A stretch of DNA of 59,250 bases, taken from NCBI GenBank assembly GCA_045535455.1, contig JAZSLQ010000089.1, positions 1-59,250 on the forward strand. The letters run 5' to 3'. The stretch comes from Kiritimatiellia bacterium. Its GTDB lineage: Bacteria > Verrucomicrobiota > Kiritimatiellia > RFP12 > UBA1067. Made by a program: the position numbers and the translations under genes. Below are positions 1 to 59,250 of this stretch, in pieces; positions within the stretch are counted from its first letter, which is position 1; each line of letters opens with the position of its first letter. The notes under the pieces were generated by a model. That model did no database searches. It was not told the DNA's origin and saw nothing but the letters and a program-made list of their open reading frames with translations.

Positions 1-1
1 T

Positions 2-490
2 TACACCTTTGTCGTGCTCAAGCCGTGTCGCTTCCTCGCTTCAGGTTGTGCGGTTCTCGTGTATGATCCTGAAGGCCGCCTCTTCGACAAGACAGGTGAC
101 GAAGGTGATGACGGATGCTTTCAGAGGGCATGGCCGCGTCCGTGGAACTGGAGAGATGCGAAGACGGTTCGCCAGCTCAAGGCGATCAAGATGCCAGAAG
201 TGTCGTTTTGCGCTCCTTCCACAATGAAGGACTTTGCCGAGTATATGAGCCAGGCAACAAAGGACTTCGACAGCCCAGACATTCCGCTTGAGAACCGAGG
301 AATAACGTTCGTTTGCGCGGATTCTGTTGCCGCGAAGACTGGGCCGGAAAAGCCGAAACAGGATGCGCCGATGATTCCCTGTCCCGGCAGCGGCACGATG
401 ACGACCGCGTGGGATGTCCTGACAAATGTCTGTGAATCCGTCGGCTGCACGTTTGAGGTGGTACATGGGGAAGTGGAGATAGGGGAATGA
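2..490 (+). CDS. Hypothetical protein, 5'-partial; C-terminal part may resemble a secretin-N/STN-like domain of PVC bacteria
   Basis: Frame is open from the window edge (tac acc ttt gtc gtg...) to TGA 488-490. The segment 'LKAIKMPEVSF..P.TM.D...Y..QAT.DFD.P..P...RGITF' looks like a folded domain; the family assignment is from memory only. Confidence 0.55.
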   Translation, partial: YTFVVLKPCRFLASGCAVLVYDPEGRLFDKTGDEGDDGCFQRAWPRPWNWRDAKTVRQLKAIKMPEVSFCAPSTMKDFAEYMSQATKDFDSPDIPLENRGITFVCADSVAAKTGPEKPKQDAPMIPCPGSGTMTTAWDVLTNVCESVGCTFEVVHGEVEIGE

Positions 491-605
491 CGGCTCGCGC
501 GTCAAGTTCACCTCCGCCCCGCGCATCGGCATTGCCTACGCATCCAAACGCGACCAAAACCGCAAGTGGCGCTTTACGCTTAAGAATCCAATGACAAACG
601 GGTAA
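483..605 (+). pseudogene. C-terminal remnant of a DNA-3-methyladenine glycosylase (Mpg/AAG family)
   Basis: A frame not in the ORF track reads GNDGSRVKFTSAPRIGIAYASKRDQNRKWRFTLKNPMTNG*. PRIGI.YA...WRF matches the Mpg C-terminal signature. An in-frame TAG at 480-482 and no start codon precede it. Confidence 0.5.
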
Positions 606-620
606 TATGTATGATATAAT
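591..620 (+). promoter_or_regulatory. Sigma70-type promoter of the first AbiE operon, overlapped by an inverted repeat
   Basis: ATGACA (591-596), 18 nt, TATAAT (615-620) with TG extension. IR cgggtaatat (599-608) / atattgcccg (619-628), 9/10 match. Confidence 0.6.
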
Positions 621-644
621 ATTGCCCGAAAGTGAGGAAGGGCA

Positions 645-1226
645 GTGTTCAAGATTGGCGAATATTTTAAGGGAAATGACTTTCTGCGCGTTGCGGACGC
701 AGAAAAGATGGGGATTTCCCGTGCTGTGTTGTCACAGATGGCGAAGAGCGGGGAGTTGCAGCGTGTTGCGCATGGCGTGTACGCCAGGACAGATGCGGTG
801 CCGGACGAACTTGCGCTGATCGGCATGCGGTCGGACAATATCGTCTTTTCCCACGAAACCGCGCTGAATCTGCTTGGACTTTCCAATCGGATTCCGGCAA
901 TGCCGTCCATCACGATTCCTTATGGCGGATCGGTTCCGCACAGCATCGCGAGCGCGGTAAACGCCTACAGGATAAGGCCGGAGTTGCACGATCTAGGCAG
1001 AGGGACGGAAGAGACGTTCATGGGGAACGAGGTGGCTTGCTACGACCGCGAACGGACGATTTGCGACATAATCCGCTCGTACTCGCGCATGGATGTGGAG
1101 ACGTATGCGAACGCGATAAGGAACTATGCAGGGAGCAGGGAGAAAAATATTCCGCAATTGGTCTCATACGCGCAGGCTATGGGCATCGAGCGCAAGGTCC
1201 TCAAGGTCATGGAGGTGCTTGTGTGA
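645..1226 (+). CDS. Type IV toxin-antitoxin antitoxin, AbiEi family
   Basis: N-terminal wHTH-like 'GISRAVLSQMAKSGELQRVAHGVY', plus 'FSHETAL' and 'YDRERTICD' motifs. GAGG upstream of the GTG start; coupled to an AbiEii gene. Confidence 0.85.
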   Translation: MFKIGEYFKGNDFLRVADAEKMGISRAVLSQMAKSGELQRVAHGVYARTDAVPDELALIGMRSDNIVFSHETALNLLGLSNRIPAMPSITIPYGGSVPHSIASAVNAYRIRPELHDLGRGTEETFMGNEVACYDRERTICDIIRSYSRMDVETYANAIRNYAGSREKNIPQLVSYAQAMGIERKVLKVMEVLV

Positions 1227-2074
1227 GCGGCGATACGGCCAGGTCGATGAGTGTCAGGGCAAGAATCAACAATCTTGCGAAGGAACTGGGTATTGCGCCG
1301 CAGCATGCGCTCCAAAGGTACTTCACGGAAAGATTTCTCGCGAGAATCGCCGCGTCGCCGTACGCGAACAATCTCGCCATAAAGGGCGGTACGCTGATGA
1401 GCGCGATTCTCGGCGTTGCCCACCGCACGACAATGGATATCGACGCCACGATCATTGGCATGAAGGCGGATGAGGCGACGATTGAAAGAGTGGTAGCCGA
1501 AATCGCGGCGATTGAGGTTGGCGACGGTATTGTGTTCAAGGTAAAGCCGGTAGGTGCGGACACAATCCGCAAAGACGATGATTACGGCGGATACACAGTT
1601 GGGCTAGTGGCGTCCGTCGGCACGATACGGTTGCCGATTGCGATTGACGTGACGTTCGGGGACAAGATCACGCCAAGGGCCAGGAAAAGGAAGTTCACGC
1701 AGATTCTGGACGGAAGTTCGCATATTACAGTTTTGGCGTATACGGTCGAGACGGTTGTTGCGGAGAAGCTGCAAACCATTTTGTCGAGGGGCGCGGCGAA
1801 TACGAGGCTGCGCGATTTCTACGACTTGCACATGCTGTGGGCACGGCGCGAGTTCAAGGCGGAGATTCTTGCCAAGGCCATAAGGAATACGTTTGCAAAC
1901 CGGCACTCGGAAGAGTATTGGTCAAATCGTTTGCAAATCGTTGAATCCTTGAAAGTGTCGCAGCCGCTGGCGGAGCAATGGCAACGGTATTGCCGTAAGG
2001 CTCCATTTGCCAAAGACATAACGTATTTGCAGGTGGTAGAATCGATCAAAAACCTGATTGATGCGGCACAATAA
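1223..2074 (+). CDS. Nucleotidyltransferase toxin, AbiEii/AbiGii family
   Basis: 'KGGTLM', 'RTTMDID' and 'RLRDFYDL' motifs. GTG start overlaps the antitoxin stop (GTGA) with GGAGG at 1211-1215; the track start of 1037 is probably too far upstream. Confidence 0.85.
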   Translation: MSGDTARSMSVRARINNLAKELGIAPQHALQRYFTERFLARIAASPYANNLAIKGGTLMSAILGVAHRTTMDIDATIIGMKADEATIERVVAEIAAIEVGDGIVFKVKPVGADTIRKDDDYGGYTVGLVASVGTIRLPIAIDVTFGDKITPRARKRKFTQILDGSSHITVLAYTVETVVAEKLQTILSRGAANTRLRDFYDLHMLWARREFKAEILAKAIRNTFANRHSEEYWSNRLQIVESLKVSQPLAEQWQRYCRKAPFAKDITYLQVVESIKNLIDAAQ

Positions 2075-2089
2075 CCGAAGGAGCACCCC

Positions 2090-2296
2090 ATGAAACCAAT
2101 AGCACGAATGATCCTCGTCACATCCCTCGCGCTCGCGGCGGGGTGCGTGAGCACTTTGAAAGTTGACAATGCGCCGGTGGCGGCGCTTGACCTGAGCCGC
2201 TATCTCGGCGAGAGGTACGAGATCGCGCGGTTCGACCACAGCTTCGAGCGCGGCTATGATACGGACAAGCTCATCTGGGTGCGGCAAGAAACATGA
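2090..2296 (+). pseudogene. blc: Internally deleted Blc-type lipocalin lipoprotein
   Basis: Lipobox LAAGC, then 'RYLGERYEIARFDHSFERG' (Blc N-terminal motif, with the GxW tryptophan lost) joined directly to 'GYDTDKLIWVRQ' (Blc C-terminal motif). Only 68 aa. Confidence 0.7.
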
Positions 2297-2318
2297 GAGC
2301 GATGTCGCTGACGAGGTG

Positions 2319-2407
2319 CTTGCGGCTCATTTTCCCTTTAAAATATCCAATCTGCGGCTCACAATGAGCCGCAGATTTGGTATAATAGAATCGTTTTGAG
2401 CCGCAAG
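2319..2407. promoter_or_regulatory. Four-site symmetric operator-like array and extended -10 promoter of Fic gene 1
   Basis: TGAGCCGCA inverted at 2321-2329 and 2353-2361, direct at 2365-2373 and 2397-2405. TGGTATAAT at 2378-2386. Confidence 0.75.
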
Positions 2408-2417
2408 GAGTGTTGAT

Positions 2418-3458
2418 ATGCAGTTGATCGATGAGATTCTTGAGTATCTTCAGTACCATCCGATGTCCAGCCGTCAGGATGTCGAAGGACATCTTTCTAG
2501 CAAAGTCAGTTCGGCAACGGTGAAACGTCAGATTGCCAGAGGCATTGAAGACGGACTCGTCGTCTCGCACGGCAACAATCGATCAACCGTCTATGCCATA
2601 ACACCGAAGGCCCATATCCTTCGGACCGTCAACCTCGACTCCTACTATGCCATAGACATCGACAAAAGAGATGTCCAGACTGGCTACAACTTCGATTTGA
2701 TTCGCACGGAACTGCCGAAGATCGACATCTTCTCCGCTGACGAAAAGGCGCGGTTGGACGAGTGCCAGAAACTCTTCACGTCGCACATGATGGAAATGGT
2801 GCCGGGATCAGTTGCGTACAACCGGGAACTCGAGCGTCTCGGAATCGATCTGAGCTGGAAGTCATCGCAGATAGAAGGAAACACCTATACCTTGATCGAG
2901 ACGGAGACGCTGCTCAAGGACCTCAAGGAAGCGAAGGGGCGTACACACGCGGAAGCCCAGATGCTCCTGAACCACAAATCCGCTCTGAAGGCCATCATTG
3001 CAAATCCCGGTTATTTCGAGAGGCTTTCGCTTGCGCGGATTGAGGACATACATTCCGTCCTGGTCGAAGACATGGGCGTTGAACCGTCGTTGCGCCATCG
3101 TCGCGTAAGGATCACTGGCACGAAGTATCAGCCGCTCGATGTAGAATCGCAGATACGGGAAGCTGTCGATGACATGTGCGCGCTGATCAACGGCAAGGCC
3201 GATCCGTATGAAAAGGCGCTGCTGGCTTTGCTTCTCATTTCCTACATCCAGCCGTTCGAGGATGGCAACAAGCGGACGAGCCGCCTTGTGTCGAATGCCC
3301 TGCTGCTCGCTTACGGACATTGTCCGCTCACGTTCCGCTCGGTTGACGCGAACGACTACCGCGCGGCGCTTCTGCTTTTTTACGAGCAGAACAACCTCTC
3401 GGCGTTCAAACGCATTTTCGTCGAACAGGCGGAATTCGCCGTTCACGAGTATTTCTGA
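2418..3458 (+). CDS. Fic family protein with N-terminal wHTH (paralog 1)
   Basis: Fic motif variant 'IQPFEDGNKRTSR', 'SSQIEGNT' segment, wHTH-like first ~65 aa, AAGGAG RBS. Confidence 0.9.
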   Translation: MQLIDEILEYLQYHPMSSRQDVEGHLSSKVSSATVKRQIARGIEDGLVVSHGNNRSTVYAITPKAHILRTVNLDSYYAIDIDKRDVQTGYNFDLIRTELPKIDIFSADEKARLDECQKLFTSHMMEMVPGSVAYNRELERLGIDLSWKSSQIEGNTYTLIETETLLKDLKEAKGRTHAEAQMLLNHKSALKAIIANPGYFERLSLARIEDIHSVLVEDMGVEPSLRHRRVRITGTKYQPLDVESQIREAVDDMCALINGKADPYEKALLALLLISYIQPFEDGNKRTSRLVSNALLLAYGHCPLTFRSVDANDYRAALLLFYEQNNLSAFKRIFVEQAEFAVHEYF

Positions 3459-3569
3459 CGAGAAGAGCCAGAGGGAATATGATACGATCCTTTATAATAC
3501 GCTATTTCAGGCATTGCCGCGACGGTGAAGAGCGAGCGGAACATGCGCAAACAGAAGGATGGGATGTCA

Positions 3570-4376
3570 ATGAAACTTGAAACAGAGAACGTCAAGGAGA
3601 CCGAGGCGAGCGCGGAGCTCATCCGCGAATTGATGGCGGATGACGTGAGACGCGGCAACTGGCTGATTCTCATGCACGACGATGACGATGCGGCGTTCAT
3701 GCAGATTGCCTTTGACGATCATCCCGACGGCATCGACCTTGAATACCGCGAAGGCGCGGACAAGCCGCTGTACCACTGCAAGCGTCCGGTTCTGAGACTT
3801 GAGGCTGAGAACGCGCTCCTCGACTACCTTGACGGAATAGATACATGGAAGCATCGCTTTGAATGGGAGGTCGAGGAGGAGTTTGGCGGTGCATGCGGCT
3901 CCATCAGAAAGTTCGTTCCCGGACCAGTCCTCTTCGTCGCCATAGTTGCGGCCGTTGTTGCCGCCGTCGTCAATATCGGGAAGCTGCCGCGCAACATGCG
4001 CCTTTTACCGGTATTTGTGATCATTCTGGTGTTTCTCGTCTTCCACATTTTACGCTGGGTGAAGGCCAAGCCTGAAAAGTTCAAGACGTTGGACGATCTG
4101 GACGACGACGACGGTGGAATCGACTGGCGCGAGACTGATGCGAAGGACGTCGTAGTGGAGACCCGCGACGGATGGGCGGTTCTCATGGACAATGTCGCTG
4201 TGCATGAGGCAAAGGCGGCGGCGCAAGCGCTTGAGGATGCTCACATAAGATGCCGACTCGACATCCTCAGCGAAGATCGTTCCTATCACCGCTACGGAAA
4301 CGGTGGACTTGGAACGCGCATGTGCGTGCTCGTCGCGCCGGAAGACTACGAGAAGGCGAAAAAGGTGGTGTTGTAG
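3570..4376 (+). CDS. Hypothetical membrane protein with a DUF2007-like C-terminal domain
   Basis: Two hydrophobic helices in the middle; C-terminus 'EAKAAAQALEDAHI...VLVAPEDYEKAK' resembles DUF2007. Start uncertain (3525/3543/3564/3570). Confidence 0.6.
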   Translation: MKLETENVKETEASAELIRELMADDVRRGNWLILMHDDDDAAFMQIAFDDHPDGIDLEYREGADKPLYHCKRPVLRLEAENALLDYLDGIDTWKHRFEWEVEEEFGGACGSIRKFVPGPVLFVAIVAAVVAAVVNIGKLPRNMRLLPVFVIILVFLVFHILRWVKAKPEKFKTLDDLDDDDGGIDWRETDAKDVVVETRDGWAVLMDNVAVHEAKAAAQALEDAHIRCRLDILSEDRSYHRYGNGGLGTRMCVLVAPEDYEKAKKVVL

Positions 4377-4481
4377 TGTTGCCGTAACCGCCCCTTGCGG
4401 GGGTTCGCAACCCATAGGGACGCGAACACGCCGAGCGAAGCGAGTGCCGAATGGCCAATAAGAAAGTCCAATGGTTTCTGC

Positions 4482-4506
4482 CGCAAAGAACGCAAAGGAC
4501 GCAAGG
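4482..4506 (+). repeat. 9-mer tandem repeat arm (cgcaaagaa/cgcaaagga/cgcaagg)
   Basis: Three units ending 2 nt before ATG 4509. Confidence 0.6.
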
Positions 4507-4508
4507 AA

Positions 4509-4847
4509 ATGGAGCAGAGGGAGTTCAAGTGTCGGATGTGCGGGGCGTGCTGCCGCATAAAGGACGGGATCGTGCGCGTCTCGGACGCGGAGATTGCGCG
4601 CATCGCGGCGTTTCTTGGAATGGATGAGGCCGAGTTCATCAAGCGTGAGACCGAAGTCGCGCCAGACAGGAAAAGCCTGATTCTCAAGAGCCGCCCGGAC
4701 GGCGCATGCGCCTATTTGACGGACGACAATCTCTGCCGCATCAATCCCGTGAAACCCGAGAAGTGCCGAACGTTCCCGTTTGAATGGACCAATCCAGACT
4801 CCGCCGAAGTCTGCTCGGGACTGGCAGAACAGCGAGAAGGGGATTGA
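4509..4847 (+). CDS. YkgJ-family cysteine-cluster (Zn/Fe-chelating) protein
   Basis: 'FKCRMCGACC', 'CAYL', 'CRIN..KPEKCRTFPF' and a terminal Cys. ATG 4509 preferred over 4395. Confidence 0.8.
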   Translation: MEQREFKCRMCGACCRIKDGIVRVSDAEIARIAAFLGMDEAEFIKRETEVAPDRKSLILKSRPDGACAYLTDDNLCRINPVKPEKCRTFPFEWTNPDSAEVCSGLAEQREGD

Positions 4848-4873
4848 CTTGGAGGCGCTATTTTTGGTAGAAT
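4844..4873 (+). promoter_or_regulatory. Promoter of the second AbiE operon with a flanking inverted repeat
   Basis: TTGACT (4844-4849), 18 nt, TAGAAT (4868-4873) with TG extension. IR gattgact (4842-4849) / agtcaatc (4880-4887). Confidence 0.5.
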
Positions 4874-4906
4874 ATGCGCAGTCAATCAAGTAGGAGCTGA
4901 TTATCT

Positions 4907-5542
4907 GTGGATATTTTGCAAAGAGAAAGGCTGTTGAAGTTTGGCGCAATACCGTTCACCACCGATGTGATTGCTGGCGAATTTGGCGACTATTCGGCAG
5001 TTCTTGCGAAAATTGCCGCGCTTGTTGATGAGGGCAGTCTTGTCCGCATCAAGCGCGGACTTTACTGTCTCTCCCCGAAAATCAGCGGACGTGACCTTGA
5101 TTCGCGTGTTGTCGCGAACGCTCTGTATGGCCCGTCGTATGTATCATTTGAAACGGCGCTTTCGATGCATGGCCTCATTCCAGAGCGCGTGACTGCAACG
5201 ATGTCTGCTTGTGTAAAGCGCGCAAAGCGGTTTGCGACGCCTATCGGAGAATTCTTGTATCGCACGGTACCTAGTGACTGGTTCTCGATAGGCGTTCGGA
5301 CGGTGGATAACGGTGAAGGCGGCTTTCTCGTCGCGTCGCCGGAAAAGGCGCTTGGTGATCTGCTCTTGTCGAGATCCAACCTGAGAATCTCGTCGCCCGA
5401 TTCGCTAAGGGCGTTTCTGGAGGACGACATGCGTTTTGATTTCGATGTATTTGGAAGTCCGGACAAGACAATCTTAAGGGAAATGGCGGCGTGTGGACAC
5501 AAGCCGCTTTTGATGAAGGCATTGGAAAGGATGTTCTCATGA
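4907..5542 (+). CDS. Type IV toxin-antitoxin antitoxin, AbiEi-like (second, unrelated pair)
   Basis: 'LVRIKRGLY', 'LYGPSYVSFETALSMHGLIPE' and 'ASPEKALGD' motifs; TAGGAG upstream of the GTG start. Confidence 0.85.
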   Translation: MDILQRERLLKFGAIPFTTDVIAGEFGDYSAVLAKIAALVDEGSLVRIKRGLYCLSPKISGRDLDSRVVANALYGPSYVSFETALSMHGLIPERVTATMSACVKRAKRFATPIGEFLYRTVPSDWFSIGVRTVDNGEGGFLVASPEKALGDLLLSRSNLRISSPDSLRAFLEDDMRFDFDVFGSPDKTILREMAACGHKPLLMKALERMFS

Positions 5543-6366
5543 CGCTCTACGATTCCATGGTTGAAAGCTATGCGCCGAAGTCTGCTGCCGAGCGGCTTGC
5601 CGTTCAGCAGGAGGTTATGCAGCTTATTGCGCTTGCGGGACTTGCGCGAGGCGGATTTTTCGAGAAGGCGGCGTTCTACGGCGGAACGTGCCTGCACCTC
5701 TTCTACGGAATGGAACGGTTTTCCGAGGACATGGACTTTTCCCTTCTTAAGCCAGACACTTCGTTCGATTTCGAATCGTACTTTCCGGCGATAAAGGAGG
5801 AGTTCGCCCTCGCGGGGAAGAAGGTGGAGATCCAGTTGAAGCACAAGGGGCGGCCGTCGTCCGTGGAGAGCGCGTTTCTCAAGGAATCGGCAGAAGTGTT
5901 CAAGATCGGCTTCACGACGCAAAAGCAGATCAAGGTCAAGATCGAGGTAGACATTGATCCGCCGCCGGGCTTTTCGACAGAGCAGAAGTTGCTGGTCAAG
6001 CCGGTGTCACGCTGGATTCGCGTTTATTCGATAGGCGATCTGTTTGCCGGGAAGGTCAGTGCAGCGCTCTTTCGCGCCTGGCGCACGCGTACAAAGGGGC
6101 GAGACTGGTACGATCTCGAGTGGTATGTGAGGAATGGCTATGCGTGCCATTTGGGACACCTTGTGGAGCGGTGCAAGGAGTCCGCTCCCGAAACCGACCT
6201 TTCTTCGCGCGAAGCACTCATCGCCGCGTTTAGGAAGCGCATTGCGACAATCGACTTCAAGGCGGCGAGCGACGATGTCCGTCCGTTCCTAAAGGATACT
6301 TCATGCCTCGACATCTGGAGTCAAGAGTATTTCAATTCGCTTGTCGATATGATCAAGGTGGAGTAG
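5539..6366 (+). CDS. Nucleotidyltransferase toxin, AbiEii/AbiGii family (second pair)
   Basis: 'FYGGTCL', 'RFSEDMDF' and 'KGRDWYDL' motifs. ATG overlaps the antitoxin stop (ATGA). Confidence 0.88.
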   Translation: MTLYDSMVESYAPKSAAERLAVQQEVMQLIALAGLARGGFFEKAAFYGGTCLHLFYGMERFSEDMDFSLLKPDTSFDFESYFPAIKEEFALAGKKVEIQLKHKGRPSSVESAFLKESAEVFKIGFTTQKQIKVKIEVDIDPPPGFSTEQKLLVKPVSRWIRVYSIGDLFAGKVSAALFRAWRTRTKGRDWYDLEWYVRNGYACHLGHLVERCKESAPETDLSSREALIAAFRKRIATIDFKAASDDVRPFLKDTSCLDIWSQEYFNSLVDMIKVE

Positions 6367-6376
6367 TCGGCGTTTT

Positions 6377-6408
6377 AATCCTGTTAATCCTGTAAATCCT
6401 GTCTAAAA
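6377..6408. repeat. 9-mer repeat arm (AATCCTGTN x3 + TAAAA)
   Basis: aatcctgtt aatcctgta aatcctgtc taaaa; the same family occurs at 11964, 12670-12753 and 15435-15590. Confidence 0.85.
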
Positions 6409-6430
6409 AGAAATTTGAAAGGAATCGAAT

Positions 6431-9400
6431 ATGAACGATTTTGAAGAGTATTTTAAGGCTGGTGAGCCGGGACGGCGCGGTGGCGTAGGCCTCCTACGTT
6501 CGTGCGCATTGCTATCCTTCGCCTGCATTGGTGCAATGTGTCTTGCGCCGCTGCATTCCGTCGCCGCGACTGAAGCGAAGCCGACTGTCGCAGATTCTGA
6601 AGAGGCGGTTCGTGATTACGACTATGTGTTTCGCGGCGGGGCTGCGGAGCAGGGCGATTGGCTTTCGCCGGGCAACTGGGCTGTGCCTAACGGGAACGGC
6701 GGCTACGCTGCCATTGCCGCCGACAAGACTCCGCAATTTGTCGCCTCCGGGCAGAACCCAGACTGGGCACCGATGCTTCTGGACGGCTCCTTGATGACAG
6801 GCGTGGATGCAGATGGCGACGGGCTTAAGCATGTCACTGCGGCGAGTGAGCTTGAGGGGTATATATTCAGGCTCGGGGTCTATAACAACGTGTCGCTTGC
6901 GATTTCAAGTCTTGCAAAGCTTCAGAAGGATGGATGGATATACGTCGATGCCACGTCGAAGCTGACGATTGGCGGCTTTGGCTCGAAATACAAGGGCGAC
7001 ACGACCGTTCTGCATGTGGCGGCGCGTGAAGGTGTGACGTTTGCCTCGACAGTCGCGTTAGGCGACCTGCGGTTTGCATACTGTTTCGAGGGGGAGGGTT
7101 CGGTCGCGTACAAGGGCGCGGTGACAGGCGGTTCGCATACGCTCCGTGAAGTCGCGCTTTCGCTCTCTCCGGACGTCGCGGGCGGAGCAACATGCGTAAA
7201 GTCCAGGACGCTTGTCACCTACCACGAGTCCAGCTCCATTTCGTTCAGCGTCTCGTCTTCTGTCCGCGTGAACATCGCGGACGCGCTTGGCGGCACTGTC
7301 GCGGCGAACGTGAAGTCGAAAGGTTCGTCACTGTCAGCAATAGGCGACGTGTGGTTCTCGCAGGAACGCAATGCGTTCAAGGTGTATTACGTGGATTATG
7401 GCGAGGATGGCGTGGTCGTGCCGGCGACAGACCGCATGACGGCCATCCAGACGGAGAGCTCCTACTATCGCAACAACACGTTCTTCCAGCCGCTGATCGG
7501 TTTGCGCGTCGACTCGACGAAGGGCGGACAGGTGCTCAAGTCCGTCAAGGCGCGTGTAAGCGACGCCACTGCGATAGGAGCCATCACCGACGTCAAGCTC
7601 TATGCCACCAGTGTTCCCTACTTTGCGCCGGGACTCGCAACCGACTACTGGGACGGAATCTCGAAGACTATCCCGTCAGGGGGGTCGCGCACGATTTCGG
7701 TTTCCTTTTCCGCGTCCAAGGGGCCGAGCATAACCAAGAATACATATTTGTGGCTGGCGGTGTTGATCAACCCGAACGCCCCGGTGCGCGGCGAGATAGA
7801 CGCGGAGATAACGGAAGTCGCGCTTGGCGACGCCACTTCAACAACCAAGCCGCAGATATGGGACCCCTCTCCGGCAGGCGTTGGCGAGATATACCCCTAC
7901 GACTGGCACGTGACTCCGTATTGGCGGATGAACGACTGGACGCTCAATGCGTTGACGGCCCGCCACATGGCCTGTTATACCGACATCATCGCGTTCTACT
8001 GCGTAGTCAAAAACGACGGCACCATCGGGCACGGCAGGAACGGCGAGCAGTTCACCGACGAAAAACTTGCCGCGGCCGTGGCCCGCATGAAGGAGTTGCG
8101 CGGGAACCGCGATGTGCGGATTCTCGTCAGCATCGCGTGGTGCAAGGATGCCCTGCATTCGGTGACGGCCGATCCTGTTCTGCGTAGCCGCATGGCCGAG
8201 AACCTCGCGGCGTTCGTGGATCGCTTCGGATTCGACGGGGTCGACTTTGACTGGGAGTATCCTGAGTCCAAGGCCGACTGGGAGAACTGGTGCCTGGCTG
8301 TCGCAGAGCTCAAACCGCGCCTTTTCGCGCTCGGCGGGGGCAAGCAGGTTTCCATATCCGTGACCGGCTACAGGATGAATCAGGCGGCGAATTCGCTTGG
8401 CGCCGGGAATGCGCTCAAGGGGCTGTTCCAGCAGTGCAACTTTGTCTGCACGATGAGCTACGATTCAAACAGCAGCGACGGCCATGCTCCGCAGTGGCTC
8501 ATGCAGAATGACGTGCAGAAGTGCCAGGATTTCGGCGGACTCAAGAACTGCAAGATTGCGGCGGGCCAGGCTTTCTATACGAACTACTATCCTGACGCGC
8601 CGAACACGCAATACGGCTTCAACTGGGTGGTGAACAACTATCCGCAGTACGTGGATTCCACCGACGTGTTCCAGGCGGACGACGGCAGGACGGTTACGTA
8701 CAACTCGCTCAAGACCATACGCAAGAAGGTGGCGTGGTGCCGTGAAAGGGGAGTGGGCGTTATGATATGGGCGAACGAAACGGACGTTGCGATTGCGCAT
8801 CCCAAGTCGGCCACGCGGGCCTTGTCCTCGCAGATCGGACCAATGACGCGGGGGCGAGAAGTCGCCGTCGCCGGACCTGAAGACTGGGTCGAAGCGGCGG
8901 CGACAGACGGCACGATAGAGCTGCTTGCCGACATTTCGCTCGATGCTGAGACGTTGCGCCCCGGCGAGATATGCGGAACGCTCAACGGCAACGGCCATAC
9001 GATAGTGCTTGTTGGCGGCAACGAGCCGTTATGCGGAAGGGTGACCGGCACGATAAGCAACCTTACGGTGGTGGCGGTGGATGGTTTCACCGGCACGGCG
9101 CTTCTGGCGGACGATGCGGAGGGCGCGACACTTGTTGACGTCGTCCAGAGCGACATGCGCGAAACGAGCGCTGTCGCAACGGTGGTGCGGGCTCATCCGC
9201 GACTCACCCGCGGACTCGCGCGCGAATCGCTCATCGGTCTTCGGTTCGACAACAACTGGGGCGGGGCCTACAGTGCGTTCGAGGTTAAGTTCCGGCTGGT
9301 CAACTGCACCAAGGCGGACATTTCCGACATTCGGCTTTGGCGGCAGCCGTTCGATCCCGTGCCGTATGCGTTCTACGAAGCCCAGGCCAAGCAACTTGCG

Positions 9401-11941
9401 CAGGCCGTCGTGGATGCGGACGCCGGGGCTACGGAGTTTACCGCCTCGTTCGCTCCCGGTACAACTCAGATCTATCCCTGTGTCGGTACGCGCCCTGAGA
9501 GCGACTATCTGTGGGTCACTGCGACGATAAACCCTGGCATCTTGCCGGACGCCGAGATATGGGTCTCGATCCCGACGGCTGAGATTACGCTGGGGAATAG
9601 CCGCTACGTGGTTGTCAACGGCGCAGAGACCGCGCCGCATCGGATTCTTCCGTTCGTCTACCAGGTGGGGGCGTACATGCGGCAGAACTTGATGTCGGCT
9701 GTTTCCGCGAGCAAGTTGGAGGATGCGAGCGCCGAACGCATTGCGGGGCTTACCGACATAATCTTGATCGACGACGTGCGCGTAAAGTATGACTCTGGGC
9801 GGGATTTGTTCACGACAACCTGGGATGGTCGCGGGCGCGACAACACGGCGCAGGCGGCGCGCGTTCGGACACTGCGCAACCTATACAATCCCAAGTGCAT
9901 GGTTCGCGCCTGTCTTACCAAGGGCGACAACGTAATCACAGTGGACGGCGTGACGGGCTATCCCATCGCCTGCGCGGCCGCGTCGGCCGCTCGGCGGAAA
10001 CAGCTGGTGGAGTCGATTTTCTCGCTGCTCGAGGAAAATAGCTTGGACGGGCTCGATATCGACTGGGAATATCCCGGCGACCACGTTGACGGGACTGGGC
10101 AAGTGGATCGCGACTGGAACAGCTACGGGCTTTTGCTGCGCGACCTGGCTGCGGCGTTTTTCGACCGTGGGTATGTGCTCTCCTTCTGCTCCAACCTTGG
10201 CTACAGGATGGCTCCCAATGCCAGATGGGGTGCGTTCCATGCGGCTGACTTCATCAATTCGATGGCTTATGGCAGTTCGCCGCTCAACGCATCGCCGCAG
10301 GTGATGAAGACGGGAATCTCCGTATGCACGTCGCGCGGCGTTCCGAAGCGACGCATAGTGGTGGGTCAGGCCATGTACGCCTATGAGAACCAGAATCCGG
10401 GCTGGTCCAGTGTGGCGGGGTGGCTGGAGGCGGCGTATCCTGGCGACGTTTCGCGGCGCTGGGATGCGGATTTGGTGATGCGTAACGGCACCACCAAGGA
10501 GACGTTCGAGGGTCCGTCGAGCTACCACGCCAAGTGCAACTGGTGCCGCGCAAACGACTACGGCGGCGTGATGAGCTGGGGCTACTACACCGACGTGGCG
10601 TGGAACGATCCGGACCTGATGTCACTTGCCCGCCATCAGGCGAACGCCATCTGGCCGGAAACGGCATGGTCGCCGCCCGATCCACCTCAGGACGCGGAGG
10701 GCACGTATCTGCTCGACAGTGAAGACGATTTCCGCTGGTTGCGTACGCACGGCGACGTGTCGGCAAGACTGACGACCGACATCACGCTCGCGCACGACCC
10801 GCTGCCCATTGAGGAGTTTTCCGGCACGCTCGACGGCGACGGTCACGCGCTGATCGTGCCGGCAGACGTGTGGCTGACGTTCGACGATATGCCGGCGCTT
10901 ATCCGCGTTTTGACGGGTACGGTGAAGGATCTCCGCATCGACTTCGCAGGGCGCGCGGTCAACCGGGCGTCGCGCTGGAATGACAGGACGGCCGAGACTT
11001 CGGAGAACACGCTTTCGTCTGACGATCACCACACTGCGGTCTTGGCCGCCATCGTGCGCAATGGGGCGATGGTGGATGGCGTTGAGCTGATTTTGCGCGA
11101 GGGTTCGGAAGTGCAGGGGCCGACCTATGTGGGGGGACTTTTTGGCAGTGTGTTCTGTGCGGCTGGTTATCATGTCGAGGTCCGCAACTGCCGCGTACAG
11201 GTGGGCGGCACCATTCGTGCGCTCGCCCGCAACACGGCCGAGGGCGACATTTATCCAGCCAATGTCACCGTGGGTGGGCTGGCGGGGTGGATAAGCTGTC
11301 CGGGATCGGGCCTGGTCGCGATTTCCAACAACGTAGTGGTGCTCGAGACTACGGGACGCATCGCCACCGAGACCGGCGCCACCACGTCGGCGGGAGGCAT
11401 GGTGGGCCATGTCAACAACGCCAATCCGGTTTTACGGGACAACTTGACTTACGTGGCGGCCGGAGCGACAGTGGCGAACAACCATGTTTCGGCGACGGAC
11501 AGCCTGAAGCGCTCCTACGGGGCGGCTTCGTGGAACAGTCCCTCGGGCGCCAATCTTTCGCCGGGTGCGGTGGTGCTGGCGAAGGGGGCCGCAAAGTTGT
11601 CGGCGGGCGTGGGCGGCATCAGCGAAAAGGGCGTGGCGGCCTATGTCTTGACGGACGAGCCACAGGACGAGGATACGCACTTGCAAATCGCGGCGTTCGA
11701 GCTTGCGGCCGGAGGGACGGTTTCGCTCGTCGTGGAGAATGCAGGCGACGACGACGTAGGAATATCTACGGCTGCGCGTCCGGTCGTGCAGTATCTTTCG
11801 CTGGATGGCGGCGAGGCGTCGGTGTTGGAGACTGTGCGCCCGGATGCCATGTTGCTCGAGAACGGGGCGATGTCGTTCGCCATGCCCGCCCCATCCGTCA
11901 ACCATAATCCTACGTTGTTCAGGGTGTTTCTTACGCCATAA
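6431..11941 (+). CDS. Large multidomain, probably secreted, protein with two GH18 (chitinase/ENGase-like) domains
   Basis: Two intact DxxDxDxE motifs: 'FDGVDFDWEYP' and 'LDGLDIDWEYP'. N-terminal hydrophobic stretch; AAGGA RBS; 1836 aa. Confidence 0.85.
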   Translation: MNDFEEYFKAGEPGRRGGVGLLRSCALLSFACIGAMCLAPLHSVAATEAKPTVADSEEAVRDYDYVFRGGAAEQGDWLSPGNWAVPNGNGGYAAIAADKTPQFVASGQNPDWAPMLLDGSLMTGVDADGDGLKHVTAASELEGYIFRLGVYNNVSLAISSLAKLQKDGWIYVDATSKLTIGGFGSKYKGDTTVLHVAAREGVTFASTVALGDLRFAYCFEGEGSVAYKGAVTGGSHTLREVALSLSPDVAGGATCVKSRTLVTYHESSSISFSVSSSVRVNIADALGGTVAANVKSKGSSLSAIGDVWFSQERNAFKVYYVDYGEDGVVVPATDRMTAIQTESSYYRNNTFFQPLIGLRVDSTKGGQVLKSVKARVSDATAIGAITDVKLYATSVPYFAPGLATDYWDGISKTIPSGGSRTISVSFSASKGPSITKNTYLWLAVLINPNAPVRGEIDAEITEVALGDATSTTKPQIWDPSPAGVGEIYPYDWHVTPYWRMNDWTLNALTARHMACYTDIIAFYCVVKNDGTIGHGRNGEQFTDEKLAAAVARMKELRGNRDVRILVSIAWCKDALHSVTADPVLRSRMAENLAAFVDRFGFDGVDFDWEYPESKADWENWCLAVAELKPRLFALGGGKQVSISVTGYRMNQAANSLGAGNALKGLFQQCNFVCTMSYDSNSSDGHAPQWLMQNDVQKCQDFGGLKNCKIAAGQAFYTNYYPDAPNTQYGFNWVVNNYPQYVDSTDVFQADDGRTVTYNSLKTIRKKVAWCRERGVGVMIWANETDVAIAHPKSATRALSSQIGPMTRGREVAVAGPEDWVEAAATDGTIELLADISLDAETLRPGEICGTLNGNGHTIVLVGGNEPLCGRVTGTISNLTVVAVDGFTGTALLADDAEGATLVDVVQSDMRETSAVATVVRAHPRLTRGLARESLIGLRFDNNWGGAYSAFEVKFRLVNCTKADISDIRLWRQPFDPVPYAFYEAQAKQLAQAVVDADAGATEFTASFAPGTTQIYPCVGTRPESDYLWVTATINPGILPDAEIWVSIPTAEITLGNSRYVVVNGAETAPHRILPFVYQVGAYMRQNLMSAVSASKLEDASAERIAGLTDIILIDDVRVKYDSGRDLFTTTWDGRGRDNTAQAARVRTLRNLYNPKCMVRACLTKGDNVITVDGVTGYPIACAAASAARRKQLVESIFSLLEENSLDGLDIDWEYPGDHVDGTGQVDRDWNSYGLLLRDLAAAFFDRGYVLSFCSNLGYRMAPNARWGAFHAADFINSMAYGSSPLNASPQVMKTGISVCTSRGVPKRRIVVGQAMYAYENQNPGWSSVAGWLEAAYPGDVSRRWDADLVMRNGTTKETFEGPSSYHAKCNWCRANDYGGVMSWGYYTDVAWNDPDLMSLARHQANAIWPETAWSPPDPPQDAEGTYLLDSEDDFRWLRTHGDVSARLTTDITLAHDPLPIEEFSGTLDGDGHALIVPADVWLTFDDMPALIRVLTGTVKDLRIDFAGRAVNRASRWNDRTAETSENTLSSDDHHTAVLAAIVRNGAMVDGVELILREGSEVQGPTYVGGLFGSVFCAAGYHVEVRNCRVQVGGTIRALARNTAEGDIYPANVTVGGLAGWISCPGSGLVAISNNVVVLETTGRIATETGATTSAGGMVGHVNNANPVLRDNLTYVAAGATVANNHVSATDSLKRSYGAASWNSPSGANLSPGAVVLAKGAAKLSAGVGGISEKGVAAYVLTDEPQDEDTHLQIAAFELAAGGTVSLVVENAGDDDVGISTAARPVVQYLSLDGGEASVLETVRPDAMLLENGAMSFAMPAPSVNHNPTLFRVFLTP

Positions 11942-11963
11942 GCGCACGGGCCGTCGCGGGAGG

Positions 11964-11996
11964 TTTCTAGACAGGATTTACAAGATTTACAGGATT
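11964..11996. repeat. 9-mer repeat arm, opposite orientation to the arm at 6377
   Basis: tttctagacaggatttacaagatttacaggatt. Confidence 0.85.
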
Positions 11997-12013
11997 GAGA
12001 AAGAAGTAGGAGT

Positions 12014-12685
12014 ATGAATAGAAAGAAGATTGTTAAGTTTGCGGCTTGGGGAATTGTGGCCGCACTTGTCGCGTGGGGCGTGTCGGCGATTGCCGTCTAT
12101 TGGGTGTCGGCTGGGCGCGTGTTCGACAAGGCATCTGATGTTCCGCACTGCCGCGCCGCCGTTGTGTTGGGTTGTCGCAAGTCCCTGCCGAATGGACTCT
12201 TGAACCTTTATTTCACGCGGCGCATCGCCGCTGCCGCCGATCTTTACAAGGCGGGCAAGGTGGATTGCCTCATTGTCAGCGGCGACAACCATATCAAGGA
12301 GTATGACGAGGCGTCGGACATGAAGGAATCTCTTGCCGAGGCGGGCGTTCCTGCGGATCGCGTCGTCTGCGACTATGCGGGATTTCGCACGCTTGATTCT
12401 GTAGTGCGGGCGAAGAAGGTGTTTGGGCTTGATTCGTTCATTGTCGTTTCGCAGAAGGATCATGTTCGCCGCGCGGTCTTCACGGCGCGTGGCTTCGGCT
12501 GCAACGCATACGGCTATGCCGCGCCAGATGTCAACGGACGCTATTCAATCAAGACTACAATTAGGGAGCAACTTGCCAAGATCGCGGCGGTTCTCGATGT
12601 GATTCTTCGCCGTGGTCCTAAGTTCCTCGGCCCCCGAGAACTTCTGCCGGATGGTTCTCAGGGGAATGTTTTTAGACAGGATTAA
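12014..12685 (+). CDS. sanA: SanA/YdcF family protein (DUF218)
   Basis: N-terminal TM helix; 'LIVSGDN', 'DYAGFRTLDS' and 'IVVSQKDHVRRA' motifs; TAGGAG RBS. The stop codon lies within the repeat arm. Confidence 0.85.
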   Translation: MNRKKIVKFAAWGIVAALVAWGVSAIAVYWVSAGRVFDKASDVPHCRAAVVLGCRKSLPNGLLNLYFTRRIAAAADLYKAGKVDCLIVSGDNHIKEYDEASDMKESLAEAGVPADRVVCDYAGFRTLDSVVRAKKVFGLDSFIVVSQKDHVRRAVFTARGFGCNAYGYAAPDVNGRYSIKTTIREQLAKIAAVLDVILRRGPKFLGPRELLPDGSQGNVFRQD

Positions 12686-12753
12686 CAGGATTGACAGGAT
12701 TGTGGGGATGAATGGATGTCTTAATCTTGTAAATCCTGTAAATCCTGTCTAAA
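12670..12753. repeat. Complete palindromic 9-mer-arm element
   Basis: Left arm ttttagacaggattaacaggattgacaggatt (12670-12701); right arm aatcttgtaaatcctgtaaatcctgtctaaa (12723-12753). Confidence 0.85.
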
Positions 12754-12817
12754 CAAAACCGATAGGGGCAAATTCCATAAATACACGAATGGCATATGCG
12801 TGGGGGGCGTGGAAGAG

Positions 12818-12905
12818 AATCGGTCGTAAAGATGGCGGATTTTGGGCAAAATCGGTCGGCATGGCGACCGATTTTGTGGTATAATATGTGACGGACCGAC
12901 CGATT
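12818..12905. promoter_or_regulatory. Four-site symmetric operator-like array and extended -10 promoter of Fic gene 2
   Basis: AATCGGTCG at 12818-12826 and 12850-12858; CGACCGATT at 12865-12873 and 12897-12905; TGGTATAAT at 12877-12885. Confidence 0.75.
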
Positions 12906-12916
12906 AGAGTAAAAGT

Positions 12917-13951
12917 ATGACGAATCTTGATAAGGTGATTGAGTATTTGCACTATCATCCGGGCGCAAGTCGCCGCGAATTGATGGAGGCACTGGTTCTG
13001 GGAATCAAGGACACCCAGATGAAAGTGCTTTTGGGTGATGGTATAGCCAACGGCGACATCCGCGTTGAGGGCAAGGCGCGGGCGACACGCTATTTCATAA
13101 CGCCCAAGGCGCAGCTCTTGAGGACGATTGATCTTGGATCGTATTATGCTGTCGAGACCGACAAGCGTGAGATGCAGACCTCGTATAATTTCGAGTTGAT
13201 CCGTGACGTGTTGCCGAAGGTGGAGATATTCACGAAGGACGAGTGCAAGTTCCTTGTCGACCGGGAGAATGCATTTTTGGCGCGCATGAAGGACTATCCG
13301 AAAGAACTCTATGCGAAGGAGATGGAACGGCTTGGTATCGACCTCAGCTGGAAGTCGTCGGAGATCGAGGGCAACACCTATACGCTGTTGGAAACGGTTA
13401 ATCTCCTGAAGGACAAGATCGAAGCCGAGGGCAAGAAACGCGAAGAGGCGATAATGCTCTTGAACCACAAGGCGGCGCTTAAGGCCATTGTCGAGCATAG
13501 TGCGTATTTCAGAGATCTTTCGCTTGCGCGGATGGAGGACGTGCATTCGGTGCTGATCGAGGAACTTGGCGTCGAACGCAACCTGCGCCACATAAGGGTT
13601 GGCATTTCGGGGACGAGGTATCGTCCGCTTGAAGTTGAGTCTCAGATACGCGAGGCAGTGGAGGACATGTGTGCCCTCGTGAACGGCAAGAGCGACCCTT
13701 ACGAAAAGGCGCTCTTGACGCTGTTGCTTATCGCCTACATTCAGCCGTTCACGGACGGCAACAAGCGTACGAGCCGTCTGATGGCGAATGCGGTGTTGAT
13801 TTCGCGTTCGCTTTGCCCTCTGTCATTCCGCACGGTAGAGGCAAATGACTATCGGGCGGCATTGCTCCTGTTCTACGAGCAGAACAATCTCTCGGCGTTC
13901 AAGAAGATGTTCCTTGAGCAGGTTGAGTTCGCGATGAAGGAATACTTCTGA
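12917..13951 (+). CDS. Fic family protein with N-terminal wHTH (paralog 2)
   Basis: 'IQPFTDGNKRTSR'; collinear and visibly similar to 2418-3458 from about residue 60 onward. Confidence 0.9.
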   Translation: MTNLDKVIEYLHYHPGASRRELMEALVLGIKDTQMKVLLGDGIANGDIRVEGKARATRYFITPKAQLLRTIDLGSYYAVETDKREMQTSYNFELIRDVLPKVEIFTKDECKFLVDRENAFLARMKDYPKELYAKEMERLGIDLSWKSSEIEGNTYTLLETVNLLKDKIEAEGKKREEAIMLLNHKAALKAIVEHSAYFRDLSLARMEDVHSVLIEELGVERNLRHIRVGISGTRYRPLEVESQIREAVEDMCALVNGKSDPYEKALLTLLLIAYIQPFTDGNKRTSRLMANAVLISRSLCPLSFRTVEANDYRAALLLFYEQNNLSAFKKMFLEQVEFAMKEYF

Positions 13952-13968
13952 ACATGGAGGAATTTGAT

Positions 13969-15450
13969 ATGCCTGTTGATTGCGGATGGCTTGAGTCGTT
14001 TACGAAGCTCGTCGATGTAGTGTGCGGGTGGGTATGGGGATTGCCCCTCGTCGGTGCGATTCTTGTCACTGGGCTTGTCCTTACGCTGTGCCTGCGCTTC
14101 ACTCATATCTTCAACTTGAAGCGTGCCTTCGTCTACATGTTCCACACCGAGGAGGGCGACGAAGTGTCGGGCGAGGTGAGTTCTTTCGCCGCGCTTTGCA
14201 CTGCGCTTTCCGCGACGATCGGCACCGGCAACATCGTTGGCGTCGCGACGGCCATTGGCACAGGCGGCCCCGGCGCGCTCTTCTGGATGGAAGTCGCGGC
14301 GTTCCTCGGCATGGCGACGAAGTATGCCGAAGGACTGCTTGCTGTGAAATACCGCGAGGTGACGCCTGACGGTCGCGTGCTTGGCGGCCCGTTCTACTAT
14401 ATTGAAAAGGGCCTTGGGCATCGGTGGAAGCCGCTTGCCGTGGCGTTCGCAGTCTTTGGCGTGCTTGCAGGCGTCATGGGTATCGGCACCATCACGCAGA
14501 TCCACGGCATAACGTCTGCCGTGCAGCGGTTCTTAGACCCGCAGTTCAACCCCGCGGACATGGCGACTGGCATCGGGCTTTTCGGCACGACTTATTCCGT
14601 GCCGGTGGTGGTTGCAGGCATCGTGGTGACGCTCTGCGTGGGGCTCGTCGTCATCGGCGGCATCAAACGCATCGCCAAGGTGTCGTCCGTCGTCGTGCCT
14701 TTCATGGCGATTTTCTACATAGCCGTCATCGTGCTTTTGCTTCTCGGCAATCTCACGAAGGTGACGGCGGCGATCCAGACGATCGTGCTTGCCGCCTTTA
14801 ATCCGGAGGCAGTCACTGGCGGCGTCGTGGGAACAGTGTTTATCGCGATTCAGAAGGGTGTCGCGCGAGGTATCTTCTCGAATGAGGCGGGCCTTGGCTC
14901 CGCGCCGATTGCCGCCGCCGCCGCGAGGACGAACGAACCGGCGCGACAGGGACTCGTATGCATGACCGGTACCTTCATCGACACAATCGTCATCTGCACG
15001 ATGACTGGTCTTGCGATCGTTGTGACAGGCGCATGGGAGCCGTCGCTCGGGCTCGAGGGCGTCGACATCACGATAGAGGCGTTCAACCGCGGACTTGCCT
15101 TCATCGGCCCCCATTCAGGCATAATCTCGTCATTCTTCCTAATGACTGCGCTTACCTTCTTCGCGTTCACCACGATCCTCGGCTGGAACTACTATTCCGA
15201 GAAGTGCTTGGAGTATCTCGTCGGCACGGAGCGGCAGTGGTGCGTAAAGGCGTTCCGCGTCTTATATGTCGCTGTCGTATTTGTTGGACCATATCTAACC
15301 GTGTCGGTGGTGTGGGGCATGGCGGACGTGTTCAATGGCCTGATGGCTTTCCCGAACCTCATAGCTCTCTTGCTCCTCTCGCCTGTCGTCGCTCGCACGA
15401 CGGCGGACTTCTTCCGCCGCACGAGACAAGAAAGTTTTAGACAGGATTAA
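13969..15450 (+). CDS. Sodium:alanine/glycine symporter family (AGCS) transporter
   Basis: 'TIGTGNIVGVA', 'GGPGALFWM', 'GGPFYYI' and 'RGIFSNEAGLGSAPIA' motifs. GGAGG at 13956-13960 favours ATG 13969 over 13954. Confidence 0.92.
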   Translation: MPVDCGWLESFTKLVDVVCGWVWGLPLVGAILVTGLVLTLCLRFTHIFNLKRAFVYMFHTEEGDEVSGEVSSFAALCTALSATIGTGNIVGVATAIGTGGPGALFWMEVAAFLGMATKYAEGLLAVKYREVTPDGRVLGGPFYYIEKGLGHRWKPLAVAFAVFGVLAGVMGIGTITQIHGITSAVQRFLDPQFNPADMATGIGLFGTTYSVPVVVAGIVVTLCVGLVVIGGIKRIAKVSSVVVPFMAIFYIAVIVLLLLGNLTKVTAAIQTIVLAAFNPEAVTGGVVGTVFIAIQKGVARGIFSNEAGLGSAPIAAAAARTNEPARQGLVCMTGTFIDTIVICTMTGLAIVVTGAWEPSLGLEGVDITIEAFNRGLAFIGPHSGIISSFFLMTALTFFAFTTILGWNYYSEKCLEYLVGTERQWCVKAFRVLYVAVVFVGPYLTVSVVWGMADVFNGLMAFPNLIALLLLSPVVARTTADFFRRTRQESFRQD

Positions 15451-15590
15451 CAAGATTGACGGGATTATGAGAATTCGAGTTGAGAGTTGGAGTTCGAGAA
15501 AGGAAGTCGGAATAATTCCACCCTCCAACTCCAACTATTTTCTCCAACTATCTCTCTTAATCTTGTAAATCCTGTTAATCCTGTCTAAAA
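15435..15590. repeat. Nested palindromic element: outer 9-mer arms, inner GAGTTG/CAACTC arms
   Basis: Outer arms 15435-15466 and 15559-15590; inner arms about 15477-15498 and 15523-15556. Confidence 0.85.
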
Positions 15591-15611
15591 CAAAATTTGA
15601 AAGAGCCGAGT

Positions 15612-16811
15612 ATGGAATACATCTGGAAATACAAGACACCGGAAGGGTTTGACGATCTCGTGATGAGCGGGGACGGCGAGGCGCTGACAGGGCTCTGGTT
15701 CGCGGGCTCGCGTGACGCCGTGCGGCGCGGGGCAGCCGTCGAATTGCGCGAGACGCCGGTATTCCGCGAAACCTGCCGCTGGCTTGACGAGTATTTCGCC
15801 GGGCGCGACCCCGGCTTTACGCCCAACTATCGCATAGAAGACCTGACCGAGTTTCGCGCGGAAGTGATCGACGAACTCAAGCGGATTCCCTTTGGCGCCA
15901 CGGTGTCGTATGGTGACATAGCGAAGGCAATCTCAAAAAAGCACGGCGGAGCAAAGGTCTCGGCGCGCGCGGTCGGCGGTGCGGTTGGGTGGAACCCGAT
16001 TGGAATAATAATTCCGTGCCACCGCGTAATCGGCGCGGACAATGGCCTTACTGGCTACGGCGGCGGTCTTGGCAACAAGATATCGCTTCTTGCCCACGAA
16101 GGATCGGATCTTTTCGATGTTCGTCTTTCTGCTCCGAAGGACAGGAAGGACGAAATCGACGGAGTGTTCGTTCGGCGGTGTATTCAAGCCGTGAACAGGG
16201 CCGCTGCGCTGCATGGCCTTGGACGGGCGCGATGCGAAGAGAACGATGGCACGACGATATTGCTTGACGCACTTACTGATGGATGGGGTGAGTTTGCCGC
16301 GCCTTTTATCTTCGACGAGTGCAGCGACGACGACGCAAAGTTGCTGCTTGAGAGTTTTATTGATTTTCGATCTCTTTACCAATACGATCTCGCGGTTCAG
16401 CTTTCGCGTCTGCTGGCAAGACGAGGCGCGCTCGTCAGGGCGCGGATGGGACGCATTCTTGCAAAGACCGACTGGAGTTCGTATGGCTCTAACGGACTTT
16501 TGCTCTCGTATCTCGCGTCGAGGAAGGGGAGTGACCCGCTCATTTGCCGACTTTTGGACATAGTGGGCGAAGACAACCGCGACGGACTCTTCATTGCCTG
16601 CTGGTATTCGTCGGGGAAGAAGGTTCAGAAGTGTCTCAAGCGAAAGTTTGAGAGCTGGATCGAAAGCGACGACTCGTGGGGTGGCAGCACTGGCGAGGGG
16701 TGGTGGCTCGGCGCATTCCTTTCGAAATGGACGAAGGAGCAGACATTTTCTTACGAAGAACTCCAATTGCTTACACAGTGGTATCTTGAACACCAAATGC
16801 CTACACCATAG
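15612..16811 (+). CDS. Methylated-DNA-protein-cysteine methyltransferase (Ogt) with an unknown C-terminal domain
   Basis: Active site 'IIIPCHRVIG', plus 'IPFGATVSYGDIA' and 'ARAVGGAVGWNP'. About 230 extra residues follow 'LLAHEG'. Confidence 0.8.
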   Translation: MEYIWKYKTPEGFDDLVMSGDGEALTGLWFAGSRDAVRRGAAVELRETPVFRETCRWLDEYFAGRDPGFTPNYRIEDLTEFRAEVIDELKRIPFGATVSYGDIAKAISKKHGGAKVSARAVGGAVGWNPIGIIIPCHRVIGADNGLTGYGGGLGNKISLLAHEGSDLFDVRLSAPKDRKDEIDGVFVRRCIQAVNRAAALHGLGRARCEENDGTTILLDALTDGWGEFAAPFIFDECSDDDAKLLLESFIDFRSLYQYDLAVQLSRLLARRGALVRARMGRILAKTDWSSYGSNGLLLSYLASRKGSDPLICRLLDIVGEDNRDGLFIACWYSSGKKVQKCLKRKFESWIESDDSWGGSTGEGWWLGAFLSKWTKEQTFSYEELQLLTQWYLEHQMPTP

Positions 16812-16936
16812 TCTGCACAGGTTGTAGTGAACAAACAAGTAGCGAAAGTGTAAATTTGGGTAAATCTGGGGAGAGACCCTAAATTTGCTTGCAAAACAAT
16901 GCGATTTTTCGTGCGTAATTGAAACTTATCTAGAAA

Positions 16937-17007
16937 TGAGAATTCAATGCGGAATTCTTATCCTAGATGGGACTTTTCTTGCCAAGAATTTCCGCATAGA
17001 ATTCTCA
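16937..17007. repeat. Inverted pair of the ~28-bp TGAGAATTCWATGCGGAA motif
   Basis: tgagaattcaatgcggaattctt (16937-16959) and aagaatttccgcatagaattctca (16984-17007). Confidence 0.7.
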
Positions 17008-17015
17008 AAATAAAT

Positions 17016-17093
17016 TTGTAACAACTTCTCCATTGCATTGACGCAGAAAAGTTGTTACAATACTGTCGATATGGGCAGAAAAGTTGTTACAAT
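17016..17093. promoter_or_regulatory. Promoter and repeated operator-like sites of Fic gene 3
   Basis: TTGCAT (17033-17038), 17 nt, TACAAT (17056-17061). 19-bp direct repeat gcagaaaagttgttacaat at 17043 and 17075; inverted core ttgtaacaact at 17016-17026. Confidence 0.65.
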
Positions 17094-18054
17094 CGGTGGT
17101 AAGCCGTTTCATTCCAAGCTTGCGCCATACGAAAGCGAAGTGAAAGAGCTTAAGGCTTCCAGTGCAAGCGTTAGGGCGATTGCGGCTGAGATGTTTGCGC
17201 GGCATGGCATCCAAGTGTCGCACAATGCCGTCGCGTCGTTTTTGCGGACGCATGGTACCAAGCGTCGCAACTTTCTTGACGGAATCGGCGAGGCGAGGCG
17301 AACGGAACTGCTAAAGGCGATTAGGGCGCTTTGGACGCACGACTCTACGGCGATCGAGGGCAATACACTCTCGCTCGGCGATACGATGGCGGTGCTGGAG
17401 TATGGCTTGACGGTGAAGGGGAAGCCGCTCAAGGACCATCAGGATATTGTCGCCCACGCGAACGGCGTTGATTTTGTGCGTTCGCTTCTTGACAAGGGGC
17501 GTATTGCCGAAGCGGATGTCTTGGAGTTGCATCGCATCGTCGTGCCGAATGAAACGCGAGACATATACAAGCCCATTGGAGCGTGGAAGCGCGAGGACAA
17601 TGGCACTTATGGCGCCGAGGGTGGCAGAAGCGTCTACATGCCCTACGCCTCTGCCGATGAAACGCCGAAACTGATGCGCGGCTGGATAAAGGCGTTCAAC
17701 TTGTTGTTTGACGGCATCAAGGGCGCAGACGCTGCGCTTGAGGCGTATTTGTTCGCCCATGTCTCGTTTGTGCGAATCCATCCGTTCTTTGACGGCAACG
17801 GCAGGCTTGCGCGGCTTCTTGCAAATCTGCCGGTTCTCTACGCGGGCTTCCCGCCGATTGTAGTTCCGTCCGAGGCGCGGCTTGAGTACATCCGCGAACT
17901 TTGGGATTACCAGCGCGCGGTGGGCGTAATCAGTCTCGCAAGAAAAGAGCTGCTGCCCGAACCGACACGACTCGACAATCTGCGCCGCCTCATTCGCAAT
18001 TGGTGGCAGACAACTCTCGACCTCGTTGCCGAGGCAAAGGGGAGTTCAAAATGA
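17071..18054 (+). CDS. Fic family protein (canonical motif) with a putative N-terminal HTH
   Basis: 'HPFFDGNGRLAR' and 'STAIEGNTL' motifs; helix-turn-helix-like 'SVRAIAAEMFARHGIQVSHNAVASFLR'. ATG 17071 preferred over TTG 17038. Confidence 0.9.
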   Translation: MGRKVVTIGGKPFHSKLAPYESEVKELKASSASVRAIAAEMFARHGIQVSHNAVASFLRTHGTKRRNFLDGIGEARRTELLKAIRALWTHDSTAIEGNTLSLGDTMAVLEYGLTVKGKPLKDHQDIVAHANGVDFVRSLLDKGRIAEADVLELHRIVVPNETRDIYKPIGAWKREDNGTYGAEGGRSVYMPYASADETPKLMRGWIKAFNLLFDGIKGADAALEAYLFAHVSFVRIHPFFDGNGRLARLLANLPVLYAGFPPIVVPSEARLEYIRELWDYQRAVGVISLARKELLPEPTRLDNLRRLIRNWWQTTLDLVAEAKGSSK

Positions 18055-18215
18055 GTGACGTGATTTCATTCGTGACTTCATTGTTGTTTATTGCATGTCT
18101 GCTTTACGTGCCGATATGCGCGATCGCGGTGTTGGCGCGTAGTCTTGCCACGCCAGAAGACGGCAAAATGACGAGAGAGAATTCGACATTGACTTGGGTT
18201 TTGTGCGTATGGTAA
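18051..18215 (+). CDS. Small hydrophobic ORF (54 aa), possibly a fragment
   Basis: ATGA overlap with the Fic stop; one TM-like stretch; its 3' end overlaps the sod promoter. Confidence 0.3.
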   Translation: MSDVISFVTSLLFIACLLYVPICAIAVLARSLATPEDGKMTRENSTLTWVLCVW

Positions 18216-18218
18216 AAT
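18189..18218 (+). promoter_or_regulatory. sod promoter
   Basis: TTGACT (18189-18194), 18 nt, TAAAAT (18213-18218) with TG extension. Confidence 0.55.
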
Positions 18219-18247
18219 GCCTTTCGTCATAGAGGATATAACATATT

Positions 18248-18928
18248 GTGAATACAAGAAGACAGTTCGTTGCCGGGGCGGCATGTGCCGCGATGGCTTT
18301 GCACAGTCGAATTCTGAAAGGAGAATCCGCCATGAAAGAAATTACTCTTGCACCTCTTCCCTACGCCGACGACGCGCTTGCACCGACGGTTTCCGCAAAG
18401 ACGATCTCGTTCCACTACGGCAAGCACCACGCTGGCTACGTGAAGACGCTGAACGGCCTTATTGCAGGAACAAAATACGAGGGACTTTCCCTCGGGGAGA
18501 TCGTCGCCGCATCTCGCGACGCGGGCGATACGGCAATCTTCAACAACGCGGCGCAGATCTGGAACCACGACTTCTACTGGCGGCCGCTCGCACCAGCCGG
18601 CAAGGGCGGCGAGCCGTCTGCGGAACTTCTCGCGGCGATTAGCACGTCCTTCGGCTCGCTCGACGCTTGCAAGACGGAGCTTGCCGACGCGGCGGTTAAG
18701 CGCTTCGGAAGTGGCTGGGCGTGGCTTCTCGTAAAGGACGGCAAGCTCGTCATCGAGTCGACGTCCAACGCCGAAACGCCGTGTGGCAAGCCCGGCGTCA
18801 AGCCGCTCCTCGTGATCGACGTTTGGGAACATGCCTACTACCTTGACTGGCAGAACCAGCGCGCCGCATACGTCAAGGCGGTTGTCGATGGACACCTCAA
18901 CTGGTCGTTCGCGTCGACTGGTTTGTAA
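18248..18928 (+). CDS. sod: Fe/Mn superoxide dismutase with a putative Tat signal peptide
   Basis: 'FHYGKHHAGYV', 'NNAAQIWNHDFYW', 'RFGSGWAWL' and 'DVWEHAYY' motifs; N-terminal 'TRRQFV'. Alternative start at ATG 18332. Confidence 0.93.
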   Translation: MNTRRQFVAGAACAAMALHSRILKGESAMKEITLAPLPYADDALAPTVSAKTISFHYGKHHAGYVKTLNGLIAGTKYEGLSLGEIVAASRDAGDTAIFNNAAQIWNHDFYWRPLAPAGKGGEPSAELLAAISTSFGSLDACKTELADAAVKRFGSGWAWLLVKDGKLVIESTSNAETPCGKPGVKPLLVIDVWEHAYYLDWQNQRAAYVKAVVDGHLNWSFASTGL

Positions 18929-18942
18929 TACGTTTATCCCGT

Positions 18943-18991
18943 GGCGGGTTCATCTGTTCCAGCCGCGGCGCTTCCCGCCTGTGCGTTTTTT
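18943..18991 (+). terminator. Possible weak intrinsic terminator after sod
   Basis: ggcggg (18943-18948) / cccgcc (18974-18979) followed by a T-run at 18986-18991; the loop is long. Confidence 0.25.
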
Positions 18992-19061
18992 CCACATCTG
19001 AGGCGAAAAATATGATAAAATACCACCTAATTGTTTTTACTAATAGGAGATAGATCGTATA

Positions 19062-20246
19062 ATGAAGACGAGCACGAAGAACGAGTACAAGTGCCAAGTT
19101 GAGCTTAAGGTCGAGCTAAACGCCGAGGAAATGAAGGGAATCGTGAAGGACGTCGAAAAGGCGTTCGTCCGCGAAGCACGGATCCCAGGCTTCCGCCCCG
19201 GCAAGGTTCCGATTGAAATCATCCGCAGACAGTTTGCCGACGGCCTCAAGCAGGAGACCGAACACACGATGATCCGCAAGCACTACGCGGACGCGGTAAA
19301 GGCCGAGAAGCTCGACGAGATTACGCTTGCCGACGTGAAGGACATCTCGTTCTCTACCGACGGCGGCACGTTCACGGCCGTTGTCGAAATCAAGCCGAAG
19401 TTCAAGGTTCCGACCTACAAGGGTCTCAAAATCGCCGACAAGGACACTGCGGTTTCCGACGAGGCCGTCAAGGAGCAGCTCGAGCGCCTGCGCGCCGCGT
19501 ACGCGAAGTACGAGGACGCCAAGGAGGGAGATACCGTTGCCGATGGCGATTTCGTGCAGATCGACTACACCGGCACCGTTGACAAGAAGCCGATCCTCGA
19601 GATCGCGCCCGAGGCCAAGGTCGTCGCGTCCGGCACGGGCTTCTGGACTCAGGTCGAGGAAGGGCGCTTCCTCCCCGAGATCCTCGACGCCGTGAAGGGC
19701 ATGAAGGTCGGCGAGACGAAGGAAGACGTCAAGGCGAAGTTCGCGAAGGAAGGCGCCCCCGAAGGGCTCGGCGGCAAGAAGGCCGTCTACACGGTGACGC
19801 TCAAGGCGTTCCGCCGCCGCGTTCTCCCCAATGACGCCGAATTTGCCGAGAAGGCGAAGGCCGAGTCTGTCGAGAAGCTTTCCGCCACGATTCGCGAGTC
19901 GCTCGAGAAGCAGGCCGTCGAGGCCGAGGCGATGCGCCGCGAGAACGAGGCCGTCGAGTTGCTTCTCAAGAAGGCCGATTTCGACGTTCCGCAGAGCCAG
20001 GTCCGCCGCGCAATGGACGGCTACCTCCAGGAGCTCGCGCAGCGTGCGCAGTATTCCGGGCTCGACGCTTCCTACTTCGAAAAGAACCGCGACAAGATCC
20101 TCAAGGACGCCGAAGAGGCCGCCACGAAGCAGGTCCGGCTCTGGTACGTCCTCGAAGCGATCGCCAAGGCCGAGAACATCGAGGCCAAGGACGAGGAGCG
20201 TGGCAAGAAGGTCATCGACTTCGTCCTCGCGAACGTGAAGAAGTAG
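19062..20246 (+). CDS. tig: Trigger factor
   Basis: 'IPGFRPGKVP' ribosome-binding motif, FKBP-like middle domain, located upstream of clpPX. Promoter -10 TGATAAAAT at 19013-19021. Confidence 0.95.
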   Translation: MKTSTKNEYKCQVELKVELNAEEMKGIVKDVEKAFVREARIPGFRPGKVPIEIIRRQFADGLKQETEHTMIRKHYADAVKAEKLDEITLADVKDISFSTDGGTFTAVVEIKPKFKVPTYKGLKIADKDTAVSDEAVKEQLERLRAAYAKYEDAKEGDTVADGDFVQIDYTGTVDKKPILEIAPEAKVVASGTGFWTQVEEGRFLPEILDAVKGMKVGETKEDVKAKFAKEGAPEGLGGKKAVYTVTLKAFRRRVLPNDAEFAEKAKAESVEKLSATIRESLEKQAVEAEAMRRENEAVELLLKKADFDVPQSQVRRAMDGYLQELAQRAQYSGLDASYFEKNRDKILKDAEEAATKQVRLWYVLEAIAKAENIEAKDEERGKKVIDFVLANVKK

Positions 20247-20254
20247 CATTGGTG

Positions 20255-20310
20255 CAACCTTTCAACCTTTCAAATTTTCAACCTTTCAACTTTTCAACTT
20301 TTCAACTTTA
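20255..20310 (+). repeat. 8-mer tandem array (caacYttt x7) between tig and clpP
   Basis: Seven imperfect 8-mers ending 1 nt before the clpP ATG. Confidence 0.9.
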
Positions 20311-20311
20311 A

Positions 20312-20893
20312 ATGAAGTCATACATGATACCGTATGTCGTCGAGCAGACCGGCAAGGGCGAGCGTACGTACGACATCTACTCGCGCCTCCTCCTCGACAG
20401 GATCGTCTTCATCTCGGGCGAGGTGAACGACGAGATGGCGAACGCCGTCTGCGCCCAGCTTCTCTTCCTGCAGTCGCAGGACCCGAAGAAGGACATCAAC
20501 GTCTACATCAACTCGCCGGGCGGCAGCGTCACGGCGGGGCTCGCGATCTACGACACGATGCAGTTCGTCAAGTGCCCGGTCGCGACATACTGCATCGGCC
20601 AGGCCGCTTCCATGGGCGCGGTGTTGCTGACTGCGGGCGCGAAGGGCAAGCGCCATGCGCTCCCTAATTCGCGCATCATGATCCATCAGCCGTGGGGCGG
20701 CGCCGAGGGCAAGGCCTCCGACATCGAGATCACGGCGAAGGAAATCCTTCGGCTCAAGGAAATCTTGAACGGCATTCTCGCGAAGCACTCCGGCAAGAAG
20801 TTGGCTGACGTCGTTAAGGACACGGATCGCGACCACTTCATGTCGGCCGCCGAGGCCGTTGAATGGGGTCTTGTCGACAAGGTCGTGGAATGA
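20312..20893 (+). CDS. clpP: ATP-dependent Clp protease proteolytic subunit
   Basis: '[11 protein letters not shown]', 'YINSPGG', 'GQAASMG' and 'IMIHQP' motifs. Confidence 0.98.
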
Positions 20894-22131
20894 AAGAACT
20901 GACCTGTTCGTTTTGCGGAAGAAGCTCGAAAGAGGTCGGGATGATCCCTGGCCCCGACGCGAACATCTGCGTCGACTGCGTTCGCCACGCCAACGAGATG
21001 GTGACGCGCCACGAGAAGAAGGCAAAGGACGTTCCGCCTCTTCCGCCTACGCCGACCCCGAAAGAAATAAAGGCGTTTCTCGACCAGTATGTCATCGGGC
21101 ACGACGAAGTGAAGAAGGTGCTCGCCGTTGCCGTTCACAATCACTATCGCCGCCTTGAGGCCGCGGAGAAGGGTAATGGAATGGACGGGGGTTCGGGCAC
21201 CCCCGCACCCCAGCCCGCGGAAAAGTTTACTGATGTTGAAATCGAGAAGTCCAACATCCTCCTTATCGGGCCGACTGGAACAGGCAAGACACTTCTTGCG
21301 CGGACGCTCGCGAAGATGCTTGGTGTTCCGTTCGCCATCGGTGACGCGACGGTGCTCACGCAGGCGGGCTATGTTGGTGAAGATGTCGAGAACCTCGTCC
21401 GCTACCTTCTCCAGAATGCCGACGGCAATGTCGAGCTCGCAAAGCGCGGCATAATCTACGTTGACGAAATAGACAAGATTGCGTCAAAGACAGACAACGT
21501 GTCAATCACGCGCGACGTCTCTGGCGAAGGCGTTCAGCAGGCGCTTCTCAAGATCCTCGAGGGCACGATTTGCCGCATTCCGCCGAAGGGCGGCCGCAAG
21601 CACCCCGACCAGGAGTATATCGAGGTCGACACTTCTAACATCCTCTTCATCTGCGGCGGAGCTTTCGTCGGTCTCGACAAGATAGTCGGCGAGCGCACCG
21701 GCAAGCGCGCCATTGGTTTTGGCGCGGCGGAGCAGAAGACGGGGAACGGGGAACGAGGAACGGGGAACGGCGATGTCCGTCCCGAGGATCTCGTAAAGTT
21801 CGGGTTAATCCCCGAGTTCACGGGCCGTCTCCCCGTCATCACCACAATGAAGGAGCTTTCCGAGGACGATCTCGTTCGCGTCTTGACTGAGCCAAAGAAC
21901 TCGCTCGTCAAGCAGTACCAAAAACTCCTCTCAATGGATGGCGTCTCGCTCTCGTTCGAGCCCGACGCCCTCAAGTCGCTCGCGAAGACTGCGCTTGAGC
22001 GCAAGACAGGTGCGCGCGGTCTCCGCGCCGAGATGGAGCGACTCATGACCGACGTAATGTATGAGGCGCCGGGCAACGCAAAGATGAAGAAGGTCGTAGT
22101 GACGAAGAAAATGGTCGAGGAGAGGAGCTAG
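20890..22131 (+). CDS. clpX: ATP-dependent Clp protease ATP-binding subunit
   Basis: Zinc finger 'CSFCG...ICVDC', Walker A 'GPTGTGKT', '[14 protein letters not shown]' and 'GARGLR'. ATG overlaps the clpP stop. Confidence 0.98.
21740..21769 (+). repeat. 7-mer array (cggggaa x4) inside clpX
   Basis: cggggaa cggggaa cgaggaa cggggaa cg, translated as [11 protein letters not shown]. Confidence 0.85.
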
Positions 22132-22158
22132 CCGCGAAGGCACCAAGCACCAGGCACC

Positions 22159-22491
22159 ATGTTACTTGAGATACTAAAAGCAAAATTGCACAGGATACGC
22201 GTAACCGAGGCGTGCCTCGATTACGAGGGCTCGCTTACGCTTGATCCCGACGACATGGAAGCGGTCGGGCTCGTCCCCTACGAGAAGATTCTTGTCGCCG
22301 ACGTCGAGAACGGAAACCGCTTCGAGACCTACGCCATAGCCGGAAAGCGCGGCAGCCACGTCTGCTGTCTCAACGGCGCGGCGGCGCACAAGGGCAAGAT
22401 AGGCGACCGGCTCATCGTAATGTGCTTCGCCCAGATGACGCCAGAGGAGGCTAAGGGTTGGTCGCCTCTCGTAAAGCATTTCAGGAGTTAG
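22159..22491 (+). CDS. panD: Aspartate 1-decarboxylase
   Basis: 'KAKLHR..VT...DYEGS' self-cleavage site, 'NGNRFETYAI' and 'LNGAAA'. Confidence 0.95.
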   Translation: MLLEILKAKLHRIRVTEACLDYEGSLTLDPDDMEAVGLVPYEKILVADVENGNRFETYAIAGKRGSHVCCLNGAAAHKGKIGDRLIVMCFAQMTPEEAKGWSPLVKHFRS

Positions 22492-22531
22492 TGGCTCGTG
22501 CCATGGAAATACTGAACCTTCGGACACAGAT

Positions 22532-24865
22532 ATGAAACACGGAAAGACACTCTTTTTGCTGGCATTCATCTTTGCGACTGCGGCCGCGTTCGCGGGTGAG
22601 GCGCTTCCCTCGTCCGCTGCCGACTGGCCGGCAAAGCTCGGTATGACGCCGAAGATGCTCTTCCTCGTTCTGCAGATCGGCATAATCATCTTCGCCGCGA
22701 AGATCGGCGGGTCGATCGCGACTGTGCTTAAACTCCCGAGCGTCCTTGGCGAACTTGGCGCCGGCATACTGATTGGCCCGTGGGCGCTCGGCGGCTTCCC
22801 GATCCCCGGCTTCGACGGCATGTTCCAGTACGGCATCTTCTATGGCAAGGCCCTGCGCGTCCAGGCCGCCGCAGGCGGGAATCCCTTCGCCGCGACGCCC
22901 GAACTCTACGGTATCTGCACCATCGCGTCTGTCGTCTTGCTCTTTCTCTCAGGGCTTGAGACGAACCTCAAGATGTTCCTCAAGTACGCTTTCGCCGGCT
23001 CTCTCGTTGGCGTCGGCGGCGTGGTGCTCTCGTTCCTCCTCGGCGACCTCTGCGCCGTCTACGCGACGACGTATCTCCCCGACCTCCTCGGCGGCATCGA
23101 GTGCCTCGCGGAGCTCGGCGAGCTCGTGAAGGAGGGCAAGGTTGTTCAGGCGGCGCTCTCGCCGGCGGCGATGTTCATGGGCATCATGTCCACCGCGACT
23201 TCGGTCGGTATCACCGCGCGCATACTCTCCGAAAAGAAGAAGATGGACTCCGAGGAGGGCGTAACGATCATGGCGGGCGCTGTGATCGATGATGTCCTCG
23301 GCATTATCGTCCTCGCGATCGGCATGGGCATCATCGGTTCCCAGCGCGCGGCGGCGGCGGCCGGCGAGGCGGCGCAGGGCATCGACTGGGGTGCCATCGG
23401 CGCGACGGCATTGAAGGCGTTTGGCGTATGGCTCGTCGGCACAATCGTCGGCGTGGTGTTCGCGAAGAAGATTTCCTGGCTCCTAAAACTTTTCAAGGCG
23501 CACGCCGCGATAGCGACGCTTGCGTTCGGCCTTGCGCTCGTCATCGCGGGCATGTTCGAGGCGCTGGGGCTCACCCTCATCATCGGCGCATACGTGATGG
23601 GTCTCGCGCTATCGCGTACCGACATCAAGCACCTCGTCCAGGATAACCTCGCGAACCTCTACACGTTCCTCGTGCCGATCTTCTTCTGCGTGATGGGCAT
23701 GATGGTCGACGTTACGGCGCTTTGGTCGAAGCCCGTCCTCATCTTCGGCGGCATCTACACCGCGCTCGCCGTCCTCGCGAAGATCGTTGGCTGCGCGATT
23801 CCGTCGCTTTTCTGCGGCTTTAACGTCCTCGGCTCCTTGCGCGTCGGCGCGGGCATGATCCCGCGTGGCGAAGTCGCGCTCATCATTGCTGGTATCGGCC
23901 TTTCGAACGGCTATCTCACCCAGGAGGTGTTTGGCATTGGCATTCTGATGACCCTCGTCACGACGGTCGTTGCGCCGCCTGCGCTCGTCGGGCTCTTCCA
24001 CCCGAAGGCGAAGGGCGTGCGCCATCCGAAGCCAGACGCCGACGGCGGGCGCGAAGTAGTCTTCGAGCTCGAGACGCGCGAAGTCGCCGAACTCGTCGTC
24101 AATCGTCTCGTCGAGGAGTTCCGCAAGGAGGGCTTCTTCGTCACGCTCCTCTCGCAGACCGACCACATCTGGGAGATCGCGATGGACGACATCGACATGT
24201 CTGTTCGCCGCATCGGCAAGAAGATTCGCTTCACCTGCACGAAGGCCGAGGAGACGATGGTAATGACGGCGTGGATGGAGGTCGCTTCTCAGATGAACGA
24301 CCTCGCCCGCGCGATCGCGAAGCCCATCCGCAAGGAAGACCTTGGCAAGATGATCGCTAAAAGCGAGCCAGCGAAGCGCGGCCACGAGGGCGTCGGGCGC
24401 TATTTGCAGGGCTTCGTCATGCTGCCGAAGTTCCGTGCGTCGTCCAAGAAGGAGGCGATCGAGAAGATGGTCGCCGAAATCGCGGCGGCTTGCCCGAACC
24501 ATGTCAAGAACGCAGCCGAGGCGGTCAATGCCGTGCTTAAGCGCGAGGAGTCGATGCCGACGGGTCTTGACCACGGCATCGCGGTTCCCCATGGCCGCTG
24601 CCCGAGCGTCCACGGCATCGCGGGCGCCGTCGCTATCGTCGACAACGAAGGAACCGCGAATGGCTGCATACCCGATTACGAGACGATTGACAACTCGCCG
24701 TTGAGGATTATCGTTCTTACGGTTGCGAACGACGAGGCGCAGACGCCGTATCTCAAGCTTATGAGCTTCATCTCCCGTGCGCTTCGTGCCGACAATGGCT
24801 ATGAGCGGCTCGCCGCGTGCAAGACGCCTGACGAGATGCGTCGCTTCTTTAGAAACGCAAAGTGA
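22532..24865 (+). CDS. Cation:proton antiporter (CPA2 family) with a C-terminal PTS EIIA domain
   Basis: Many TM helices; '[11 protein letters not shown]', 'AVIDDVLG' and 'GMIPRGEV'; EIIA motif '[13 protein letters not shown]'. Confidence 0.9.
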
Positions 24866-26334
24866 GTCTCGGGGATACGATTGCGGCGGTTGCGACAGCC
24901 CCCGGGCGCGGGGGCGTCGCGGTAATCAGGGTAAGCGGCCCCGAGGCGTTTCAAGTCGCCGAGCATCTTACTGGTCACATCCCTACACCTCGTAGGGTCA
25001 GTTTAGAGTCTATTAAAACCCCTGGCTCGACCCTAATCGACACTGCAGTTGTCCTCGGCTTCAAGGGACCGCATTCCTATACCGGCGAGGATGTCGTAGA
25101 GTTCCAGTGCCACGGCGGTTCTGTCACTCCTCGCCGCGTCCTCGAGGCTTGCCTCGCCTCTGGCGCTCGGCTTGCGCATCGCGGCGAATTCACCGAGCGC
25201 GCGTTCCTTAACGGACGACTCTCCTACGAGGAAGCGGAATCGGTCCTCGATCTTGTTGACGCAAAGACAGAGCGCGGCGCAGACGCCGCGCTTCGCGGGT
25301 TGACAGGTGAGAGTCGCCGCGAGACGCAAGGCATCTACAAGGCGCTCGTCGACCTCTCGTCGACTATCGAACACGCGCTTGACGTGAGCGAAGAGGAACT
25401 TCCAGACGGCTTCTGCGCCAACATCGCCTCGTCTGTCGACGCGATTGCCGCTCGCCTCGATGACGCAATCCGCCGCGCGAAAGAGGGAAAGATACTGCGC
25501 GAGGGTGCGCTTGTCGTGATCGCAGGGCCGCCTAACGCCGGCAAGAGCTCGCTTCTAAACGCGCTTCTCGGCGAGAGCCGCGCAATAGTTTCGGCGACGC
25601 CGGGGACGACGCGCGACTCGATAGAGGAGTGGCTTGACGTCGGCGGCTGGCCTGTACGGCTTGTCGACACGGCGGGGCTTCGTGAGACCGCCGACGCCAT
25701 TGAAGGCGAGGGTGTCGCGCGCGCGCGCGATCTTATGGAACAGGCCGACATAGTGCTGAACCTGACCCCTGCCGATTCAAGCTGCTCGTTATCTGATGTA
25801 AGTCGCAAATCGCCCGCCACAAAAACTATCGAGGTTTTTTCTAAATGCGATCTGGCAACAAACTCCGAAGATTATGGCTCTCGTTACCACTCCGCAGTTT
25901 CACACTCGACAATCACTGTTCACGAGAATCTCAATAGTGATGGTTTGGTGGCGCGAAGCGGTGGAGCGTTAGCGGGAACAACAACCATCGGAGTTTCTAT
26001 CAGCGTCAAGACAGGCGAGGGGCTTGATGCGCTCCGCGGCGCAATAGCCGCGGCGCTCGAGCGCAAGGCCGCAGAGCCAAGTGACGCCGATTCAGCCCTT
26101 GCTCGCGACGCGGCGGCGCTCGGCGAGACCAGGGCGCTCCTCACCCCAACTCCCCCACTCCCCCACTCCCCCACTCCTCCACTCCCCAACTCCTCCACTC
26201 CCACGCTCCCCGACCTCGTTCTCCTTGCAAATCGCGTTCGCGCAGCGGCAGAACGGCTTGGCGAGGGGATAGGCGCGACCTATTCGGCCGATATGCTTAA
26301 TGCGCTCTTTTCCCGTTTTTGCGTAGGAAAGTGA
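24862..26334 (+). CDS. mnmE: tRNA modification GTPase MnmE, with two insertions
   Basis: 'DTIAAVAT', '[15 protein letters not shown]', 'GPPNAGKSS', 'GTTRD', 'DTAGLR' and terminal 'FSRFCVGK'. Confidence 0.96.
26144..26207 (+). repeat. 8-mer array (ccYcMact x8) inside mnmE
   Basis: Eight imperfect 8-mers translated as [21 protein letters not shown]. Confidence 0.9.
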
Positions 26335-26343
26335 TTTTGCCAT

Positions 26344-26372
26344 TTGCCATAAGACGCGATAGATGGTATAAT
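26344..26372 (+). promoter_or_regulatory. Promoter of the pilC-pilin operon
   Basis: TTGCCA (26344-26349), 17 nt, TATAAT (26367-26372) with TG extension. Confidence 0.7.
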
Positions 26373-26404
26373 CTACCCAAACTTGAGGAAGGTCTATTCC
26401 GAAC

Positions 26405-27727
26405 ATGGCGACATTTCAGTATATAGCTAAGGATGCGTCGGGCAACGAGACGCGCGGGCAGATCGAGGCCGGAGACCGCAATTCCGCCATCGCGGCGGTT
26501 CGCGCACAGGGTCTTTTCCCGACGGCGCTTGGCGAGGTAAAGCGCGCGGCTTCAACGCCTGCGGCGGCTCCGAAGAAAGCGCCCAAGAGGGGCGGGCCCG
26601 CTCCCGCGCCAGCGGCAAAGAAAGGTGGTCTCCACAAGGAAATCAACATCAAGCTGCCGAACTGGATGCGCGGCAAGATCAAGACGAAGGTCCTCACCCA
26701 GTTCACGCGCCAGCTTGCGACGCTCGTGAACGCCGGGCTTCCGCTAATGCGCGGCATCGAGGTGCTGAAGCGCCAGATGAAGGACGCGCAGATGAAGGAC
26801 GCCCTCGAGGGCATCGGGGAGAACATCTCCGCCGGCGGCACGTTCTCCGAGTCGTTGACGGCCTATCCCAAGATCTTCGACAACCTTTACATCAACATGG
26901 TCAAGGCCGGCGAGGCGGGCGGCGTTCTCGAAGTCGTTCTCGGCCGTCTTGCGGAGTTCGCCGAGAAGAGCGAGAAGATCAAGAACAAGGTCAAGGGCGC
27001 GATGATCTACCCGGTCGTCGTCCTCCTTGCCGCCATCGGCATAACGGCGTTCCTCCTTATCGTGGTCATTCCGAAGTTCAAGCAGGTGTTCAACGACATG
27101 CTTGGCGGCGCCGAGCTCCCCGCGGTCACGCAGTTCGTCATCAACGCCTCCGAGTGGGTGCAGCACAACTACATCACGATCGGCATCGGCGTCGTAGTGC
27201 TCGTCGTCCTCAAGAAGATCGTCGGAAAGACCGAGAAGGGTGCGACGGCGTTCGACTGGCTTTCGCTCAGGATACCAGTGACCGGCACGCTCGTGCAGCG
27301 CACCGCCGTCTCGCGCGTGACGCGCACGCTCGGCACGCTCCTTTCCTCCGGCGTCCCGATCCTCCAGTCTCTCATGATCGTGCGCGACACAACAGGCAAC
27401 AGAATCGTTTCGAACGCTCTCCAGAGCGTCCACGACGCGGTGAAGGAGGGCGAAGGCATGACAGCGCCCCTCTCGCAGTGCTGGGTGTTCCCGCCGATGG
27501 TCGTCTCGATGGTCGAGGTCGGCGAGGAGACAGGCGCACTCGCCGAGATGCTTACGCGAATCGCGAACACCTACGACGACGAGGTGGACAACGCTGTCGC
27601 CGGCATGACGGCCGCGATCGAGCCTGCGCTCATCATCGTCCTTGCAGTTGTCGTCGGCACGATCGTCGTCGCCATGTTCCTGCCGATGATCAAGATCATC
27701 TCGTCTGTTTCGGGAGGGGCCGCATGA
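26405..27727 (+). CDS. pilC: Type IV pilus/T2SS platform protein (PilC/GspF family)
   Basis: 'FTRQLATLVNAGLPL', 'GEAGGVL', 'AMIYP', 'VGEETG' and 'IEPALI' motifs. Confidence 0.93.
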   Translation: MATFQYIAKDASGNETRGQIEAGDRNSAIAAVRAQGLFPTALGEVKRAASTPAAAPKKAPKRGGPAPAPAAKKGGLHKEINIKLPNWMRGKIKTKVLTQFTRQLATLVNAGLPLMRGIEVLKRQMKDAQMKDALEGIGENISAGGTFSESLTAYPKIFDNLYINMVKAGEAGGVLEVVLGRLAEFAEKSEKIKNKVKGAMIYPVVVLLAAIGITAFLLIVVIPKFKQVFNDMLGGAELPAVTQFVINASEWVQHNYITIGIGVVVLVVLKKIVGKTEKGATAFDWLSLRIPVTGTLVQRTAVSRVTRTLGTLLSSGVPILQSLMIVRDTTGNRIVSNALQSVHDAVKEGEGMTAPLSQCWVFPPMVVSMVEVGEETGALAEMLTRIANTYDDEVDNAVAGMTAAIEPALIIVLAVVVGTIVVAMFLPMIKIISSVSGGAA

Positions 27728-28887
27728 CGAAGCGGGGCTTTACGCTCATCGAGCTCATGATCGTCATTGCCGTCCTCGTGACGCTGATGACGATCACGTT
27801 CCGCATCATGAACTCGGTATCCGACACCGAGGCGCGCACGATGACTATATCTCGAATGCAGCGTCTTGAGAACTGTCTTTCCGGCTTTCACGCGGCGTTT
27901 GGTTGCTATCCCCCCGTGAAACTCCACGGCAACCGCAGCTTCAGGGACCAGGAAGAGACGATCAACTGGGGGAACGAGTCCGAGGCATGGCGTTGGGTGC
28001 GTGCCGTCTGCCGTTCTCAGCCGGTCGGCTGTCGCTTCCCGTTCCCCGAGGGCATGTCTAATTACATACGCGAATTGAGCGACCTCATCGCGCAGGCCGC
28101 CTCCTCGGGCGATTACGACGAGGTGTTCAGCAGCCAGACCATGAAGGAATGGGCGGCCGCGGGCTTTTCCTCCGCCGGCGACAGTTCCGTCGAAGACCGG
28201 CTTTCCGCCAAGAAGGACGAAGTCCTGTGGAGCGAAATCAAGCTGTTCCAGTACGGCGTAATGAGCTATCTCCTGCCGCGCTACTTTGTCATGATGGGCG
28301 GCAGTGAAAAGTATTTCGAGGCCGGTGGCTATGCTCAGTGGACGAAGAACAACCAGAAACCGAGCGATCCCTTCACTGGCGCCACGACGGAGTGGACAAC
28401 CGTGTACACCTGGGCCGAGGAACAGCGCAACGGCAACAAGAGCGAAAACGTCGTCAAACTCCAGATGATGCCTTCCCAGTCGGCCTGTGCGCGGTGGCTG
28501 CCGAACCTCGAGGGCATCTGCAGGTGCGACACCGACCTGCATCCGTTTGGCGTCCACATCAAGAGCGGTTATTGGCGCGACAGGGGCATCTTCGACAACA
28601 TGGCGATTGAAGCCCTCGCTCCGGCGCTCTACGAGGCGTGCTTCACGCCTGACGGTAACGGTTCCTACAGGGACCAGTACATACTCGACGAAGTGACAGT
28701 TCAGGACGGCTGGGGTCACGAGTTCTACTACTACTCCCGCTCCCCGTACCAGAGCTACACCCTTTGGAGCGCAGGTCCCGACGGCAAGACGTTCCCGCCG
28801 TGGATCGCGCGCGACAAGTTGTCGGGACAGGAACTCGACAAGGCGGCGAAGTGGACCAAGGACGACATAGCCCACATGAGCAACTAA
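27724..28887 (+). CDS. Prepilin-like protein (class III signal), large
   Basis: 'MTKRG|FTLIELM'; GspG-like C-terminus 'DGWGHEFYY...WSAGPDG'. ATG overlaps the pilC stop. Confidence 0.88.
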   Translation: MTKRGFTLIELMIVIAVLVTLMTITFRIMNSVSDTEARTMTISRMQRLENCLSGFHAAFGCYPPVKLHGNRSFRDQEETINWGNESEAWRWVRAVCRSQPVGCRFPFPEGMSNYIRELSDLIAQAASSGDYDEVFSSQTMKEWAAAGFSSAGDSSVEDRLSAKKDEVLWSEIKLFQYGVMSYLLPRYFVMMGGSEKYFEAGGYAQWTKNNQKPSDPFTGATTEWTTVYTWAEEQRNGNKSENVVKLQMMPSQSACARWLPNLEGICRCDTDLHPFGVHIKSGYWRDRGIFDNMAIEALAPALYEACFTPDGNGSYRDQYILDEVTVQDGWGHEFYYYSRSPYQSYTLWSAGPDGKTFPPWIARDKLSGQELDKAAKWTKDDIAHMSN

Positions 28888-28889
28888 CA

Positions 28890-29510
28890 ATGAAAAGACG
28901 CGGATTTACACTTATCGAAATGCTCGTCGTGATAGGGATAATCGCGACGCTGATGGGCGTCATGCTTGCGTCCGTCACGAAATTCATCAAGTCGGCGGAG
29001 AAGACCCGTTGCCAGGAACTCGTCGCCAACACGGCGACGGCGCTCACGGCCCTCTATCAGAAGGAAGGGTCGTGGCCAAGGGCACTCATAAAGGGGCACA
29101 ACGGGGACCATCTCCTTGACGAGAACGCGGCCCTTCCGCTCGCGAAGGGCAAGTACATGACTCTGACGCAGAATAGCGCAGGGACCCGGCTTTCCGGCTA
29201 CGACCGCTTTGGCGTCATATCCCCCTGGGCGTTCACAGTCCTCAAGAACCACGGCACGTCTGCCTCGCTTTCGACGAAGGTGCCGAGTGGCGGCACCATT
29301 CAGGACCACGTCCTTCGCTACGCGCTCGACCTCGACGGCGACGGCGTGATAGAGGGAGTTCCGGTCGGCGGCGAGAGCATCGACGTCCGGGCCACAGCGG
29401 TCGTTTGGTGCTGCGGCAAGGACGGAAAGTTCGAGAACTATGAGACCGGCCTAAAGAAAGACGACGTCTACAGCTGGACCTATGGCCAGACGAGGGAGGT
29501 GCAGAAGTGA
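28890..29510 (+). CDS. Prepilin-like protein
   Basis: 'MKRRG|FTLIEML' followed by a hydrophobic helix. Confidence 0.88.
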   Translation: MKRRGFTLIEMLVVIGIIATLMGVMLASVTKFIKSAEKTRCQELVANTATALTALYQKEGSWPRALIKGHNGDHLLDENAALPLAKGKYMTLTQNSAGTRLSGYDRFGVISPWAFTVLKNHGTSASLSTKVPSGGTIQDHVLRYALDLDGDGVIEGVPVGGESIDVRATAVVWCCGKDGKFENYETGLKKDDVYSWTYGQTREVQK

Positions 29511-30112
29511 GGCGCGGCTTCACCATCATCGAGCTCGTGATGGTAGTCGCGATAATGGGGATTCTCCTCGGCATCGTGACGACGGCCGCTTCCGGCGCCA
29601 TCAGGCAGGCGCGCATCAGGAAGGCAGAGGCCTGCTGCAAGGTGGTTCAGGCCGCTTTCGAGACGTACTATGCGCAGAAGGGCGAGTGGCCTGGCGGCAT
29701 AGAGTCTAAGATAACGGGCGACAAGGCGAACAGCGAAGGCAAGGAGTATCGCTCGGACTCCGATGTCTACGTGCTTGATCCGGGAGACGTCGACGACATG
29801 ATGCGCGACATCCTGCGGGAGTACAAGAACGGCAATCCCTGCCTCGACATTTCGGGGCTTTTCGTATCGCGCTATCAGGGGAACAAGGGAACTCGCAACC
29901 TCGGGCTCGACTTCATGACGGCCATAAGGGGAACGAAGCAGGATGCGAACGGCCAGAAGATGACTACGGCCCAGATGCACTTCGGCTACCCCGAGTCGGA
30001 TCATGGCTACTTTCGGCACTTCAAGGTGATCTACTCAAAGCCCACGGATCAGATGAAGGTGGGGAAGCATAATAATGACTGGGGCCATGCGCCCGAGGGG
30101 TGTTGCCAATGA
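29507..30112 (+). CDS. Prepilin-like protein
   Basis: 'MRRG|FTIIELV'; GTGA overlap with the upstream stop. Confidence 0.88.
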   Translation: MRRGFTIIELVMVVAIMGILLGIVTTAASGAIRQARIRKAEACCKVVQAAFETYYAQKGEWPGGIESKITGDKANSEGKEYRSDSDVYVLDPGDVDDMMRDILREYKNGNPCLDISGLFVSRYQGNKGTRNLGLDFMTAIRGTKQDANGQKMTTAQMHFGYPESDHGYFRHFKVIYSKPTDQMKVGKHNNDWGHAPEGCCQ

Positions 30113-30981
30113 TGAGGAGAAGCGCATTTACCCTGGTAGAGCTGCTCATGGTCATGATGATCATGGGGCTCCTCGGCACGCTCACCGTTGGCGGCTATCG
30201 CGCCATGCAGCGCGGCATGGAGGAACGCGGCGTGATGGAGAACGTCAACCACTTCATCCGCGCGGCGTACCGCCGCGCTCAGATTGACCGCCAGCCCGTC
30301 GCCATCTACTTTTGGAACGAGACCCTCCGCGAGGAAACCGACACGGAGCCGATGATCGTCGTCGGCAAGGCCGTGGCCGTGCGCCGCGCCGGGCGCATTT
30401 CGCGGTTTTTCGACCCGTATCTCTATGACGAGTTTGGCGATCTCGACAAGGAGCGCCTCGTGGAAAGCGCGGAGGACGAGGATGACGAGAACGTCAACAG
30501 CGGATCAACCGAGAACGACAATCTCGTGCCGCTCTACAAGATGAACTCGAAGACGAGCAACGGGCGCTCGCTCGTCAGCCAGACTACAAAGAACGTGACG
30601 GACCAAAACCGCGACATATTGCGTCCAGCAAAGGATAGTGATCAGTTCGAGATACCGTGCTATGCCTATGTGCTCAAGGACGCCGGGACTGCCGGCAAGT
30701 GGCACAGAGGCGACGCCTACGGCCTCGAGTTTGCGGAGATACAGCTTCCCCATGGCTATCTCTTCGGCAGTACCTACAAAAAGCGCCCGCAGGACAAGAT
30801 ATCGGCTGGCGACTACACGACGATGTGGTTCGACATTAGCATCAACTCCGGCTCTGGTTCGGACGAGGGTGCAACCGGGATGTCGACGATTCAAATATAC
30901 AGTCTTCGTCCTGGGAAGTCTGGCGAGCTCGAGGCCCAGCCGGTTGCGACAACTGACAAGCCCACGGAGGGTATGCATTGA
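30109..30981 (+). CDS. Prepilin-like protein, GspH/FimU-like
   Basis: 'RRSA|FTLVELL'; 'FIRAAYRRAQIDRQPVAIYF' resembles the GspH/FimT pattern. Confidence 0.85.
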   Translation: MMRRSAFTLVELLMVMMIMGLLGTLTVGGYRAMQRGMEERGVMENVNHFIRAAYRRAQIDRQPVAIYFWNETLREETDTEPMIVVGKAVAVRRAGRISRFFDPYLYDEFGDLDKERLVESAEDEDDENVNSGSTENDNLVPLYKMNSKTSNGRSLVSQTTKNVTDQNRDILRPAKDSDQFEIPCYAYVLKDAGTAGKWHRGDAYGLEFAEIQLPHGYLFGSTYKKRPQDKISAGDYTTMWFDISINSGSGSDEGATGMSTIQIYSLRPGKSGELEAQPVATTDKPTEGMH

Positions 30982-31517
30982 TGAAGAAGGCGTTTACGCT
31001 TATCGAGGTCAATCTCGCCATCATGGTGATGGCGGTGGGCGTCCTTGGCATCATTTCGCTCTATGCCTTTGGCTTTCGAGAAGAGCGTCAGAGCCGCGAG
31101 GACGTCGCTTCCGCCGCCTATGCCGACGCCGTGATGGGGCCGCTTGTCACTGCGCTTACGGCGACGAACGTCAAGTGGTCGGTGTTCAGCAAGATTCCCA
31201 ACTCCCCGGGCGAGCAGGGCTGGGGGCATTACCTTCAGAACCGCTCCACCGGCAGGGTCGTGTCCGACCCGGAAAGTCTTGCGCAATCGGCGTATACGCG
31301 TACCATTTCGTCGCTCAACCTCGGGGGCGGCTTTCCGTCCGGCTTTCAGGTGACGAAGCAGAAGGCGGGCAACCTAAAGGCGGCGCTCGTTGTGATGCAC
31401 GACGAGAACAGCGCGATCGTGCGCATATCTTTCAGGGCGGCCACGAAGGCGAACCTCCTCTTCTCTGCGCCGCTCTACTACACCGAGGCGAGGTTCCAGG
31501 GGGTCATGGACGAATGA
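30981..31517 (+). CDS. Prepilin-like protein, GspI/PilV-like
   Basis: 'MKKA|FTLIEVNLAIMVMAVGVLGI'. Confidence 0.85.
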   Translation: MKKAFTLIEVNLAIMVMAVGVLGIISLYAFGFREERQSREDVASAAYADAVMGPLVTALTATNVKWSVFSKIPNSPGEQGWGHYLQNRSTGRVVSDPESLAQSAYTRTISSLNLGGGFPSGFQVTKQKAGNLKAALVVMHDENSAIVRISFRAATKANLLFSAPLYYTEARFQGVMDE

Positions 31518-32023
31518 AACGCGGTTTCACCATACTTGAGCTTCTTGTCGCGGCACTCCTGCTTGGAATGCTTGTGACAGTGCTCACCATGATCTTCAAC
31601 CAGTCGTCCATCGCCTGGCGCACCGGCGTCGCCGGGCTTCTTGACATGGACGAGGTCCGTGACAATGTCGCGGCCGTGCGAGACGAGGCCGACAGCATAT
31701 ACATCTGGAACAACGAGATCCACCGTACACTCTCGATCTGGAAGGAGAGCGGGACAGGCGCTCGGCCTCAGCTCAGGAAGCGCGCCATCGACTCGACGGA
31801 CAACGCCGACGTAGAAGAGCGCGCGAAGGTGCAGTACCTGAAGGGCAAGAGCGAACTGAAGAGGGATGATCTCGAGCCAAAGGACGCGTTCGGCCCGGTC
31901 GACGTCAAGCAAAGCGAATCGGAGGCCGGCAAGAACTGGATCGTGAACGTAAAGAGCCGTGGGCCCAACGGCGTCTTGAACGACTACGACGACATTTGGA
32001 GCAATCCCGATGACTTTGAATGA
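31514..32023 (+). CDS. Prepilin-like protein, GspJ/PilW-like
   Basis: 'MKRG|FTILELLVA...FNQSSIAWR'. ATG 31514 overlaps the upstream stop; the track start of 30638 is spurious. Confidence 0.85.
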   Translation: MKRGFTILELLVAALLLGMLVTVLTMIFNQSSIAWRTGVAGLLDMDEVRDNVAAVRDEADSIYIWNNEIHRTLSIWKESGTGARPQLRKRAIDSTDNADVEERAKVQYLKGKSELKRDDLEPKDAFGPVDVKQSESEAGKNWIVNVKSRGPNGVLNDYDDIWSNPDDFE

Positions 32024-32468
32024 GAGAGGTTTTACGCTTGTCGAGTTGATTGTCGTGATCGCAATGATTGCGATATTCATGGCTTCCGTCGGCACGGCGG
32101 TCGGCAAGACGGCGGAGCGTGCCCGCATCGAGAAGGCGAGAAGCGACGTAAAGGTCATTTCCCAGGCGATTCTCGCGTGGGAGAACTACTCGCGCAACGG
32201 GAAGCACGAACTGAGGGAGATGAACGACGAGGAGGCCGATTCTTCCTCCCTCGCGTTTCTGCTCGGGCAGGGCGAGAGCGCCACGTCCGGCAAGATACCG
32301 GAACTCCTGGCGGCCCAGCTTGCCGGCGGGAAGATGCGCGACCCGTGGAGCAGACCATACGTCGTGCGCATCAAGGAGGGCAAGATTAACCGCCCAGAGA
32401 ACCTCGACCTCGGGACCTGCTACTATCTGCCGAACTTCTATCGACTTTCAGGGGAGGAACGCAGATGA
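32010..32468 (+). CDS. Prepilin-like protein, GspG-like
   Basis: 'NERG|FTLVELI'; 'RDPWSRPY' motif. Confidence 0.85.
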   Translation: MTLNERGFTLVELIVVIAMIAIFMASVGTAVGKTAERARIEKARSDVKVISQAILAWENYSRNGKHELREMNDEEADSSSLAFLLGQGESATSGKIPELLAAQLAGGKMRDPWSRPYVVRIKEGKINRPENLDLGTCYYLPNFYRLSGEERR

Positions 32469-35400
32469 ACAGAAGGGGATCAGCGCTTCTTATCGTGCTC
32501 GGCGTTCTTTCGTTCCTCGTCGTTTCGGCGGTCGCCTTCTCCGCGTTCATGCGCCGCGCGCGCCTGCCGTCGAGCTATCTGAGGCGCTCCGTAGCTGCGA
32601 GAGAGCTTGCGAAGGGCGCTCTTGCCCGCGCTATCGACGAGATAGACAGGGCCATCGCCGACGATGTCCATCCCGGCATAGGAAGCAGGCCGTCGAACAG
32701 GTGGCGCAACCGCGTGTTCTTCAAGGACGGCAGTGAACAGGACGTCTCCCAGACCGCTCCGACCTTGACGTTCGAAGGGCTCGCCTACATTCCGCCGCCG
32801 CTTGTCAACGAGGCGCGCTACTGGTCGCGCAAGACCCCTACCGCCGTGTGGAGCGCGTTCGGATACGACACGGGGCGCTATGCATATTGCGCTCTCGACG
32901 TCTCCGACTACTTCGACGTGAACCGCCTAGTTGCCGACTATCCGCGTTCCTCGTCCGCGAATCGCCGCATTACGGCCGCACACCTCTTCGAGGACGTCAA
33001 CCACAGGAGTGCGCCGTCCGGCGCCGATGCATGGGATACGTTCATGGAGCAGTTCCGCGATATCGACGAAGACTCGCTTGAGATAACCTTTGACTCCAAC
33101 TCGAAGATGCCGCTTGTGTCAGTTGCCGATTTCAACCTCGCCCTTGGCGACAAGAGTTCGATCGGCAAGATGAAGAGCCCCTTCGTTGAGTATCTGAAGA
33201 AGGAGGGCACCTTCTATGATGGAGACCCTGCTCAGCTTGAGGCCTATGCCGCGATGACGTTCGTGACCGACGGATGGTTCCCGAGGGGCAAGAAGACGGT
33301 CGCCAGCGGCTCGTCTGGCGCCACCGCCGCCATTGAGACGTATGACCTCTCCGACAGCCGCTACCAGCCGTATCAGATGAACATGCTTGCCAAGGACAGG
33401 CTCAAGTTGTCGCAGGCCATCCTCGGCACGGGCCTTAATACGCAGGGCGGCAAGAGCGACCTATGGCTCGAGCGACTGGCGGGACTCGGCTGTGCGGCGC
33501 TTGCCGACTACCTTGATGCCGACCGCACGCCGATTTCGCTTGCTGTCCCGACGACCGAACGCGTGCCTATGATCTGCGGCATAAGCCCCCAACTCGGCGA
33601 CTCGAAGTTCCGGCTGCGAGTACAGGGCATCGATGGCGAGCCGACCGAGACGGTCAGGGAAAGCGGAACCAGCCGAACGGTAACGCAGACCGTCACTTGG
33701 AAGATCGATGCCGCCGAGATTGCCCGGGCGTTCATGCAGGGGCATGTCCAGGCACTTGTGGTCTATCCGTTCTTGCACAAGGAGGAGAACGAGCCGCAGT
33801 TCGAGGTCGATGGGCAGTTCTCCCTCTTTTTCAGCTCGACCGACATCAAGCTTCGCACGAGCGCACGCGACGTTTTGCACCTTGCCCAGCGACAGATTGC
33901 GGACTCGGCCATCGATTCGGCTAACGGTGTCATCCGCGTGAAGCTTCCGCAGGGCAATCCTGCCATGAAGACGCTCTCGTCCGGCATAGCGGAGACGCAG
34001 GAGGACGCCGTCTGGGACAGTGCGGTTTCATTGTCGCTTGACGGCGGCTCTGGGCTTGCGAACGAGTTGAACAATGCTGGGCGCGAATTTCTGAAGATAA
34101 CATATACCTGGAAGCAGACTCGTGAGGATGAGGATCAACCCTGGACGCCTTCGCTCCAGACGCTGATGCAGACGGATGTGTCGGGAAATCCCGAAGTCAC
34201 CGTCGAGGCATCCTGCGGACTTCCCGCGCTGAAGGCCGACGGCACGGTTGACCCGGAGTTTACCACTGGTCTTTCCCAGTGGATTAAAAAACCAAACTTG
34301 TCGAAGGCAATCAAGCTTAATGCCGCTGTGTGGCTTCGCGTCGTCAACAAGACCGACAACAAGGTCGTCGACCTCGTTCCGGCCTGCATCTCTGACGACC
34401 GTACCCAGAACAGCATTAACGACCCAGATACGCGCGTGGAGATTATCGGCGCCGATGAGTTTGCCGGAAAGCCATTCCCTGTAATGCGCTTTGACATGGG
34501 CGTTGAGCTTGATTTTGGCGTGCAGAAACTTCTGTCGTTTGCGGGCGACGGCGGGGAGCCGCCTGACCTGCAGGCATCTCCGAAGTCCGTCATGGTAGCA
34601 GACCCGCGCTTCAACTACGCTCCGGAGCATTGGTTCAAGTCCGAATCAGAGAACCTGACAGCACAGGATTGGACGAGCGCTCTCAAGGATGGCGGTTATC
34701 TGGACGGCGATCACGACGGTGACATGTTCCTCGCAACGAGCGACGCCGGATACCTTCAGTCGATCTACGAGCTTGCGTTCCTGCCGCGCCTTACGAATCT
34801 CAGGACCACTGGCAGTTCGTCCACCTCTGGAAATCTGCGGCCGCCGGGGGCTGGAAATCCGACGACTTTCGCGGCAAGAGGGTCTGAGCCGAATCGCGAG
34901 TTCATGTGGACCAGTTACGACCCGATCGATATCGACGAGGCCGCTTTCAACGATCTGCCGTTCACGAGCGAGGGGACGGGGATGAAGGTGAACCCCTATT
35001 CCGACTCGACGAATGTCCTCATGGCGGCGTTTGCCAACACGCCGATCGACTGGCGCCGCGCCTCAACGAACGTTATGGAAGGCGCGACCGACTATGCGTC
35101 GATGTCCGTCGCGGACTTCAACAAGAAGTACGCCTGGAACGAATATTCCGAAGGTGGCAAGTTCGCGTGGGAAGATCTTCAGAAGGTGGCAGGGCACTTC
35201 ATGTGGCGCATGCGAAATTCGGGGAACCAGAGCTGGCAGACTGTATGGAACGACATCGACTGGTATGGGCTTTGCAGCGACGGCAAGGTGTTCGCCTCCG
35301 GCGGCGGGCAGGACATGCAGATCACCGGCAACACCGATGAGCTCTGGGACGTTGACCGCAAGTTCCTCTATGGCTACTGGCGCGACTGCTTCGCGGCGAA

Positions 35401-35590
35401 GCAGCAGCTGTTCCTTATATTTGTCCGCGCGGAGCCGCTGATGCTCGGCGGAGGCACGGCGGACCAGTTGCCGCCGCAGCTTGGCGCACGCGCCGTTGCG
35501 CTCGTCTGGCGCGATCCCACGACGTCCAGCGGGACGACCGGCGGATATCCGCACCGCACGCGACTTCTCTTCTACCGTCCACTCGACTGA
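32465..35590 (+). CDS. Large PilX/GspK-like pilin-associated protein (1041 aa)
   Basis: 'MNRRG|SALLIVLGVL' prepilin-like N-terminus lacking Glu5, at the distal end of the minor-pilin set. Confidence 0.8.
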   Translation: MNRRGSALLIVLGVLSFLVVSAVAFSAFMRRARLPSSYLRRSVAARELAKGALARAIDEIDRAIADDVHPGIGSRPSNRWRNRVFFKDGSEQDVSQTAPTLTFEGLAYIPPPLVNEARYWSRKTPTAVWSAFGYDTGRYAYCALDVSDYFDVNRLVADYPRSSSANRRITAAHLFEDVNHRSAPSGADAWDTFMEQFRDIDEDSLEITFDSNSKMPLVSVADFNLALGDKSSIGKMKSPFVEYLKKEGTFYDGDPAQLEAYAAMTFVTDGWFPRGKKTVASGSSGATAAIETYDLSDSRYQPYQMNMLAKDRLKLSQAILGTGLNTQGGKSDLWLERLAGLGCAALADYLDADRTPISLAVPTTERVPMICGISPQLGDSKFRLRVQGIDGEPTETVRESGTSRTVTQTVTWKIDAAEIARAFMQGHVQALVVYPFLHKEENEPQFEVDGQFSLFFSSTDIKLRTSARDVLHLAQRQIADSAIDSANGVIRVKLPQGNPAMKTLSSGIAETQEDAVWDSAVSLSLDGGSGLANELNNAGREFLKITYTWKQTREDEDQPWTPSLQTLMQTDVSGNPEVTVEASCGLPALKADGTVDPEFTTGLSQWIKKPNLSKAIKLNAAVWLRVVNKTDNKVVDLVPACISDDRTQNSINDPDTRVEIIGADEFAGKPFPVMRFDMGVELDFGVQKLLSFAGDGGEPPDLQASPKSVMVADPRFNYAPEHWFKSESENLTAQDWTSALKDGGYLDGDHDGDMFLATSDAGYLQSIYELAFLPRLTNLRTTGSSSTSGNLRPPGAGNPTTFAARGSEPNREFMWTSYDPIDIDEAAFNDLPFTSEGTGMKVNPYSDSTNVLMAAFANTPIDWRRASTNVMEGATDYASMSVADFNKKYAWNEYSEGGKFAWEDLQKVAGHFMWRMRNSGNQSWQTVWNDIDWYGLCSDGKVFASGGGQDMQITGNTDELWDVDRKFLYGYWRDCFAAKQQLFLIFVRAEPLMLGGGTADQLPPQLGARAVALVWRDPTTSSGTTGGYPHRTRLLFYRPLD

Positions 35591-35597
35591 CAGCGAT

Positions 35598-36518
35598 ATG
35601 AAAAAGGCATTCACTCTAATAGAACTCCTCGTAGTCATTGGCATCCTCGCCATCCTCATAGCCATCCTCGTCTCGACTATATCGAATGGCACGGAGGCCG
35701 CTCGCGCGGCGCGTTGTCTTACAAACCTTAAGAACCTGGCGAACGCCTGCAACTCGTATGCGATGGCGCATCAGTACTATCCGCTTGCCGGCTCGGTCGA
35801 GACGCGCTCTCTCGACAGGAGCAGCGGTACCTCCGGGGAAATCAGGCAGAAATACGCTGAAGTGCCTGGCTGGCTCAGTTGGAATTCACGCGGCGCCTAC
35901 GAGGGCAAGACGACCTCGCACGTCGCGAGCGGCGGCTGGTTCACTTCTTCGTACAACCAGGATTACGACACTCGCCAGTACGCCCTCACTAACGGCGCAT
36001 TGTGGAGGTACGTCTCCGAGAACGCGGATGTGTTTGTGTGTCCCGCGCATCTCAAGGCGATGCGTCTCCAGAGGCCGCTGTGGAGCTATGTGATGAACGA
36101 GCGCTTTGGCTACGACAATTCGCAAGGTTCGCAGGCAAAGCTCTACAGCCCCCACGTTGGCTACGGTCACCTTTCCCGCCCCGACCGTGTTCTCATGTTC
36201 GCGGAGATGCAGTTCCTTGCGAACGACAAAGTAGATGTGAACGCCGACGCCGGCTCCGGCATAAGGAACGACTGCACGCTCCAGTACAACCACAACGAGG
36301 TGATCGGCTTCAACCATCCTAACGGAAAGCGCGGGCTTTCCGCCAACATCGTGTTCGCGGACGGGCACATAGAGAAACTTGTCATTCCGGCCTCGCCTAC
36401 AAGTGACAAGTGGGCTGTCGCAATCAGCAGAGGCGAGCTTGAGGACTTGACGGAATGGCTTTGCAAGGGCGAGGACGTGTTCTTCAACGGCGCAAAATAC
36501 GAAAAGCGCACGGACTGA
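35598..36518 (+). CDS. Prepilin-type protein with an H-X9-DG-like C-terminal motif
   Basis: 'MKKA|FTLIELLVVIGILAILIAIL', 'CLTNLKNL', 'FVCPAH' and 'NHPNGKRGLSANIVFADGH'. Confidence 0.88.
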   Translation: MKKAFTLIELLVVIGILAILIAILVSTISNGTEAARAARCLTNLKNLANACNSYAMAHQYYPLAGSVETRSLDRSSGTSGEIRQKYAEVPGWLSWNSRGAYEGKTTSHVASGGWFTSSYNQDYDTRQYALTNGALWRYVSENADVFVCPAHLKAMRLQRPLWSYVMNERFGYDNSQGSQAKLYSPHVGYGHLSRPDRVLMFAEMQFLANDKVDVNADAGSGIRNDCTLQYNHNEVIGFNHPNGKRGLSANIVFADGHIEKLVIPASPTSDKWAVAISRGELEDLTEWLCKGEDVFFNGAKYEKRTD

Positions 36519-36522
36519 CGCA

Positions 36523-37122
36523 ATGATCTCCATAATGATAGTCGATGACCATCCGATGGTCAGAGAGGGCTTGGCCGCCATGCTCGAGAGCGAGCAGGAT
36601 TTTCAAGTGGGCGCTCTTGCGGCGACGGGCGAGGAGGCGGTCGCGATAGCGGGCACGGCGAAGCCCGACGTGGTCTTAAGTGACATCAGGATGCCGGGCA
36701 TCGACGGTTTTGGCGTGCTCGCGAAACTGAAGGAATCCTATCCCGACATCCGCGTCCTTTTGATGGCGGGAATGCCCCTCAAGGAAGAGGAGGCGCGGGC
36801 GCGGGAGGAAGGCGCGAAAGGGTATCTGCCGAAGAACGTCGACCAGGATCGCCTCGTCGCGGCCATTAGGACAATAGCGGCTGGCGAATCCGGGTTCGTT
36901 TGCGAAGAGTTCCAGGTCGCGCCCTCGACGCTTACCGCGCGCGAGCTCGACGTGCTCAAAGAGGTTGCGAGCGGCAAGCAGCGCGACGCAATTGCCGCGT
37001 CGCTCGGCATTGGCGCGGAATCGGTGAAGACACACCTGAAGGGCATCATGACGAAGCTCAGTTGCCCGAACGCGACGAGCGCCGTTTCCCGTGCGTACGA
37101 GCTCGGCATTCTTCGGGCGTGA
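36523..37122 (+). CDS. Response regulator, NarL/FixJ family (REC + LuxR HTH)
   Basis: 'IVDDHPMVREGL', phospho-Asp in 'LSDIRMP', 'GYLPK' and 'LTARELDVL' HTH. Confidence 0.92.
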   Translation: MISIMIVDDHPMVREGLAAMLESEQDFQVGALAATGEEAVAIAGTAKPDVVLSDIRMPGIDGFGVLAKLKESYPDIRVLLMAGMPLKEEEARAREEGAKGYLPKNVDQDRLVAAIRTIAAGESGFVCEEFQVAPSTLTARELDVLKEVASGKQRDAIAASLGIGAESVKTHLKGIMTKLSCPNATSAVSRAYELGILRA

Positions 37123-37123
37123 A

Positions 37124-37858
37124 ATGACTGACGCCCACTGCCATGTCTCTTGCGGTGACTCGTCTGTGCGCGAGTTTCTGATTGGCCGCGACTTCTTCGG
37201 TGTTCATCCCTGGGAGACTCTTGATGGGACAAGCAAGACTGGCGGGACATCCGAGACTAACGCGCTTCTTGTCCCGGATGTCCCAGTTGTCCCATTTCTC
37301 ACTGCGCTCCTTGCCTCGCTTCGCCCTAAGCTCCATGCGAATCCCAACGCTGGCGTTGGTGAGATCGGCCTCGACCGCCTCAAGGTGCGTGACATCCCGC
37401 CTCTTATGCGCACGGTCTTTGAGTTCCAGCTATCTCTTGCGATTGAGCTCCACCGCCCCGTCGTTCTTCACGGCGCGAAGTGCTGGGGTCAGGTGGTGGC
37501 GACGGTAAAGAGGATGATGGGGGGAGGACTTGCGACGCGCGATACGCGACAGGCGTTTTTGTTTCATGGCTTTTCCCGCTCTGATGGGCTTATTCCAGAG
37601 ATCATCAAACTCAATGGCTTTATTTCCGTTGGCCCGGCTGTCCTGAACGACCATGCAGTGAATTACCGTGAGCTCGTCAAGAAAATCCCCTTAGACCGTC
37701 TCCTCGTCGAAACCGACGCCGTGGCAGAGGCGCGTGTCCCTACGCGCCCGCACATCCGCGACGTCCTTGCCAAGACTGCAGACATCCTCAACCTCTCCGC
37801 CTCGGAACTCGAGCGGATTACCGACGAAAACGCCGACCGCTTCCTTGGCGTTGTGTGA
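37124..37858 (+). CDS. TatD-family hydrolase, with an in-frame repeat insertion
   Basis: 'DAHCH', 'GVHPW', 'VGEIGLD', 'RPVVLH' and 'LLVETD' motifs. Confidence 0.88.
   Translation: MTDAHCHVSCGDSSVREFLIGRDFFGVHPWETLDGTSKTGGTSETNALLVPDVPVVPFLTALLASLRPKLHANPNAGVGEIGLDRLKVRDIPPLMRTVFEFQLSLAIELHRPVVLHGAKCWGQVVATVKRMMGGGLATRDTRQAFLFHGFSRSDGLIPEIIKLNGFISVGPAVLNDHAVNYRELVKKIPLDRLLVETDAVAEARVPTRPHIRDVLAKTADILNLSASELERITDENADRFLGVV
37224..37295. repeat. Palindromic 9-mer-arm element inside tatD
   Basis: (g/a)(g/a)gac at 37226, 37235, 37244 and 37253; gtccc at 37271, 37280 and 37289. Confidence 0.8.
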
Positions 37859-37871
37859 TATAATACACGCC

Positions 37872-38693
37872 ATGAACGGTGCAATACTTCCTTGCTGCCT
37901 TACCATTGCCGGAAGTGATTCCGGTGGCAACGCCGGCGTCCAGGCCGATCTTCGCGCTTTCCACGCCTACAATCTTCACGGCTGCACAGTCTTTGCCGCA
38001 CTTACGGCACAGAACCCGCATGGCGTCTCTGCAATTCACGCTGTTCCTGCCGACTTTGTCGCTGCGCAGCTCGATGCAGTTCTGGGTGTCTATGATATTC
38101 GCGCGCTCAAGACGGGTATGCTTGCTTACCCTGCGGCCATTGAAGTCGTCGCCGATCGGCTTGCCGCGCATCCTGAGATTGCAAAGGTGATAGACCCTGT
38201 GATGATTGCGACGAGCGGGGCGCAGCTCGTGTCCGACGATGCAGTTACGGTTCTCACGAAGAGACTTCTTCTGCTTGCCACGCTTGTCACGCCGAACTTG
38301 CCCGAGGCCGAGGCGCTTTGCGGCGTTGCAGTAGATCCGACTGAAAGTCGCGCGGTAGATTCGGCCCATGCGAGGGAGCTTGCAGCCCGGCTTCACGAAA
38401 AGTTTGGTTGTGCCGTGCTTGTGAAGGGCGGTCATGGTTCTGGAGCGACGGCGGTTGACGTTCTTTTTGACGGAAAGTCGTTTGAGGAGTTTTCGATGCC
38501 GTGGGTTGCAAATCCCGTTTCCACTCATGGCACTGGTTGTTCGCTTGCGGCTGCGCTCGCTGCGGAGCTCGCGCTTGGTCGCAATCTTTCCGCCGCTGTG
38601 CGTGGCGCGAAGGCGTATGTGCATGACTCGATAGCGCGGTCGCATCTCGTCGGCGAGAACTGCGGCGTCCTCGGCTTCGCACCACGCACATAG
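37872..38693 (+). CDS. thiD: Hydroxymethylpyrimidine/phosphomethylpyrimidine kinase
   Basis: 'LTIAGSDSGGNAGVQAD', 'KTGML', 'DPVMIATSG', 'VTPNLPEA' and 'THGTGCS' motifs. Extended -10 TGATATAAT at 37856-37864. Confidence 0.95.
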   Translation: MNGAILPCCLTIAGSDSGGNAGVQADLRAFHAYNLHGCTVFAALTAQNPHGVSAIHAVPADFVAAQLDAVLGVYDIRALKTGMLAYPAAIEVVADRLAAHPEIAKVIDPVMIATSGAQLVSDDAVTVLTKRLLLLATLVTPNLPEAEALCGVAVDPTESRAVDSAHARELAARLHEKFGCAVLVKGGHGSGATAVDVLFDGKSFEEFSMPWVANPVSTHGTGCSLAAALAAELALGRNLSAAVRGAKAYVHDSIARSHLVGENCGVLGFAPRT

Positions 38694-38838
38694 ACTTCAC
38701 ACTGCGCGTATAGACTTCGTCAGGTCTGCACAGATTTTGTCTTGCACATATAGACTCGCCTAGCCTGCACAGACTTCGGCTCGCACATATAGACTTCGCG
38801 ACAAGTGTGCATAGACCTTGTCCTGTGTGTGTATAGAT
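38691..38838. repeat. Degenerate ~20-bp tandem array (YAGAY core x8)
   Basis: Cores at 38691, 38711, 38731, 38751, 38770, 38790, 38812 and 38834. Confidence 0.75.
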
Positions 38839-38912
38839 TGTGCGCAAACCGTTGGCACTAACTGCCATATAGGCTATGTTCACCCCAGCAGCTCCAACTA
38901 TTGCATTTTCCA

Positions 38913-38940
38913 TGAGAATTCAATGCGTAAAAATCTCAAG
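38913..38940 (+). repeat. Copy of the ~28-bp motif
   Basis: tgagaattcaatgcgtaaaaatctcaag. Confidence 0.7.
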
Positions 38941-39192
38941 CCGCAGTCATTCTCTCGCTTCTGAATGATGTGCGTCAGACATGTCGCCGAAAACTAGATG
39001 GTAGAAGGGGGTTTATGATGAAACGAGAGTTGTTTAGGCGACAAGAAATTCTCGGTCGCGCTATAACCGATATCGTGGCTATTTGAAACCCAATCGTCTC
39101 TCTTCAACTGTCTTGATTTGTGGCAATGGCCTATATCCGGCAGACTATTATGATGGCGGATCTTTTTGACGGCATTTTGGCTTTGGGCGACT

Positions 39193-40164
39193 CTACTTTT
39201 TCAAACGTCGCCGTCGCTTAGTCATCTTTTCCCGCTTTCTGCCGTCTCTTAGATGTCTTGCGACTCCTTCTGCCTCTCCCTTTTTGAGAACCCTATGCGG
39301 AAAATTCTTAAGCCGCCTCGGCTCGTCGAGCAGCACTGTCTCCGGTGAGAGCATGTGCTCGAGCTTCTTGAACACGCGGTCGAAGACTGGCCCTTCGCCT
39401 GAAAGTATCTCCTCCACGACCGCGTGCCGCGGCGTCCCGTCGAGAAGGGCGGCGGTGGGAGTAGGGTCCTTCGTGCCAGTCGCCTGCCGGAGGCGTATCG
39501 CCATCGCCTTGTAGCGCATGAGCGTCTTGTACTTGGGCGAGAGCTCCGGCAGGTTCTCCTTGAGCCATCCGCGGATCCCGCCGTTGCGCCCGACGACGTC
39601 GCCTGACTCGTCGAACCTCAGGCAGTTGTCGACATAGCATTCGAGATCGTGCAGCATCCCGCCGAGGCGTACCATCGCCTCGCGCGAGTCCTTTCGCCCG
39701 TTCCACGCGGCGAGAAGGGCGGCAGGGGTGGGCATCGGCGCGGTCGTGGTGCGGCGCGAGAGCTTGCGCCTGGCGGCTGCGAGCTCGCGGCGGCGGGCCT
39801 TCTCGCGGGCGTAGTAGAAGGGCCTGCGGACTATCCGCAGGTCGCGCATGAGCTCGCGTTTCATGCGGTCGCGTTCCCTCGGGCTTGCGAGCTTCTTAAC
39901 CTCGTCGCGCATGAGGACCCCGATGTCCATCGCGATGCAGACGCCGAGGAGAAGGGGGTTGAAGGTCGAGTCGAAGTACGTGCTGGCGTTCCGCCGCTCG
40001 AACCAGGCGTCGCCGTAAGACTCTCCCTCGGCGACCTCCCTCGTGCGCGGGCGGTAGGTGTGGATGTCGAGGTATTTGCCGGTGTAGGTCTTCGCCTCGC
40101 TGTATGTCCAGCCGTAGTGGTAGGCGTACCAGTACGCCGAATGCTCGTATGTCTTGCGGGTCAT
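39193..40164 (-). CDS. Hypothetical protein (323 aa), the only minus-strand gene
   Basis: Long GC-rich ORF with its own extended -10 (attatacca at 40204-40212, i.e. TGGTATAAT on the minus strand); no recognised catalytic motif. Confidence 0.7.
   Translation of the reverse strand: MTRKTYEHSAYWYAYHYGWTYSEAKTYTGKYLDIHTYRPRTREVAEGESYGDAWFERRNASTYFDSTFNPLLLGVCIAMDIGVLMRDEVKKLASPRERDRMKRELMRDLRIVRRPFYYAREKARRRELAAARRKLSRRTTTAPMPTPAALLAAWNGRKDSREAMVRLGGMLHDLECYVDNCLRFDESGDVVGRNGGIRGWLKENLPELSPKYKTLMRYKAMAIRLRQATGTKDPTPTAALLDGTPRHAVVEEILSGEGPVFDRVFKKLEHMLSPETVLLDEPRRLKNFPHRVLKKGEAEGVARHLRDGRKREKMTKRRRRLKK
39285..39312 (+). repeat. Copy of the ~28-bp motif inside the 3' end of the minus-strand gene
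   Basis: tgagaaccctatgcggaaaattcttaag. Confidence 0.65.
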
Positions 40165-40217
40165 AATATAGTGCTTTTGCCTCTTTTCCAGTCGGCAGGA
40201 AGTATTATACCATAAAA

Positions 40218-40245
40218 TGAGAATTCTATGCGGAAAAATCTTGAG
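40218..40245 (+). repeat. Copy of the ~28-bp motif
   Basis: tgagaattctatgcggaaaaatcttgag. Confidence 0.7.
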
Positions 40246-40387
40246 GGTGTGTATTCTTACTTGTGCTACAGTCTGCTGATGCGGTGGTCTGCATTTTTAG
40301 GCGGTTTGCGGGTGGGGAGATTTGGTATAATATCTCGCATAAAATTTAGTTGGGGTGTAAAAACATTGAAATGTGAGAGCGAGAATA

Positions 40388-41617
40388 ATGAATGAGTCTA
40401 ACAAAATGTCAGTTGGCGAAAAATCATCTGCCGAAAAGTCTTCTGCCGAAAAGACATTGGCAGGAAGAATGGTGAAAGGTGCAATATTTAGCGGGGCGAC
40501 GTTTGATTCGCGCAAGGTGAAGCCAGGCATTCTATTTGTCGCGCTCAAAGGCGACAAGGCGGATGGTCACGACTACATTCCGCAGGCGTTTGAGAAGGGC
40601 GCGGCGGGAATCATCGACGGTTATGACGAACTCGACCGCGTGGCGAGGGAATACCGCCGTTCCCTCAAGGCCAAGGTTGTTGCCATCACCGGCTCGGCCG
40701 GCAAGACTACCACAAAAGAACTCGTAAAGACGTTCCTCTCGACCGTCGGCAAGGTCCACGCGACTGATGGGAACTTCAACAACCACATCGGGCTTCCAAT
40801 CACCATCCTCAACTGTCCGAAAGACGCCGACTTCCTCGTTCTCGAGATGGGCACGAACCACCCCGGCGAAATAGCCCACCTCTGCGACATCGCAGAGCCC
40901 GACTGCTCGCTCATTACAAATGTCGGCACCGCGCACATAGAGTTCTTCGGCGACCAGGACGGAATCGCGCGCGAGAAGGGCGTCGTCCTTGAACGCGTAA
41001 AGGAATTCGGCGTCGTCTCCAAGGAGAACGTGCGCCTCGATATCCTGCGCGAAATGTGCCACGGCGAGTTCATTGAGGTAGATCCCCGCCAGGAATGGCT
41101 TGCGAAGGCCCTCGAAGGAGTTCTCCCAGGCGGCCACAACCTCTCAAACGCCTGCCTCGCGTTCGCGCTCGCCGAGCGCTTCGGCGCCACGCGCGAAGGC
41201 TGCGCGGCTGCGCTCGCCGGCTTCTCTCTCCCCGGCGCTCGGTGGCGCATTTCGGAGAAGTGGGGCGTGACTTTCATCGACGACTCCTACAACGCAAATC
41301 CCGATTCGATGATCGCCGCGCTCGATACGCTCGTGAAGACTCCCTGCGACGGTAAGCGCGTCGCAGTCCTTGGCGACATGTTTGAGCTTGGTCCCCGCTC
41401 GCTCGAACTCCACAAAAAAGTCTTCGACCATGCGATGTCGCTGAAAATCCCGCTTGTGATCGGAGTCGGCGAGATGTCGTCGCAGTGTCTCTGCCATCTC
41501 GTTTACAAGGAGCTAAAGACACTAAAGAAGAGGTTTCGCGTCGATGTCTCTGCCGGCGATCTCGTGCTCCTAAAGGGATCGCATGGCATGCGCCTCAGCG
41601 AGCTTATCGAGGACTGA
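40388..41617 (+). CDS. murF: UDP-MurNAc-tripeptide:D-Ala-D-Ala ligase
   Basis: 'FDSRKV', 'LFVALKG..DGHDY', 'AITGSAGKTTTKE', 'NFNNHIG.P', 'DDSYNANPDS' and 'LKGSHG'. Start uncertain (40373/40388/40469); TGGTATAAT at 40323-40331. Confidence 0.93.
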   Translation: MNESNKMSVGEKSSAEKSSAEKTLAGRMVKGAIFSGATFDSRKVKPGILFVALKGDKADGHDYIPQAFEKGAAGIIDGYDELDRVAREYRRSLKAKVVAITGSAGKTTTKELVKTFLSTVGKVHATDGNFNNHIGLPITILNCPKDADFLVLEMGTNHPGEIAHLCDIAEPDCSLITNVGTAHIEFFGDQDGIAREKGVVLERVKEFGVVSKENVRLDILREMCHGEFIEVDPRQEWLAKALEGVLPGGHNLSNACLAFALAERFGATREGCAAALAGFSLPGARWRISEKWGVTFIDDSYNANPDSMIAALDTLVKTPCDGKRVAVLGDMFELGPRSLELHKKVFDHAMSLKIPLVIGVGEMSSQCLCHLVYKELKTLKKRFRVDVSAGDLVLLKGSHGMRLSELIED

Positions 41618-41627
41618 GGTTTAATCA

Positions 41628-42314
41628 GTGGGCGGCAAGATATTCTTCGTGTCCGGCATCGACACCGGAATCGGCAAGACAATGGCGACTGGGCTTATGG
41701 CTCGTTCGCTCGCCGCGTCCGGTCGCGATGTCATAACCGTCAAGCTCGTCCAGACGGGCAACGACAGCTTTTCCGAGGACGTCGACGCTCATCGCACAAT
41801 CTGCGGCGGCATTCGCTTCCCAGAAGACGACGAAGGGCTGACGGCTCCTCAGATCTTCAAGTTTCCGTCTTCACCGCTTCTCGCCGCCGCACTCGAAGGT
41901 CGCACAGTCGATGTCGAGGCGATATCGCGCGCCGTCCGGGAATGTGCCGCACGTCATGAAATAGTTCTCGTCGAATCCGCAGGCGGGCTCGATGTGCCGC
42001 TCGCCGACGACTTGCTTTCAATAGATCTTGCCGCTCGCGAAGGATGGCCACTTGTGCTCGTCTCGTGCGGACGGCTCGGCTCAATCAACCATACGCTTCT
42101 TTCTCTCGAAGCGGCGAAGGCGCGCGGCATGTCGGTCGCCGGCGTTGTGTGGAACTGGTGTGAGGGCGCAGATTCGCGAATAGACGATGACTCCTGCGAG
42201 ACAACGCGCAGCTACCTTTCGCGCTGGGGATTCTCGCCTGCTGTCGTGCGCGTTCCTCGCTTTGACATCGGTGGTCCATACCCAGAAGTCGACTTTTCGG
42301 AGATTTTCAAATGA
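41628..42314 (+). CDS. bioD: Dethiobiotin synthetase
   Basis: 'FVSGIDTGIGKT', 'LVESAGG' and 'LGSINHT' motifs. Confidence 0.93.
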   Translation: MGGKIFFVSGIDTGIGKTMATGLMARSLAASGRDVITVKLVQTGNDSFSEDVDAHRTICGGIRFPEDDEGLTAPQIFKFPSSPLLAAALEGRTVDVEAISRAVRECAARHEIVLVESAGGLDVPLADDLLSIDLAAREGWPLVLVSCGRLGSINHTLLSLEAAKARGMSVAGVVWNWCEGADSRIDDDSCETTRSYLSRWGFSPAVVRVPRFDIGGPYPEVDFSEIFK

Positions 42315-43615
42315 CGCCGCTCGAATACGATCGCGCGAGGATCTGGCATCCCTACGCCTCGCTTAAAGACCCTCCGCCAGTCATTCACGCAAAAGCGGCG
42401 TCCGGCGTGGAGATAGAGACTGCCGATGGCCAAAAGCTCGTCGACGCCGTCTCGAGCTGGTGGTGCGTCGCGCATGGCCACAATCATCCTGCAATCGTCG
42501 AGGCGATACGTCGTCAGTCGGAGAAGATGTGCCATGTTATGTTCGGCGGCTTCACCCACGACCCTGCCGTCGAACTTGCAGAGAAGCTTGCAGCGATTGC
42601 TCCGCCCGGTCTCGATCGCGTGTTTTTCGCAGACTCGGGTTCCATTTCTGTCGAAGTCGCCGCGAAGATGTCCGTTCAGTACCAGAACGCGCTTGGGCAC
42701 CCAGAGCGCAACCGACTTCTTGCGCTGAAGGGCGGCTATCACGGCGACACTTCGCTCGCGATGGCGCTCTCCGATCCCGACGGAATGCACACGCTCTTCA
42801 AGGGGATAATGACGAAGCACTTCTTCGCGGAGAAGCCGTCCATCCCGACATGGGGCGAGTGGAATGACGCGGACGCTGACTCTCTTCGCCGCGTGGTAGA
42901 TGAACATGGCGGCGAAATCGCCGCGATCATCTGCGAGCCGGTCTTCCAGGCGGCGAATGCGATGAACTTCTACCACCCTGACTACCTGCGCGAGATGCGC
43001 CGCCTCTGCGACGAGAGCGGGATGTTGCTTGTCTTCGACGAGATTGCGGCTGGGTTTTACAGGACTGGTCCTCTGTGGGCTCATTCGCGCGCAAACATTG
43101 TGCCTGACATCATGACCGTCGGCAAGGCGCTGACTGGCGGACACATGACGCTTGCGGCGACGCTTGCGAGCGGGAAAGTCGCTGACACGATTTCAAACGG
43201 CCGTCCGTCGGCGTTCATGCACGGGCCCACCTATATGGCCAATCCGCTTGCTTGCGCTGCGGCCTGCGCGTCGCTCGATCTTTTCACGAAGGCGGACTAC
43301 GCGGCAAATGTGACGCGGATCGAGCGCCAGTTCCGCGAAGGGCTGGAGACGTTGCGCGGACGACCGAACGTCCGAGACGTGCGCGTTCTCGGCGCGGCAG
43401 GCGTAGTGGAAGTGGAGCGGCTTCCCGTGCAGGCGGAAATCTCTCGCGTCATCCGCGAACATGGCGTGTGGCTCCGTCCGTTTGCGAACTTCATATACTC
43501 TATGCCGCCTCTCGTCTCGGACGAGGCGACGGTAGAGCGCATTGTCGGCGCACTTGTGGGCCTTGCTTCCGCGCCGCCCGGCCCGCCGCCTGAGGATGGT
43601 GATTTCCATGAGTGA
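42311..43615 (+). CDS. bioA: Adenosylmethionine-8-amino-7-oxononanoate aminotransferase
   Basis: 'IWHPY', 'DAVSSWW', 'DSGSISVEVAAKM', 'FDEIAAGF', PLP lysine in 'VGKALTGG' and 'HGPTYMANP'. Confidence 0.95.
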   Translation: MTPLEYDRARIWHPYASLKDPPPVIHAKAASGVEIETADGQKLVDAVSSWWCVAHGHNHPAIVEAIRRQSEKMCHVMFGGFTHDPAVELAEKLAAIAPPGLDRVFFADSGSISVEVAAKMSVQYQNALGHPERNRLLALKGGYHGDTSLAMALSDPDGMHTLFKGIMTKHFFAEKPSIPTWGEWNDADADSLRRVVDEHGGEIAAIICEPVFQAANAMNFYHPDYLREMRRLCDESGMLLVFDEIAAGFYRTGPLWAHSRANIVPDIMTVGKALTGGHMTLAATLASGKVADTISNGRPSAFMHGPTYMANPLACAAACASLDLFTKADYAANVTRIERQFREGLETLRGRPNVRDVRVLGAAGVVEVERLPVQAEISRVIREHGVWLRPFANFIYSMPPLVSDEATVERIVGALVGLASAPPGPPPEDGDFHE

Positions 43616-45542
43616 GACGTATTCCGTAAAGATGCGCGCGTCGAGCGACGGGCATCATGTTTCCGGCGCGGAGAAGATCGTTTCCGTTGCATCGGTCTCG
43701 AAAGTTGCGTCACGGCTTGTCGAACGCGCATTGTCGCACGAGCGCGGCACGCCTGATTTCATCAACGTCAAGATTGAGTCGCTTCCAGCTGACATTCTTC
43801 GTCTCAAGGCGCTTCCCGTCAAGACGCATGTCGTCGCAACGCCCACTGAGGGCCGCGCTCTTGCCGCGCGGCTCTTGGCCGAAGCGGGAATTGTCAATGC
43901 CGATGAGATCATGGCGCGGTTTTCCGAGACGCATTCGCTTCGTGGCGCGATGCTGCTCGATGCCGACACACTCGAACGGCTTGAGCCAGACCAGTCGCGC
44001 GGCGTACGCGCGACATACATGGACGATGCCGCGTCGCTTGCAAAGGGAACGGCGGGCGTAAAGAACCACTACGCCGAGGCGATCGTCCTTGCGACAAAGG
44101 TTCAGAATGCGCCTAACATAATCGCCGAAATCTGCGTGTCGGACGATCCTGACTATGTGACTGGCTATGTCGCGACGCGTGAACTCGGCTATAGGCGAAT
44201 CACAGTTCTCAAAGAAAAGGGCGATCCAAACGGCGGACGCATCTTCCTCTATCGCGGCCCGCGCGACGGAGTCGCAAAGACGATTGAGTTTCTTGAAAAG
44301 ACCCCTGCCCTCGTCGATGACGTGCCGACGCTTTCGTCCGCGGCAGATGCGCCGCGCCGATTCGATGGTCTTGCGGATGCGCTCGACGCACGTCAGGCGG
44401 CCGGGCTTTCGCGCCGGTGTCGTACATTGGAGGGGCCGACAGGACCGACGGCTGTTGTCGACGGCCGCGAGCTCGTCGTATTTGCGTCGAACGACTATCT
44501 TGATCTCGCGCGCGACCCCCGCGTCATAAAGGCGGCGGCAGATGCCGCAAAGGAGTTTGGCGCAGGGTCGGGCGGTGCTCGTCTTACGACTGGCACGCAG
44601 CCCCCGCATGTGCGACTTGAAAACGCGCTTGCCAAGTTCAAGGGAACAGAGGCCGCGCTCCTTTACGGAACCGGCTACATGGCGAACGTGGGTGCGATCT
44701 CCGCGCTCGTCGGGGAGGGCGACGCAGTCCTCTCCGACGAATTGAACCACGCTTCTATCATAGACGGATGCCGACTTTCTGGTGCAGATGTGCTCGTCTA
44801 TCGTCACGGCGACATGGAGGACTTGGACCGAAAGCTTGGCGCCTGCCGCGAACATCGTCGTCGGCTCGCCGTCTCGGACGGCGTATTCTCGATGGACGGC
44901 GACGTTCTCGATTTGCCGCGCTTTTTGGAGGTGACGCGTCGCCACGATGCGTTCTCCATGGTGGACGAGGCGCATGCGACTGGCGTTGTTGGTCGCACGG
45001 GGCGCGGGCTTGCGGAGCATTTTGGCTGCGACCTTCCTGATGTCCTTATGGGAACGCTCTCCAAGGCACTTGGGTCGGAGGGCGGTTTCGTCTGCGGCTC
45101 ACGGCTTCTTGTGGAGTATCTTCGCAACATGTCGCGGCCCTTCATCTTCTCGACTGCGCCGGGTGCGCCCGCGATGGCGGCTGCGCTTGCCGCGCTCGAG
45201 GTTCTTGTGTCCGAGCCAGAGCGCGTGGCGAGGCTGCGTGAGAATGTCGCTTTCTTTGTCTCGGAACTCGTGCGCCACGGCATCTCCGTCCGTGGCGAGA
45301 CGGCCATCGTTCCTATTGTAGTAGGCGACGAGGAAAGGGCGCTTGCGGCGAGCGCGGCGCTTGAGGAACACGGCTTTCTCGTGCCTGCGATACGCTATCC
45401 TACGGTCGCCCGCGGCATGGCGCGTCTTCGCGTCGCCCTCATGAGCGTCCACACGCCCGAACAGCTCCGCGCCGCCGCCGCTTCTTTTGCCGATTGCCCG
45501 TCCTGCTTCGTGCGCGACAATATCGGCAAGCATTTCAATTGA
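43608..45542 (+). CDS. bioWF: Fused pimeloyl-CoA synthetase (BioW) / 8-amino-7-oxononanoate synthase (BioF)
   Basis: BioW N-half: 'YSVKMRAS', 'HVSGAE', 'ALSHERGTPDFI', 'SDDPDYVTGYVA' and 'GGRI'. BioF C-half: 'FASNDYL', 'DELNHASIIDG', 'DEAHATG' and 'GTLSKALG'. Single frame with no internal stop. Confidence 0.9.
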   Translation: MSETYSVKMRASSDGHHVSGAEKIVSVASVSKVASRLVERALSHERGTPDFINVKIESLPADILRLKALPVKTHVVATPTEGRALAARLLAEAGIVNADEIMARFSETHSLRGAMLLDADTLERLEPDQSRGVRATYMDDAASLAKGTAGVKNHYAEAIVLATKVQNAPNIIAEICVSDDPDYVTGYVATRELGYRRITVLKEKGDPNGGRIFLYRGPRDGVAKTIEFLEKTPALVDDVPTLSSAADAPRRFDGLADALDARQAAGLSRRCRTLEGPTGPTAVVDGRELVVFASNDYLDLARDPRVIKAAADAAKEFGAGSGGARLTTGTQPPHVRLENALAKFKGTEAALLYGTGYMANVGAISALVGEGDAVLSDELNHASIIDGCRLSGADVLVYRHGDMEDLDRKLGACREHRRRLAVSDGVFSMDGDVLDLPRFLEVTRRHDAFSMVDEAHATGVVGRTGRGLAEHFGCDLPDVLMGTLSKALGSEGGFVCGSRLLVEYLRNMSRPFIFSTAPGAPAMAAALAALEVLVSEPERVARLRENVAFFVSELVRHGISVRGETAIVPIVVGDEERALAASAALEEHGFLVPAIRYPTVARGMARLRVALMSVHTPEQLRAAAASFADCPSCFVRDNIGKHFN

Positions 45543-45638
45543 TTCTTATCGAGGGGCCGAATTGCTGCTGACGCTTCTGATATGATATAATATAGGCCAA
45601 AGTTGCCAAAATTGCTTATGGTCGCAGGAGAAATCGAC

Positions 45639-46085
45639 ATGGAATTCAACCAACTTCTCGCTGACTTTGCGAAACGCCACAACGTGGAGAACCTTGTAGC
45701 CGTTGACGGGGCCGCCGCGCTCGACATAGACGGAATCATCGTCACCATCGTCGCCAAGGGGGATCTGCTGAACTTCTCCACCGAGATCGGCGAGCCACCA
45801 GTCGATGGCGCGGCCGCTTTTGCTAATCTTCTGCTTGAGGCGAACACGCAGCCCGACGCGTTTTTCGCCAAGATCCCCGGCTCGGGTCCGTATGTCATCG
45901 TGCGGCGGATTCCGCTCTCCCAAGTTGACGACGATGTCTTTGACACCGCGTTGGAGGCGTTCGTCAACAATGCCGAGACCTGGCGCCGTCTCCTTGTCGA
46001 TTTCCGTCCGGCTGCAAAGGCCGCCGCCGAAAGCGCCGCTGCCGAAAGCCAGGCCCTGGGGTCCTACGGCTTCATGGCTGTATGA
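45639..46085 (+). CDS. CesT/Tir-like (T3SS-type) chaperone-family protein
   Basis: 148 aa, acidic; 'LLEAN' and a terminal amphipathic helix 'ALEAFVNNAETWRRLL'; AGGAG RBS; TGATATAAT at 45583-45591. Confidence 0.7.
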   Translation: MEFNQLLADFAKRHNVENLVAVDGAAALDIDGIIVTIVAKGDLLNFSTEIGEPPVDGAAAFANLLLEANTQPDAFFAKIPGSGPYVIVRRIPLSQVDDDVFDTALEAFVNNAETWRRLLVDFRPAAKAAAESAAAESQALGSYGFMAV

Positions 46086-46146
46086 CCTTTTGGTCGTAGT
46101 TCGTAGAAATTGTGAAAAACAAACAGACGTCGCAGGGGGACGAATC

Positions 46147-46629
46147 GTGAAAAGCATAGAAGACTACAAGGCGTTTCTGACGAAGGTCAGCGAGGAAACT
46201 GGAATAGCGGCATTCAAGCCGAACGAAGACGGTCTTGCCAGCATGCGCGTCGACGACGCGTACAACGTCAACCTCCAGTTTGTGACGGCGACTGGCAAGG
46301 TGCTGTGCTTCATCGAGGTTGCGGAGCTGCCGCCCGACGCGCCAAAGCAAGTGTACCGCGACCTTCTCGCAGGAGCTCTCTTCGGCAAGGACACGGCGGG
46401 CGGTTACTTTTCGCTCGAGCCCGAGACCGAGATTGTAGTGTACAACTACTTTTTTGACCTCGAAACTGCGGCGAGCGACATCGAGGAATTCATCCATACC
46501 ATCGAGAAGATTCTCCAGCTCTGCGACCTCTGGGCCGAGCGCATAAAGGAGAACATGTCGGCCGATGGCGGTGAAAAGACCTCCGATTCAAGCGGAACGC
46601 CAACGGGGCACACGATATTCAGGGCGTAA
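46147..46629 (+). CDS. CesT/Tir-like (T3SS-type) chaperone-family protein
   Basis: 160 aa, acidic; 'LLAGALFGKDTAGGYFSL' and 'IEKILQLCDLWAERI'; GTG start after an AGGGGG RBS. Confidence 0.72.
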   Translation: MKSIEDYKAFLTKVSEETGIAAFKPNEDGLASMRVDDAYNVNLQFVTATGKVLCFIEVAELPPDAPKQVYRDLLAGALFGKDTAGGYFSLEPETEIVVYNYFFDLETAASDIEEFIHTIEKILQLCDLWAERIKENMSADGGEKTSDSSGTPTGHTIFRA

Positions 46630-46695
46630 TGGCTTGTAATCTTTTCGACCTTTGCGTATGGCAATGCTCAGCTGAAGTATGATATAATACATAAC

Positions 46696-46818
46696 ATGAA
46701 AATTAGACACGGAAACTTGGCAGATGTGGGGCGGACGCTGTTCAGGCCGTTCGCATTCGTAGGCGTGCTGGTGCCGAAGAAGCGCCAGGCCGAAGTAAAA
46801 GAGGGGGGTGCAGAATGA
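46696..46818 (+). CDS. Putative leaderless small ORF (40 aa), absent from the ORF track
   Basis: ATG 7 nt after TGATATAAT (46680-46688); MKIRHGNLADVGRTLFRPFAFVGVLVPKKRQAEVKEGGAE*; its stop overlaps the next ATG. Confidence 0.4.
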   Translation: MKIRHGNLADVGRTLFRPFAFVGVLVPKKRQAEVKEGGAE

Positions 46819-47221
46819 GAAAGTTCATCTACGCGGCGGCGGCACTTGCGCTTGCCGGGTGCAGTTCCTACAGCGAAATCGCGCGGTGGAATTCCGATGT
46901 CCTGACGAACGACGGTGAGAGGCCGGTGGCTTCGTTCGTCACCCAGAACTTCTCCTACCAGCTCTTGGGCGTGATCCCTCTCTGCACCGGGCTGCCCTGG
47001 ACTGAGGGCGACGAGGACGTCATGGACGACTTCAACGTGCGTTTTTTGCGGATGAGGCGACGATTGACGGCAACTTGGTTTCGCTTAGGCACGCGCTCGA
47101 GCGTGTCGGCGGGTCTCATCGCATCTCGCAATTGCACACGAAGATCGACGACGATTCTTTCTGGAGTCTGTTTGTAATAAACCGCCACGAAGTGCGCACG
47201 CAGTGCCTGATACCGCAGTAG
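46815..47221 (+). pseudogene. Lipoprotein with a 1-nt frameshift in a T6 tract
   Basis: Lipobox 'LALAGC'. After gtttttt (47041-47047) an alternative frame gives the protein-like FADEATIDGNL...QCLIPQ*, ending at TAG 47219-47221; span is 407 nt, one short of 136 codons. Confidence 0.6.
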
Positions 47222-47235
47222 CATGGAGCAAGTAG

Positions 47236-47529
47236 ATGAAGATAGACAAGAAACTCGATGACGGAAACCTCACCATAAAGGTGGAGGGGCGGCTTGACAC
47301 CAACACCTCGCCAGCGCTTGAGGACGAGATGGATCTCGATGGCGTGAGCAAGCTCGTATTCGATTTTTCCGGGCTTGAGTACATCTCGTCTGCGGGGCTT
47401 CGCATACTGATCGCCGCCCAGAAGGCAATGTCTGCCAATGGCGGGTCGTTGGAGATCGTCGGGCCGAACGAAGCGGTTCGCAGCGTGTTCGAGATCACGG
47501 GATGCTCCGAGATTTTCACCATTTCCTGA
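47236..47529 (+). CDS. STAS-domain anti-sigma factor antagonist (SpoIIAA/RsbV-like)
   Basis: 'VEGRLDTNTSP', 'FDFSGLEYISSAGLR' (phospho-Ser) and 'VFEITG'. Confidence 0.93.
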   Translation: MKIDKKLDDGNLTIKVEGRLDTNTSPALEDEMDLDGVSKLVFDFSGLEYISSAGLRILIAAQKAMSANGGSLEIVGPNEAVRSVFEITGCSEIFTIS

Positions 47530-48236
47530 CGGCGGCCTCAATGGCCGCTGCACTCGTCGCCTTTGTTGCCGGTTGCGACGATGGCGATTCCGGCGACAAC
47601 ATTCGCCGTGACGGCGACACCATAGTAGTGCTTACCCCTGCCGACATGGCGCCGTATTCCTACTATGACGAGGCAGCCAAGGAGTTCAAGGGAATAGAGA
47701 TCGACTTTGTGCGCACGGCGGCGAAAAAGCTCGGGCGAAAGGTCGAGGTGCGGCGCTGTCCGTTCGACGAGCTTCTCGGGCGGGTGAAGTCGGGCGAGGC
47801 CGATGTCGCCGTGTCCGTGATAACCATTACCGATGCGCGGAAGGAAGATGTCGATTTTTCGGATCCCTACGAGACGGGCGGTGCCTCGTTCCTCTACCGT
47901 GTCGGCGATCCGATGCCGACGATGATTCGCGCCGAGACGCTCCGCGTGGCGGCGGTTGAGTCCATGACGCACGACTTCTATCTTTCGGTGCACGGAATAG
48001 ACCCGATCCGCTTCGAGGTGTACCAAGATGCGGTAGAGGCGTTGAATAAAGGGCTTGTGGATACAGTCTTCTTCGACGACGGGGTGGTGCGCCATACCGC
48101 CGAGACTTCCGGCGGCAAGCTTGCCGCCTCGCGTCGTGAGACGCGTGAGCATTTCGCCTTGGCGATACGCAAGGGAATGCCCGAGCTAATGGCCGCGATA
48201 AACGCGGCAATTGCCGAAAGGAAGCCCGCGAAATGA
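47502..48236 (+). CDS. Extracytoplasmic amino-acid-type substrate-binding lipoprotein (family 3)
   Basis: Lipobox 'VAGC'; 'PYSY', 'GIEIDF', 'ITITDARKEDVDFSDPY' and 'LAIRKG'. Confidence 0.85.
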   Translation: MLRDFHHFLTAASMAAALVAFVAGCDDGDSGDNIRRDGDTIVVLTPADMAPYSYYDEAAKEFKGIEIDFVRTAAKKLGRKVEVRRCPFDELLGRVKSGEADVAVSVITITDARKEDVDFSDPYETGGASFLYRVGDPMPTMIRAETLRVAAVESMTHDFYLSVHGIDPIRFEVYQDAVEALNKGLVDTVFFDDGVVRHTAETSGGKLAASRRETREHFALAIRKGMPELMAAINAAIAERKPAK

Positions 48237-50320
48237 CTAGGCAGCAGAAATTCCTCGTCATTCGGCTTTTTGCGGCCGTCGTGACGGCGTTTGTCGCGTC
48301 GATGGCGCTTAACTGGATTATACACGGCCATGTCGCCAACCGCGAACGGCGGAGACTTTTTGAAAAAGTGTTCTACGACGTCGGCTCCGACATTCGCTGG
48401 CGCGTGGATATTCGGATGATCCGCCAGGCGATGCTTGCGCGCGACCACTACTACGAAATGCGCGAAGAGCCGTGGTGGAACGATCCCGACGAGTCGAGCC
48501 GCCGCCTGCGCGCCTTGGCGGGCGAGCTGGGCGTTGACGAGATTTGCGTGGCCGACGCCGAAGGCAACCTCACCCACAGTGCACGGCGCGAAGAAGTCGG
48601 GGCGCTTAACTTCCGCACGGACAAGGGCCAGGCGCACGAGTTCGTCGTGCTTCTCGACAGCGAGACGGAATTTGCCCAGTCTCTTATGCCGAATTCGCTG
48701 CGCGGCGAGATGATCAAGTATGTCGGCGTCTGGCTGCCGGACGGCGGCTTCATACAGGTTGGGGCGAGCGAGAAGAGCGTGCGTAACCTCGCTCGCACCT
48801 CGGTCACCGGCATTACGAACGACTGGCATGTTAGTGGCGAAGACGGCGGCATATACATTACGACCGGCAGCGGCACTATAATCTCACATCCCAACGAAGG
48901 CGGCGAAGGGGGAGTCTGGACCGAGCCGTCGGATGACTTCTACTGGGAGAAGCGAATGATCGAGGGTTTCCCGGTCTACATCGTCTTCCCACGTCATACG
49001 TCCGTCGTGGAGCGCAGGCTTCTAGTTACCACTTCTGCCATTATCAACTGCATCGCCCTCGTGTTTGCCTCAGTGCTTGCGGGAATAGTCTTCGCGGGCT
49101 TTGCAAAGGAACGCATGCGCGAGCGCGTGGCCAAGGACATGGCGATGGCGGCCAGCATCCAGGAAAACGCGATTCCACAGGTGTTCCCTCCGTTTGCCGA
49201 CGAGCGTAGGATGGACATCTTCGCCACGATGCATACCGCCCGCGACGTGGGTGGCGACTTCTACGACTTCTTCTTCACGTCTCCTTCAAAAGTCGCGTTC
49301 CTCGTGGCGGACGTCAGCGGGAAGGGCGTGCCGGCGGCGCTTTTCATGATGCGCGCCAAGGCCACCATAAAGGGAGAAACCCGGTCCGGCCTTCCGCTCA
49401 ACGAAGTCATGGCCCACGTGAACGACGCGCTCAGCAGGGACAACGACGCCAACATGTTCGTGACGGCGTGGATGGGCGTCATCGACCTTGAGACTGGCGA
49501 GGTGACGTTCGTAAACGCAGGCCACAACCCTCCAATCCTCATCGAAGGTGCTGGCGACGACGAGCGCAAGTTCCTGCGCGAGCGGTCTGGAATGGTGCTC
49601 GGCGCAATGCCGGGGCTCAAGTACCGCATGCATACCGTGCGCCTCTCGCCGGGAGCCATGATCTACCTCTATACCGACGGCATAACCGAACAGCCGGACG
49701 GCAAGGGCGAGCTCTTCGGCGAGGATCGGCTGCTGTTCTCGGTTGGAACGATGCTCTCTGCGGGAGTCAATGCCATTGACGGGTCGAAGTCGCCTCTTCT
49801 CGCGGCAATCTTCGACGCGGTTATTTCCCATGGCGCAGACGTAGAGCAGGCCGACGACTGCACGCAGCTGGTCATACGCTACAACGGCGCCGGTGAAAAG
49901 CGCCGGTTCACGGTCGCGCAGTCCGGCATAGCCGAGGCGTCCACATGGCTCGACGAGTGGCTGGACAAGGCGGGCGTCGTCTCCCTGTCGGCCACGCTCC
50001 ACGTGATCCTCGACGAGATATGCTCGAACATCGTGAAGCATTCCAACGCCTCGTTTTTCGAGCTTGGCCTCTCGCGACTCGTCGGCTCTTCTGGCGTCAG
50101 GATGGAATTTGTCGATGACGGCGTGCCGTACGACCCGCTTACGCACGTCGATCCAGACACGACGCTTCCTGTCGAAGGGCGCCCCATAGGGGGGCTCGGC
50201 ATCCTGATGGTAAAGAGGATGGCGTCTTCCATCTCCTACCAACGCGTCGCGGACCGCAACTGCCTCGTCATAGAGCGGGCCTGCAAGACGCAAGGCGACT
50301 GCTCCGGCAGCAAGGGGTGA
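48233..50320 (+). CDS. Membrane sensor - SpoIIE/PP2C phosphatase - HATPase (RsbW-like) fusion
   Basis: Two TM segments; PP2C motifs 'VGGDFYD', 'ADVSGKG', 'YTDGITE' and 'QADDCT'; HATPase motifs 'DEICSNIVKH', 'DDGVPYDP' and 'GGLGI'. Confidence 0.9.
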   Translation: MTRQQKFLVIRLFAAVVTAFVASMALNWIIHGHVANRERRRLFEKVFYDVGSDIRWRVDIRMIRQAMLARDHYYEMREEPWWNDPDESSRRLRALAGELGVDEICVADAEGNLTHSARREEVGALNFRTDKGQAHEFVVLLDSETEFAQSLMPNSLRGEMIKYVGVWLPDGGFIQVGASEKSVRNLARTSVTGITNDWHVSGEDGGIYITTGSGTIISHPNEGGEGGVWTEPSDDFYWEKRMIEGFPVYIVFPRHTSVVERRLLVTTSAIINCIALVFASVLAGIVFAGFAKERMRERVAKDMAMAASIQENAIPQVFPPFADERRMDIFATMHTARDVGGDFYDFFFTSPSKVAFLVADVSGKGVPAALFMMRAKATIKGETRSGLPLNEVMAHVNDALSRDNDANMFVTAWMGVIDLETGEVTFVNAGHNPPILIEGAGDDERKFLRERSGMVLGAMPGLKYRMHTVRLSPGAMIYLYTDGITEQPDGKGELFGEDRLLFSVGTMLSAGVNAIDGSKSPLLAAIFDAVISHGADVEQADDCTQLVIRYNGAGEKRRFTVAQSGIAEASTWLDEWLDKAGVVSLSATLHVILDEICSNIVKHSNASFFELGLSRLVGSSGVRMEFVDDGVPYDPLTHVDPDTTLPVEGRPIGGLGILMVKRMASSISYQRVADRNCLVIERACKTQGDCSGSKG

Positions 50321-50324
50321 CCAC

Positions 50325-51194
50325 ATGCAGACTGAACTCTGGTATACCGACGAGCACACGAAAGACGTCAGGTTCTCGATGAAGACGATCGAGCAGATCG
50401 CCTCGAAGCGGAGCGCCGTCCAGCAGATAGACATTCTCGACACTCCCGCCTACGGGCGCGTGCTCGTCCTCGACGGCGGCCTCATGATTACCGAGAAGGA
50501 CGAGTTCATCTACCACGAAATGCTCGCCCACGTGCCGATGGCCGTCCATCCCAGGGTGCGGAACGTCCTCGTGATAGGCGGCGGCGACGGCGGCACGGTG
50601 CGCGAGCTCACGAAGTATCGCTCCATCGAGTCCATAGACCTCGTCGAAGTTGACAAGGACGTGGTGCTTCTCTCCAAGAGGTTCCTTCCCTTCGTCTCGT
50701 CGAAGCTGAAGGACAAGCGCGTCTCGGTCTGGTTCGAAGAAGGGCTCAGGTATGTCCGCGGCAAGAAGGACGAATACGACCTCGTCATCGTCGACTCGTC
50801 CGACCCCTACGGCCCCGCCGAGGGGCTCTTCACGCGCGAGTTCTACGGCACTTGCTTCAAGGCGCTGCGCGAGGACGGAATCCTAATCAATCAGCACGAG
50901 TCGCCATTCTACGCCGCGCACCAGAAGTCGGTGCGCGACGCCCATCGCCATATCGCGATGGAGTTTCCCGTCTCGACCGTTTACCAGGCGCATATCCCGA
51001 GTTATCCTTCCGGGCACTGGCTCTTCGGCTTTGCGTCGAAGAAGTACCACCCAATCGGCAATCTCGACGAGGCGCGGTGGAACAAGCTGCGCATACCGAC
51101 GCGCTACTACAACACCGCACTTCATCGGGGCGCGTTCGCGCTGCCAAACTACGTTCTCGACATACTGAAGGACGAGGAGCCGCATCGCGGGTAG
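50325..51194 (+). CDS. speE: Polyamine aminopropyltransferase (spermidine synthase)
   Basis: 'LVLDG', 'DEFIYHEM', 'VLVIGGGDGG' and 'IVDSSDP' motifs. Confidence 0.95.
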   Translation: MQTELWYTDEHTKDVRFSMKTIEQIASKRSAVQQIDILDTPAYGRVLVLDGGLMITEKDEFIYHEMLAHVPMAVHPRVRNVLVIGGGDGGTVRELTKYRSIESIDLVEVDKDVVLLSKRFLPFVSSKLKDKRVSVWFEEGLRYVRGKKDEYDLVIVDSSDPYGPAEGLFTREFYGTCFKALREDGILINQHESPFYAAHQKSVRDAHRHIAMEFPVSTVYQAHIPSYPSGHWLFGFASKKYHPIGNLDEARWNKLRIPTRYYNTALHRGAFALPNYVLDILKDEEPHRG

Positions 51195-51207
51195 CAATGA
51201 GGAAACA

Positions 51208-52065
51208 ATGGAACCGCAGCTAAACCAGTTCATCGGGTGCGACAAGCCGTTTGACGACGCGAAGGTCGTCCTGTTCGGTGCGCCGTACGACTCCACGACA
51301 AGTTTCCGCCCGGGCACGCGCTTCGGGCCCGCCGCGATGCGCACGGAGTCATTTGGCATCGAGACTTATTCGATGTTCCAGGACCGCGACCTCGCCGAAG
51401 ACGCGGCCGTTTTCGACTCAGGAGACCTCGAACTTCCTTTTGGCGCACCGGACCGCGCGCTCGACATGATCGAAGCGCGCGCCTCGGAGATACTTGACGC
51501 CGGGAAGATTCCGTTTCTGCTTGGTGGCGAGCATCTCGTCACCCTCGGGAGCGTCCGCGCCATCGCGAAGAGGCGTCCCGACTTGCACATCGTCCATTTC
51601 GACGCGCACGCAGATCTCCGCGAGGACTATCTTGGCGTAAAGCTTTCGCATGCTTGCGTCCTTCGCCGCTGCCACGACATCCTTGGCGACGGGCGCATAT
51701 TCCAGTTCGGCATCCGCTCGGGGACTCGCGACGAGCGCCGGTTCATGTTGGACGGACACGTGACGACCGAGCTTTTCTCCGACACCACTCTCCCGGAGGT
51801 CATCAATAAGATCGGCTCCGACGCGCCGGTCTACCTTACGGTTGACCTTGATGTGATGGATCCTTCCGAGTTTCCCGGCACTGGAACGCAGGAGGCGGGC
51901 GGGCTTGCGTTCAGCCGGCTCCTCGGCGACTTGTGCCGGATTTGCAAGGACCTTAACGTAGTCGCTCTCGACAACGTGGAGCTTTCTCCCTCGCTCGATC
52001 AGACAGGTCGCTCGACGGCCCTCGCCTGCAAGCTTCTTCGCGAAGAGCTTCTGGCCCTGCGATAA
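51208..52065 (+). CDS. speB: Agmatinase
   Basis: 'TSFRPGTRFGP', 'GGEH', 'DAHAD' and 'DLDVMDP' motifs. Confidence 0.95.
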   Translation: MEPQLNQFIGCDKPFDDAKVVLFGAPYDSTTSFRPGTRFGPAAMRTESFGIETYSMFQDRDLAEDAAVFDSGDLELPFGAPDRALDMIEARASEILDAGKIPFLLGGEHLVTLGSVRAIAKRRPDLHIVHFDAHADLREDYLGVKLSHACVLRRCHDILGDGRIFQFGIRSGTRDERRFMLDGHVTTELFSDTTLPEVINKIGSDAPVYLTVDLDVMDPSEFPGTGTQEAGGLAFSRLLGDLCRICKDLNVVALDNVELSPSLDQTGRSTALACKLLREELLALR

Positions 52066-52071
52066 CCCTAC

Positions 52072-52100
52072 TTGCCATAAGCGGCCGATTGCGGTATAAT
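52072..52100 (+). promoter_or_regulatory. Promoter of the pilB-pilT-pilB operon
   Basis: TTGCCA (52072-52077), 17 nt, TATAAT (52095-52100). Confidence 0.7.
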
Positions 52101-52112
52101 GTTCGCCAACAG

Positions 52113-53780
52113 ATGACAAGCAACGACGAGTATGTAATTCAAATCCTGGTCGAAAGGGGGTTCCTGACCCAAGACCAGGTAGATGCCGCCGCTAAGTCGA
52201 TGAAGGCCGAGAACGAGACGACTCTCGACGTCCTCGTCTCGGGCGGCACAATCGGCGAGGACGAGGTCCTCGGCACGGTTGCCGACCAGTTCGGCCTCAA
52301 GTACTGCCACGTCAACGCGGATGCGATCAACCCAGAGGTCGTCAAGGCGATCCCAGCGGAGATCGCCAAAAAGTACGGCGTTGTGCCGGTTGTGGCGGGC
52401 GAGGACTCGATTACCGTCGCGCTCTCCGACCCGATGGGCTACGACGCAATCGACTCGCTTCGCTATGTCCTCCACGGGATCGACGTCCAGGCCGTCGTTT
52501 CGCCACGCGCCGAGGTGCGTGCCGCGATGGCCAAGATCTACGCCGAGGACGAGAATGCCGACGTTCAGACGCGCGGCGAGGACGATGGGTCGGCAGGTGC
52601 CGACGAGGGCGACGATTCCGCGGTCGTCAAGCTCGCCAACCTCATCATCACGACGGCGATCAAGATGAAGGCGTCCGATATCCACATCGAGCCGATGGAG
52701 AAGGAGTTCCGCGTCCGCTACCGCATCGACGGTGCGCTCCGCAAGATGGACTCGCCGCCGAAACGACTTCAGGGCGCGATAATCTCGCGCATCAAGATCA
52801 TGTCGAAGATGAAGATCTCGGAGAAGCGCATCCCGCAGGACGGGCGCATCCAGATCACCGTAGGCGGCAAGGATCTCGACCTTCGCGTCTCGTCTGTGCC
52901 GACGAACCATGGCGAGTCGATCGTCATGCGAATTCTCGACAAGACGAACCTTTCCCTGGGCCTCCCGCAGCTCGGCTTCTTGACCGACGACCAGGCGACG
53001 TTCGAGCGCCTCATCAAGCTTCCAGACGGCGTCGTGCTCGTGACGGGGCCTACTGGCTCGGGAAAGACGACTACGCTCTACGCCTGCCTTGGGCAGATCA
53101 ACACGCCTGACAAGAAGCTCATCACGGTCGAGGATCCTGTCGAATACCAGATGTCGGGCATCAACCAGGTGCAGGTGAACAAGGACGTCGGTCTCGACTT
53201 CTCGGCGGCTCTCCGCTCGATTCTCCGTCAGGCGCCGAACATCGTCATGATCGGCGAGATTCGTGATGCCGAGACTGCAGACATCGCGATGGAAGCCGCG
53301 CTTACGGGCCACCTCGTATTCTCGACTCTGCACACGAACGACGCGCCTTCCGCCGTTACCCGTCTTCTCGACATCGGCGTCAAGCCCTTCCTCGTCGCGT
53401 CTGCGCTCCGCGCCGCGATGGCCCAGCGACTCGTCCGCGCGATCTGCGAGAACTGCAAGGAGTCGTACGTGCCGACCGAGCGCGAGCTCAAGATGCTTGG
53501 CACGATGTCGAAGACCGTCCCCGAGCGCATGTACCACGGCGCGGGCTGCGACAAGTGCGGGCGTTCCGGCTACAAGGGGCGAAAGGGCATCTTCGAGATC
53601 TTCAAGGTCGACGACACGATCCAGCGCCTAATCTTCGACCACGCGCCTGCGACGCTTCTTCGTCAGCGCGCCCGCGAGATGGGCATGCGCACGCTTCGCG
53701 AGGACGGCATGCTCAAGGTCGCGAGCGGCATGACGAGCTTGCAGGAAGTCCTGCGCGTCACGATGGGCGACGCGGATTGA
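52113..53780 (+). CDS. pilB: PilB/GspE family assembly ATPase (copy 1)
   Basis: 'ASDIHIEP', Walker A 'GPTGSGKTTTLY', 'LRQAPN..MIGEIRD' and a tetra-Cys zinc motif. ATG 52113 preferred over 52089. Confidence 0.93.
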   Translation: MTSNDEYVIQILVERGFLTQDQVDAAAKSMKAENETTLDVLVSGGTIGEDEVLGTVADQFGLKYCHVNADAINPEVVKAIPAEIAKKYGVVPVVAGEDSITVALSDPMGYDAIDSLRYVLHGIDVQAVVSPRAEVRAAMAKIYAEDENADVQTRGEDDGSAGADEGDDSAVVKLANLIITTAIKMKASDIHIEPMEKEFRVRYRIDGALRKMDSPPKRLQGAIISRIKIMSKMKISEKRIPQDGRIQITVGGKDLDLRVSSVPTNHGESIVMRILDKTNLSLGLPQLGFLTDDQATFERLIKLPDGVVLVTGPTGSGKTTTLYACLGQINTPDKKLITVEDPVEYQMSGINQVQVNKDVGLDFSAALRSILRQAPNIVMIGEIRDAETADIAMEAALTGHLVFSTLHTNDAPSAVTRLLDIGVKPFLVASALRAAMAQRLVRAICENCKESYVPTERELKMLGTMSKTVPERMYHGAGCDKCGRSGYKGRKGIFEIFKVDDTIQRLIFDHAPATLLRQRAREMGMRTLREDGMLKVASGMTSLQEVLRVTMGDAD

Positions 53781-53782
53781 TA

Positions 53783-53831
53783 GGAGTCAGGGGTCAGTAG
53801 TCGGGGGTCAGTAGTCAGGAGTCAGTAGTAG
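53783..53831 (+). repeat. 7-mer tandem array (gRRgtca/gtagtca x7)
   Basis: ggagtca ggggtca gtagtcg ggggtca gtagtca ggagtca gtagtag. Confidence 0.85.
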
Positions 53832-53855
53832 AATTTAAAAAAGGAGAGATTTGAG

Positions 53856-54938
53856 ATGGACGTACACATGAACGAGCTTCTTCAGGCCACCATCGACGAA
53901 GGTGGTTCCGACCTCCATATCCGCGCGTACATGCCGCCGGAGCTTCGTGTCCACGGCGAGTTGTGCCCGCTCTCCGACGAGACGCTTACCGAGGAAGACG
54001 CCTACAACCTTGTGAGGGAAATCTCGACCGACGAGCAGATGGAGGAAGTCGAGAAGAACGGTGGTGCAGACTTCGCCCTTGCGCACCCCGACGGAACGCG
54101 TTTCCGTGTCTCGATCTTCAAGGAAAGGAAGCGCTACGGCGCGGTCTTGCGCCAGATTCCGTCGAAGCTCCTGACCCTGGAGCAGATCGGCATCCCGCCG
54201 ACCGTAAAGGAACTTCTCTTCAAGCCGCGCGGTCTTATCCTCGTCACCGGCCCGACGGGCTCGGGCAAGTCGACGACGCTTGCCTCGATGCTCAACGTCA
54301 TCAACCACGAGCGCGGCGTCCACATCATCACGATCGAAGACCCGATCGAATTCTACCACACGTCCGCTAAGTCGCTCATCACGCAGCGCGAAGTGGGCGA
54401 CGACGTGCCGAGCTTCGCGGAGGCGATCCGCCGCGCGCTACGTCAGGACCCCGACGTGATTCTCGTCGGCGAAATGCGCGACCTCGAGACGATTGCCGCG
54501 GCCATTACCGCCGCCGAAACCGGCCACTTGGTCTTCGGAACCCTGCACACGACAGGCGCCGCAGAGACGATCGACCGTATCGTCGACGCGTTCCCGACGA
54601 ACCAGCAGGAGCAGGTGAGAACCCAGCTCGCGGCAGGCCTCCAGGCCGTCATCTCCCAGATACTCCTCCCGAAGCTTGACGCGAACGGCGAGGTGCACGG
54701 GCGCGTCGCGGCGTTCGAGATCATGACGTCCACAGATGCGATCCGCTCGAGAATCCGCGACAACAAGACGAACATGATCAAGTCTGACCTCCAGACTGGC
54801 GCGAAGTTCGGCATGATGACGCTCGACGCGTCGCTGACGAACCTCTACAAGGAAGGGCTCATCTCCTACGAAGAGCTCATCACCAAGTCTCAGGATCCCG
54901 ACTCCGTCGTCGCCAAGCTCAAGGAGGAGATGGCGTAG
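53856..54938 (+). CDS. pilT: Type IV pilus retraction ATPase
   Basis: 'SDLHI', 'GPTGSGKSTTLA', 'IEDPIEF', 'ALRQDPD', 'TLHT' and 'AIRSRIR' motifs. Confidence 0.95.
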   Translation: MDVHMNELLQATIDEGGSDLHIRAYMPPELRVHGELCPLSDETLTEEDAYNLVREISTDEQMEEVEKNGGADFALAHPDGTRFRVSIFKERKRYGAVLRQIPSKLLTLEQIGIPPTVKELLFKPRGLILVTGPTGSGKSTTLASMLNVINHERGVHIITIEDPIEFYHTSAKSLITQREVGDDVPSFAEAIRRALRQDPDVILVGEMRDLETIAAAITAAETGHLVFGTLHTTGAAETIDRIVDAFPTNQQEQVRTQLAAGLQAVISQILLPKLDANGEVHGRVAAFEIMTSTDAIRSRIRDNKTNMIKSDLQTGAKFGMMTLDASLTNLYKEGLISYEELITKSQDPDSVVAKLKEEMA

Positions 54939-54940
54939 AG

Positions 54941-56632
54941 ATGAACGACCCGATTCTCCAGATTCTCGTCCAGAACGGCTATCTCGACGAGGCGTCCGCC
55001 CAGGAGCTCGCAGACACCGCGAAGTCCGAGGGCAAGTCGATTCGGCAGGCGGTCCTCGACCAGGAGATACTCACCGAGGACGACCTTCTCGGCGTTCTCG
55101 CCGCCTACCAGGACACCGAGGCGATAGACCTTGGCGGGATGACGATAGACACCGAGGTCACCGAGGCGATCCCCGCTTCGACGGCCCGCATGTACAACGT
55201 CTTTCCAGTGGCGGCCGACGAATCGTCGGTGACGCTCGCGACCTTTGAGCTTGTCGATCCGCGCATTGCCGACGAGATGCTCTTCACGCTCTCGAAGGAG
55301 GTGAAGTTCGTCTTCGCCCGCGAAAAGGACGTGATGGACCGCATCGCCCAGTACTACGGCGACGCGAACGACTCTGTCGCGGACATGATCAAGTCCCTCG
55401 GCGAGGGGCTCGGCGACGACGAGGGGCTTGCCTCGGCGAACGTCAACGACATCGCGTCGATGGAGAACGCGGCGAATTCGTCGGCGATCATCCGCTTTGT
55501 AAACCTCATTCTCTACCAGGGCGTAGTCGATCGCGCGTCGGACATCCACGTCGAGCCGTTCGAGAACGACTTCAAGATACGCTACCGCGTCGACGGCGCG
55601 CTTTACGAGATGAAGGCGCCCGACGTCAAGATGGCTCCCGCGATCATCTCGCGCATCAAGATCCTCTCCAACCTCAACATCGCCGAGCGCCGCATCCCCC
55701 AGGACGGACGAATCGCGCTCACCGTCGCGGGAAGGCCCGTGGACCTCCGTGTCTCATGCCTCCCTACCGCGCACGGCGAGTCGGTCGTAATGCGAATCCT
55801 CGACCAGTCCGCGACCTCGCTCGATCTTGAGAACGTGGGGCTTCCAGAGGACGTCTATGAGCAGATCACGATGGACGTCGAAAAGCCCAACGGCATCTTC
55901 ATCGTGACGGGACCGACCGGCTCTGGCAAGACTACGACGCTCTACTCCATTCTTCGCCGCATCAACCAGATCGACACGAAGCTTCTTACAGCCGAGGAGC
56001 CAGTAGAATACAACGTGGACGGCATTGTGCAGGTGCCGATCGACCCGAAGGTCGGCAACACGTTTGCGAAGGTCCTGCGAGCGTTCCTGCGACAAGACCC
56101 AGACGTGATGATGATTGGCGAGATCCGCGACCTTGAGACGGCTGAAATCGCGATTCAGGCCGCGCTTACGGGTCACTTCGTATTTTCGACGCTGCACACC
56201 AACGACGCCGCAGGCGCCGTCACGCGCTTCGTTGACATGAACGTTGCGCCGTATCTTCTCTCGTCGACGCTTGAAGGCGTGCTTGGCCAGCGTCTTGTGC
56301 GTACTTGCTGCCGCGAGTGCCGCGAGGCCTATGAACCGGACGACGAGACGCTGGAGCGCATTTCCATGACGCGCGACCAGATAGGCGGGCGTCCGTTCTA
56401 CTTTGGCCGCGGCTGCAAAACATGCAATGGTACCGGTTACAAGGGGCGCAAGGCCGTCGTGGAGTATTTGCGCATATCGAATCCGCTCCGCGAGTTGATC
56501 AACAGCCGTGCGCCGACGCTCCTTTTGCAGGAGAAGGCGCGCGAGCTTGGAATGCGCACGATGCGTGAGCACGGCATACAGGCGATTCTCGACGGATACA
56601 CGACCGTTGACGAGGTGCTGAGGTACACGTGA
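54941..56632 (+). CDS. pilB: PilB/GspE family assembly ATPase (copy 2)
   Basis: 'ASDIHVEP', 'GPTGSGKTTTLY', 'LRQDPD' and CxxC...CxxC motifs. Confidence 0.93.
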   Translation: MNDPILQILVQNGYLDEASAQELADTAKSEGKSIRQAVLDQEILTEDDLLGVLAAYQDTEAIDLGGMTIDTEVTEAIPASTARMYNVFPVAADESSVTLATFELVDPRIADEMLFTLSKEVKFVFAREKDVMDRIAQYYGDANDSVADMIKSLGEGLGDDEGLASANVNDIASMENAANSSAIIRFVNLILYQGVVDRASDIHVEPFENDFKIRYRVDGALYEMKAPDVKMAPAIISRIKILSNLNIAERRIPQDGRIALTVAGRPVDLRVSCLPTAHGESVVMRILDQSATSLDLENVGLPEDVYEQITMDVEKPNGIFIVTGPTGSGKTTTLYSILRRINQIDTKLLTAEEPVEYNVDGIVQVPIDPKVGNTFAKVLRAFLRQDPDVMMIGEIRDLETAEIAIQAALTGHFVFSTLHTNDAAGAVTRFVDMNVAPYLLSSTLEGVLGQRLVRTCCRECREAYEPDDETLERISMTRDQIGGRPFYFGRGCKTCNGTGYKGRKAVVEYLRISNPLRELINSRAPTLLLQEKARELGMRTMREHGIQAILDGYTTVDEVLRYT

Positions 56633-56633
56633 T

Positions 56634-56794
56634 AGAGTTTAAAGTTCAAAGTTTAAAGTTGAAAGTTGTGGTGGGTGGATAGTTGGAGTTGTGAGTTGGA
56701 GTTGGAGAGTGGAATGGTAAAATCTCCTTCTTGGGTTTTGCACATTGCACATTGAACATTGCACATTGCACATTGAACTTTGAACATTGAACTT
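56634..56794. repeat. Composite 7-mer-arm element containing an extended -10 box
   Basis: aaagttN array 56634-56668; gagttg units about 56680-56710; TGGTAAAAT at 56715-56723; tgMacWt x8 at 56739-56794. Confidence 0.85.
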
Positions 56795-56804
56795 CCAATT
56801 GATC

Positions 56805-57032
56805 ATGGGAGACTTGATCATAGTAATATTGGTTATTGCGCTGCTGGGCGCTGCGGCGGCGCTTGCGACTCCGCCTGGCCGTCTTCCGCTTGCGCTTCGC
56901 GGCGTCTACCGCATTCTCAAAAAGGACCGCGGCGAATGTGCCGCGCCGCCAGCTGCGGGACCGGCACCACTTTGGCGGCGCATCCTCGCATTTATTCTTG
57001 TGCTTATCGCTGCGGCGTTGGTCTTTGCCTGA
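56805..57032 (+). CDS. Small membrane protein (75 aa, two TM helices)
   Basis: Two hydrophobic segments; ATG 56805; stop 1 nt before the next ATG. Confidence 0.65.
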   Translation: MGDLIIVILVIALLGAAAALATPPGRLPLALRGVYRILKKDRGECAAPPAAGPAPLWRRILAFILVLIAAALVFA

Positions 57033-57033
57033 C

Positions 57034-57345
57034 ATGGAGACCGTCGATATCCTTGGTTTTCGCGCGAAGGTCGCGCGAACGTTCCGAGAGCGGGCGCGCG
57101 GGCTCATCGGCACGAAGGCCCTCGCCCCCGGAGAAGGGCTCCTCATCGAGAAGTGCAACGCGATACACACTTTTTTTATGTCGTTTCCAATTGATGCGTA
57201 CTTCCTCGACGGTGAAAATCGCGTAATAAAAGCGGTTAAAATGGTCCGTCCGTGGAGTTTTCTCGTCTGGGGCGGCTGGCGCGCGAAGAAGGTCCTCGAG
57301 GTCGCCGCCTGTTCGGACGCCAAGATTTCATCCGCTCCATGTTGA
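57034..57345 (+). CDS. DUF192 family protein
   Basis: 'ARTFRERARGL', 'EGLLI..CNAIHTFFM.FPID..FLD' motifs. Confidence 0.88.
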   Translation: METVDILGFRAKVARTFRERARGLIGTKALAPGEGLLIEKCNAIHTFFMSFPIDAYFLDGENRVIKAVKMVRPWSFLVWGGWRAKKVLEVAACSDAKISSAPC

Positions 57346-57403
57346 CTATCAACGCAATTTTCGGTAAAATTACACCTAATAAACCTCAATAGGAGTATAC
57401 TAA

Positions 57404-58705
57404 ATGAGCGAGCAGCAGCAAAAGGGCGGCAATGTCGCGGCTATAGCCACGATGTTTGCCTTGTTTTTCATGATTGCGTTTGTGACGAACTTCGCAAGCC
57501 CGATGGGCGTCATTGCGAAGAACCAGTTCAATGCGTCAAACGCGCTTTCGCAGCTTGGCAACGCTGCGAACTTCATCGCCTATCTCTTTATGGGGATTCC
57601 CGGCGGCCTGATCCTGAAGCGCAAGGGCTATAAGTTCACCGCTCTCGCTGCCATCGCAGTTGGATTCGCCGGGGTGGGCGTGCAGCTCCTCTCGGGATAT
57701 GTCGGCTCGTTCGCCGTTTACGTTCTCGGTGCGTTTATCGCGGGCTTTTCGATGTGCATGCTCAACCTCGTCGTCAATCCCATGCTCAATACGCTCGGTG
57801 GCGAAGGCAAGAAGGGCAACCAGCTCGTGCAGTTCGGTTGCTCGCTTAACTCCGTCGGCGCGACGCTGTCGCCGGCCGTACTCGGTTGGCTTATCGGCGA
57901 GGTTACGAAGGATACCAACTTCTTGAAGGCGGCTCCCGCACTGATGATTGCGATGGGCATTTTCGCGGTTGCCTTCGTCGTCGTCGCGCTTTCCAGGATT
58001 CCCGAGCCTCACATGGAGACGGCCGAGGAGAAGGCCGTGCGCCTTTCGGGCGGCTCGTCTGTCGTACGTGACATCGTAGAGACGCTCAAGTTCCGCCATT
58101 TCACTTTTGGCGCACTTGCCATCTTCTTCTACATCGTCATCGAGGTCGGCGTTCCGTCGATGGGTATGCTCTACATGACTGACTGCGTCAAGGACGCGGC
58201 GGGCGAGATTGTCTCCAAGGGTCCTGGCTACGTCGGCGGCGCGGTGGCCGGCGCAGTGTGCGGCGCGTACTGGTTCCTCATGATGTGCGGCCGTCTTCTC
58301 GGCGGCGTTATCGGCGGCAAGGTCTCTTCGCGTGTCCAGGTGACGTTCCTCGCGACGCTCGGCATTGCGCTGCTTGTAGCAGCCATGTTCTCGCCCGTCA
58401 AGATGATTACGCTCTTCAGCTACCAGTTCCCGCTTTCGATGGCGTTTGTCGTCGCCGTGGGCATCTGCACGTCCGTTATGTGGGGCGGTATCTTCAACAT
58501 GGCGGCCGAGGGTCTCGGCAAGTATGTTCCGATGGGCTCGGGCATCTTCATGGCCATGGTGTTCGGCGGCATACTCATCCCCGTCCAGGGATTCCTCGCG
58601 GACAAGGTGGGCATCCTCAGCAGCTACTGGCTGTCGATCGCTCTCCTCGCCTACGTCCTCGTCTATGCGCTTGTTCTGTCCAAGCCCACGAAGAGGGCAG
58701 AGTAA
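57404..58705 (+). CDS. MFS sugar permease (FucP/GluP family)
   Basis: About 12 TM helices; 'ANFIAYLFMGIP', 'NLVVNP', 'FFYIVIEVG' and 'SVMWGGIF'; TAGGAG RBS; promoter TTGACT (57342-57347) / TAAAAT (57366-57371). Confidence 0.9.
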   Translation: MSEQQQKGGNVAAIATMFALFFMIAFVTNFASPMGVIAKNQFNASNALSQLGNAANFIAYLFMGIPGGLILKRKGYKFTALAAIAVGFAGVGVQLLSGYVGSFAVYVLGAFIAGFSMCMLNLVVNPMLNTLGGEGKKGNQLVQFGCSLNSVGATLSPAVLGWLIGEVTKDTNFLKAAPALMIAMGIFAVAFVVVALSRIPEPHMETAEEKAVRLSGGSSVVRDIVETLKFRHFTFGALAIFFYIVIEVGVPSMGMLYMTDCVKDAAGEIVSKGPGYVGGAVAGAVCGAYWFLMMCGRLLGGVIGGKVSSRVQVTFLATLGIALLVAAMFSPVKMITLFSYQFPLSMAFVVAVGICTSVMWGGIFNMAAEGLGKYVPMGSGIFMAMVFGGILIPVQGFLADKVGILSSYWLSIALLAYVLVYALVLSKPTKRAE

Positions 58706-58750
58706 GCATCGCGTCAATTAGTCATAAATCTTAAAATAGGAACACCGTAT

Positions 58751-59250
58751 ATGCAGAACAAGGAAGTCTACGACGAACTGGTGGCGAAGTTCGAGAAGAT
58801 GTATGGCGAGAAGCCGCAGGTCGTCGCGTACGCACCTGGGCGTATCGAGGTCCTCGGCAACCACACCGACTACAACGAGGGCTACGTCTTTTCCGCAGCC
58901 ATCGACAAGGGGACGTTCTTCGCCGTTTCGCCGACTGCCGACGAAAGCTGCGAGCTCACCGCCGGCGACTTCATGGAGACGGCGAAGTTCACCATCGGCA
59001 CCGTCGCCCCTGCGAAGGAAATGACGTGGCAGAACTACGTCACCGGCACCTTCAACTGGCTCTTCGACGGCAATCCCGCCGCCGCGAAGCACGGCTGGAA
59101 GGCGATGTTCCTCGGCAACATTCCTCTTGGCGCGGGGCTTTCCTCGTCCGCCGCGCTTGAGATGTGCACCGTGCTCGCGCTCTCCAAGATCTACGGCATC
59201 GAGAAGGACAGGACGACTCTCGCCAAGATCGGCCAGAAGGCCGAGCACAC
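58751..59250 (+). CDS. galK: Galactokinase, 3'-partial
   Basis: ATG 58751 reads MQNKEVYDELV...APGRIEVLGNHTDYNEG...W.NY...IPLGAGLSSSAA...AEH and runs off the window. Not in the ORF track. Confidence 0.9.
   Translation, partial: MQNKEVYDELVAKFEKMYGEKPQVVAYAPGRIEVLGNHTDYNEGYVFSAAIDKGTFFAVSPTADESCELTAGDFMETAKFTIGTVAPAKEMTWQNYVTGTFNWLFDGNPAAAKHGWKAMFLGNIPLGAGLSSSAALEMCTVLALSKIYGIEKDRTTLAKIGQKAEH

Follow-up and report, generated by a model that had tools for sequence, protein, structure and literature searches.

A predicted four-site autoregulatory operator at the gene of a winged helix-turn-helix Fic protein without the catalytic histidine

We found that a 59,250-nt stretch of DNA from a Kiritimatiellia bacterium (hereafter the window) carries, at positions 2319-2407, four copies of one half-site placed symmetrically around the promoter of the gene that encodes a Fic protein, P0001, whose N-terminus is predicted to form a winged helix-turn-helix (wHTH) domain. 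This array is most probably an autoregulatory operator, to which P0001 would bind through its wHTH to repress its own promoter. The positions of the sites, the conservation of the array in homolog promoters, and the covariation of the half-site word with the predicted recognition helix all point in this direction.

The four-site array and the promoter it encloses

The word TGAGCCGCA occurs four times without mismatch, on the minus strand at 2321-2329 and 2353-2361 and on the plus strand at 2365-2373 and 2397-2405. The left two half-sites are direct copies and the right two are inverted copies, the symmetry centre of the four is 2363, and the outer spacing is 32 bp, start to start, on either side. 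The inner-left arm AATCTGCGGCTCA (2349-2361) and the inner-right arm TGAGCCGCAGATT (2365-2377) form an inverted repeat with 13-nt arms and a 3-nt centre, which extends imperfectly to 19 nt. The outer-left half-site CTTGCGGCTCA (2319-2329), which holds the minus-strand TGAGCCGCA at 2321-2329, and the outer-right half-site TGAGCCGCAAG (2397-2407) form a perfect inverted repeat of 11 nt. The last TGAGCCGCA copy abuts the Shine-Dalgarno sequence AAGGAG (2405-2410) and shares 1-3 nt with it. These coordinates agree with the initial annotation, which had described four copies mirror-symmetric about 2363, an inner palindrome with 13-bp arms lying flush against the next element (TGGTATAAT, starting at 2378), outer copies exactly 32 bp further out as an 11-bp perfect inverted repeat, and a last copy overlapping the Shine-Dalgarno sequence.

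A promoter scan identified CTCACA-17-TATAAT with an upstream TG at 2358-2386, of which the extended -10 element TGGTATAAT occupies 2378-2386 on the plus strand. The -35-like hexamer CTCACA (2358-2363) is weak (4/6) and is overlapped by the inner-left arm, and the inner-right arm ends flush with the extended -10. The array surrounds the extended -10 and ends 12 nt before the ATG (2418) of the 346-aa gene. Both the -35 hexamer and the spacer lie under the inner pair. Counted from the inferred transcription start, site 4 extends over about +4 to +12, and the whole outer-right half-site, which abuts AAGGAG, spans about +4 to +14. With sites over the -35 hexamer, on either side of the -10 and up to the transcript start, the array appears to have a repressor layout, as judged from the positions only.

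Positive control by the same protein, with a genuine wHTH-Fic operator serving activation or a bistable switch rather than simple negative feedback, would make use of the weak -35 hexamer, of an outer-left site near -68 and a pair near -36/-24 that could serve class I/II activation, and of a -10 whose position within the array varies between lineages. However, we consider it quite unlikely, since a half-site over about +4 to +12 and an inner pair over the -35 and spacer, next to a near-perfect TGGTATAAT, are what repression typically looks like, activation is not needed at an extended -10 promoter, and CccR, the sole characterised Fic-HTH protein, is an autorepressor.

In the window, one further exact TGAGCCGCA was found, at 45093, and the word counts 58 on both strands of the 3.43-Mb draft genome. 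No other TGAGCCGCA copies spaced by 32 bp were found across this draft genome, the only comparable case being the second paralog with its own word. We also searched for a wider regulon by scanning the own genome (a 277-contig draft) for half-sites paired in inverted orientation 0-60 nt apart. No targets beyond chance were found in it (3 against ~6 expected, and 4 against ~2.5 expected), and a look-alike pair with a 3-nt gap at C135:7116 lay inside a long coding frame.

The wHTH-Fic protein and the systems it resembles

The gene following the array (2418-3458, plus strand) encodes P0001 (346 aa), which belongs to the Fic/Fido superfamily according to Pfam (Fic, PF02661, residues 203-296, 2.3e-14, above the gathering score), a profile match to FICD (8e-18), and Foldseek. 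The AlphaFold2 (AF2) model, built on a 71-sequence alignment, had a pLDDT of 87.9 and a pTM of 0.88. Its N-terminus has the layout of a canonical wHTH (helices at 3-13, 19-25 and 32-44, strands at 48-51 and 58-61) and is followed by an all-helical Fic body. Pfam, NCBIfam and PADLOC gave no match to this N-terminal domain, so the wHTH assignment (residues 1-62; 2418-2603, plus strand) rests on the AF2 model. The predicted recognition helix comprises residues 32-44 (2511-2549), where the model and the half-site covariation described below point to Ala33 as the specificity residue.

The closest solved relative of P0001 was FICD/HYPE (Foldseek 5e-9, TM 0.54, 250 aligned columns, besides the profile match above). 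P0001 resembles the class-II Fic proteins (FICD/HYPE, 4U04 and 6I7G; BT_2513, 3CUC), which were its best matches, in the Fic fold and in the inhibitory motif (S/T)xxxE(G/N). This motif lies N-terminal to the Fic core on the same chain, at S149-S-Q-I-E153-G154 (2862-2879, plus strand); WKSSQIEGNT was found in 68 of 82 members, and WKSS(Q/E)IEGNT is nearly invariant. P0001 differs from FICD in that about 250 of its 346 residues align, FICD is without a wHTH, and the FICD motif is HPFIDGNGRTSR, compared to QPFxDGNKRTSR in the family. No solved structure with the full P0001 architecture was found, the PDB matches from both profile and Foldseek searches spanning the Fic part only.

The degenerate Fic motif of P0001, Q278-P-F-E-D-G-N-K-R-T-S-R, lies at 3249-3284 on the plus strand, and its Gln278, in place of the catalytic His, aligns with FICD His363. 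Gln occupied this position in all 79 of the 79 family members examined, with the rest of the motif (FxDGNKRxxR) kept. The motif of competent AMPylases, HxFx(D/E)GN(G/K)R with an invariant catalytic His, is absent from P0001, and because of this missing His a "Fic toxin" cannot be assumed. The Fic(Gln) domain may act either as a nucleotide or ligand sensor or as a non-canonical effector whose level has to stay low, which negative feedback would ensure.

The nearly invariant inhibitory-helix segment WKSSQIEGNTYT, at residues 147-158 and 169-173 (2856-2891 and 2922-2936), was the sole part of the AF2 model with pLDDT <50, though it is extremely conserved. It may form a mobile or ligand-dependent element.

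Regulation of fic expression by HTH-Fic fusions was proposed in 2009 (PMC2686095), and among such fusions only CccR, with a different architecture, has been tested for self-regulation. CccR of Yersinia pseudotuberculosis (PDB 7XUX) is a Fic-HTH protein that represses itself via widely spaced inverted repeats, with 10-bp arms and a 26-bp spacer near the -35 and -10, and a dimer is required for binding; its HTH is C-terminal and its catalytic His intact, and it AMPylates FtsZ and is secreted by the T6SS (PMC9755527). Like CccR, P0001 combines Fic with an HTH, here a predicted wHTH, on one polypeptide, and inverted repeats cover its own -35 and -10. CccR has two half-sites, a C-terminal HTH and a His, whereas P0001 has four half-sites, an N-terminal wHTH and a Gln. 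The profile match between 7xux and P0001 (E 0.0027) covered the Fic part only, and CccR ranked 42nd in Foldseek. P0001 could not be assigned to CccR by homology, by an active His or by T6SS association, no secretion genes being conserved near the 80 homolog loci described below.

P0001 was likewise not assigned to SoFic, which is a Fic domain plus a C-terminal wHTH and hence of another architecture. The PADLOC SoFic model matched it at 1.2e-19 over model positions 63-216 of 361 only, and the NCBIfam SoFic model gave 17 bits against a 550-bit cutoff. A His-to-Gln motif, Qx[F/Y]x[D/E][G/V]NKR, was described in silico in 2015 for Doc clade D2, comprising 45 mostly single-domain proteins that were reported without a DNA-binding domain, operator or function (PMC4454073; Khater & Mohanty 2015). 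Compared by motif alone, both the family's YIQ[PA]FxDGNKR and the plasmid forms QAFADVNKR and QPFEDVNKR fit this pattern. The clade D2 proteins are mostly single-domain, whereas the P0001 family is fused to a wHTH.

Conservation of the array and its context

The wHTH-Fic family is large, with at least 8000 significant candidates (8000 of the 8000 scored). We sampled 80 loci with 47-99% identity and read 130-170 nt upstream of each start. These loci came from Kiritimatiellota, Lentisphaerota, Verrucomicrobiota (Akkermansia and others), many Bacteroidota, and one Spirochaetota MAG, and most of the genomes compared were MAGs. One homolog (L024) is carried by Prevotella jejuni DSM 26989. The loci held 69 distinct N-terminal sequences and near-duplicates were common (e.g. 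~10 Akkermansia loci), so the counts given here overstate the number of independent lineages.

A blind search for a 7-mer present as two direct and then two inverted copies detected a symmetric four-half-site array in 67 of 82 promoters, 62 at ≤2 mismatches. At ≤2 mismatches, this generic detector was positive in 4 of 246 shuffles (1.6%) and in 6 of 240 other windows taken from these loci (2.5%), which excludes chance for the array at 2319-2407. The 15 of 82 promoters that were negative with the strict detector showed, by eye, mostly degenerate sites, and some of their genes were truncated.

The left and right spacings were quantised in the homologs, with (22,22) in 27 promoters and (32,32) in 25, in addition to ±1 variants and four mixed cases, whereas the spacings of control matches were scattered over 15-45. 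At the 47 loci with exact 5-mer cores (GCTCA, GGACA or GGTCR), the arrays were either (32, gap 3-4, 32) or (22, gap 13-15, 22), and the combinations (22,3,22) and (32,14,32) were never seen among such arrays. The initial annotation had expected four-site symmetry and a 32-bp period in homolog promoters. The symmetry stood, but the period was rejected as a universal feature, with about half of the family at 22 bp and the values being 32 or 22 (±1). The two spacings are one helical turn apart, which fits its further proposal that the sites lie on one face of the DNA.

The better geometric invariant is not 32 bp but the ~40-41 bp between alternating inverted half-sites. Sites 1 and 3 were 39-43 bp apart, mostly 40-41, as were sites 2 and 4, in both main array types, because a loss of 10 bp in the outer spacing is offset by a gain of 10 bp in the inner gap. 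About five mixed arrays combined a flank spacing of 32-33 with one of 22 (e.g. 32,14,22 and 22,14,32), and in these the site 1-3 or 2-4 distance was 51-52 on one side only. Sites three helical turns apart are also found in NrdR boxes, where an oligomer of a protein with fused nucleotide-sensing and DNA-binding domains binds promoter sites ~31-32 bp apart. NrdR consists of a Zn-ribbon plus an ATP-cone, folds unrelated to P0001, and regulates ribonucleotide reductase genes, not itself.

The core promoter was always enclosed by the array, and the position of the -10 within it differed between lineages. At Kiritimatiellia-type loci (n = 20; W1, W2 and L001-L018), the -10 lay 37-39 nt before the ATG, between sites 3 and 4. 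TGnTATAAT was fully matched at 17 of these 20 loci, whichever half-site word they carried, and the remaining three kept a TATAAT/TATACT-type hexamer there, with the TG or the hexamer differing. As judged by eye, Akkermansia loci have a TGnTAAAAT or TATAAT -10 between the two inner sites, and Bacteroidota loci have a TAnnTTTG-type box, which we take to be the -10 motif of that group, at or adjoining the right-hand sites.

The inner palindrome might instead be a hairpin terminator or cruciform closing a lipocalin-fragment or minus-strand transcript, with the outer copies incidental, and a terminator scan did flag a 13-bp stem with a 3-nt loop and a T-rich tail on the minus strand. We rejected this explanation, which is extremely improbable: the inner half-sites are 13-15 nt apart in the 22-bp arrays, where the tight palindrome is not conserved, and the outer copies recur at fixed spacings at dozens of loci with unrelated flanks. 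Moreover, no minus-strand gene reads in, and the palindrome lies 5' of the -10, so it is probably untranscribed from this promoter. The lipocalin (Blc-like) fragment, of 68 aa, is found at 2090-2296, just 5' of the array.

Nucleotide similarity between the window and three homolog loci (L002, L003 and L005) starts at 2317-2321, that is, at the outer-left site, which forms the left edge of the conserved cassette, and ends just past the stop codon. Operator and gene thus appear to travel together as one cassette. No conserved neighbour gene or operon partner was found over the 80 loci, with the largest cluster seen at 5 of 80, these five being closely related, and with every second downstream neighbour on the opposite strand; nor was there the conserved adjacent partner gene of a toxin-antitoxin (TA) system. 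As the neighbouring genes are not conserved, the cassette is a single-gene module, as the initial annotation had proposed. Full-length phage matches, which would indicate phage carriage, were not found.

This mobility raises the question of whether the repeats, rather than being regulatory, mark the ends of a small mobile cassette or serve it as recombination sites. Such a role would suit the exact start of inter-locus homology at the outer-left site, the presence of the gene in many unrelated contexts, and the apparent exchange of HTH-plus-operator modules between Fic bodies. Yet the four sites are all on one side of the gene, with no matching repeat after the stop codon, no conserved integrase or transposase is nearby, and the sites are positioned by the -10 and the ATG, not by the flanks. 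We therefore regard this explanation as very improbable indeed, and a role in mobility would in any case be compatible with operator function.

Two different AbiEi/AbiEii (type IV TA/Abi) pairs flank the P0001 gene (paralog 1), at 645-2074 and 4907-6366. AbiEi operators resemble the present array in that a wHTH protein uses several inverted repeats within its promoter for negative autoregulation; AbiE differs in having two genes with a separate nucleotidyltransferase effector, no Fic homology and another site geometry. The sites could accordingly be bound by another regulator, either host-encoded or a neighbour such as the adjacent AbiEi wHTH antitoxins, which are known to act as autorepressors on inverted repeats (PMC7319586). 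This is very unlikely given that the array is conserved over 80 loci but the neighbours are not, that array and gene transfer as a unit, that in this genome each paralog's array is found at its own promoter only, and that the core follows residue 33 of the Fic protein even inside one Fic-body clade. Autoregulation by P0001 remains the preferred reading.

The region around paralog 1 has the look of a toxin/defence island, without a mobility gene. A third Fic gene in the window (17071-18054) is unrelated, with a canonical HPFFDGNGR motif, a STAIEG inhibitory motif and an HTH-like N-terminus. Two copies of the 19-mer GCAGAAAAGTTGTTACAAT are spaced by 32 bp at this gene, one at 17043, with a TACAAT -10-like hexamer in it, and one at 17075, within the first codons, and an inverted core TTGTAACAACTT is found nearby at 17016-17027. 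The stretch 17016-17093 may be another self-operator with three-turn spacing. Between the Fic paralogs lies a GH18-like ORF of 1836 aa (6431-11941) with weak matches to ChiD chitinase and endo-beta-N-acetylglucosaminidase H and a GC content of ~62%, above that of its flanks. The AbiEi/AbiEii pairs, the canonical third Fic gene and the partial PADLOC SoFic and PDC-S04 matches hint at stress or defence, and we speculate that the wHTH-Fic(Gln) family is a single-gene stress or defence module.

More distant relatives are found on plasmids of Sulfitobacter, Undibacterium and Roseibium (L081-L083; 428-466 aa, 28-32% identity). They have an N-terminal wHTH and the His-to-Gln motifs QAFADVNKR, QPFEDVNKR and QPFDDVNKR. 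In each promoter a word particular to the lineage is repeated 5-6 times, such as AATCGTTTCA at -144, -95, -78 (inverted), -30 and -9, or TTGCGCCTA-like words every 19-20 bp, and the symmetric four-site geometry is absent from these three promoters. A gene on a Bacteroides finegoldii plasmid (L084; NZ_OY725910.1, 3362-4273), whose 303-aa product is 54% identical, starts at the wing and is without the wHTH. No half-sites were found in its AT-rich upstream region, which makes it a natural copy without HTH or operator.

Half-site specificity and a proposed mechanism

The window contains a second paralog of 344 aa (12917-13951, plus strand), 60% identical to P0001, which shares the Gln motif but has Thr33 in its predicted recognition helix. 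Its predicted four-site operator (12818-12905) has AATCGGTCG at 12818 and 12850 and CGACCGATT at 12865 and 12897, spacings of 32/32 and a centre at 12861.5, followed by TGGTATAAT (12877-12885) at the same distance from the ATG as in P0001. The half-site word is a 9-mer completely different from TGAGCCGCA, in the same geometry. Upstream of this array, at 12671-12753, three 9-bp units (GACAGGATT, AACAGGATT, GACAGGATT) face three inverted units (AATCTTGTA, AATCCTGTA, AATCCTGTC), together forming an inverted repeat with 31-nt arms and 90% complementarity, whose left arm supplies the stop codon of a SanA-like gene (12014-12685).

We found that the core of the half-site varies with residue 33, at the beginning of the predicted recognition helix. 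GCTCA accompanied Ala or Ser at this position in all 58 clear cases, GGTCR (GGTC(G/A)) accompanied Thr in six of six, and GGACA accompanied Lys or Arg in five of six. Residue 32 seems to tune the flanking bases, AGCTCA being found with Tyr, and CGGCTCA with Ser, Asp or Pro. Since the half-site co-varies with the gene's own predicted recognition helix, the Fic protein itself is the probable binder, which lends support from sequence to the autoregulation by the wHTH-Fic protein suggested in the initial annotation.

On a maximum-likelihood tree of the Fic body alone (residues 65-346), the residue-33/core labels were interspersed, and well-supported branches force at least six changes. For example, L010 (Ala, GCTCA) was sister to L012 (Thr, GGTCR) with support of 100/93, and L013 (Thr) was sister to the clade with the window's own gene. 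This interspersion indicates that helix and operator switch together, independent of the rest of the protein, and the likely route is exchange of a promoter-plus-wHTH module between Fic bodies. Two genomes have two paralogs each, namely that of the window and the MAG JAZRWB01 (L009 and L013), and in both the specificities of the paralogs differ, which would fit insulation between co-resident copies.

In the mechanism that we propose, the wHTH-Fic protein would bind the four half-sites through its wHTH as an oligomer. One dimer would contact sites 1 and 3 and another sites 2 and 4, the two members of each inverted pair lying ~40-41 bp from each other, and the DNA would be bent; each dimer would span about four helical turns, with a shift of two or three turns between the dimers along one DNA face. 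RNA polymerase would thereby be occluded and the protein's own level kept low. Joint change of recognition helix and half-site word would leave co-resident paralogs without cross-regulation. Within autorepression we favour this interleaved pairing (1+3, 2+4), at roughly an even chance, because the 40-41 bp is conserved across both array types and a rigid dimer could not read an inner gap of both 3 nt and 13-14 nt. CccR, whose 10-bp repeats are separated by a 26-bp spacer, reaches similarly far. Mixed arrays break the interleaved-dimer distance on one side, suggesting some flexibility.

A broader reading, which is possible but which we hold only tentatively, is that these proteins form a large unrecognised class of one-component regulators or effectors, in which a repurposed Fic domain would sense a nucleotide or ligand or carry out a His-independent reaction. 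Self-only control, the interleaved-dimer operator, module exchange and the position-33 code would be its hallmarks, and its extent would be thousands of members across PVC phyla, Bacteroidota and proteobacterial plasmids. If so, the class would provide naturally orthogonal repressor/operator pairs, and several paralogs could coexist in one cell.

In the literature searched, we found no account of the N-terminal-wHTH/Gln-motif family as a self-regulated cassette, of a four-site phased operator with a 32/22 compensation rule, of a residue-33 specificity code, or of helix-operator co-exchange. The whole family now gains a predicted operator, a whole-turn spacing rule, a helix-to-DNA code, and evidence that operator and helix move jointly. 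The function of a widespread, uncharacterised Fic variant without the catalytic His becomes directly testable, and natural sets of mutually insulated repressor/operator pairs would be on offer.

Follow-up and report, generated by a model that had tools for sequence, protein, structure and literature searches.

The arrays of short tandem repeats, with units of 7-9 nt, which lie between and within the genes of a gut Kiritimatiellia genome are probably half-sites or gene-less derivatives of selfish hairpin cassettes, comparable to MITEs or REPINs; as a class, these elements appear not to have been described before. The arrays share one architecture, are linked to two kinds of small cargo gene, turn over between strains, and include one arm family conserved across phyla. 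Our main sample was a single MAG (3.43 Mb, 85% complete), of which the window is one contig stretch of 59,250 nt. An earlier note on this DNA had read the arrays as footprints of an insertion/excision system; turnover, position, pairing and cargo support this reading, and from them we infer insertion and excision as biochemical events.

Where the note had counted at least 13 sites and eight units, Tandem Repeats Finder and sequence reading brought the window to at least 16 sites with 10 or more different units (Table 1); the left arm at 15441 and the inner pair at 15477-15555 were found by sequence reading, and the other arrays by the program. The genome-wide catalogue for which the note had called holds 356 arrays (129, 103 and 124 with periods of 7, 8 and 9), against 1, 0 and 0 in a composition-matched genome of equal size simulated with a fifth-order Markov model; the arrays are more than simple microsatellites. 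Of the 356, about 70% belong to unit families known, here or in relatives, as inverted arms of cargo genes, and around 100 have no cargo tie in this unit-family screen. No cargo-bearing counterpart was found in the screen for the window 8-mers CAACYTTT and CCCCCACT, and only a loose unit match placed the former with the CAACTTT heptamers. The variant-unit order CAACTTTACACTTTTCACTTTCAACTTTCAACTT and the loops GTGGAATTTTAAGATTCC were found again at unlinked loci, which argues for copying and against independent slippage.

Table 1. Array sites of the window (TRF, Tandem Repeats Finder; fold energies are predicted).
Coordinates	Strand	Array	Context	Detection	Fold (kcal/mol)
4482..4508	+	Solo arm CGCAAAGAA x3, 83% matches	In frame in ORF 4395-4847	TRF and sequence	
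6371..6409	+	Solo right arm AATCCTGTN x3 with terminal CTAAAA	Between AbiEii gene (stop 6366) and GH18 gene (start 6431)	TRF start 6375	
11965..11997	+	Solo left arm (TCTAG)ACAGGATTN x3	Before ribosome-binding site and ATG (12014) of DUF218 gene	TRF start 11971	
12670..12755	+	Complete gene-less foldback: TTTTAG, left arm 12676-12702, 20-nt loop, right arm 12723-12749, CTAAA	DUF218 gene stop (TAA, 12683-12685) inside first unit	TRF starts 12675, 12723	-43.8
15435..15592	+	Nested element: outer arms ACAGGATTN x3 (15441-15467, 15559-15585) around inner heptamer foldback GAGTTGR / CAACTCC (~15477-15555)	Symporter gene stop (TAA, 15448-15450) inside outer left arm	Sequence reading, TRF start 15557	-68.9
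20247..20311	+	Solo array CATTGGTG(CAACYTTT)x7	Fills tig-clpP spacer	TRF (start 20255, x6.9) and sequence	
21739..21770	+	ACGGGGA x4.6	In frame, ClpX variable loop, 15 residues	TRF	
22134..22158	+	GCACCAA x~3	clpX-panD spacer	TRF start 22140	
26144..26211	+	CCCCCACT x8.5	In frame, MnmE helical-domain loop, 23 residues	TRF	
37270..37294	+	Weak array TGTCCCAGA x2.8	In frame in TatD-like gene	TRF and sequence	
53782..53829	+	GGGGTCAGTAGTCA x3.2, 14-nt period = two heptamers (GGGGTCA/GTAGTCA x6.9)	Spacer of two T2SSE-type ATPase genes	TRF and sequence	
56636..56794	+	Composite foldback: left arm of AGTTYAA/AGTTGAA heptamers ending in GTGG (TRF AGTTTAA x4.6 at 56636), inner block of AGTTGG/GAGTTG units, right arm TTGCACA/TTGAACA x7.4 (TRF start 56738)		TRF and sequence	-45.6

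The inverted pairs which the note had described are found at 12676/12723, 15441/15559 (nested) and 56636-56794, with predicted folds of -44 to -69 kcal/mol, and its in-frame arrays in protein loops are those of ClpX and of MnmE, the latter retaining its C-terminal CVGK. The element at 15435-15592 has the form of a nested insertion and was counted in favor of cassettes; in strain contig L028 this site has a single unit, and window positions 15467-18045 are missing. Several window units recur as cargo-gene arms: those at 4482 (AAGAACGCAAAGAGCGCAAAG, of the GxxExxY-type CRCAAAG family) flank a GxxExxY gene in a relative (G018, locus L087), the inner heptamers of the nested element match four-helix-bundle-gene arms in G004 (locus L105), and GGGAACN heptamers, comparable to the array of the ClpX loop, are four-helix-bundle-gene arms in G017 (locus L100). 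The order seen at 11965, in which the left arm is followed by GAGAAAGGAG and an ATG, is common to other solo left arms of the genome. Two of the three reading frames of the arms contain stop codons, and a copy can therefore replace the end of the upstream gene.

Placement is not random across the genome. Arrays are four- to fivefold enriched outside genes, about half of the total sit in frame within protein loops, and both orientations occur; among the intergenic arrays, co-directional spacers account for 145, convergent spacers for 8 and divergent spacers for 2, against 19 expected in the last (p = 8.5e-7). The proximity to stop and start codons reported in the note holds for both, though it is mostly a consequence of short spacers: the upstream stop is the closer of the two for 83 arrays and the downstream start for 61 (p = 0.08).

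Comparison with strain contigs 89-96% identical to the window showed that a single site may have no array, an array of one family, an array of another family in its place, or an array changed in length by whole units. In the tig-clpP spacer, CAACYTTT is present in 4, 5, 6 or 7 units in nine alleles (eight strain contigs and the window), and the spacer has a GGGGTCAGTAGTCA array in L034, another repeat in G003, and neither array nor array seed in L028. G003 and most strains retain the ClpX-loop array, but in L027, L032 and L028 it has been replaced; the clpX-panD spacer has GGGGTCA heptamers instead of GCACCAA in L027, L028, L032, L033 and L036, and the GGGGTCAGTAGTCA unit of the 53782 array is found also at tig-clpP (L034) and clpX-panD (five strains). 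Depending on the strain, the clpX-panD, panD-nhaP, MnmE-loop and 56636 sites are empty or hold other families, such as the different, shorter GGGGTCA-type hairpin at 56636 in L117-L119. L029 and L030 have ~5.5 copies of CCCCCACT in the MnmE loop and L027 has ~2.5, the lengths differing by frame-preserving steps of 24 nt and 21 nt; the same loop carries CAACTTT x3 in G003 and CAACTTT x6 in L031. At 53782 there are 2.2 copies in L120 and L121, 3.2 in the window and 4.2 in L123, and a G003 contig collinear with the 37270 site carries GTCCCAGAT x3.7. Variants of in-gene arrays keep the reading frame and do not switch it. Filled and empty alleles, whose existence was a point raised in the note, are thus present at tig-clpP and also for a GxxExxY cassette with GCGCAGAG arms, which is present in L036 at a site that L034 and L035 leave empty. 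We could not identify a mobility event, a target-site duplication or a defined target motif at the strain sites compared. The suggestion that degenerate units speak against slippage stands insofar as the degenerate positions are conserved hairpin mismatches, but solo arrays do vary by whole units between strains, and slippage is the likely cause of copy-number change after an array has arrived.

The low-complexity flanks that the note had mentioned around four-helix-bundle and GxxExxY genes are present in this genome as inverted arrays bracketing all four such genes. Among 27 GxxExxY and 22 four-helix-bundle genes, mostly from relatives, 26 and 18, respectively, have arms above the control 95th percentile. 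Arms of GxxExxY genes (PF13366) consist of three 8-9-mers, of the unit types CACAAAG, CGCAGAG, GCGGAG, CGTGTAGA and ACAGGATT with outer ends TTTWAG...CTWAAA, and those of four-helix-bundle genes (PF05635, the S23p/Avd family) are heptamers. On the GxxExxY tree the arm type changes 9 times, against 17.3 when shuffled (0 of 200 shuffles as low); tracking of the protein clade by arm type is expected from physical linkage alone. The GxxExxY residues G26, G28, E31, Y34, D71, E81 and K83 are invariant, the catalytic motif is intact, and the confident structural model (pLDDT 90.9; best matches Cas4, lambda exonuclease, Hjc and tRNA-splicing endonuclease) predicts a nuclease-like protein of PD-(D/E)XK nuclease fold. 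We know of no catalytic activity for the four-helix-bundle protein. A correlation of array abundance with candidate enzyme families, also raised in the note, did not clearly emerge: in 31 relatives the copy numbers of PF05635 and PF13366 do not obviously track array density.

The main family of the window, ACAGGATTN x3, is a stereotyped foldback of ~70 nt with fixed mismatch positions. The genome has 72 arms of the ACAGGATT family, nearly all of exactly 27 nt and three units, and 48 of them pair into 24 foldbacks with a commonest loop of 12 nt; for all families genome-wide, a partner within 200 nt is detectable for ~20% of arrays and none for ~80%. At two G/A positions of the family, Watson-Crick pairing was seen in 11 of 42 informative cases (6 other mismatches excluded). 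A 26-nt arm pattern is present at 118 loci or more in many phyla, and sequence reading showed true foldbacks with arms of this family in Thioalkalivibrio, Spirosoma and a Methanoperedens MAG. Near-unchanged arms flank GxxExxY genes in Kiritimatiellia, Chthoniobacterales and Blastocatellia, the enclosed proteins from three phyla sharing only 49-74% identity. The 85%-complete MAG has 72 ACAGGATT and ~50 CGCAGAG arms, yet no GxxExxY gene flanked by either type was found in it; such arms can therefore be kept without a cognate gene in the genome.

We propose that the arrays are arms from a superfamily of miniature hairpin cassettes. In a complete cassette, 3-6 short units in tandem form the left arm, a small gene follows, and the right arm has the same units inverted; there are at least two lineages, one with a GxxExxY gene and arms of three 8-9-nt units, the other with a four-helix-bundle gene and arms of heptamers. 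Most copies in the genome would have lost the gene, leaving foldbacks of 70-170 nt or single arms, and would persist only where harmless, in spacers of co-directional genes and in frame in protein surface loops. Solo arrays in place may then gain or lose whole units by slippage, with only in-frame length changes surviving inside genes, and from one strain to another a site could lose its array or pass to a different family. The repeated units are putative binding sites for the cassette's own protein, for GxxExxY a presumed nuclease, which may mobilize full and gene-less copies in trans, as RAYT does REPINs or a transposase MITEs.

Alternatively, the arrays might act at the RNA level, the inverted arrays folding in operon transcripts and being cut by RNase III as in the intervening sequences (IVS) of 23S rRNA, with the cut releasing cargo mRNA or uncoupling neighboring cistrons, and with spread through recombination and horizontal transfer and not by an element-encoded enzyme. 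The restriction of arrays to transcription units (145 co-directional against 2 divergent spacers), the stable predicted folds of array stems, and a four-helix-bundle cargo of the same family as the Coxiella IVS ORF (PMC4990558) would fit; however, G-U and A-C mismatches are equally common by transcription direction (41 vs 45), giving no sign of selection for RNA pairing, most arrays are solo arms for which no local fold is possible, cleavage of in-frame copies in essential genes (ClpX, MnmE) would be harmful, and the arrival of copies at new sites is left unexplained. We regard this explanation as unlikely. Less likely again are host cis-regulatory sites, in which the units would bind a host protein, or the four-helix-bundle or GxxExxY protein as a regulator, and tune operon expression: strains 89-96% identical differ in presence and in family at one site, both orientations occur, in-frame copies sit in unrelated proteins, and promoter-bearing divergent spacers are avoided, even if unit families conserved across phyla, ACAGGATT arms fixed at three units, and the same proposal for the Geobacter heptanucleotide elements (PMC2700814) speak for such a role.

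Ordinary microsatellite or minisatellite loci, shaped by local replication slippage and perhaps serving as contingency (phase-variation) loci, would account for the whole-unit strain differences (4-7 x 8 nt at tig-clpP; 2.2, 3.2 and 4.2 x 14 nt at 53782), yet this is very improbable given in-gene variants that keep frame, the fixed length of ACAGGATT arms, and units, variant orders and loops repeated at unlinked loci and across phyla. Slippage as the origin of arrays is largely refuted by the array-free allele without a seed, the copies at unlinked loci, and the different unit families at one site. We give least credence to REP/REPIN sequences mobilized by RAYT, an IS200-like HUH transposase. 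The genome does encode four Y1_Tnp-like genes, and the logic of a small gene within inverted repeats and many gene-less copies is the same, but none of the four is flanked by 7-9-mer arrays; each has its own different repeats, mostly GC-rich palindromes (for example CGCGGGGACAGGCCCCGCGAAAG and GAAGGGTCTGACCCTTC; L242 has ~13-nt tandem units).

The proposed hairpin cassettes nonetheless share much with the REPIN/RAYT system, in which REP doublets are mobilized by a REP-associated tyrosine transposase (PMC3116915): a single small gene lies between inverted copies of a short repeat, gene-less inverted doublets of that repeat number in the tens to hundreds per genome and are mostly in spacers, and each gene lineage has a separate repeat sequence. 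They differ in that the gene encodes a PD-(D/E)XK-fold GxxExxY or four-helix-bundle protein instead of an HUH Y1 enzyme, each arm consists of 3-6 tandem 7-9-nt units instead of a single palindrome, in-frame copies within genes are numerous, and the RAYT-like genes here have other repeats. The ORF-bearing 23S rRNA IVS of Coxiella burnetii and Leptospira likewise have an S23p / PF05635 four-helix-bundle cargo, a long stem from terminal inverted repeats, and strain-variable heptamers beside the ORF; in Coxiella the heptamers are tandem and variable in number, and a 28-bp terminal stem is cut by RNase III (PMC4990558). The elements described here, in contrast, lie in protein-coding operons and inside genes and not in rRNA helices, mostly have no ORF, and include a second, unrelated cargo (GxxExxY) with the same architecture. 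MITEs and Rickettsia palindromic elements (RPE) are also short, non-coding, multicopy foldbacks with terminal inverted repeats, and RPE are tolerated in frame in protein loops; here, however, we found no target-site duplication, the arms have an internal periodicity, and the putative autonomous partner is a ~0.5-kb cassette with a gene of ~120 codons instead of an IS element. Similar in unit structure are the cyanobacterial STRR and the Geobacter heptanucleotides, tandem heptamers of several unit families per genome which occur between and within genes; in Geobacter metallireducens, 49 elements of four tandem heptanucleotides were annotated as putative regulatory elements (PMC2700814). Their descriptions treat both as repeats or putative regulatory sites and do not connect them with cargo genes, hairpin pairing or strain turnover; our analysis suggests that they could belong to the same class as the present arrays.

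By array we mean a tandem run of 7-9-mers, by arm an array forming half of a hairpin, by foldback an inverted pair of arms, and by cassette the arms together with a cargo gene, encoding either a GxxExxY (PF13366) or a four-helix-bundle (PF05635, S23p) protein. Within its parent MAG (3.43 Mb, 85% complete) the window is contig C14. Between positions 4482 and 56794, Tandem Repeats Finder together with direct reading located 16 or more arrays with units of 7-9 nt, where the earlier note had counted at least 13 sites. Every copy in the window is situated in a protein-coding operon or within a gene; Pfam assignment and translation place the array at 21739 in the variable loop of ClpX, and the one at 26144 in a helical-domain loop of MnmE, whose frame and C-terminal CVGK are preserved.

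Arrays in the window, sites that vary among strains, and related loci elsewhere (window coordinates unless a contig is named; L-numbers are compared loci or strain contigs, G000 is the window's own MAG, G003 and G012 are relatives)
Feature	Location	Detail
Weak arrays, two	4482 and 37270	
ACAGGATTN/AATCCTGTN arms, five	6375, 11971, 12675, 12723, 15557	Tandem Repeats Finder
ACAGGATTN/AATCCTGTN arm, sixth	15441	direct reading
Inner GAGTTGR/CAACTCC pair	15477-15555	
CAACYTTT x7	20255	
ACGGGGA x4.6	21739	
GCACCAA x3	22140	
CCCCCACT x8.5 (MnmE)	26144	strains: x8.5, 5.5 or 2.5 (24- and 21-nt steps, in frame); or CAACTTT x3/x6
GGGGTCA/GTAGTCA	53782	strains: 2.2, 3.2 or 4.2 units of 14 nt
Composite AGTTYAA...TTGCACA element	56636-56794	swapped for a different GGGGTCA hairpin in L117-L119
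Strain alleles	tig-clpP spacer	array-free in L028 (5 nt to ATG; 17 nt if the second ATG is the ClpP start); CAACYTTT x4, 5, 6 or 7; GGGGTCAGTAGTCA in L034; another repeat in G003
Strain alleles	clpX-panD spacer	GCACCAA heptamers or GGGGTCA heptamers
Strain alleles	panD-nhaP spacer	array-free (window, L028) or ~3-6 AAAGTTG-type units
Strain alleles	two more MnmE loops	array-bearing in L031 or G003; array-free in window
Main-family arms round GxxExxY	L175	Kiritimatiellia
Main-family arms round GxxExxY	L082	G012, the window's genus
Main-family arms round GxxExxY	L129	Chthoniobacterales
Main-family arms round GxxExxY	L149, L148	Blastocatellia
Y1_Tnp genes (L242-L245)	G000 C49:3698-3937, C39:4576-4749, C72:17937-18104, C27:6524-6685	

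Across the MAG we found 356 non-redundant arrays (Tandem Repeats Finder, period 7-9, at least 2.8 copies), against one in a simulated 5th-order Markov genome; the arrays are therefore real and far above chance. Gene positions came from our own codon-usage caller (2,645 genes, 90% coding), so that the following counts are approximate: 181 arrays are fully intragenic and 133 (37%) wholly intergenic, with a further 12% overlapping a gene end, while intergenic DNA makes up 10.3% of the genome. By class of spacer, 145 intergenic arrays are co-directional, 8 convergent and 2 divergent, where spacer length predicts 119, 17 and 19 (divergent class, p = 8.5e-7); given this near-restriction to co-directional spacers, the arrays inhabit transcription units and shun promoter regions. 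A weak preference for the stop-codon side (83 versus 61) is not significant (p = 0.08), and no general bias of orientation relative to transcription was found among the arrays. An inverted partner within 200 nt was detected for about 20% of arrays of all families (73 versus 24 in the control), so most arrays are solo arms. Three adjacent genes at C248:7652-11261 of the same MAG carry composite in-frame inserts that mix families (for example ...NCHNCS...SASLR...NPVNPVNPV...); several elements can build up in one protein loop.

The main arm family of the window, ACAGGATT, is represented by 72 arms in the genome, 37 left and 35 right, nearly all of exactly three units (27 nt). They form 24 left-right foldbacks with ends TTTTAG...CTAAAA and most commonly a 12-nt loop. 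Pairing is perfect in the outer unit of the stem, the N positions are mismatched in 21/24 and 18/24 foldbacks, and Watson-Crick pairs at the G/A position occur in only 7/24 (unit 2) and 4/24 (unit 3). Relative to transcription, G-U and A-C mismatches occur at equal frequency (41 and 45), and nothing in these foldbacks points to selection for RNA pairing; a search of Rfam with the hairpins returned no matching family, the sole match (E = 0.31) being noise. Since the mismatch positions are fixed, the degenerate units that had been held to argue against recent slippage prove in this family to be a conserved mismatch pattern, although solo arrays do change by whole units from strain to strain. The heptamer foldbacks have a left arm of TAAAGTG/TAAAGTT units, an apical mini-hairpin GTGGA...TCC and a right arm of CAACTTT/CACTTTT units; identical orders of variant units and identical loops recur at unlinked loci, which means that these foldbacks were copied and did not arise by independent slippage.

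The genome has four cargo genes, one of GxxExxY type (TIGR04256/PF13366) and three for four-helix-bundle proteins (PF05635/TIGR02436), and inverted short-repeat arms bracket each of them. They lie between protein-coding flanks on contigs C25, C20, C78 and C223, none within the window, and on C25 and C20 the terminal inverted repeats around the S23p (PF05635) ORF can form a stem. Cassettes and foldbacks stand at contig ends (C20:1-450, C25:15080-15720, C187:29 and C230:29), where such repeats probably break assembly, and MAGs may contain too few of the cargo-bearing copies. In relatives, arms were scored from gene ends anchored by HMM profiles, with the 95th percentile of 200 control genes (14.5) as threshold, which was exceeded by 26/27 GxxExxY genes and 18/22 four-helix-bundle genes. 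The GxxExxY arms typically comprise three 8-9-mers with outer TTTWAG and units CACAAAGNA, GCGCAGAG, GCGGAGNN, CGTGTAGAA, CACGGATTN or ACAGGATTN; those of four-helix-bundle genes are nearly always heptamers, such as GAGTTGA/CAACTYT, GGGAACN, TAAAGTG and GGTAGTT. By a loose, regex-level assignment, some 70% of the 356 arrays belong to unit families seen as cargo arms. On the GxxExxY tree, genes with the same type of arm group together (9 changes versus 17.3 when shuffled, 0/200 shuffles being as low), as is expected from physical linkage, which suffices to explain it. PF05635 and PF13366 were found in 29/31 relatives, at 0-23 and 0-7 copies, and array density (0-2 per 10 kb in sampled contigs of 20 relatives) bore no obvious relation to their copy number among the 31. 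Some unit families are common to several families of the order, namely AATCCTGTC (G013, G026) and CTCTGCG (G001, G003, G026).

A scan of one genome per species with the pattern ACAGGATTNACARGATTNACARGATT gave at least 118 loci, some of them false, in Kiritimatiellota, Verrucomicrobiota, Acidobacteriota, Bacteroidota, Chloroflexota, Planctomycetota, Gamma-, Beta- and Deltaproteobacteria and other phyla. True foldbacks were read in Thioalkalivibrio denitrificans, Spirosoma terrae and a Methanoperedens MAG; strains ALJD and KCTC 52035, respectively, of the first two are culturable carriers of the ACAGGATT foldback, which makes bench tests feasible. A match in Neobacillus cucumis (L133; CP126111.1, ~2,544,250-2,544,400) was rejected as a coding (NPV)n repeat, in which CCTGTTAAT x6 inside a longer CCAGTTAAN repeat fits the arm pattern by chance; the total thus includes some false matches, and pattern-based element counts call for caution. 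At five loci the main-family arms enclose a GxxExxY gene. The arms there are nearly identical and the proteins share only 49-74% identity, so the arms are far more constrained than the protein, as expected if they were a specific, putative recognition site.

Residues E31, D71, E81 and K83 are invariant in GxxExxY proteins and fit the PD-(D/E)XK motif E...D...(D/E)xK. The confident structural model (pLDDT 90.9) has the alpha-beta-beta-beta-alpha-beta core of the PD-(D/E)XK fold, and Foldseek placed it nearest, among solved structures, to Cas4 SSO0001, lambda exonuclease, Hjc and tRNA-splicing endonuclease; querying the PDB by sequence gave nothing meaningful. This motif and modelled fold are the usual marks of the PD-(D/E)XK nuclease superfamily, and a nuclease role is predicted for the cargo. 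One paper lists PF13366 as "unknown" and records its multiple transfers between divisions (PMC3424549).

The turnover of elements was followed in close relatives. Contig C7 of G003 is collinear with window positions 19008-38687 at 82-85% identity, and exact-protein look-ups with ClpP and the PilT-like ATPase provided 17 metagenome contigs carrying strain alleles, the ClpP-anchored ones being 89-96% identical to the window. The same look-up with the DUF218 protein and the symporter gave no further contigs, so strain alleles of the elements at 11971, 12676 and 15441 come from L028 alone. The filled and empty alleles for which the earlier note had proposed a check do exist, array sites being empty, filled or swapped between families among strains. 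The spacer that follows the superoxide dismutase gene is empty in L034 and L035 and in L036 is occupied by a GxxExxY gene between GCGCAGAG octamers; the Fic-symporter spacer holds a ACAGGATT left arm in L028 and is 2 nt long in the window; and a 2.6-kb stretch, 15467-18045, is absent from L028, where a single TTTAGACGGGATCAAC unit is kept. No target-site duplication is visible at the compared strain junctions, including tig-clpP and the site downstream of sod, or at the nested insertion, element boundaries being not fixed to the base at either.

Several further differences accompany these alleles. The stretch absent from L028 takes in the greater part of the nested foldback and two genes, one with an MGMT domain (15597-16811) and one at 17038-18054; the symporter gene of L028, ending with the single unit, directly abuts the next gene. 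Upstream of tig and after the superoxide dismutase gene, L028 (4576-5694), L034, L035 and L036 have an insert of a small gene and a radical-SAM gene that the window lacks (at 18930-18958); the insert ends in AATCCTGTAAATCCTG in L034 and L036, an end that is degenerate in L028. An in-frame segment of 39 nt in the ClpX N-terminal linker (21180-21218, GGGGGTTCGGGCACCCCCGCACCCC...) is missing from L027, L032 and L033, and G003 has its own GCACCAGCGAAGCGCAA repeat there as well as in its tig-clpP and clpX-panD spacers. G003 also lacks the first of the ClpP ATGs at window 20312-20326; the second, ATGATACC with residues MIPYV, is probably the start of ClpP instead of 20312.

These data fit selfish hairpin cassettes accompanied by gene-less derivatives, by analogy with REPIN/RAYT or MITEs and their transposons; that they are mobilised, and what the cargo proteins do, is inferred. 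The tandem units would serve as repeated, putative recognition sites, selection would let copies survive only in operon spacers and in protein loops that tolerate them, and slippage would have changed the number of units after arrival. Simple mobilisation in trans by cargo proteins meets several difficulties: a cognate GxxExxY gene for the two largest arm families is missing from this MAG, no catalytic activity is known for the four-helix-bundle protein, and about 30% of arrays, by a loose unit-family screen, are without a cargo-bearing counterpart, as are the window 8-mers CAACYTTT and CCCCCACT. That the arrays might instead be REPs of RAYT-like transposases was considered in view of four Y1_Tnp-like (PF01797, IS200/RAYT-like) genes in the genome. 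Each has its own, differing inverted repeats ~1.0-1.1 kb apart, most of them REP-like palindromes (CGCGGGGACAGGCCCCGCGAAAG and GAAGGGTCTGACCCTTC are examples), so the 7-9-mer arrays are not their REPs; these loci look like a classical REP/RAYT arrangement beside the tandem-unit elements.

Returning to the selfish cassettes, a bolder and rather doubtful extension would make GxxExxY the putative catalytic core of pan-bacterial, possibly archaeal, minimal transposons, each a gene for a PD-(D/E)XK nuclease of ~120 residues between inverted arrays of three 8-9-bp recognition units, with the four-helix-bundle cassettes and their heptamer arms as a parallel class. If this were true, the 23S rRNA intervening sequences (IVS), cyanobacterial STRR, Geobacter heptanucleotide elements and in-protein "selfish DNA" would be one type of element and a major source of small indels in bacterial proteins and operon spacers; tandem heptamer-nonamer repeats, IVS-like hairpins with or without an ORF and low-complexity protein inserts would have a single explanation; and two very large families, PF13366/TIGR04256 and PF05635/TIGR02436, would gain a testable role. 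The elements remodel the essential ClpX and MnmE and operon spacers over strain-divergence time, which is of relevance to strain typing, to metagenome assembly, with cassettes at contig ends, and to the evolution of protein loops.

Our literature search found no published description of this class of element and no paper linking tandem heptamers, the cargo genes and IVS; separate parts of it have precedents. In Coxiella, the IVS carries strain-variable tandem heptamers beside an S23p ORF and is excised by RNase III (PMC4990558), and in Geobacter metallireducens 49 elements, each made of four heptanucleotides in tandem and found both inside genes and between them, have been noted as putatively regulatory (PMC2700814). 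Like the 23S rRNA IVS, the cassettes have a terminal inverted-repeat stem around a PF05635 ORF (C25, C20; 18/22 in relatives), but neither the window copies nor the four cargo copies lie in a 23S rRNA helix. Whole-unit changes between strains (4-7 units at tig-clpP, 2.2-4.2 at 53782) recall contingency loci; unlike these, the arrays switch neither frame nor promoter, the MnmE alleles keeping frame and the intergenic arrays lying between stop and start. REPINs likewise occur as gene-less inverted doublets in spacers, here 24 of ACAGGATT and many heptamer foldbacks, whereas the arrays flank PF13366 and PF05635 genes and not a RAYT (HUH Y1 transposase). With MITEs the foldbacks share terminal inverted repeats, noncoding character and multiple copies, and the cargo-bearing copies with the same arms (L175, L082, L129, L149, L148 and L036) may be their autonomous partners if the cargo acts as a transposase.

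Follow-up and report, generated by a model that had tools for sequence, protein, structure and literature searches.

Selfish repeats that sit in frame within housekeeping genes are, to our knowledge, a textbook matter of Rickettsia essentially alone, and they have never been tied to an enzyme. The Rickettsia palindromic elements (RPEs) were reportedly described by Ogata et al. in 2000 and 2002, and we know of no enzyme that acts on them. They are summarised as short palindromic repeats of multiple families, a large share of which lie in frame in unrelated housekeeping genes (PMC10969869). ORF-bearing intervening sequences of 23S rRNA, found in Coxiella and Leptospira, hold a small ORF (S23p, PF05635) in a hairpin loop (PMC4990558). 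The function of the GxxExxY proteins, which enter the present analysis as candidate partners of a repeat family, is listed as "Unknown" (PMC3424549).

Here we examine repeated arms in a 59,250-nt stretch (contig JAZSLQ010000089.1, hereafter the window) of G000, a 3.43-Mb rumen Kiritimatiellae MAG. Like RPEs, the copies also lie between genes, and those within genes are predicted to be read through as extra peptide segments. Unlike RPEs, they belong to free-living gut anaerobes of the PVC group, measure 65-156 bp as against about 100-150 bp, have arms of three codon-phased 9-mers and possess an ORF-bearing nuclease counterpart. Judged by phylum and architecture alone, which both differ, homology to the RPE-1 to RPE-10 consensus sequences is unlikely. 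The family resembles REPIN-RAYT systems in its many short non-autonomous hairpin doublets with a few copies flanking a small enzyme gene, in a repeat class that co-varies with the enzyme clade and in its patchy phyletic distribution; it differs from them in an enzyme that is a PD-(D/E)XK-fold GxxExxY protein rather than a HUH/Y1 transposase, in arms that are tandem direct 9-mers rather than imperfect palindromes, and in the half of its copies that are intragenic and in frame. With MITEs such as Correia/NEMIS, ERIC and RUP it shares small size, terminal inverted repeats, occasional gene fusions and the supply of promoters, ribosome-binding sites or stops to neighbours, but it shows no target-site duplication, no related DDE insertion sequence, and periodic arms. 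The ORF-bearing form recalls the 23S rRNA intervening sequences, with a small ORF in the loop of a hairpin made by inverted ends, although its copies lie outside rRNA, show no sign of RNase III excision and carry GxxExxY as cargo.

Results

The window holds six arms, each made of three ACAGGATTN 9-mers. All were located where the original prediction had placed them, including the opposite-facing solos on either side of a GH18 gene. The ACAGGATTNACAGGATT pattern, allowing up to two mismatches, matched 12 times across the window, as against 0.01 expected from shuffles. The caps TTTTAG and CTAAAA are mutual reverse complements, and therefore belong to the stem and lengthen the palindrome. Together, the six arms make up two full copies and two half copies of one small hairpin element, whose unit structure reads (GGAAGG)TTTTTAG-(ACAGGATTN)x3-loop-(NAATCCTGT)x3-CTAAAACAAAAC. 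An Rfam scan of the window returned no family match.

Arm 1 is a solo right-type arm on the minus strand (6377-6408), with three AATCCTGTN units read on the plus strand at 6377-6402 and the cap CTAAAA at 6403-6408. It starts 10 nt past the AbiEii stop codon and ends 22 nt ahead of the ATG at 6431, its cap being followed by a conserved leader, AAATTTGAAAG. The GH18 ORF (6431-11941, plus strand, 1836 aa) lies between this arm and arm 2, and its initial 16 codons (MNDFEEYFKAGEPGRR) are those with which a Fic gene begins in G008 and G003. Arm 2, a solo left-type arm on the plus strand (11965-11996), has its units at 11971-11996 and an imperfect cap, TTCTAG, at 11965-11970; the two solos thus flank the GH18 gene pointing outwards, right arm to left arm. 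Downstream of arm 2 come gagaaagaagtaggagt and then the ATG of a DUF218 gene (Pfam DUF218; 12014-12685, plus strand), which extends to pair 3 and takes its C-terminus and stop codon from the pair 3 junction, the stop being the TAG of the cap (given as 12683-12685).

Pair 3, a complete hairpin element (12670-12754), consists of the cap TTTTAG (12670-12675), a left arm (12676-12701), a 21-nt loop, a right arm (12723-12748) and the cap CTAAAC (12749-12754). Pair 4 is a complete long hairpin element (15435-15590) with a cap at 15435-15440, a left arm (15441-15466), a 92-nt spacer containing a nested palindrome of GAGTTG-type repeats, a right arm (15559-15584) and the cap CTAAAA (15585-15590). The symporter stop codon TAA (15448-15450) falls within its left arm, and an MGMT-like gene begins 21 nt past its cap. 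As single-stranded DNA, pair 3 has a folding energy of -21.9 kcal/mol (z = -8.7) and pair 4 of -29.2 kcal/mol (z = -5.4). Conservation of arm length and, apart from the cap variants of arm 2 and pair 3, of the caps, alongside differing spacers, agrees with the original prediction, as does the accessory character of the neighbours, namely AbiEi/AbiEii, the giant GH18 protein, DUF218, Fic, a Na:Ala symporter and the MGMT-like protein.

A genome-wide count, proposed with the original prediction, gave 72 arms in G000, forming 48 elements (24 pairs and 24 solos). The arm family was found in 26 of 41 relatives and, across the phylum, in 25 of 251 genomes, and a reversed-pattern control had 0 matches in every genome searched; we regard its dispersal as established. 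An A-type arm is combined with a T-type arm in 17 of 20 pairs, as in ORF-bearing copies, and complementary N positions between partner arms number 3 of 40 against 16.5 expected. Because partner arms differ systematically at these positions, a fold-back origin of the pairs is ruled out. The flanks of the 24 pairs contain no target-site duplications, for which the original prediction had proposed a check, or other direct repeats, and no defined insertion signature; there are also no longer inverted flanks, pair complementarity stopping at the 6-nt caps. As a separate observation, G000 also carries PF05635 genes between tandem-octamer arms.

Sites of the family are clearly polymorphic among relatives rather than fixed at orthologous positions, the DUF218 and AbiEii junctions being vacant, filled or different in close relatives. 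Congeners show empty sites, the same element elsewhere or, in the same loops, hairpins of other 9-mer families, and we take this polymorphism, too, as established. At the AbiEii junction of arm 1, the same arm is present in G008 (contig C121), two units of it only in G003 (C71), no arm in G012 (C212), and a left arm instead in G008 (C104) and G017 (C79); across five genomes, five distinct arrangements of arms and genes follow the same AbiEii stop codon. The "arm + leader + ATG" module of arm 2 reappears before another gene in L041 (283-343, 85% identity), where the DUF218/pair 3 junction is identical to that of the window. In L037 and L036 the DUF218 C-terminus differs and the element is absent, the L037 gene having no arm at all. 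Stretches of the window that are homologous to L041 stop exactly at the arm edges 12701, 15466 and 15559, and the gene content between these edges differs, with Fic in the window and HipBA modules in L041. Homology breaks at the window arms coincide with junctions of toxin-antitoxin-type genes.

The hairpins themselves recur at other loci. Near-copies of pair 3, loop included, occur at 83-88% identity in G013, G018, G014, G011 and elsewhere in G000 (C159). The spacer of pair 4 is 97% identical to a sequence in G043 (C179), the whole pair is 79% identical to a copy adjoining the ORF-bearing element of G022 (C242), and a related copy lies at G000:C226:19533-19635. The same arm and loop subfamilies are thus found at non-orthologous sites in different species, and on this sequence evidence whole hairpins appear to spread copy-paste.

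With genes called by a crude home-made caller, 23 of the 48 elements lie within ORFs. Their hosts include PyrG, CarA, CarB and PurF-like genes, identities that rest on an alignment of PyrG, on recognisable CarA, CarB and PurF sequence and, for some only, on Pfam. The predicted reading of intragenic copies is ...TGLTGFTGL-loop-NPVNPVNPV.... Of the 15 intragenic pairs, 14 have a loop whose length is 1 mod 3, as against 2 of 9 intergenic ones (one-sided Fisher p ~0.0008, calculated by hand). The cap codon TAG occurs in none of 38 intragenic arms, whose cap stops are mutated, compared with 24 of 34 intergenic arms. This in-frame constraint we regard as established. PyrG can be aligned over its whole length to CTP synthases of known structure and retains all catalytic motifs, and the PDB chain shows a 20-residue gap exactly where PyrG carries the insert. 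Site 1 of PyrG is occupied in G000 only, in two congeners the same element sits elsewhere in PyrG, and other 9-mer hairpin families fill the same PyrG loops. When PyrG was modelled in AlphaFold together with the inserts, the mean pLDDT was 56, too low to position them. With the frame open across the insert and the host genes otherwise intact, read-through of the intragenic elements is predicted.

In eight relatives (G010, G012, G013, G015, G018, G022, G027 and G031), ACAGGATT arms, inverted and built of 8-9-nt units, bracket TIGR04256/PF13366 GxxExxY genes, with ORF-less copies elsewhere. The bracketed genes score 135-143 bits on TIGR04256 (cut-off 35), and PF13366 matches reach 147 bits overall and about 125-138 bits for ACAGGATT-armed copies. 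In this form a gene of ~137 aa for a GxxExxY PD-(D/E)XK nuclease lies between the arms; the final left-arm unit supplies the Shine-Dalgarno AGGA ~7 nt ahead of the ATG, and the ORF runs through the right arm as ...LNPVNPVNPV and ends at the cap TAA, so that arm, Shine-Dalgarno sequence, ORF tail and stop codon form one integrated unit in all eight genomes. On a tree of 65 proteins, arm class tracks nuclease clade, with 19 label changes versus 33.9 in shuffled data (0 of 200 shuffles as low), and the ACAGGATT clade has support of 96/90. We consider both the ORF-bearing forms and this arm-protein co-cladogenesis established; the latter would arise equally from plain linkage, the protein not acting on the arms.

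Pfam and NCBI name the nuclease family only as PDDEXK_3 and GxxExxY. The residues D66, E76xK78 and Q90xxxY94 of the protein are invariant. Its structural model (pLDDT 85.8) has as top Foldseek matches the restriction-endonuclease-like protein 3ijm, Cas4 (4ic1) and lambda exonuclease, with TM 0.4-0.55. With this restriction-endonuclease-like fold, established as a model, and a D...(D/E)xK motif, the cognate protein falls in the PD-(D/E)XK superfamily and is a predicted nuclease. A tblastn search found no cognate nuclease gene in the G000 assembly, so that the window and G000 hold ORF-less copies only; the gene is also absent from several high-copy genomes such as G003 (45 arms) and G014 (24 arms), all of these, like G000, being incomplete MAGs (77-85% complete). 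A cognate gene is found in 8 of the 26 genomes with arms versus 0 of the 15 armless ones (p ~0.02, recalculated by hand for intact copies), or in 9 of 26 when one decayed remnant is counted (p = 0.015), and this co-occurrence lends modest support to the link. For the ORF-bearing copy of G027, the search for an empty site found none, its flanks being shared by no relative.

Discussion

We consider it probable, at roughly 70%, that the arms are copies of a hairpin-forming selfish repeat, non-autonomous derivatives of a nuclease-bearing hairpin element of Kiritimatiellae. The ORF-less hairpins would derive from the nuclease-bearing full-length form in a MITE- or REPIN-like manner. The arm period of 9 nt corresponds to three codons, and two frames are stop-free, TGL in the left arm and NPV in the right, so that copies would persist within genes wherever the loop preserves the frame and the caps have lost their stops. 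Intragenic copies would then add ~26 residues to tolerant loops. Intergenic copies retain their caps, which often provide the upstream gene with its stop codon and the next gene with its leader or ribosome-binding site. We infer that the nuclease would act on its own arms and mobilise the ORF-less copies, as well as the route by which these would insert. A PD-(D/E)XK nuclease is not known to catalyse transposition by itself. The original prediction had seen the arms as ends of a non-autonomous mobile element enclosing genes; the mobile family is largely supported, being dispersed, polymorphic and matched by ORF-bearing counterparts, but the enclosing geometry does not, as each pair is a single hairpin of 65-156 bp.

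The original prediction had also offered the arms as substrates for recombination by which the genes in between are shuffled. In its strongest form, this would make them mainly sites for exchanging toxin-antitoxin or defence cassettes, by homologous or integron-like site-specific recombination, with the copies in housekeeping genes as a by-product. The homology between the window and L041 that ends at arm edges with different genes between, the five configurations after one AbiEii stop codon and the repeated placement of "arm + leader + ATG" modules before unrelated genes are circumstantial points in its favour, and the causal role of the arms stays conjectural. We nevertheless find this reading unlikely: about half of the copies lie in frame within conserved enzymes, which are not exchanged as cassettes, and any dispersed repeat passively turns into a recombination hot spot. 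Integron gene cassettes were rejected specifically, since no integron integrase was found (best TIGR02249 score 79.5 bits against a cut-off of 265) and the arms and caps do not fit the R/L boxes of attC (RYYYAAC ... GTTRRRY). On the selfish-repeat reading, the dispersed arms would also mark breakpoints for the exchange of toxin-antitoxin-type genes.

A regulatory role, as operators in which each arm offers a DNA-binding protein three direct 9-bp sites, or as terminators or mRNA-stabilising hairpins for flanking genes, would suit the tight fit of intergenic copies between co-directional genes, their provision of stop codons and RBS-like leaders, and the TTGACA hexamer within the unit junction ATTGACA. 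It is very improbable, however, given copies within PyrG, CarA and CarB at sites that are vacant in congeners, the lack of an Rfam match and an AT-rich stem, when an intrinsic terminator calls for a G+C-rich stem and a 3' U-tract; as a T-run lies 5' and an A-run 3' of the stem on both strands, neither offers such a tract. G:U and A:C mismatches are symmetric (27 versus 21) and thus give no sign of selection for a sense-strand RNA helix. Least probable of all, in our estimate, is an independent REP/REPIN- or MITE-type family moved by another enzyme (RAYT/Y1 or a DDE transposase), with GxxExxY genes as frequent passengers or preferred insertion neighbours. Some high-copy genomes do lack a cognate GxxExxY gene, and most genomes hold weak Y1_Tnp-like matches, but these Y1 (PF01797) matches are partial (25-34 bits), lie in G000 on armless contigs and do not correlate with arm counts (22 matches and 0 arms in G038, 0 matches and 15 arms in G011), and a RAYT/Y1 partner was rejected. 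The arms are not themselves palindromic REPs, target-site duplications were not found in the flanks, and arm and nuclease ORF are fused into one unit in eight genomes.

Beyond the selfish-repeat reading itself, we tentatively raise the possibility that hairpin elements with periodic arms form a large superfamily, as yet undescribed, which GxxExxY nucleases serve as dedicated enzymes. Every nuclease clade would have an 8-9-mer arm class that it recognises (among them ACAGGATT, CACAAAG, GCGGAG and CGTGTAGA) and would spread ORF-less copies via a hairpin or cruciform intermediate; three-codon phasing, with stops confined to the caps, would adapt the elements to life within essential genes, and they would reshuffle toxin-antitoxin and defence cassettes where genes adjoin.

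The family departs from the Rickettsia case in two ways, in its occurrence in free-living gut bacteria and in having a candidate partner among nucleases to which no function has been assigned. Its anatomy predicts specific binding or cleavage of the 9-mer arms, with an arm-class specificity that varies by nuclease clade. The repeats are predicted to add peptide segments to enzymes, and they donate stops and ribosome-binding sites and mark breakpoints of toxin-antitoxin islands, which bears on genome annotation, on MAG assembly and on how proteins gain loops.

Results

The six arms of the original prediction, each three tandem 9-mers of the ACAGGATT type ending in a TTTTAG or CTAAAA cap, were all recovered at exactly the predicted positions: as solo arms at 6377-6408 (arm 1) and 11965-11996 (arm 2), and as inverted pairs at 12670-12754 (pair 3) and 15435-15590 (pair 4). 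The arms are real and non-random, with 12 overlapping matches in the window to a 17-mer pattern spanning two units against 0.01 expected. Because the caps are mutually reverse-complementary, they form part of the stem. Folding energies calculated for single-stranded DNA are -21.9 kcal/mol for pair 3 (z = -8.7) and -29.2 kcal/mol for pair 4 (z = -5.4); an Rfam scan of the window returned no match. The surrounding genes are accessory and lie on the + strand throughout, encoding AbiEi/AbiEii, an 1836-aa GH18 protein, DUF218, Fic, a Na:Ala symporter and an MGMT-like protein.

The genome-wide count gave 72 arms in the window's own genome (G000, a 3.43-Mb MAG of 277 contigs, GC 58.7%, 85% complete, with the window as contig C14), arranged as 24 convergent pairs and 24 solos and concentrated on few contigs. 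Judged by its named relatives, G000 is a Kiritimatiellae bacterium of the rumen. Pair loops range from 7 to 92 nt, 13 nt being frequent. Across the stem, N positions of partner arms are complementary in 3 of 40 cases versus 16.5 expected, and 17 of 20 pairs join one A-type and one T-type arm, which rules out a fold-back copy origin of the partner arms. G219, a genome from a different class of the phylum, carries 51 arm copies; its + strand matches, among those listed, all lie within 2.31-3.69 Mb of contig C1, pointing to an orientation bias that follows replichore or gene strand.

Long ORFs of G000, called with a simple codon-bias gene caller, contain 23 of its 48 elements, which translate as ...TGLTGFTGL-loop-NPVNPVNPV.... 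Loop length is 1 mod 3, the value holding both arms in the TGL and NPV frames, in 14 of 15 intragenic pairs versus 2 of 9 intergenic pairs (one-sided Fisher p ~0.0008, calculated by hand from the counts). The cap TAG, an in-frame stop when read in the TGL frame, is retained in 0 of 38 intragenic arms versus 24 of 34 intergenic arms, and solo arms of left and right type number 0:8 inside genes (all NPV) and 8:8 between them. In both frames, the N of each 9-mer unit falls on codon position three.

Host genes on contig C243 of G000 include PyrG, CarA, CarB and a PurF-like amidotransferase. The alignment of PyrG to solved CTP synthases covers the full length and shows all catalytic motifs, and a solved CTP synthase chain has a 20-residue gap exactly where the insert sits; the predicted PyrG model was too poor and was left out of the evidence. 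In an alignment of 13 orthologues, most congeners have only a short loop where this insert sits. Loci L014 and L018, from two further species, bear the ACAGGATT element, with one loop subfamily in common, at a second position in PyrG, and in still other species these two loops hold palindromic inserts of like architecture with different 9-mers (CACAAAGNA, GCGGAGANG and others). Several further in-frame hairpin families with the 3 x 9-mer architecture occupy the same proteins and loops in C243 2787-11423 (PyrG, CarA, CarB, PurF-like) and in the PyrG loci L007-L018, among them CACAAAGNA (peptides HKEHKD / LCELCDLC), CGCAGAG (SASLRLCV / RRDAEAQR), GCGGAGANG and a CACGAAA type.

Four non-homologous sites (CarA and PurF of G000, PyrG of two congeners) share the loop subfamily 'atctgggg..ccccagacccc', and near-copies of the whole of pairs 3 and 4, loops included, lie at unrelated loci in other species at 79-97% identity; entire hairpins have therefore been copied. 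In G003 (C71, L193), the right arm orthologous to window 6377-6402 is built of two units, versus three in both the window and G008, so unit number also changes in place by slippage.

ORF-bearing counterparts were sought through genes of PF13366 (PDDEXK_3; GxxExxY, TIGR04256) and PF05635 (23S_rRNA_IVP). G000 holds one GxxExxY gene (C223:24700-25340, between CACGAAAA-type arms) and two IVP genes (C25:15080-15530 and C20:1-450, between inverted TGTAAAA / CGTAAAA octamer arrays). The inverted arrays around all three consist of other tandem 8-mers, and the three loci represent ORF-bearing hairpin elements from arm classes other than ACAGGATT. ACAGGATT arms themselves flank GxxExxY genes in eight genomes (G010, G012, G013, G015, G018, G022, G027 and G031) from three families of the order. 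Their anatomy is constant: a TTTTAG cap, then the left arm, whose final AGGA lies ~7 nt upstream of the ATG, and an ORF that reads across the right arm as ...LNPVNPVNPV and stops at the TAA of CTAAAA. When 65 GxxExxY cores from 41 genomes were placed on a maximum-likelihood tree, arm class tracked protein clade (19 label changes versus 33.9 when shuffled; 0 of 200 shuffles as low), and a clade with support 96/90 unites six ACAGGATT-armed proteins and one with variant arms, with genomes of different families intermixed. The predicted structure is confident (pLDDT 85.8) with a disordered NPV tail; its best matches are a restriction-endonuclease-like protein, Cas4 and lambda exonuclease, and D66, E76xK78 and Q90xxxY94 are invariant.

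A cognate gene was not found in the G000 assembly and is absent from several other arm-rich MAGs. Intact copies occur in 8 of 26 arm-bearing versus 0 of 15 armless genomes (p ~0.02, recalculated by hand; p = 0.015 with 9 of 26, counting a decayed remnant). A search of relatives for an empty site of an ORF-bearing copy found none.

G027 has exactly two ACAGGATT arms, both belonging to its single ORF-bearing element, an 'autonomous' copy without ORF-less progeny. A 77-nt stretch ~390 nt upstream (L148 9-85; G027:C84:17708-17784) recurs at 77-88% identity in 31 of 31 genomes searched, often multicopy, and is presumably a tRNA gene. At L197 (G013:C28:17262-17310 and 17780-17880), short leader ORFs adjoin the element and end in or cross left caps and arms: MNARLMFARCVAGRFL stops at the cap TAG, and MNMRKRFALGNAGRF... 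continues into the arm. L197 and window arm 2 have the left flank GTCGCGGGA(A)GGTTTCTAG in common, so the left end of this subfamily reaches ~18 nt past the arm.

Discussion

The original prediction offered two readings of the arms, as ends of a mobile element or as substrates that shuffle the intervening genes. For the first, the arms are not termini of a transposon with GH18 or other genes as cargo; the copies are ORF-less hairpins, and a search for target-site duplications found none. Shuffling gains circumstantial support, as breakpoints in an island rich in toxin-antitoxin genes fall at the arms. The DUF218 gene recurs in three other MAGs (92-96% nucleotide, 94-99% protein identity), with long hairpins on both sides in L041 (RUG14632), a right arm upstream only in L036, and in L037 a different C-terminus and an element in neither flank. 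Homology between the window and L041 ends exactly at arm edges (window 12701, 15466 and 15559), with Fic in the window versus HipB/HipA-type and other genes in L041 between the blocks. In L041, the extra gene between arms (6702-7890) is a HipA homologue broken into two overlapping ORFs (Couple_hipA, HipA_C) and therefore probably carries a frameshift; positions 3231-4732 hold a second HipB/HipA pair.

What follows the shared AbiEii stop codon differs among five genomes: a right arm in the window and G008:C121, a two-unit right arm in G003, a left arm and another gene in G008:C104 and G017, and nothing in G012. The DUF218 stop codon is the cap TAG, the symporter stop is a TAA within the left arm of pair 4, and both right arms are followed by a common leader, AAATTTGAAAG, ~20 nt ahead of the next ATG. 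Codons 1-16 of the GH18 ORF (6431-6479; MNDFEEYFKAGEPGRR) match exactly the start of the Fic gene that, in G008:C121 and G003:C71, comes after this AbiEii gene and arm. The annotated GH18 start is probably left over from a rearrangement, and the true one, with a signal peptide, may lie downstream.

Among known systems, in-frame residence within genes likens the ACAGGATT family to Rickettsia palindromic elements (RPEs), and the pairing of repeats with an enzyme likens it to REPIN-RAYT. It nevertheless lacks the features that define these two systems, and likewise those that define MITEs, attC sites and terminators. A Y1 transposase was rejected as partner, since Y1 matches do not follow arm presence, and a search for an integron integrase found none. 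The literature on in-frame palindromic elements mainly concerns Rickettsia (PMC10969869); PDDEXK_3 is listed as of unknown function (PMC3424549), and the few mentions of GxxExxY in the literature searched do not concern repeats.

The co-cladogenesis of arms and proteins could have linkage by itself as its source. In summary, the window arms make up two whole and two half ORF-less copies of a hairpin repeat family phased to codons; in its full-length form, this family encodes a predicted GxxExxY nuclease.

What the first reader, a model, noticed from the sequence alone, without database searches (positions are those of the whole stretch)
12818..12905. Same four-site, 32-bp geometry upstream of HTH-Fic paralog 2, but with a different sequence
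Sequence: AATCGGTCG at 12818 and 12850, CGACCGATT at 12865 and 12897, symmetric about 12861.5. The inner palindrome has 12-bp arms (12847-12858 / 12865-12876) and again ends flush against TGGTATAAT. The geometry is conserved while the 9-mer is completely changed. Inference: operator and recognition helix co-evolved to give orthogonal specificities, as in phage immunity groups, which would allow paralogs to coexist. This could be an undescribed family of diversifying regulator-operator pairs.
Basis: partly seen in the sequence, partly recalled or inferred. Interest (0 to 1): 0.85.

Follow-up and report, generated by a model that had tools for sequence, protein, structure and literature searches.

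The report
Self-repressing Fic gene's four-site operator
Four phased copies of a 9-10 bp site cover the promoter of a stand-alone gene for a DNA-binding Fic protein that lacks the catalytic histidine. Across hundreds of gut-bacterial relatives the site sequence changes together with the protein's DNA-reading helix, so this is a self-repressing cassette whose DNA specificity has diversified.

Summary
AATCGGTCG occurs exactly four times in the window, at 12818 and 12850 (+) and 12865 and 12897 (-). The sites are symmetric about 12861.5, spaced 32/15/32 bp start to start, and wrap TGGTATAAT, 31 nt before the ATG of a 344-aa protein.

That protein has an N-terminal winged helix and a class II Fic domain whose catalytic His is Gln (QPFTDGNKRTSR).

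The family is large: at least 583 loci in reference genomes and 604 clusters at 50% identity. Nearly every member carries 3-4 upstream half-sites in ++-- order, spaced in whole helical turns (10-11, 20-22 or 31-33 bp).

Within the window's own clade, only the four sites, the -10 box and the ATG are invariant.

The variable bases of the half-site track recognition-helix residues 31-37. This rule also held in 6 of 6 evaluable distant homologs, with predictions written down before the DNA was read. In one lineage the operator plus helix was swapped by recombination.

The most likely function is tight negative autoregulation. The "orthogonal paralogs" idea is only partly supported. The CGG core is kept in register, co-resident copies are rare, and two of three other co-resident pairs share one specificity.

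Fic proteins with a winged helix that repress their own gene are already known (CccR, SoFic), so this is a new variant of a known kind.

The parts
12818..12826 (+). Outer-left half-site F1 (AATCGGTCG; extended gAATCGGTCGt)
   Evidence: invariant columns in the clade alignment A4
12850..12859 (+). Inner-left half-site F2 (AATCGGTCGG); overlaps the -35-like hexamer
12864..12873 (-). Inner-right half-site R1 (gCGACCGATT on the + strand); ends 3 nt before TGGTATAAT
12896..12905 (-). Outer-right half-site R2 (CCGACCGATT on the + strand); starts 11 nt after the -10 hexamer ends, so it lies at or just after the likely transcription start and before the weak SD
12856..12885 (+). Promoter: -35-like TCGGCA (12856-12861), 18-nt spacer, extended -10 TGgTATAAT (12877-12885)
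   Evidence: 10 of 12 matches, TG present; TATAAT invariant in 15 clade members
12917..13951 (+). Gene for the 344-aa wHTH-Fic(Gln) protein (paralog 2)
12917..13114 (+). N-terminal winged helix-turn-helix (res 1-66: H1 3-13, H2 19-26, H3 32-44, wing 48-61)
   Evidence: AF2 model, pLDDT 91; weak MarR/regulator PHROG hits; HTH_DeoR 'faint' in a distant homolog
13007..13048 (+). Recognition helix region KDTQMKVLLGDGIA (res 31-44); residues 31-37 covary with the operator
13355..13375 (+). Class II inhibitory motif SSEIEGN (S147, E151, G152 and N153 invariant in 81 homologs)
13742..13777 (+). Fic motif QPFTDGNKRTSR: Gln276 in place of the catalytic His, Lys283 in place of Gly
2321..2405 (.). Equivalent four-site operator of paralog 1 (TGCGGCTCA x2, TGAGCCGCA x2) with TGGTATAAT
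2418..3458 (+). Paralog 1 gene (346 aa; 60% identical overall; 36% in res 1-66 and 66% in res 70-344)

Best explanation
The four sites are the operator through which the downstream gene's own product represses its promoter.

The protein carries an N-terminal DeoR/MarR-like winged helix. Each copy of this domain reads one roughly 10-bp half-site of the frame A-A-T-C-G-G-N-N-N-A. Two half-sites point rightward and two point leftward. All four lie on one face of the DNA, spaced in whole helical turns, and together they cover about -75 to +13, including the -35 region and the start site. Bound protein should therefore exclude RNA polymerase.

Specificity is set mainly by residues 31-37 at the start of the recognition helix. 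The window's paralog 2 clade (K-D-T-Q-x-K-V/A) reads AATCGG-TCGG. Paralog 1 (S-S-A-T-V-K-R) reads yTGCGG-CTCA. Both derive from the family consensus AATCGGCTCA.

Gene plus operator form a self-contained cassette of about 1.15 kb that is patchily distributed among gut bacteria. The operator-plus-helix module diversifies both by recombination and by fast amino-acid change.

Shown: the sites, their conservation, the geometry rule, the covariation, the cassette boundaries and one recombination event. Inferred: that the protein binds these sites, that binding represses, the oligomeric state (probably four DNA-binding domains per operator), and the job of the Gln-type Fic domain.
For: 1. Site statistics. 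Four exact copies in 88 bp, and no other cluster of three or more sites in the genome.

2. Family architecture. Of 73 scorable upstream regions, 43 have four sites in ++-- order. Same-orientation spacings are only 21-22 (19 cases) or 31-33 (67 cases). Inner spacings are only 10-11 or 20-21.

3. Footprint. In 15 clade members at 76-100% protein identity, the invariant upstream columns are the four sites, TATAAT and ATG, while the spacers vary freely.

4. Covariation.
- CTC goes with S-x-[AS]-T-x-K-R (48 loci).
- GAC goes with [NG]-[ED]-R-T (14 loci, three lineages).
- GTC goes with S-E-S-[TA] (4 loci).
- CGC-GCC goes with S-D-R-T-L-[MV]-R (3 loci).
- TCGG goes with [KG]-D-T-Q (the window's clade).
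- The three highest mutual-information pairs among 344 residues x 14 bases are residue 33 with base 7, residue 33 with base 8, and residue 31 with base 8.
- Of 202 locus pairs with identical residues 31-37, 200 share the same operator core.

5. Pre-registered predictions on homologs from different 50%-identity clusters. Residue 33 A/S goes with C7 and R goes with G7 in 6 of 6 evaluable cases. Loss of K36 goes with a change at G6 in 3 of 3.

6. Recombinants. L047 and L062 are 96% identical to L049 in res 70-344 but differ in both the helix (33%) and the operator. Third-codon-position identity is 32% in codons 1-45 against 76% in the rest.

7. Structure. The AF2 model gives a canonical wHTH, with the covarying residues at the N-terminus of H3.

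8. Promoter overlap. The sites overlap the -35 region, flank the extended -10 box and cover the start site. In Bacteroidales the last site overlaps the TAnnTTTG box.

9. Precedent. The Fic protein CccR represses its own promoter through widely spaced inverted repeats (PMC9755527).
Against: The phylogenetically independent sign test has too few events. There are four independent pairs on well-supported branches, and the helix motif changed with the operator in three or four of them depending on the pairing and never went the opposite way (median p = 0.125).

Many Bacteroidales loci show only 2-3 clear sites.

One distant homolog (P0080) has only two direct repeats. One (P0048) changed G6 although K36 is kept.

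The oligomeric state and how four domains reach sites 1-3 turns apart are unknown.

Most genomes are MAGs, so copy numbers are uncertain.
Confidence: 0.85

Rival explanations
1. The two paralogs were selected to be orthogonal (no cross-repression) so that two cassettes can coexist in one cell, as with heteroimmune prophages.
For: In this genome the two copies differ at 7 of 10 half-site positions and at 6 of 7 helix residues 31-37. The DNA-binding domain diverges far more than the rest: 36% identity against 66%. Module swapping resembles that of immunity regions.
Against: Co-residence is rare. Only 3 of 80 other carrier genomes hold two copies, and only the window's genome among the 5 carriers found in 49 same-genus genomes searched. 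In two of the three other double carriers (G019, G044) both copies have the same helix type and site type. In the third, one copy has a different promoter. Diversification is therefore not tied to co-residence in the data available.
Confidence: 0.35
2. The sites are bound by the Fic protein but serve mainly as an activity switch for the Fic domain, or as an activator site, rather than as a simple repressor operator. DNA binding changes oligomeric state and enzyme activity in CbFic2.
For: CbFic2 switches between AMPylation and deAMPylation on DNA binding (PMC10628234). The inhibitory-helix region is the most conserved part of the family, with entropy 0.08-0.35 over res 131-160. The Fic motif apart from the His is invariant.
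Against: The site positions over -35, around -10 and at +1 are those of a repressor. The catalytic His is absent in 115 of 117 representatives where the motif could be read, so AMPylation control is unlikely. No other site clusters exist in the genome.
Confidence: 0.08
3. The repeats belong to another system: binding sites of an unrelated regulator, recombination or att sites that move the cassette, or a structural palindrome.
For: Homology between genomes begins just outside the outer-left site, so the sites lie at the cassette edge. The inner pair is a palindrome.
Against: The site sequence tracks the cassette's own recognition helix across lineages, recombinants and distant homologs. No recombinase or other partner gene is conserved nearby. 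An operator-like copy lies after the stop codon in only 4 of 72 loci. The palindrome lies upstream of the -10 box, so it is not transcribed.
Confidence: 0.04

Closest known systems
CccR of Yersinia pseudotuberculosis (class II Fic + HTH autorepressor; PMC9755527; probably PDB 7xux, assigned from its title and release date only)
   Same: A Fic-domain protein that binds inverted repeats over the -35/-10 region of its own promoter and represses it. The repeats are widely spaced (10-bp arms, 26-bp spacer). The gene stands alone. The Fic fold matches the model (TM about 0.5).
   Different: In CccR the DNA-binding domain is C-terminal, the catalytic His is present, and the protein AMPylates FtsZ. 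It has two sites, not four, and it is secreted by a T6SS. No specificity diversification has been described.
SoFic (Shewanella oneidensis) and CbFic2 (Coxiella): class II Fic with a C-terminal wHTH (preprint 10.64898/2026.07.09.737422; PMC10628234)
   Same: A class II inhibitory Glu and a wHTH on the same chain. SoFic binds the 100 bp upstream of its own start codon. The PADLOC SoFic profile matches the Fic part (E = 6e-18).
   Different: The domain order is reversed. Those proteins have the canonical HPFxxGNGR motif, and their enzymatic targets are known (EF-Tu, histone H3). The NCBIfam SoFic equivalog scores 17 bits against a cut-off of 550.
Autoregulated toxin-antitoxin operons (Phd/Doc, FicTA/VbhTA, AbiEi-AbiEii)
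   Same: A DNA-binding domain represses the promoter through repeated or inverted sites. The modules are small and mobile and sit in defence/TA-rich neighbourhoods. AbiE pairs lie next to family members here and in L006 and L077. The GNKR motif resembles Doc.
   Different: This is a single polypeptide with no partner gene. The catalytic His of Doc and Fic toxins is missing, and toxicity is unproven.
Immunity regions of lambdoid phages (repressor plus operators exchanged as a module)
   Same: The recognition helix and several operator copies change together. They are exchanged by recombination between otherwise nearly identical genes.
   Different: This is not a phage: only 1 hit was found among 2.9 million viral contigs, though that scan used narrow patterns derived from the window's two paralogs. 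There is one gene only, no lysis-lysogeny switch, and immunity has not been tested.
DeoR/MarR-type winged-helix repressors
   Same: The H1-H2-H3-wing topology. Distant members carry the motif S-x-x-T-[ILV]-x-R-D-L. Half-sites are spaced one helical turn apart.
   Different: The effector domain is a Fic fold instead of a sugar-phosphate or phenolic-ligand domain. The operator has four phased half-sites.

Membership tests
Fic/Fido superfamily (Pfam PF02661) | Fic fold and profile match | tested here: met
   Pfam Fic E = 1.4e-13, 51.9 bits against a cut-off of 24. Foldseek top hits are FICD, SoFic and BT_2513 with probability 1.00 and TM about 0.6.
Fic/Fido superfamily (Pfam PF02661) | Catalytic motif HxFx(D/E)GN(G/K)R with the general-base His | tested here: not met
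   QPFTDGNKRTSR aligns to FICD HPFIDGNGRTSR. Gln is invariant in 81 of 81 homologs and present in 115 of 117 representatives where the motif could be read. The rest of the motif (F, D, G, N, K, R..R) is kept.
Class II Fic (Engel et al. 2012 classification; from knowledge) | Inhibitory motif (S/T)xxxE(G/N) on a helix N-terminal to the Fic core, on the same chain | tested here: met
   SSEIEGN at res 147-153 aligns with FICD E234. It is invariant across the family.
SoFic/CccR-type Fic-wHTH regulators | wHTH C-terminal to the Fic domain | tested here: not met
   The wHTH is at res 1-66 and the protein ends with the Fic domain.
SoFic/CccR-type Fic-wHTH regulators | Binds and represses its own promoter | not testable with these tools
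   Inferred from site position, conservation and covariation. No EMSA or reporter data exist.
SoFic anti-phage defence system (PADLOC) | Full-length match to the SoFic model | tested here: inconclusive
   PDLC03963 E = 6e-18, but only profile positions 13-265 of 361 are matched. The NCBIfam equivalog is far below its cut-off.
Type II / FicTA toxin-antitoxin operon | Separate adjacent antitoxin gene | tested here: not met
   No conserved neighbour in 81 loci. Homology ends at the stop codon and about 110-130 bp upstream of the ATG.
Winged-helix (DeoR/MarR-like) DNA-binding domain | H1-H2-H3 plus a beta-hairpin wing | tested here: met
   AF2: H 3-13, 19-26, 32-44; strands 48-51 and 58-61; pLDDT 91-96 over res 1-60. 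PHROG MarR regulator E = 9e-4. HTH_DeoR 'faint' in P0048. No Pfam HTH model passes its threshold.
Immunity-type repressor/operator modules | Helix and operators exchanged together between otherwise near-identical backbones | tested here: met
   L049 against L047/L062: nucleotide identity 42-62% from -110 to +100 and 92-100% beyond +190. Synonymous third-position identity is 32% against 76%.
Immunity-type repressor/operator modules | Functional non-cross-reactivity between types | not testable with these tools
   Needs a cross-binding or reporter matrix.

The most novel reading that the evidence does not exclude
The window holds two members of a very large, unstudied superfamily of single-gene, self-repressing cassettes, found from gut Bacteroidales and Kiritimatiellia to proteobacterial plasmids. 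In these, a winged helix is fused to a Fic domain that has universally replaced its catalytic His by Gln while keeping the phosphate-binding loop and the inhibitory Glu. On this reading the Fic domain is not an AMPylase. It would be either a nucleotide-sensing or slow-hydrolysing switch, or an effector with new chemistry. The operator-helix module would be exchanged like a phage immunity region because the cassettes compete or interfere with each other. That would make it a new type of one-gene addiction or defence element.
Probability: 0.3. Interest if true: 0.8.

Novelty: new variant of a known kind. Interest (0 to 1): 0.6.

Why it matters
1. It defines the cis-regulatory logic of a family that is annotated only as "Fic family protein". 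The family has at least 583 loci in reference genomes and 604 clusters at 50% identity. The logic is four phased half-sites, placed the same way relative to promoters of two different types (TATAAT in Kiritimatiellia, TAnnTTTG in Bacteroidales).

2. Nature has already made the specificity variants. The helix-to-base correspondences (residue 33 with base 7, residue 36 with base 6, residue 37 with bases 9-10) give a small recognition code. A few helix swaps would test it, and it could supply orthogonal repressor/operator pairs for gut-bacterial genetics.

3. The invariant His-to-Gln change, with the ATP-binding loop and inhibitory Glu kept, points to a Fic domain with a non-AMPylating role. This bears on the open question of what "degenerate" Fic domains do.

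4. The sharp cassette boundaries and the swapping of operator plus helix show immunity-region-like evolution outside phages.

Tried and rejected
1. A regulon. I searched the whole assembly for further clusters of either paralog's site. I found only the two promoters plus a few chance pairs. One of those, on C248, is a tandem hairpin element.

2. It is present in only 4 of 72 loci, so it is not a family feature.

3. A conserved partner gene. None exists. The most frequent neighbours (AAA_14/DUF4143, AbiE, integrase, HTH_31) each occur in 6 or fewer of 81 loci.

4. A phage origin. Only 1 relative was found in the viral contig collection, though the scan's peptide patterns were narrow.

5. My own idea that every operator keeps one inverted pair 41-43 bp apart, which would suggest a dimer spanning four turns as in CccR. 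It held in all 43 four-site loci of the main set but failed in the distant homolog L145, which has spacings (22, 10, 22).

6. A rule linking residue 35 (V against L/M) to the base before CGG. It is contradicted by L119.

8. P0080 could not be scored in the prediction test, because it has only two direct repeats 22 bp apart.

9. Literature searches for a Fic domain lacking the catalytic His, or for this family, returned nothing specific.

Full report
OBSERVATION. The sequence reads AATCGGTCG at 12818 and 12850, and its complement CGACCGATT at 12865 and 12897. Same-orientation copies are exactly 32 bp apart and the whole set is symmetric about 12861.5. The inner pair is a palindrome with perfect 12-bp arms that ends at 12876, directly before TGGTATAAT (12877-12885). 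These are the only four exact copies in the window. In the 3.43-Mb assembly the 9-mer occurs 27 times against 26 expected, and no other place has three or more sites within 110 bp. A consensus scan finds one strong promoter here: TCGGCA, an 18-nt spacer, then TATAAT preceded by TG. The ATG at 12917 follows 31 nt after the -10 box. The promoter of paralog 1 (ATG at 2418) has the same layout with TGCGGCTCA/TGAGCCGCA.

THE GENE. The ORF 12917-13951 encodes 344 aa with a Pfam Fic domain. An AlphaFold2 model built on 81 homologs is confident (pLDDT 91, pTM 0.90). It shows an N-terminal winged helix (H1 3-13, H2 19-26, H3 32-44, hairpin 48-61) packed on a Fic fold. The best structural matches are the class II Fic enzymes FICD, SoFic and BT_2513. 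The alignment to FICD puts SSEIEGN (147-153) on the inhibitory helix. It puts QPFTDGNKRTSR (276-287) on HPFIDGNGRTSR, so the catalytic His is Gln and the second Gly is Lys. Paralog 1 is 60% identical and has the same motif. A third Fic gene at about 17038-18054 is only 20% identical and has a canonical HPFFDGNGR motif.

A LARGE FAMILY WITH ONE ARCHITECTURE. A scan of one genome per GTDB species found at least 583 relatives. Most are in gut and rumen Bacteroidales, with others in Kiritimatiellia, Lentisphaeria, Firmicutes, Spirochaetota and Opitutales. A profile search of 1.84 billion representatives gave 604 clusters at E ≤ 1e-30. Of the 117 top representatives in which the motif could be read, 115 have Q-x-F-x-D-G-N-K-R, and most full-length ones carry the N-terminal wHTH. 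Public records call these proteins only "Fic family protein".

Reading the 130 bp upstream of 81 family members shows the same picture almost everywhere. There are three or four copies of a half-site of the frame AATCGGNNNA, with consensus AATCGGCTCA. Two point right and two point left, and the last copy lies 19-29 bp before the ATG. In the 43 loci with four clear sites, the spacings are quantised. Same-orientation distances are 31-33 bp (67 cases) or 21-22 bp (19 cases), and never 23-30. Inner distances are 10-11 or 20-21 bp. The commonest pattern is (32, 10, 32); the window's clade has (32, 11, 32). Steps of one helical turn mean that all the half-sites must face the same side of the DNA. 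In Kiritimatiellia the TATAAT box lies between the two right-hand sites. In Bacteroidales the last site overlaps the TAnnTTTG box. The operator has therefore kept its place relative to promoters of two different types.

PHYLOGENETIC FOOTPRINT. Rumen metagenomes supplied many close relatives of paralog 2. In an alignment of 15 upstream regions, from proteins 76-100% identical to the window's, the invariant columns are the four sites, TATAAT and ATG. The spacers between them vary freely. One 70%-identical relative (L109) has rearranged the sites around the promoter but keeps the same site type and helix type.

OPERATOR AND HELIX CHANGE TOGETHER. I grouped 73 loci by the consensus of their own sites.
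- CGG-CTC-A goes with helix residues 31-37 S-x-[AS]-T-x-K-R (48 loci).
- CGG-GAC-A goes with [NG]-[ED]-R-T-x-K-R (14 loci).
- C(G/A)G-GTC-A goes with S-E-S-[TA]-L-K-R (4 loci).
- CGC-GCC-A goes with S-D-R-T-L-[MV]-R (3 loci).
- CGG-ACC-A goes with S-D-T-S-I-K-R (1 locus).
- CGG-TCG-G goes with [KG]-D-T-Q-x-K-[VA] (the window's clade).

Among all 344 residues x 14 bases, the three highest mutual-information pairs are residue 33 with base 7, residue 33 with base 8, and residue 31 with base 8. Background values from shared ancestry are high (0.5-0.7 bits), so I also used a tree built on residues 70-344 only. On that tree the GAC type appears in three separate lineages (L012, L068 and the NERT clade), each with [ED]-R-T. 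The GCC type is nested inside a CTC clade. The window's TCGG clade is nested among TGCGG/TTCGG-CTCA relatives. A test on independent pairs found only four pairs on well-supported branches. The helix motif changed with the operator in three or four of them and never went the opposite way (median p = 0.125). The statistic alone is therefore not significant.

Two further lines fill that gap. First, of 202 locus pairs with identical residues 31-37, 200 have the same operator core. The two exceptions are CGG/CAG calls at a degenerate position.

Second, I wrote down predictions for seven representatives from different 50%-identity clusters before reading their DNA, then fetched their loci and read them.
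- The three A-T helices have CTC sites.
- The three evaluable E-R-T helices have G-first triplets (GAC or GCC).
- The three helices that lost K36 have lost G6.
- One K36-retaining protein also lost G6.
- One locus could not be scored.

Two proteobacterial plasmid homologs at about 30% identity fit as well. Aromatoleum (R-R-T-L-Q-R) has TATCGCGCCA copies, two of them 32 bp apart. Sulfitobacter (S-E-T-T-I-W-R) has AATCGTTTCA repeats. Both have Gln in the Fic motif. The pattern suggests that Arg33 reads G7, Lys36 reads G6 and Arg37 reads the C9-A10 end; this assignment is inference.

A SELF-CONTAINED, MOBILE, MODULAR CASSETTE. Pairwise nucleotide profiles show that similarity between genomes starts 110-130 bp before the ATG, just outside the outer-left site, and stops at the stop codon. 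For example, window paralog 1 against a goat-omasum MAG is 92-100% identical inside and unrelated outside. No neighbouring gene is conserved. The recurrent neighbours are AbiE pairs, AAA_14/DUF4143 ATPases, integrases and small HTH proteins, which suggests variable or defence-rich regions. The gene is patchy. Five of 49 genomes of the window's genus carry it, and none of 32 from other families of the order do.

The DNA-binding part diverges much faster than the rest. Paralog 2 against its nearest non-TCGG relative L008 is 36% identical in res 1-66 and 78% in res 70-344. Paralog 1 against paralog 2 is 36% and 66%.

In one case the cause is clearly recombination. L047 and L062 are 96-97% identical to L049 beyond residue 70. 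From -110 to about +130 nt, nucleotide identity falls to 42-62%. Third-codon-position identity at conserved residues is 32% in codons 1-45 against 76-78% in the rest. The exchanged piece is the operators plus the promoter plus helices H1-H3. In another pair (L014 and L018) the amino-acid divergence of the domain is not matched by extra synonymous divergence, which hints at fast amino-acid change (small n). For the window's own paralogs, synonymous sites are saturated everywhere, so the two routes cannot be told apart.

MECHANISM. The best-supported reading is negative autoregulation. The protein's own winged helices occupy four half-sites from about -75 to +13 and shut the promoter. This rests on three things: site position, conservation, and the fact that the sites follow the cassette's own helix through recombinants and distant relatives. 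That last point excludes a foreign regulator. Helical phasing with permitted 1-, 2- or 3-turn steps suggests four DNA-binding domains held by an oligomer of the Fic domains, with some reach. The stoichiometry is not known.

The role of the Fic domain is open. The general-base His is required in every characterised Fic or Doc enzyme, including the degenerate Campylobacter Fic2 (PMC5651007), so ordinary AMPylation is unlikely. Yet D280, G281, N282, K283, T285, R287 and the inhibitory E151 are invariant. The inhibitory-helix region is the most conserved stretch of the protein. A conserved nucleotide or phosphate pocket that senses a ligand, or a different chemistry, is therefore plausible but unproven.

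DO PARALOGS NEED DIFFERENT SPECIFICITIES? In this genome the two copies differ at 7 of 10 half-site positions, sharing only CGG, and at 6 of 7 helix positions. Low cross-talk is therefore likely. However, only 3 of 80 other carrier genomes have two copies. In G019 and G044 both copies have the same helix and the same site type. In G037 one copy has lost the operator to an unrelated repeat-bearing promoter. These are MAGs, so strain mixtures are possible. Diversification is real; the link to co-residence is not shown.

COMPARISON WITH WHAT IS KNOWN. Fusions of Fic with HTH domains, and the idea that they autoregulate, go back to Kinch et al. 2009 (PMC2686095). CccR is a proven case: a C-terminal HTH, a dimer, 10-bp inverted repeats 26 bp apart over -35/-10, and autorepression (PMC9755527). 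SoFic binds its own upstream 100 bp (preprint 10.64898/2026.07.09.737422). In CbFic2, DNA binding switches enzyme activity (PMC10628234). The present family differs in four ways: domain order, the invariant His-to-Gln change with a Doc-like GNKR, the four-site phased operator, and the documented diversification and swapping of specificity. I found no paper on it. I rate it a new variant of a known kind.

LIMITS. Nothing here is experimental. Site calling was automatic with a few hand exclusions. Many loci have degenerate second or third sites. Copy numbers come from incomplete MAGs; the window's own assembly is 85% complete.

Noticed in passing
window 17016-17093 and ORF 17038/17072-18054: A third, unrelated Fic gene (canonical HPFFDGNGR, 20% identical) has its own repeat set. 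A 19-bp direct repeat GCAGAAAAGTTGTTACAAT lies at 17043 and 17075, again 32 bp apart, with an inverted copy at 17016-17030. These are the only 3 copies of AAGTTGTTACAA in the genome. The second direct copy lies inside the first codons if the ATG at 17072 is the start.
   Followed up: partly
window 6377-6404, 11969-11996, 12674-12750, 15439-15586: A REP-like palindromic element (AGACAGGATTnACAGGATT and its complement) sits at several gene ends: 11 matches against 0.03 expected. Two copies bracket the segment holding Fic paralog 2 and the Na+/alanine symporter, and they supply the last codons of the flanking genes.
   Followed up: partly
window 645-2074: An AbiEi (645-1226) / AbiEii (1037-2074) type IV toxin-antitoxin pair lies directly upstream of Fic paralog 1. 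AbiEii genes also neighbour family members in L006 and L077.
   Followed up: partly
window 13951-13954: The Fic paralog 2 stop codon is followed after 2 nt by the start of a 498-aa Na+/alanine symporter, with no terminator-like site between them. In this genome the symporter may therefore be co-transcribed from the Fic promoter. This arrangement is not conserved in relatives.
   Followed up: no
L086 (G037:C74), upstream of its Fic gene: A second copy in another genome has lost the family operator. It carries three copies of CCATGGAACAA(A/G)nTGTTCCACC-like repeats instead, which suggests promoter replacement or capture by another regulator.
   Followed up: no
L109:276-403: A 70%-identical relative of paralog 2 keeps the AATCGG(A/T)CGG site type but has rearranged the sites. 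One site overlaps a TTGACA -35 box, and a palindrome lies downstream of TATAAT.
   Followed up: no
L142, L143 (Sulfitobacter and Aromatoleum plasmids): Proteobacterial homologs at about 30% identity carry an extra C-terminal extension of about 100 aa. Their motif is Q-x-F-x-D-V-N-K-R (Val for Gly). They still have ATCG...CA-type repeats upstream, including a 32-bp spacing.
   Followed up: partly
L145:230-403: In a distant homolog the last operator site abuts the ATG, and TATAAT ends about 16 nt before it. This implies a leaderless or nearly leaderless mRNA.
   Followed up: no
genome contig C248:6660-6760: Two tandem copies of a 14-bp-stem hairpin begin with AATCGGGCGG, a variant of the paralog-2 half-site. 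This is probably an unrelated intergenic hairpin element.
   Followed up: partly
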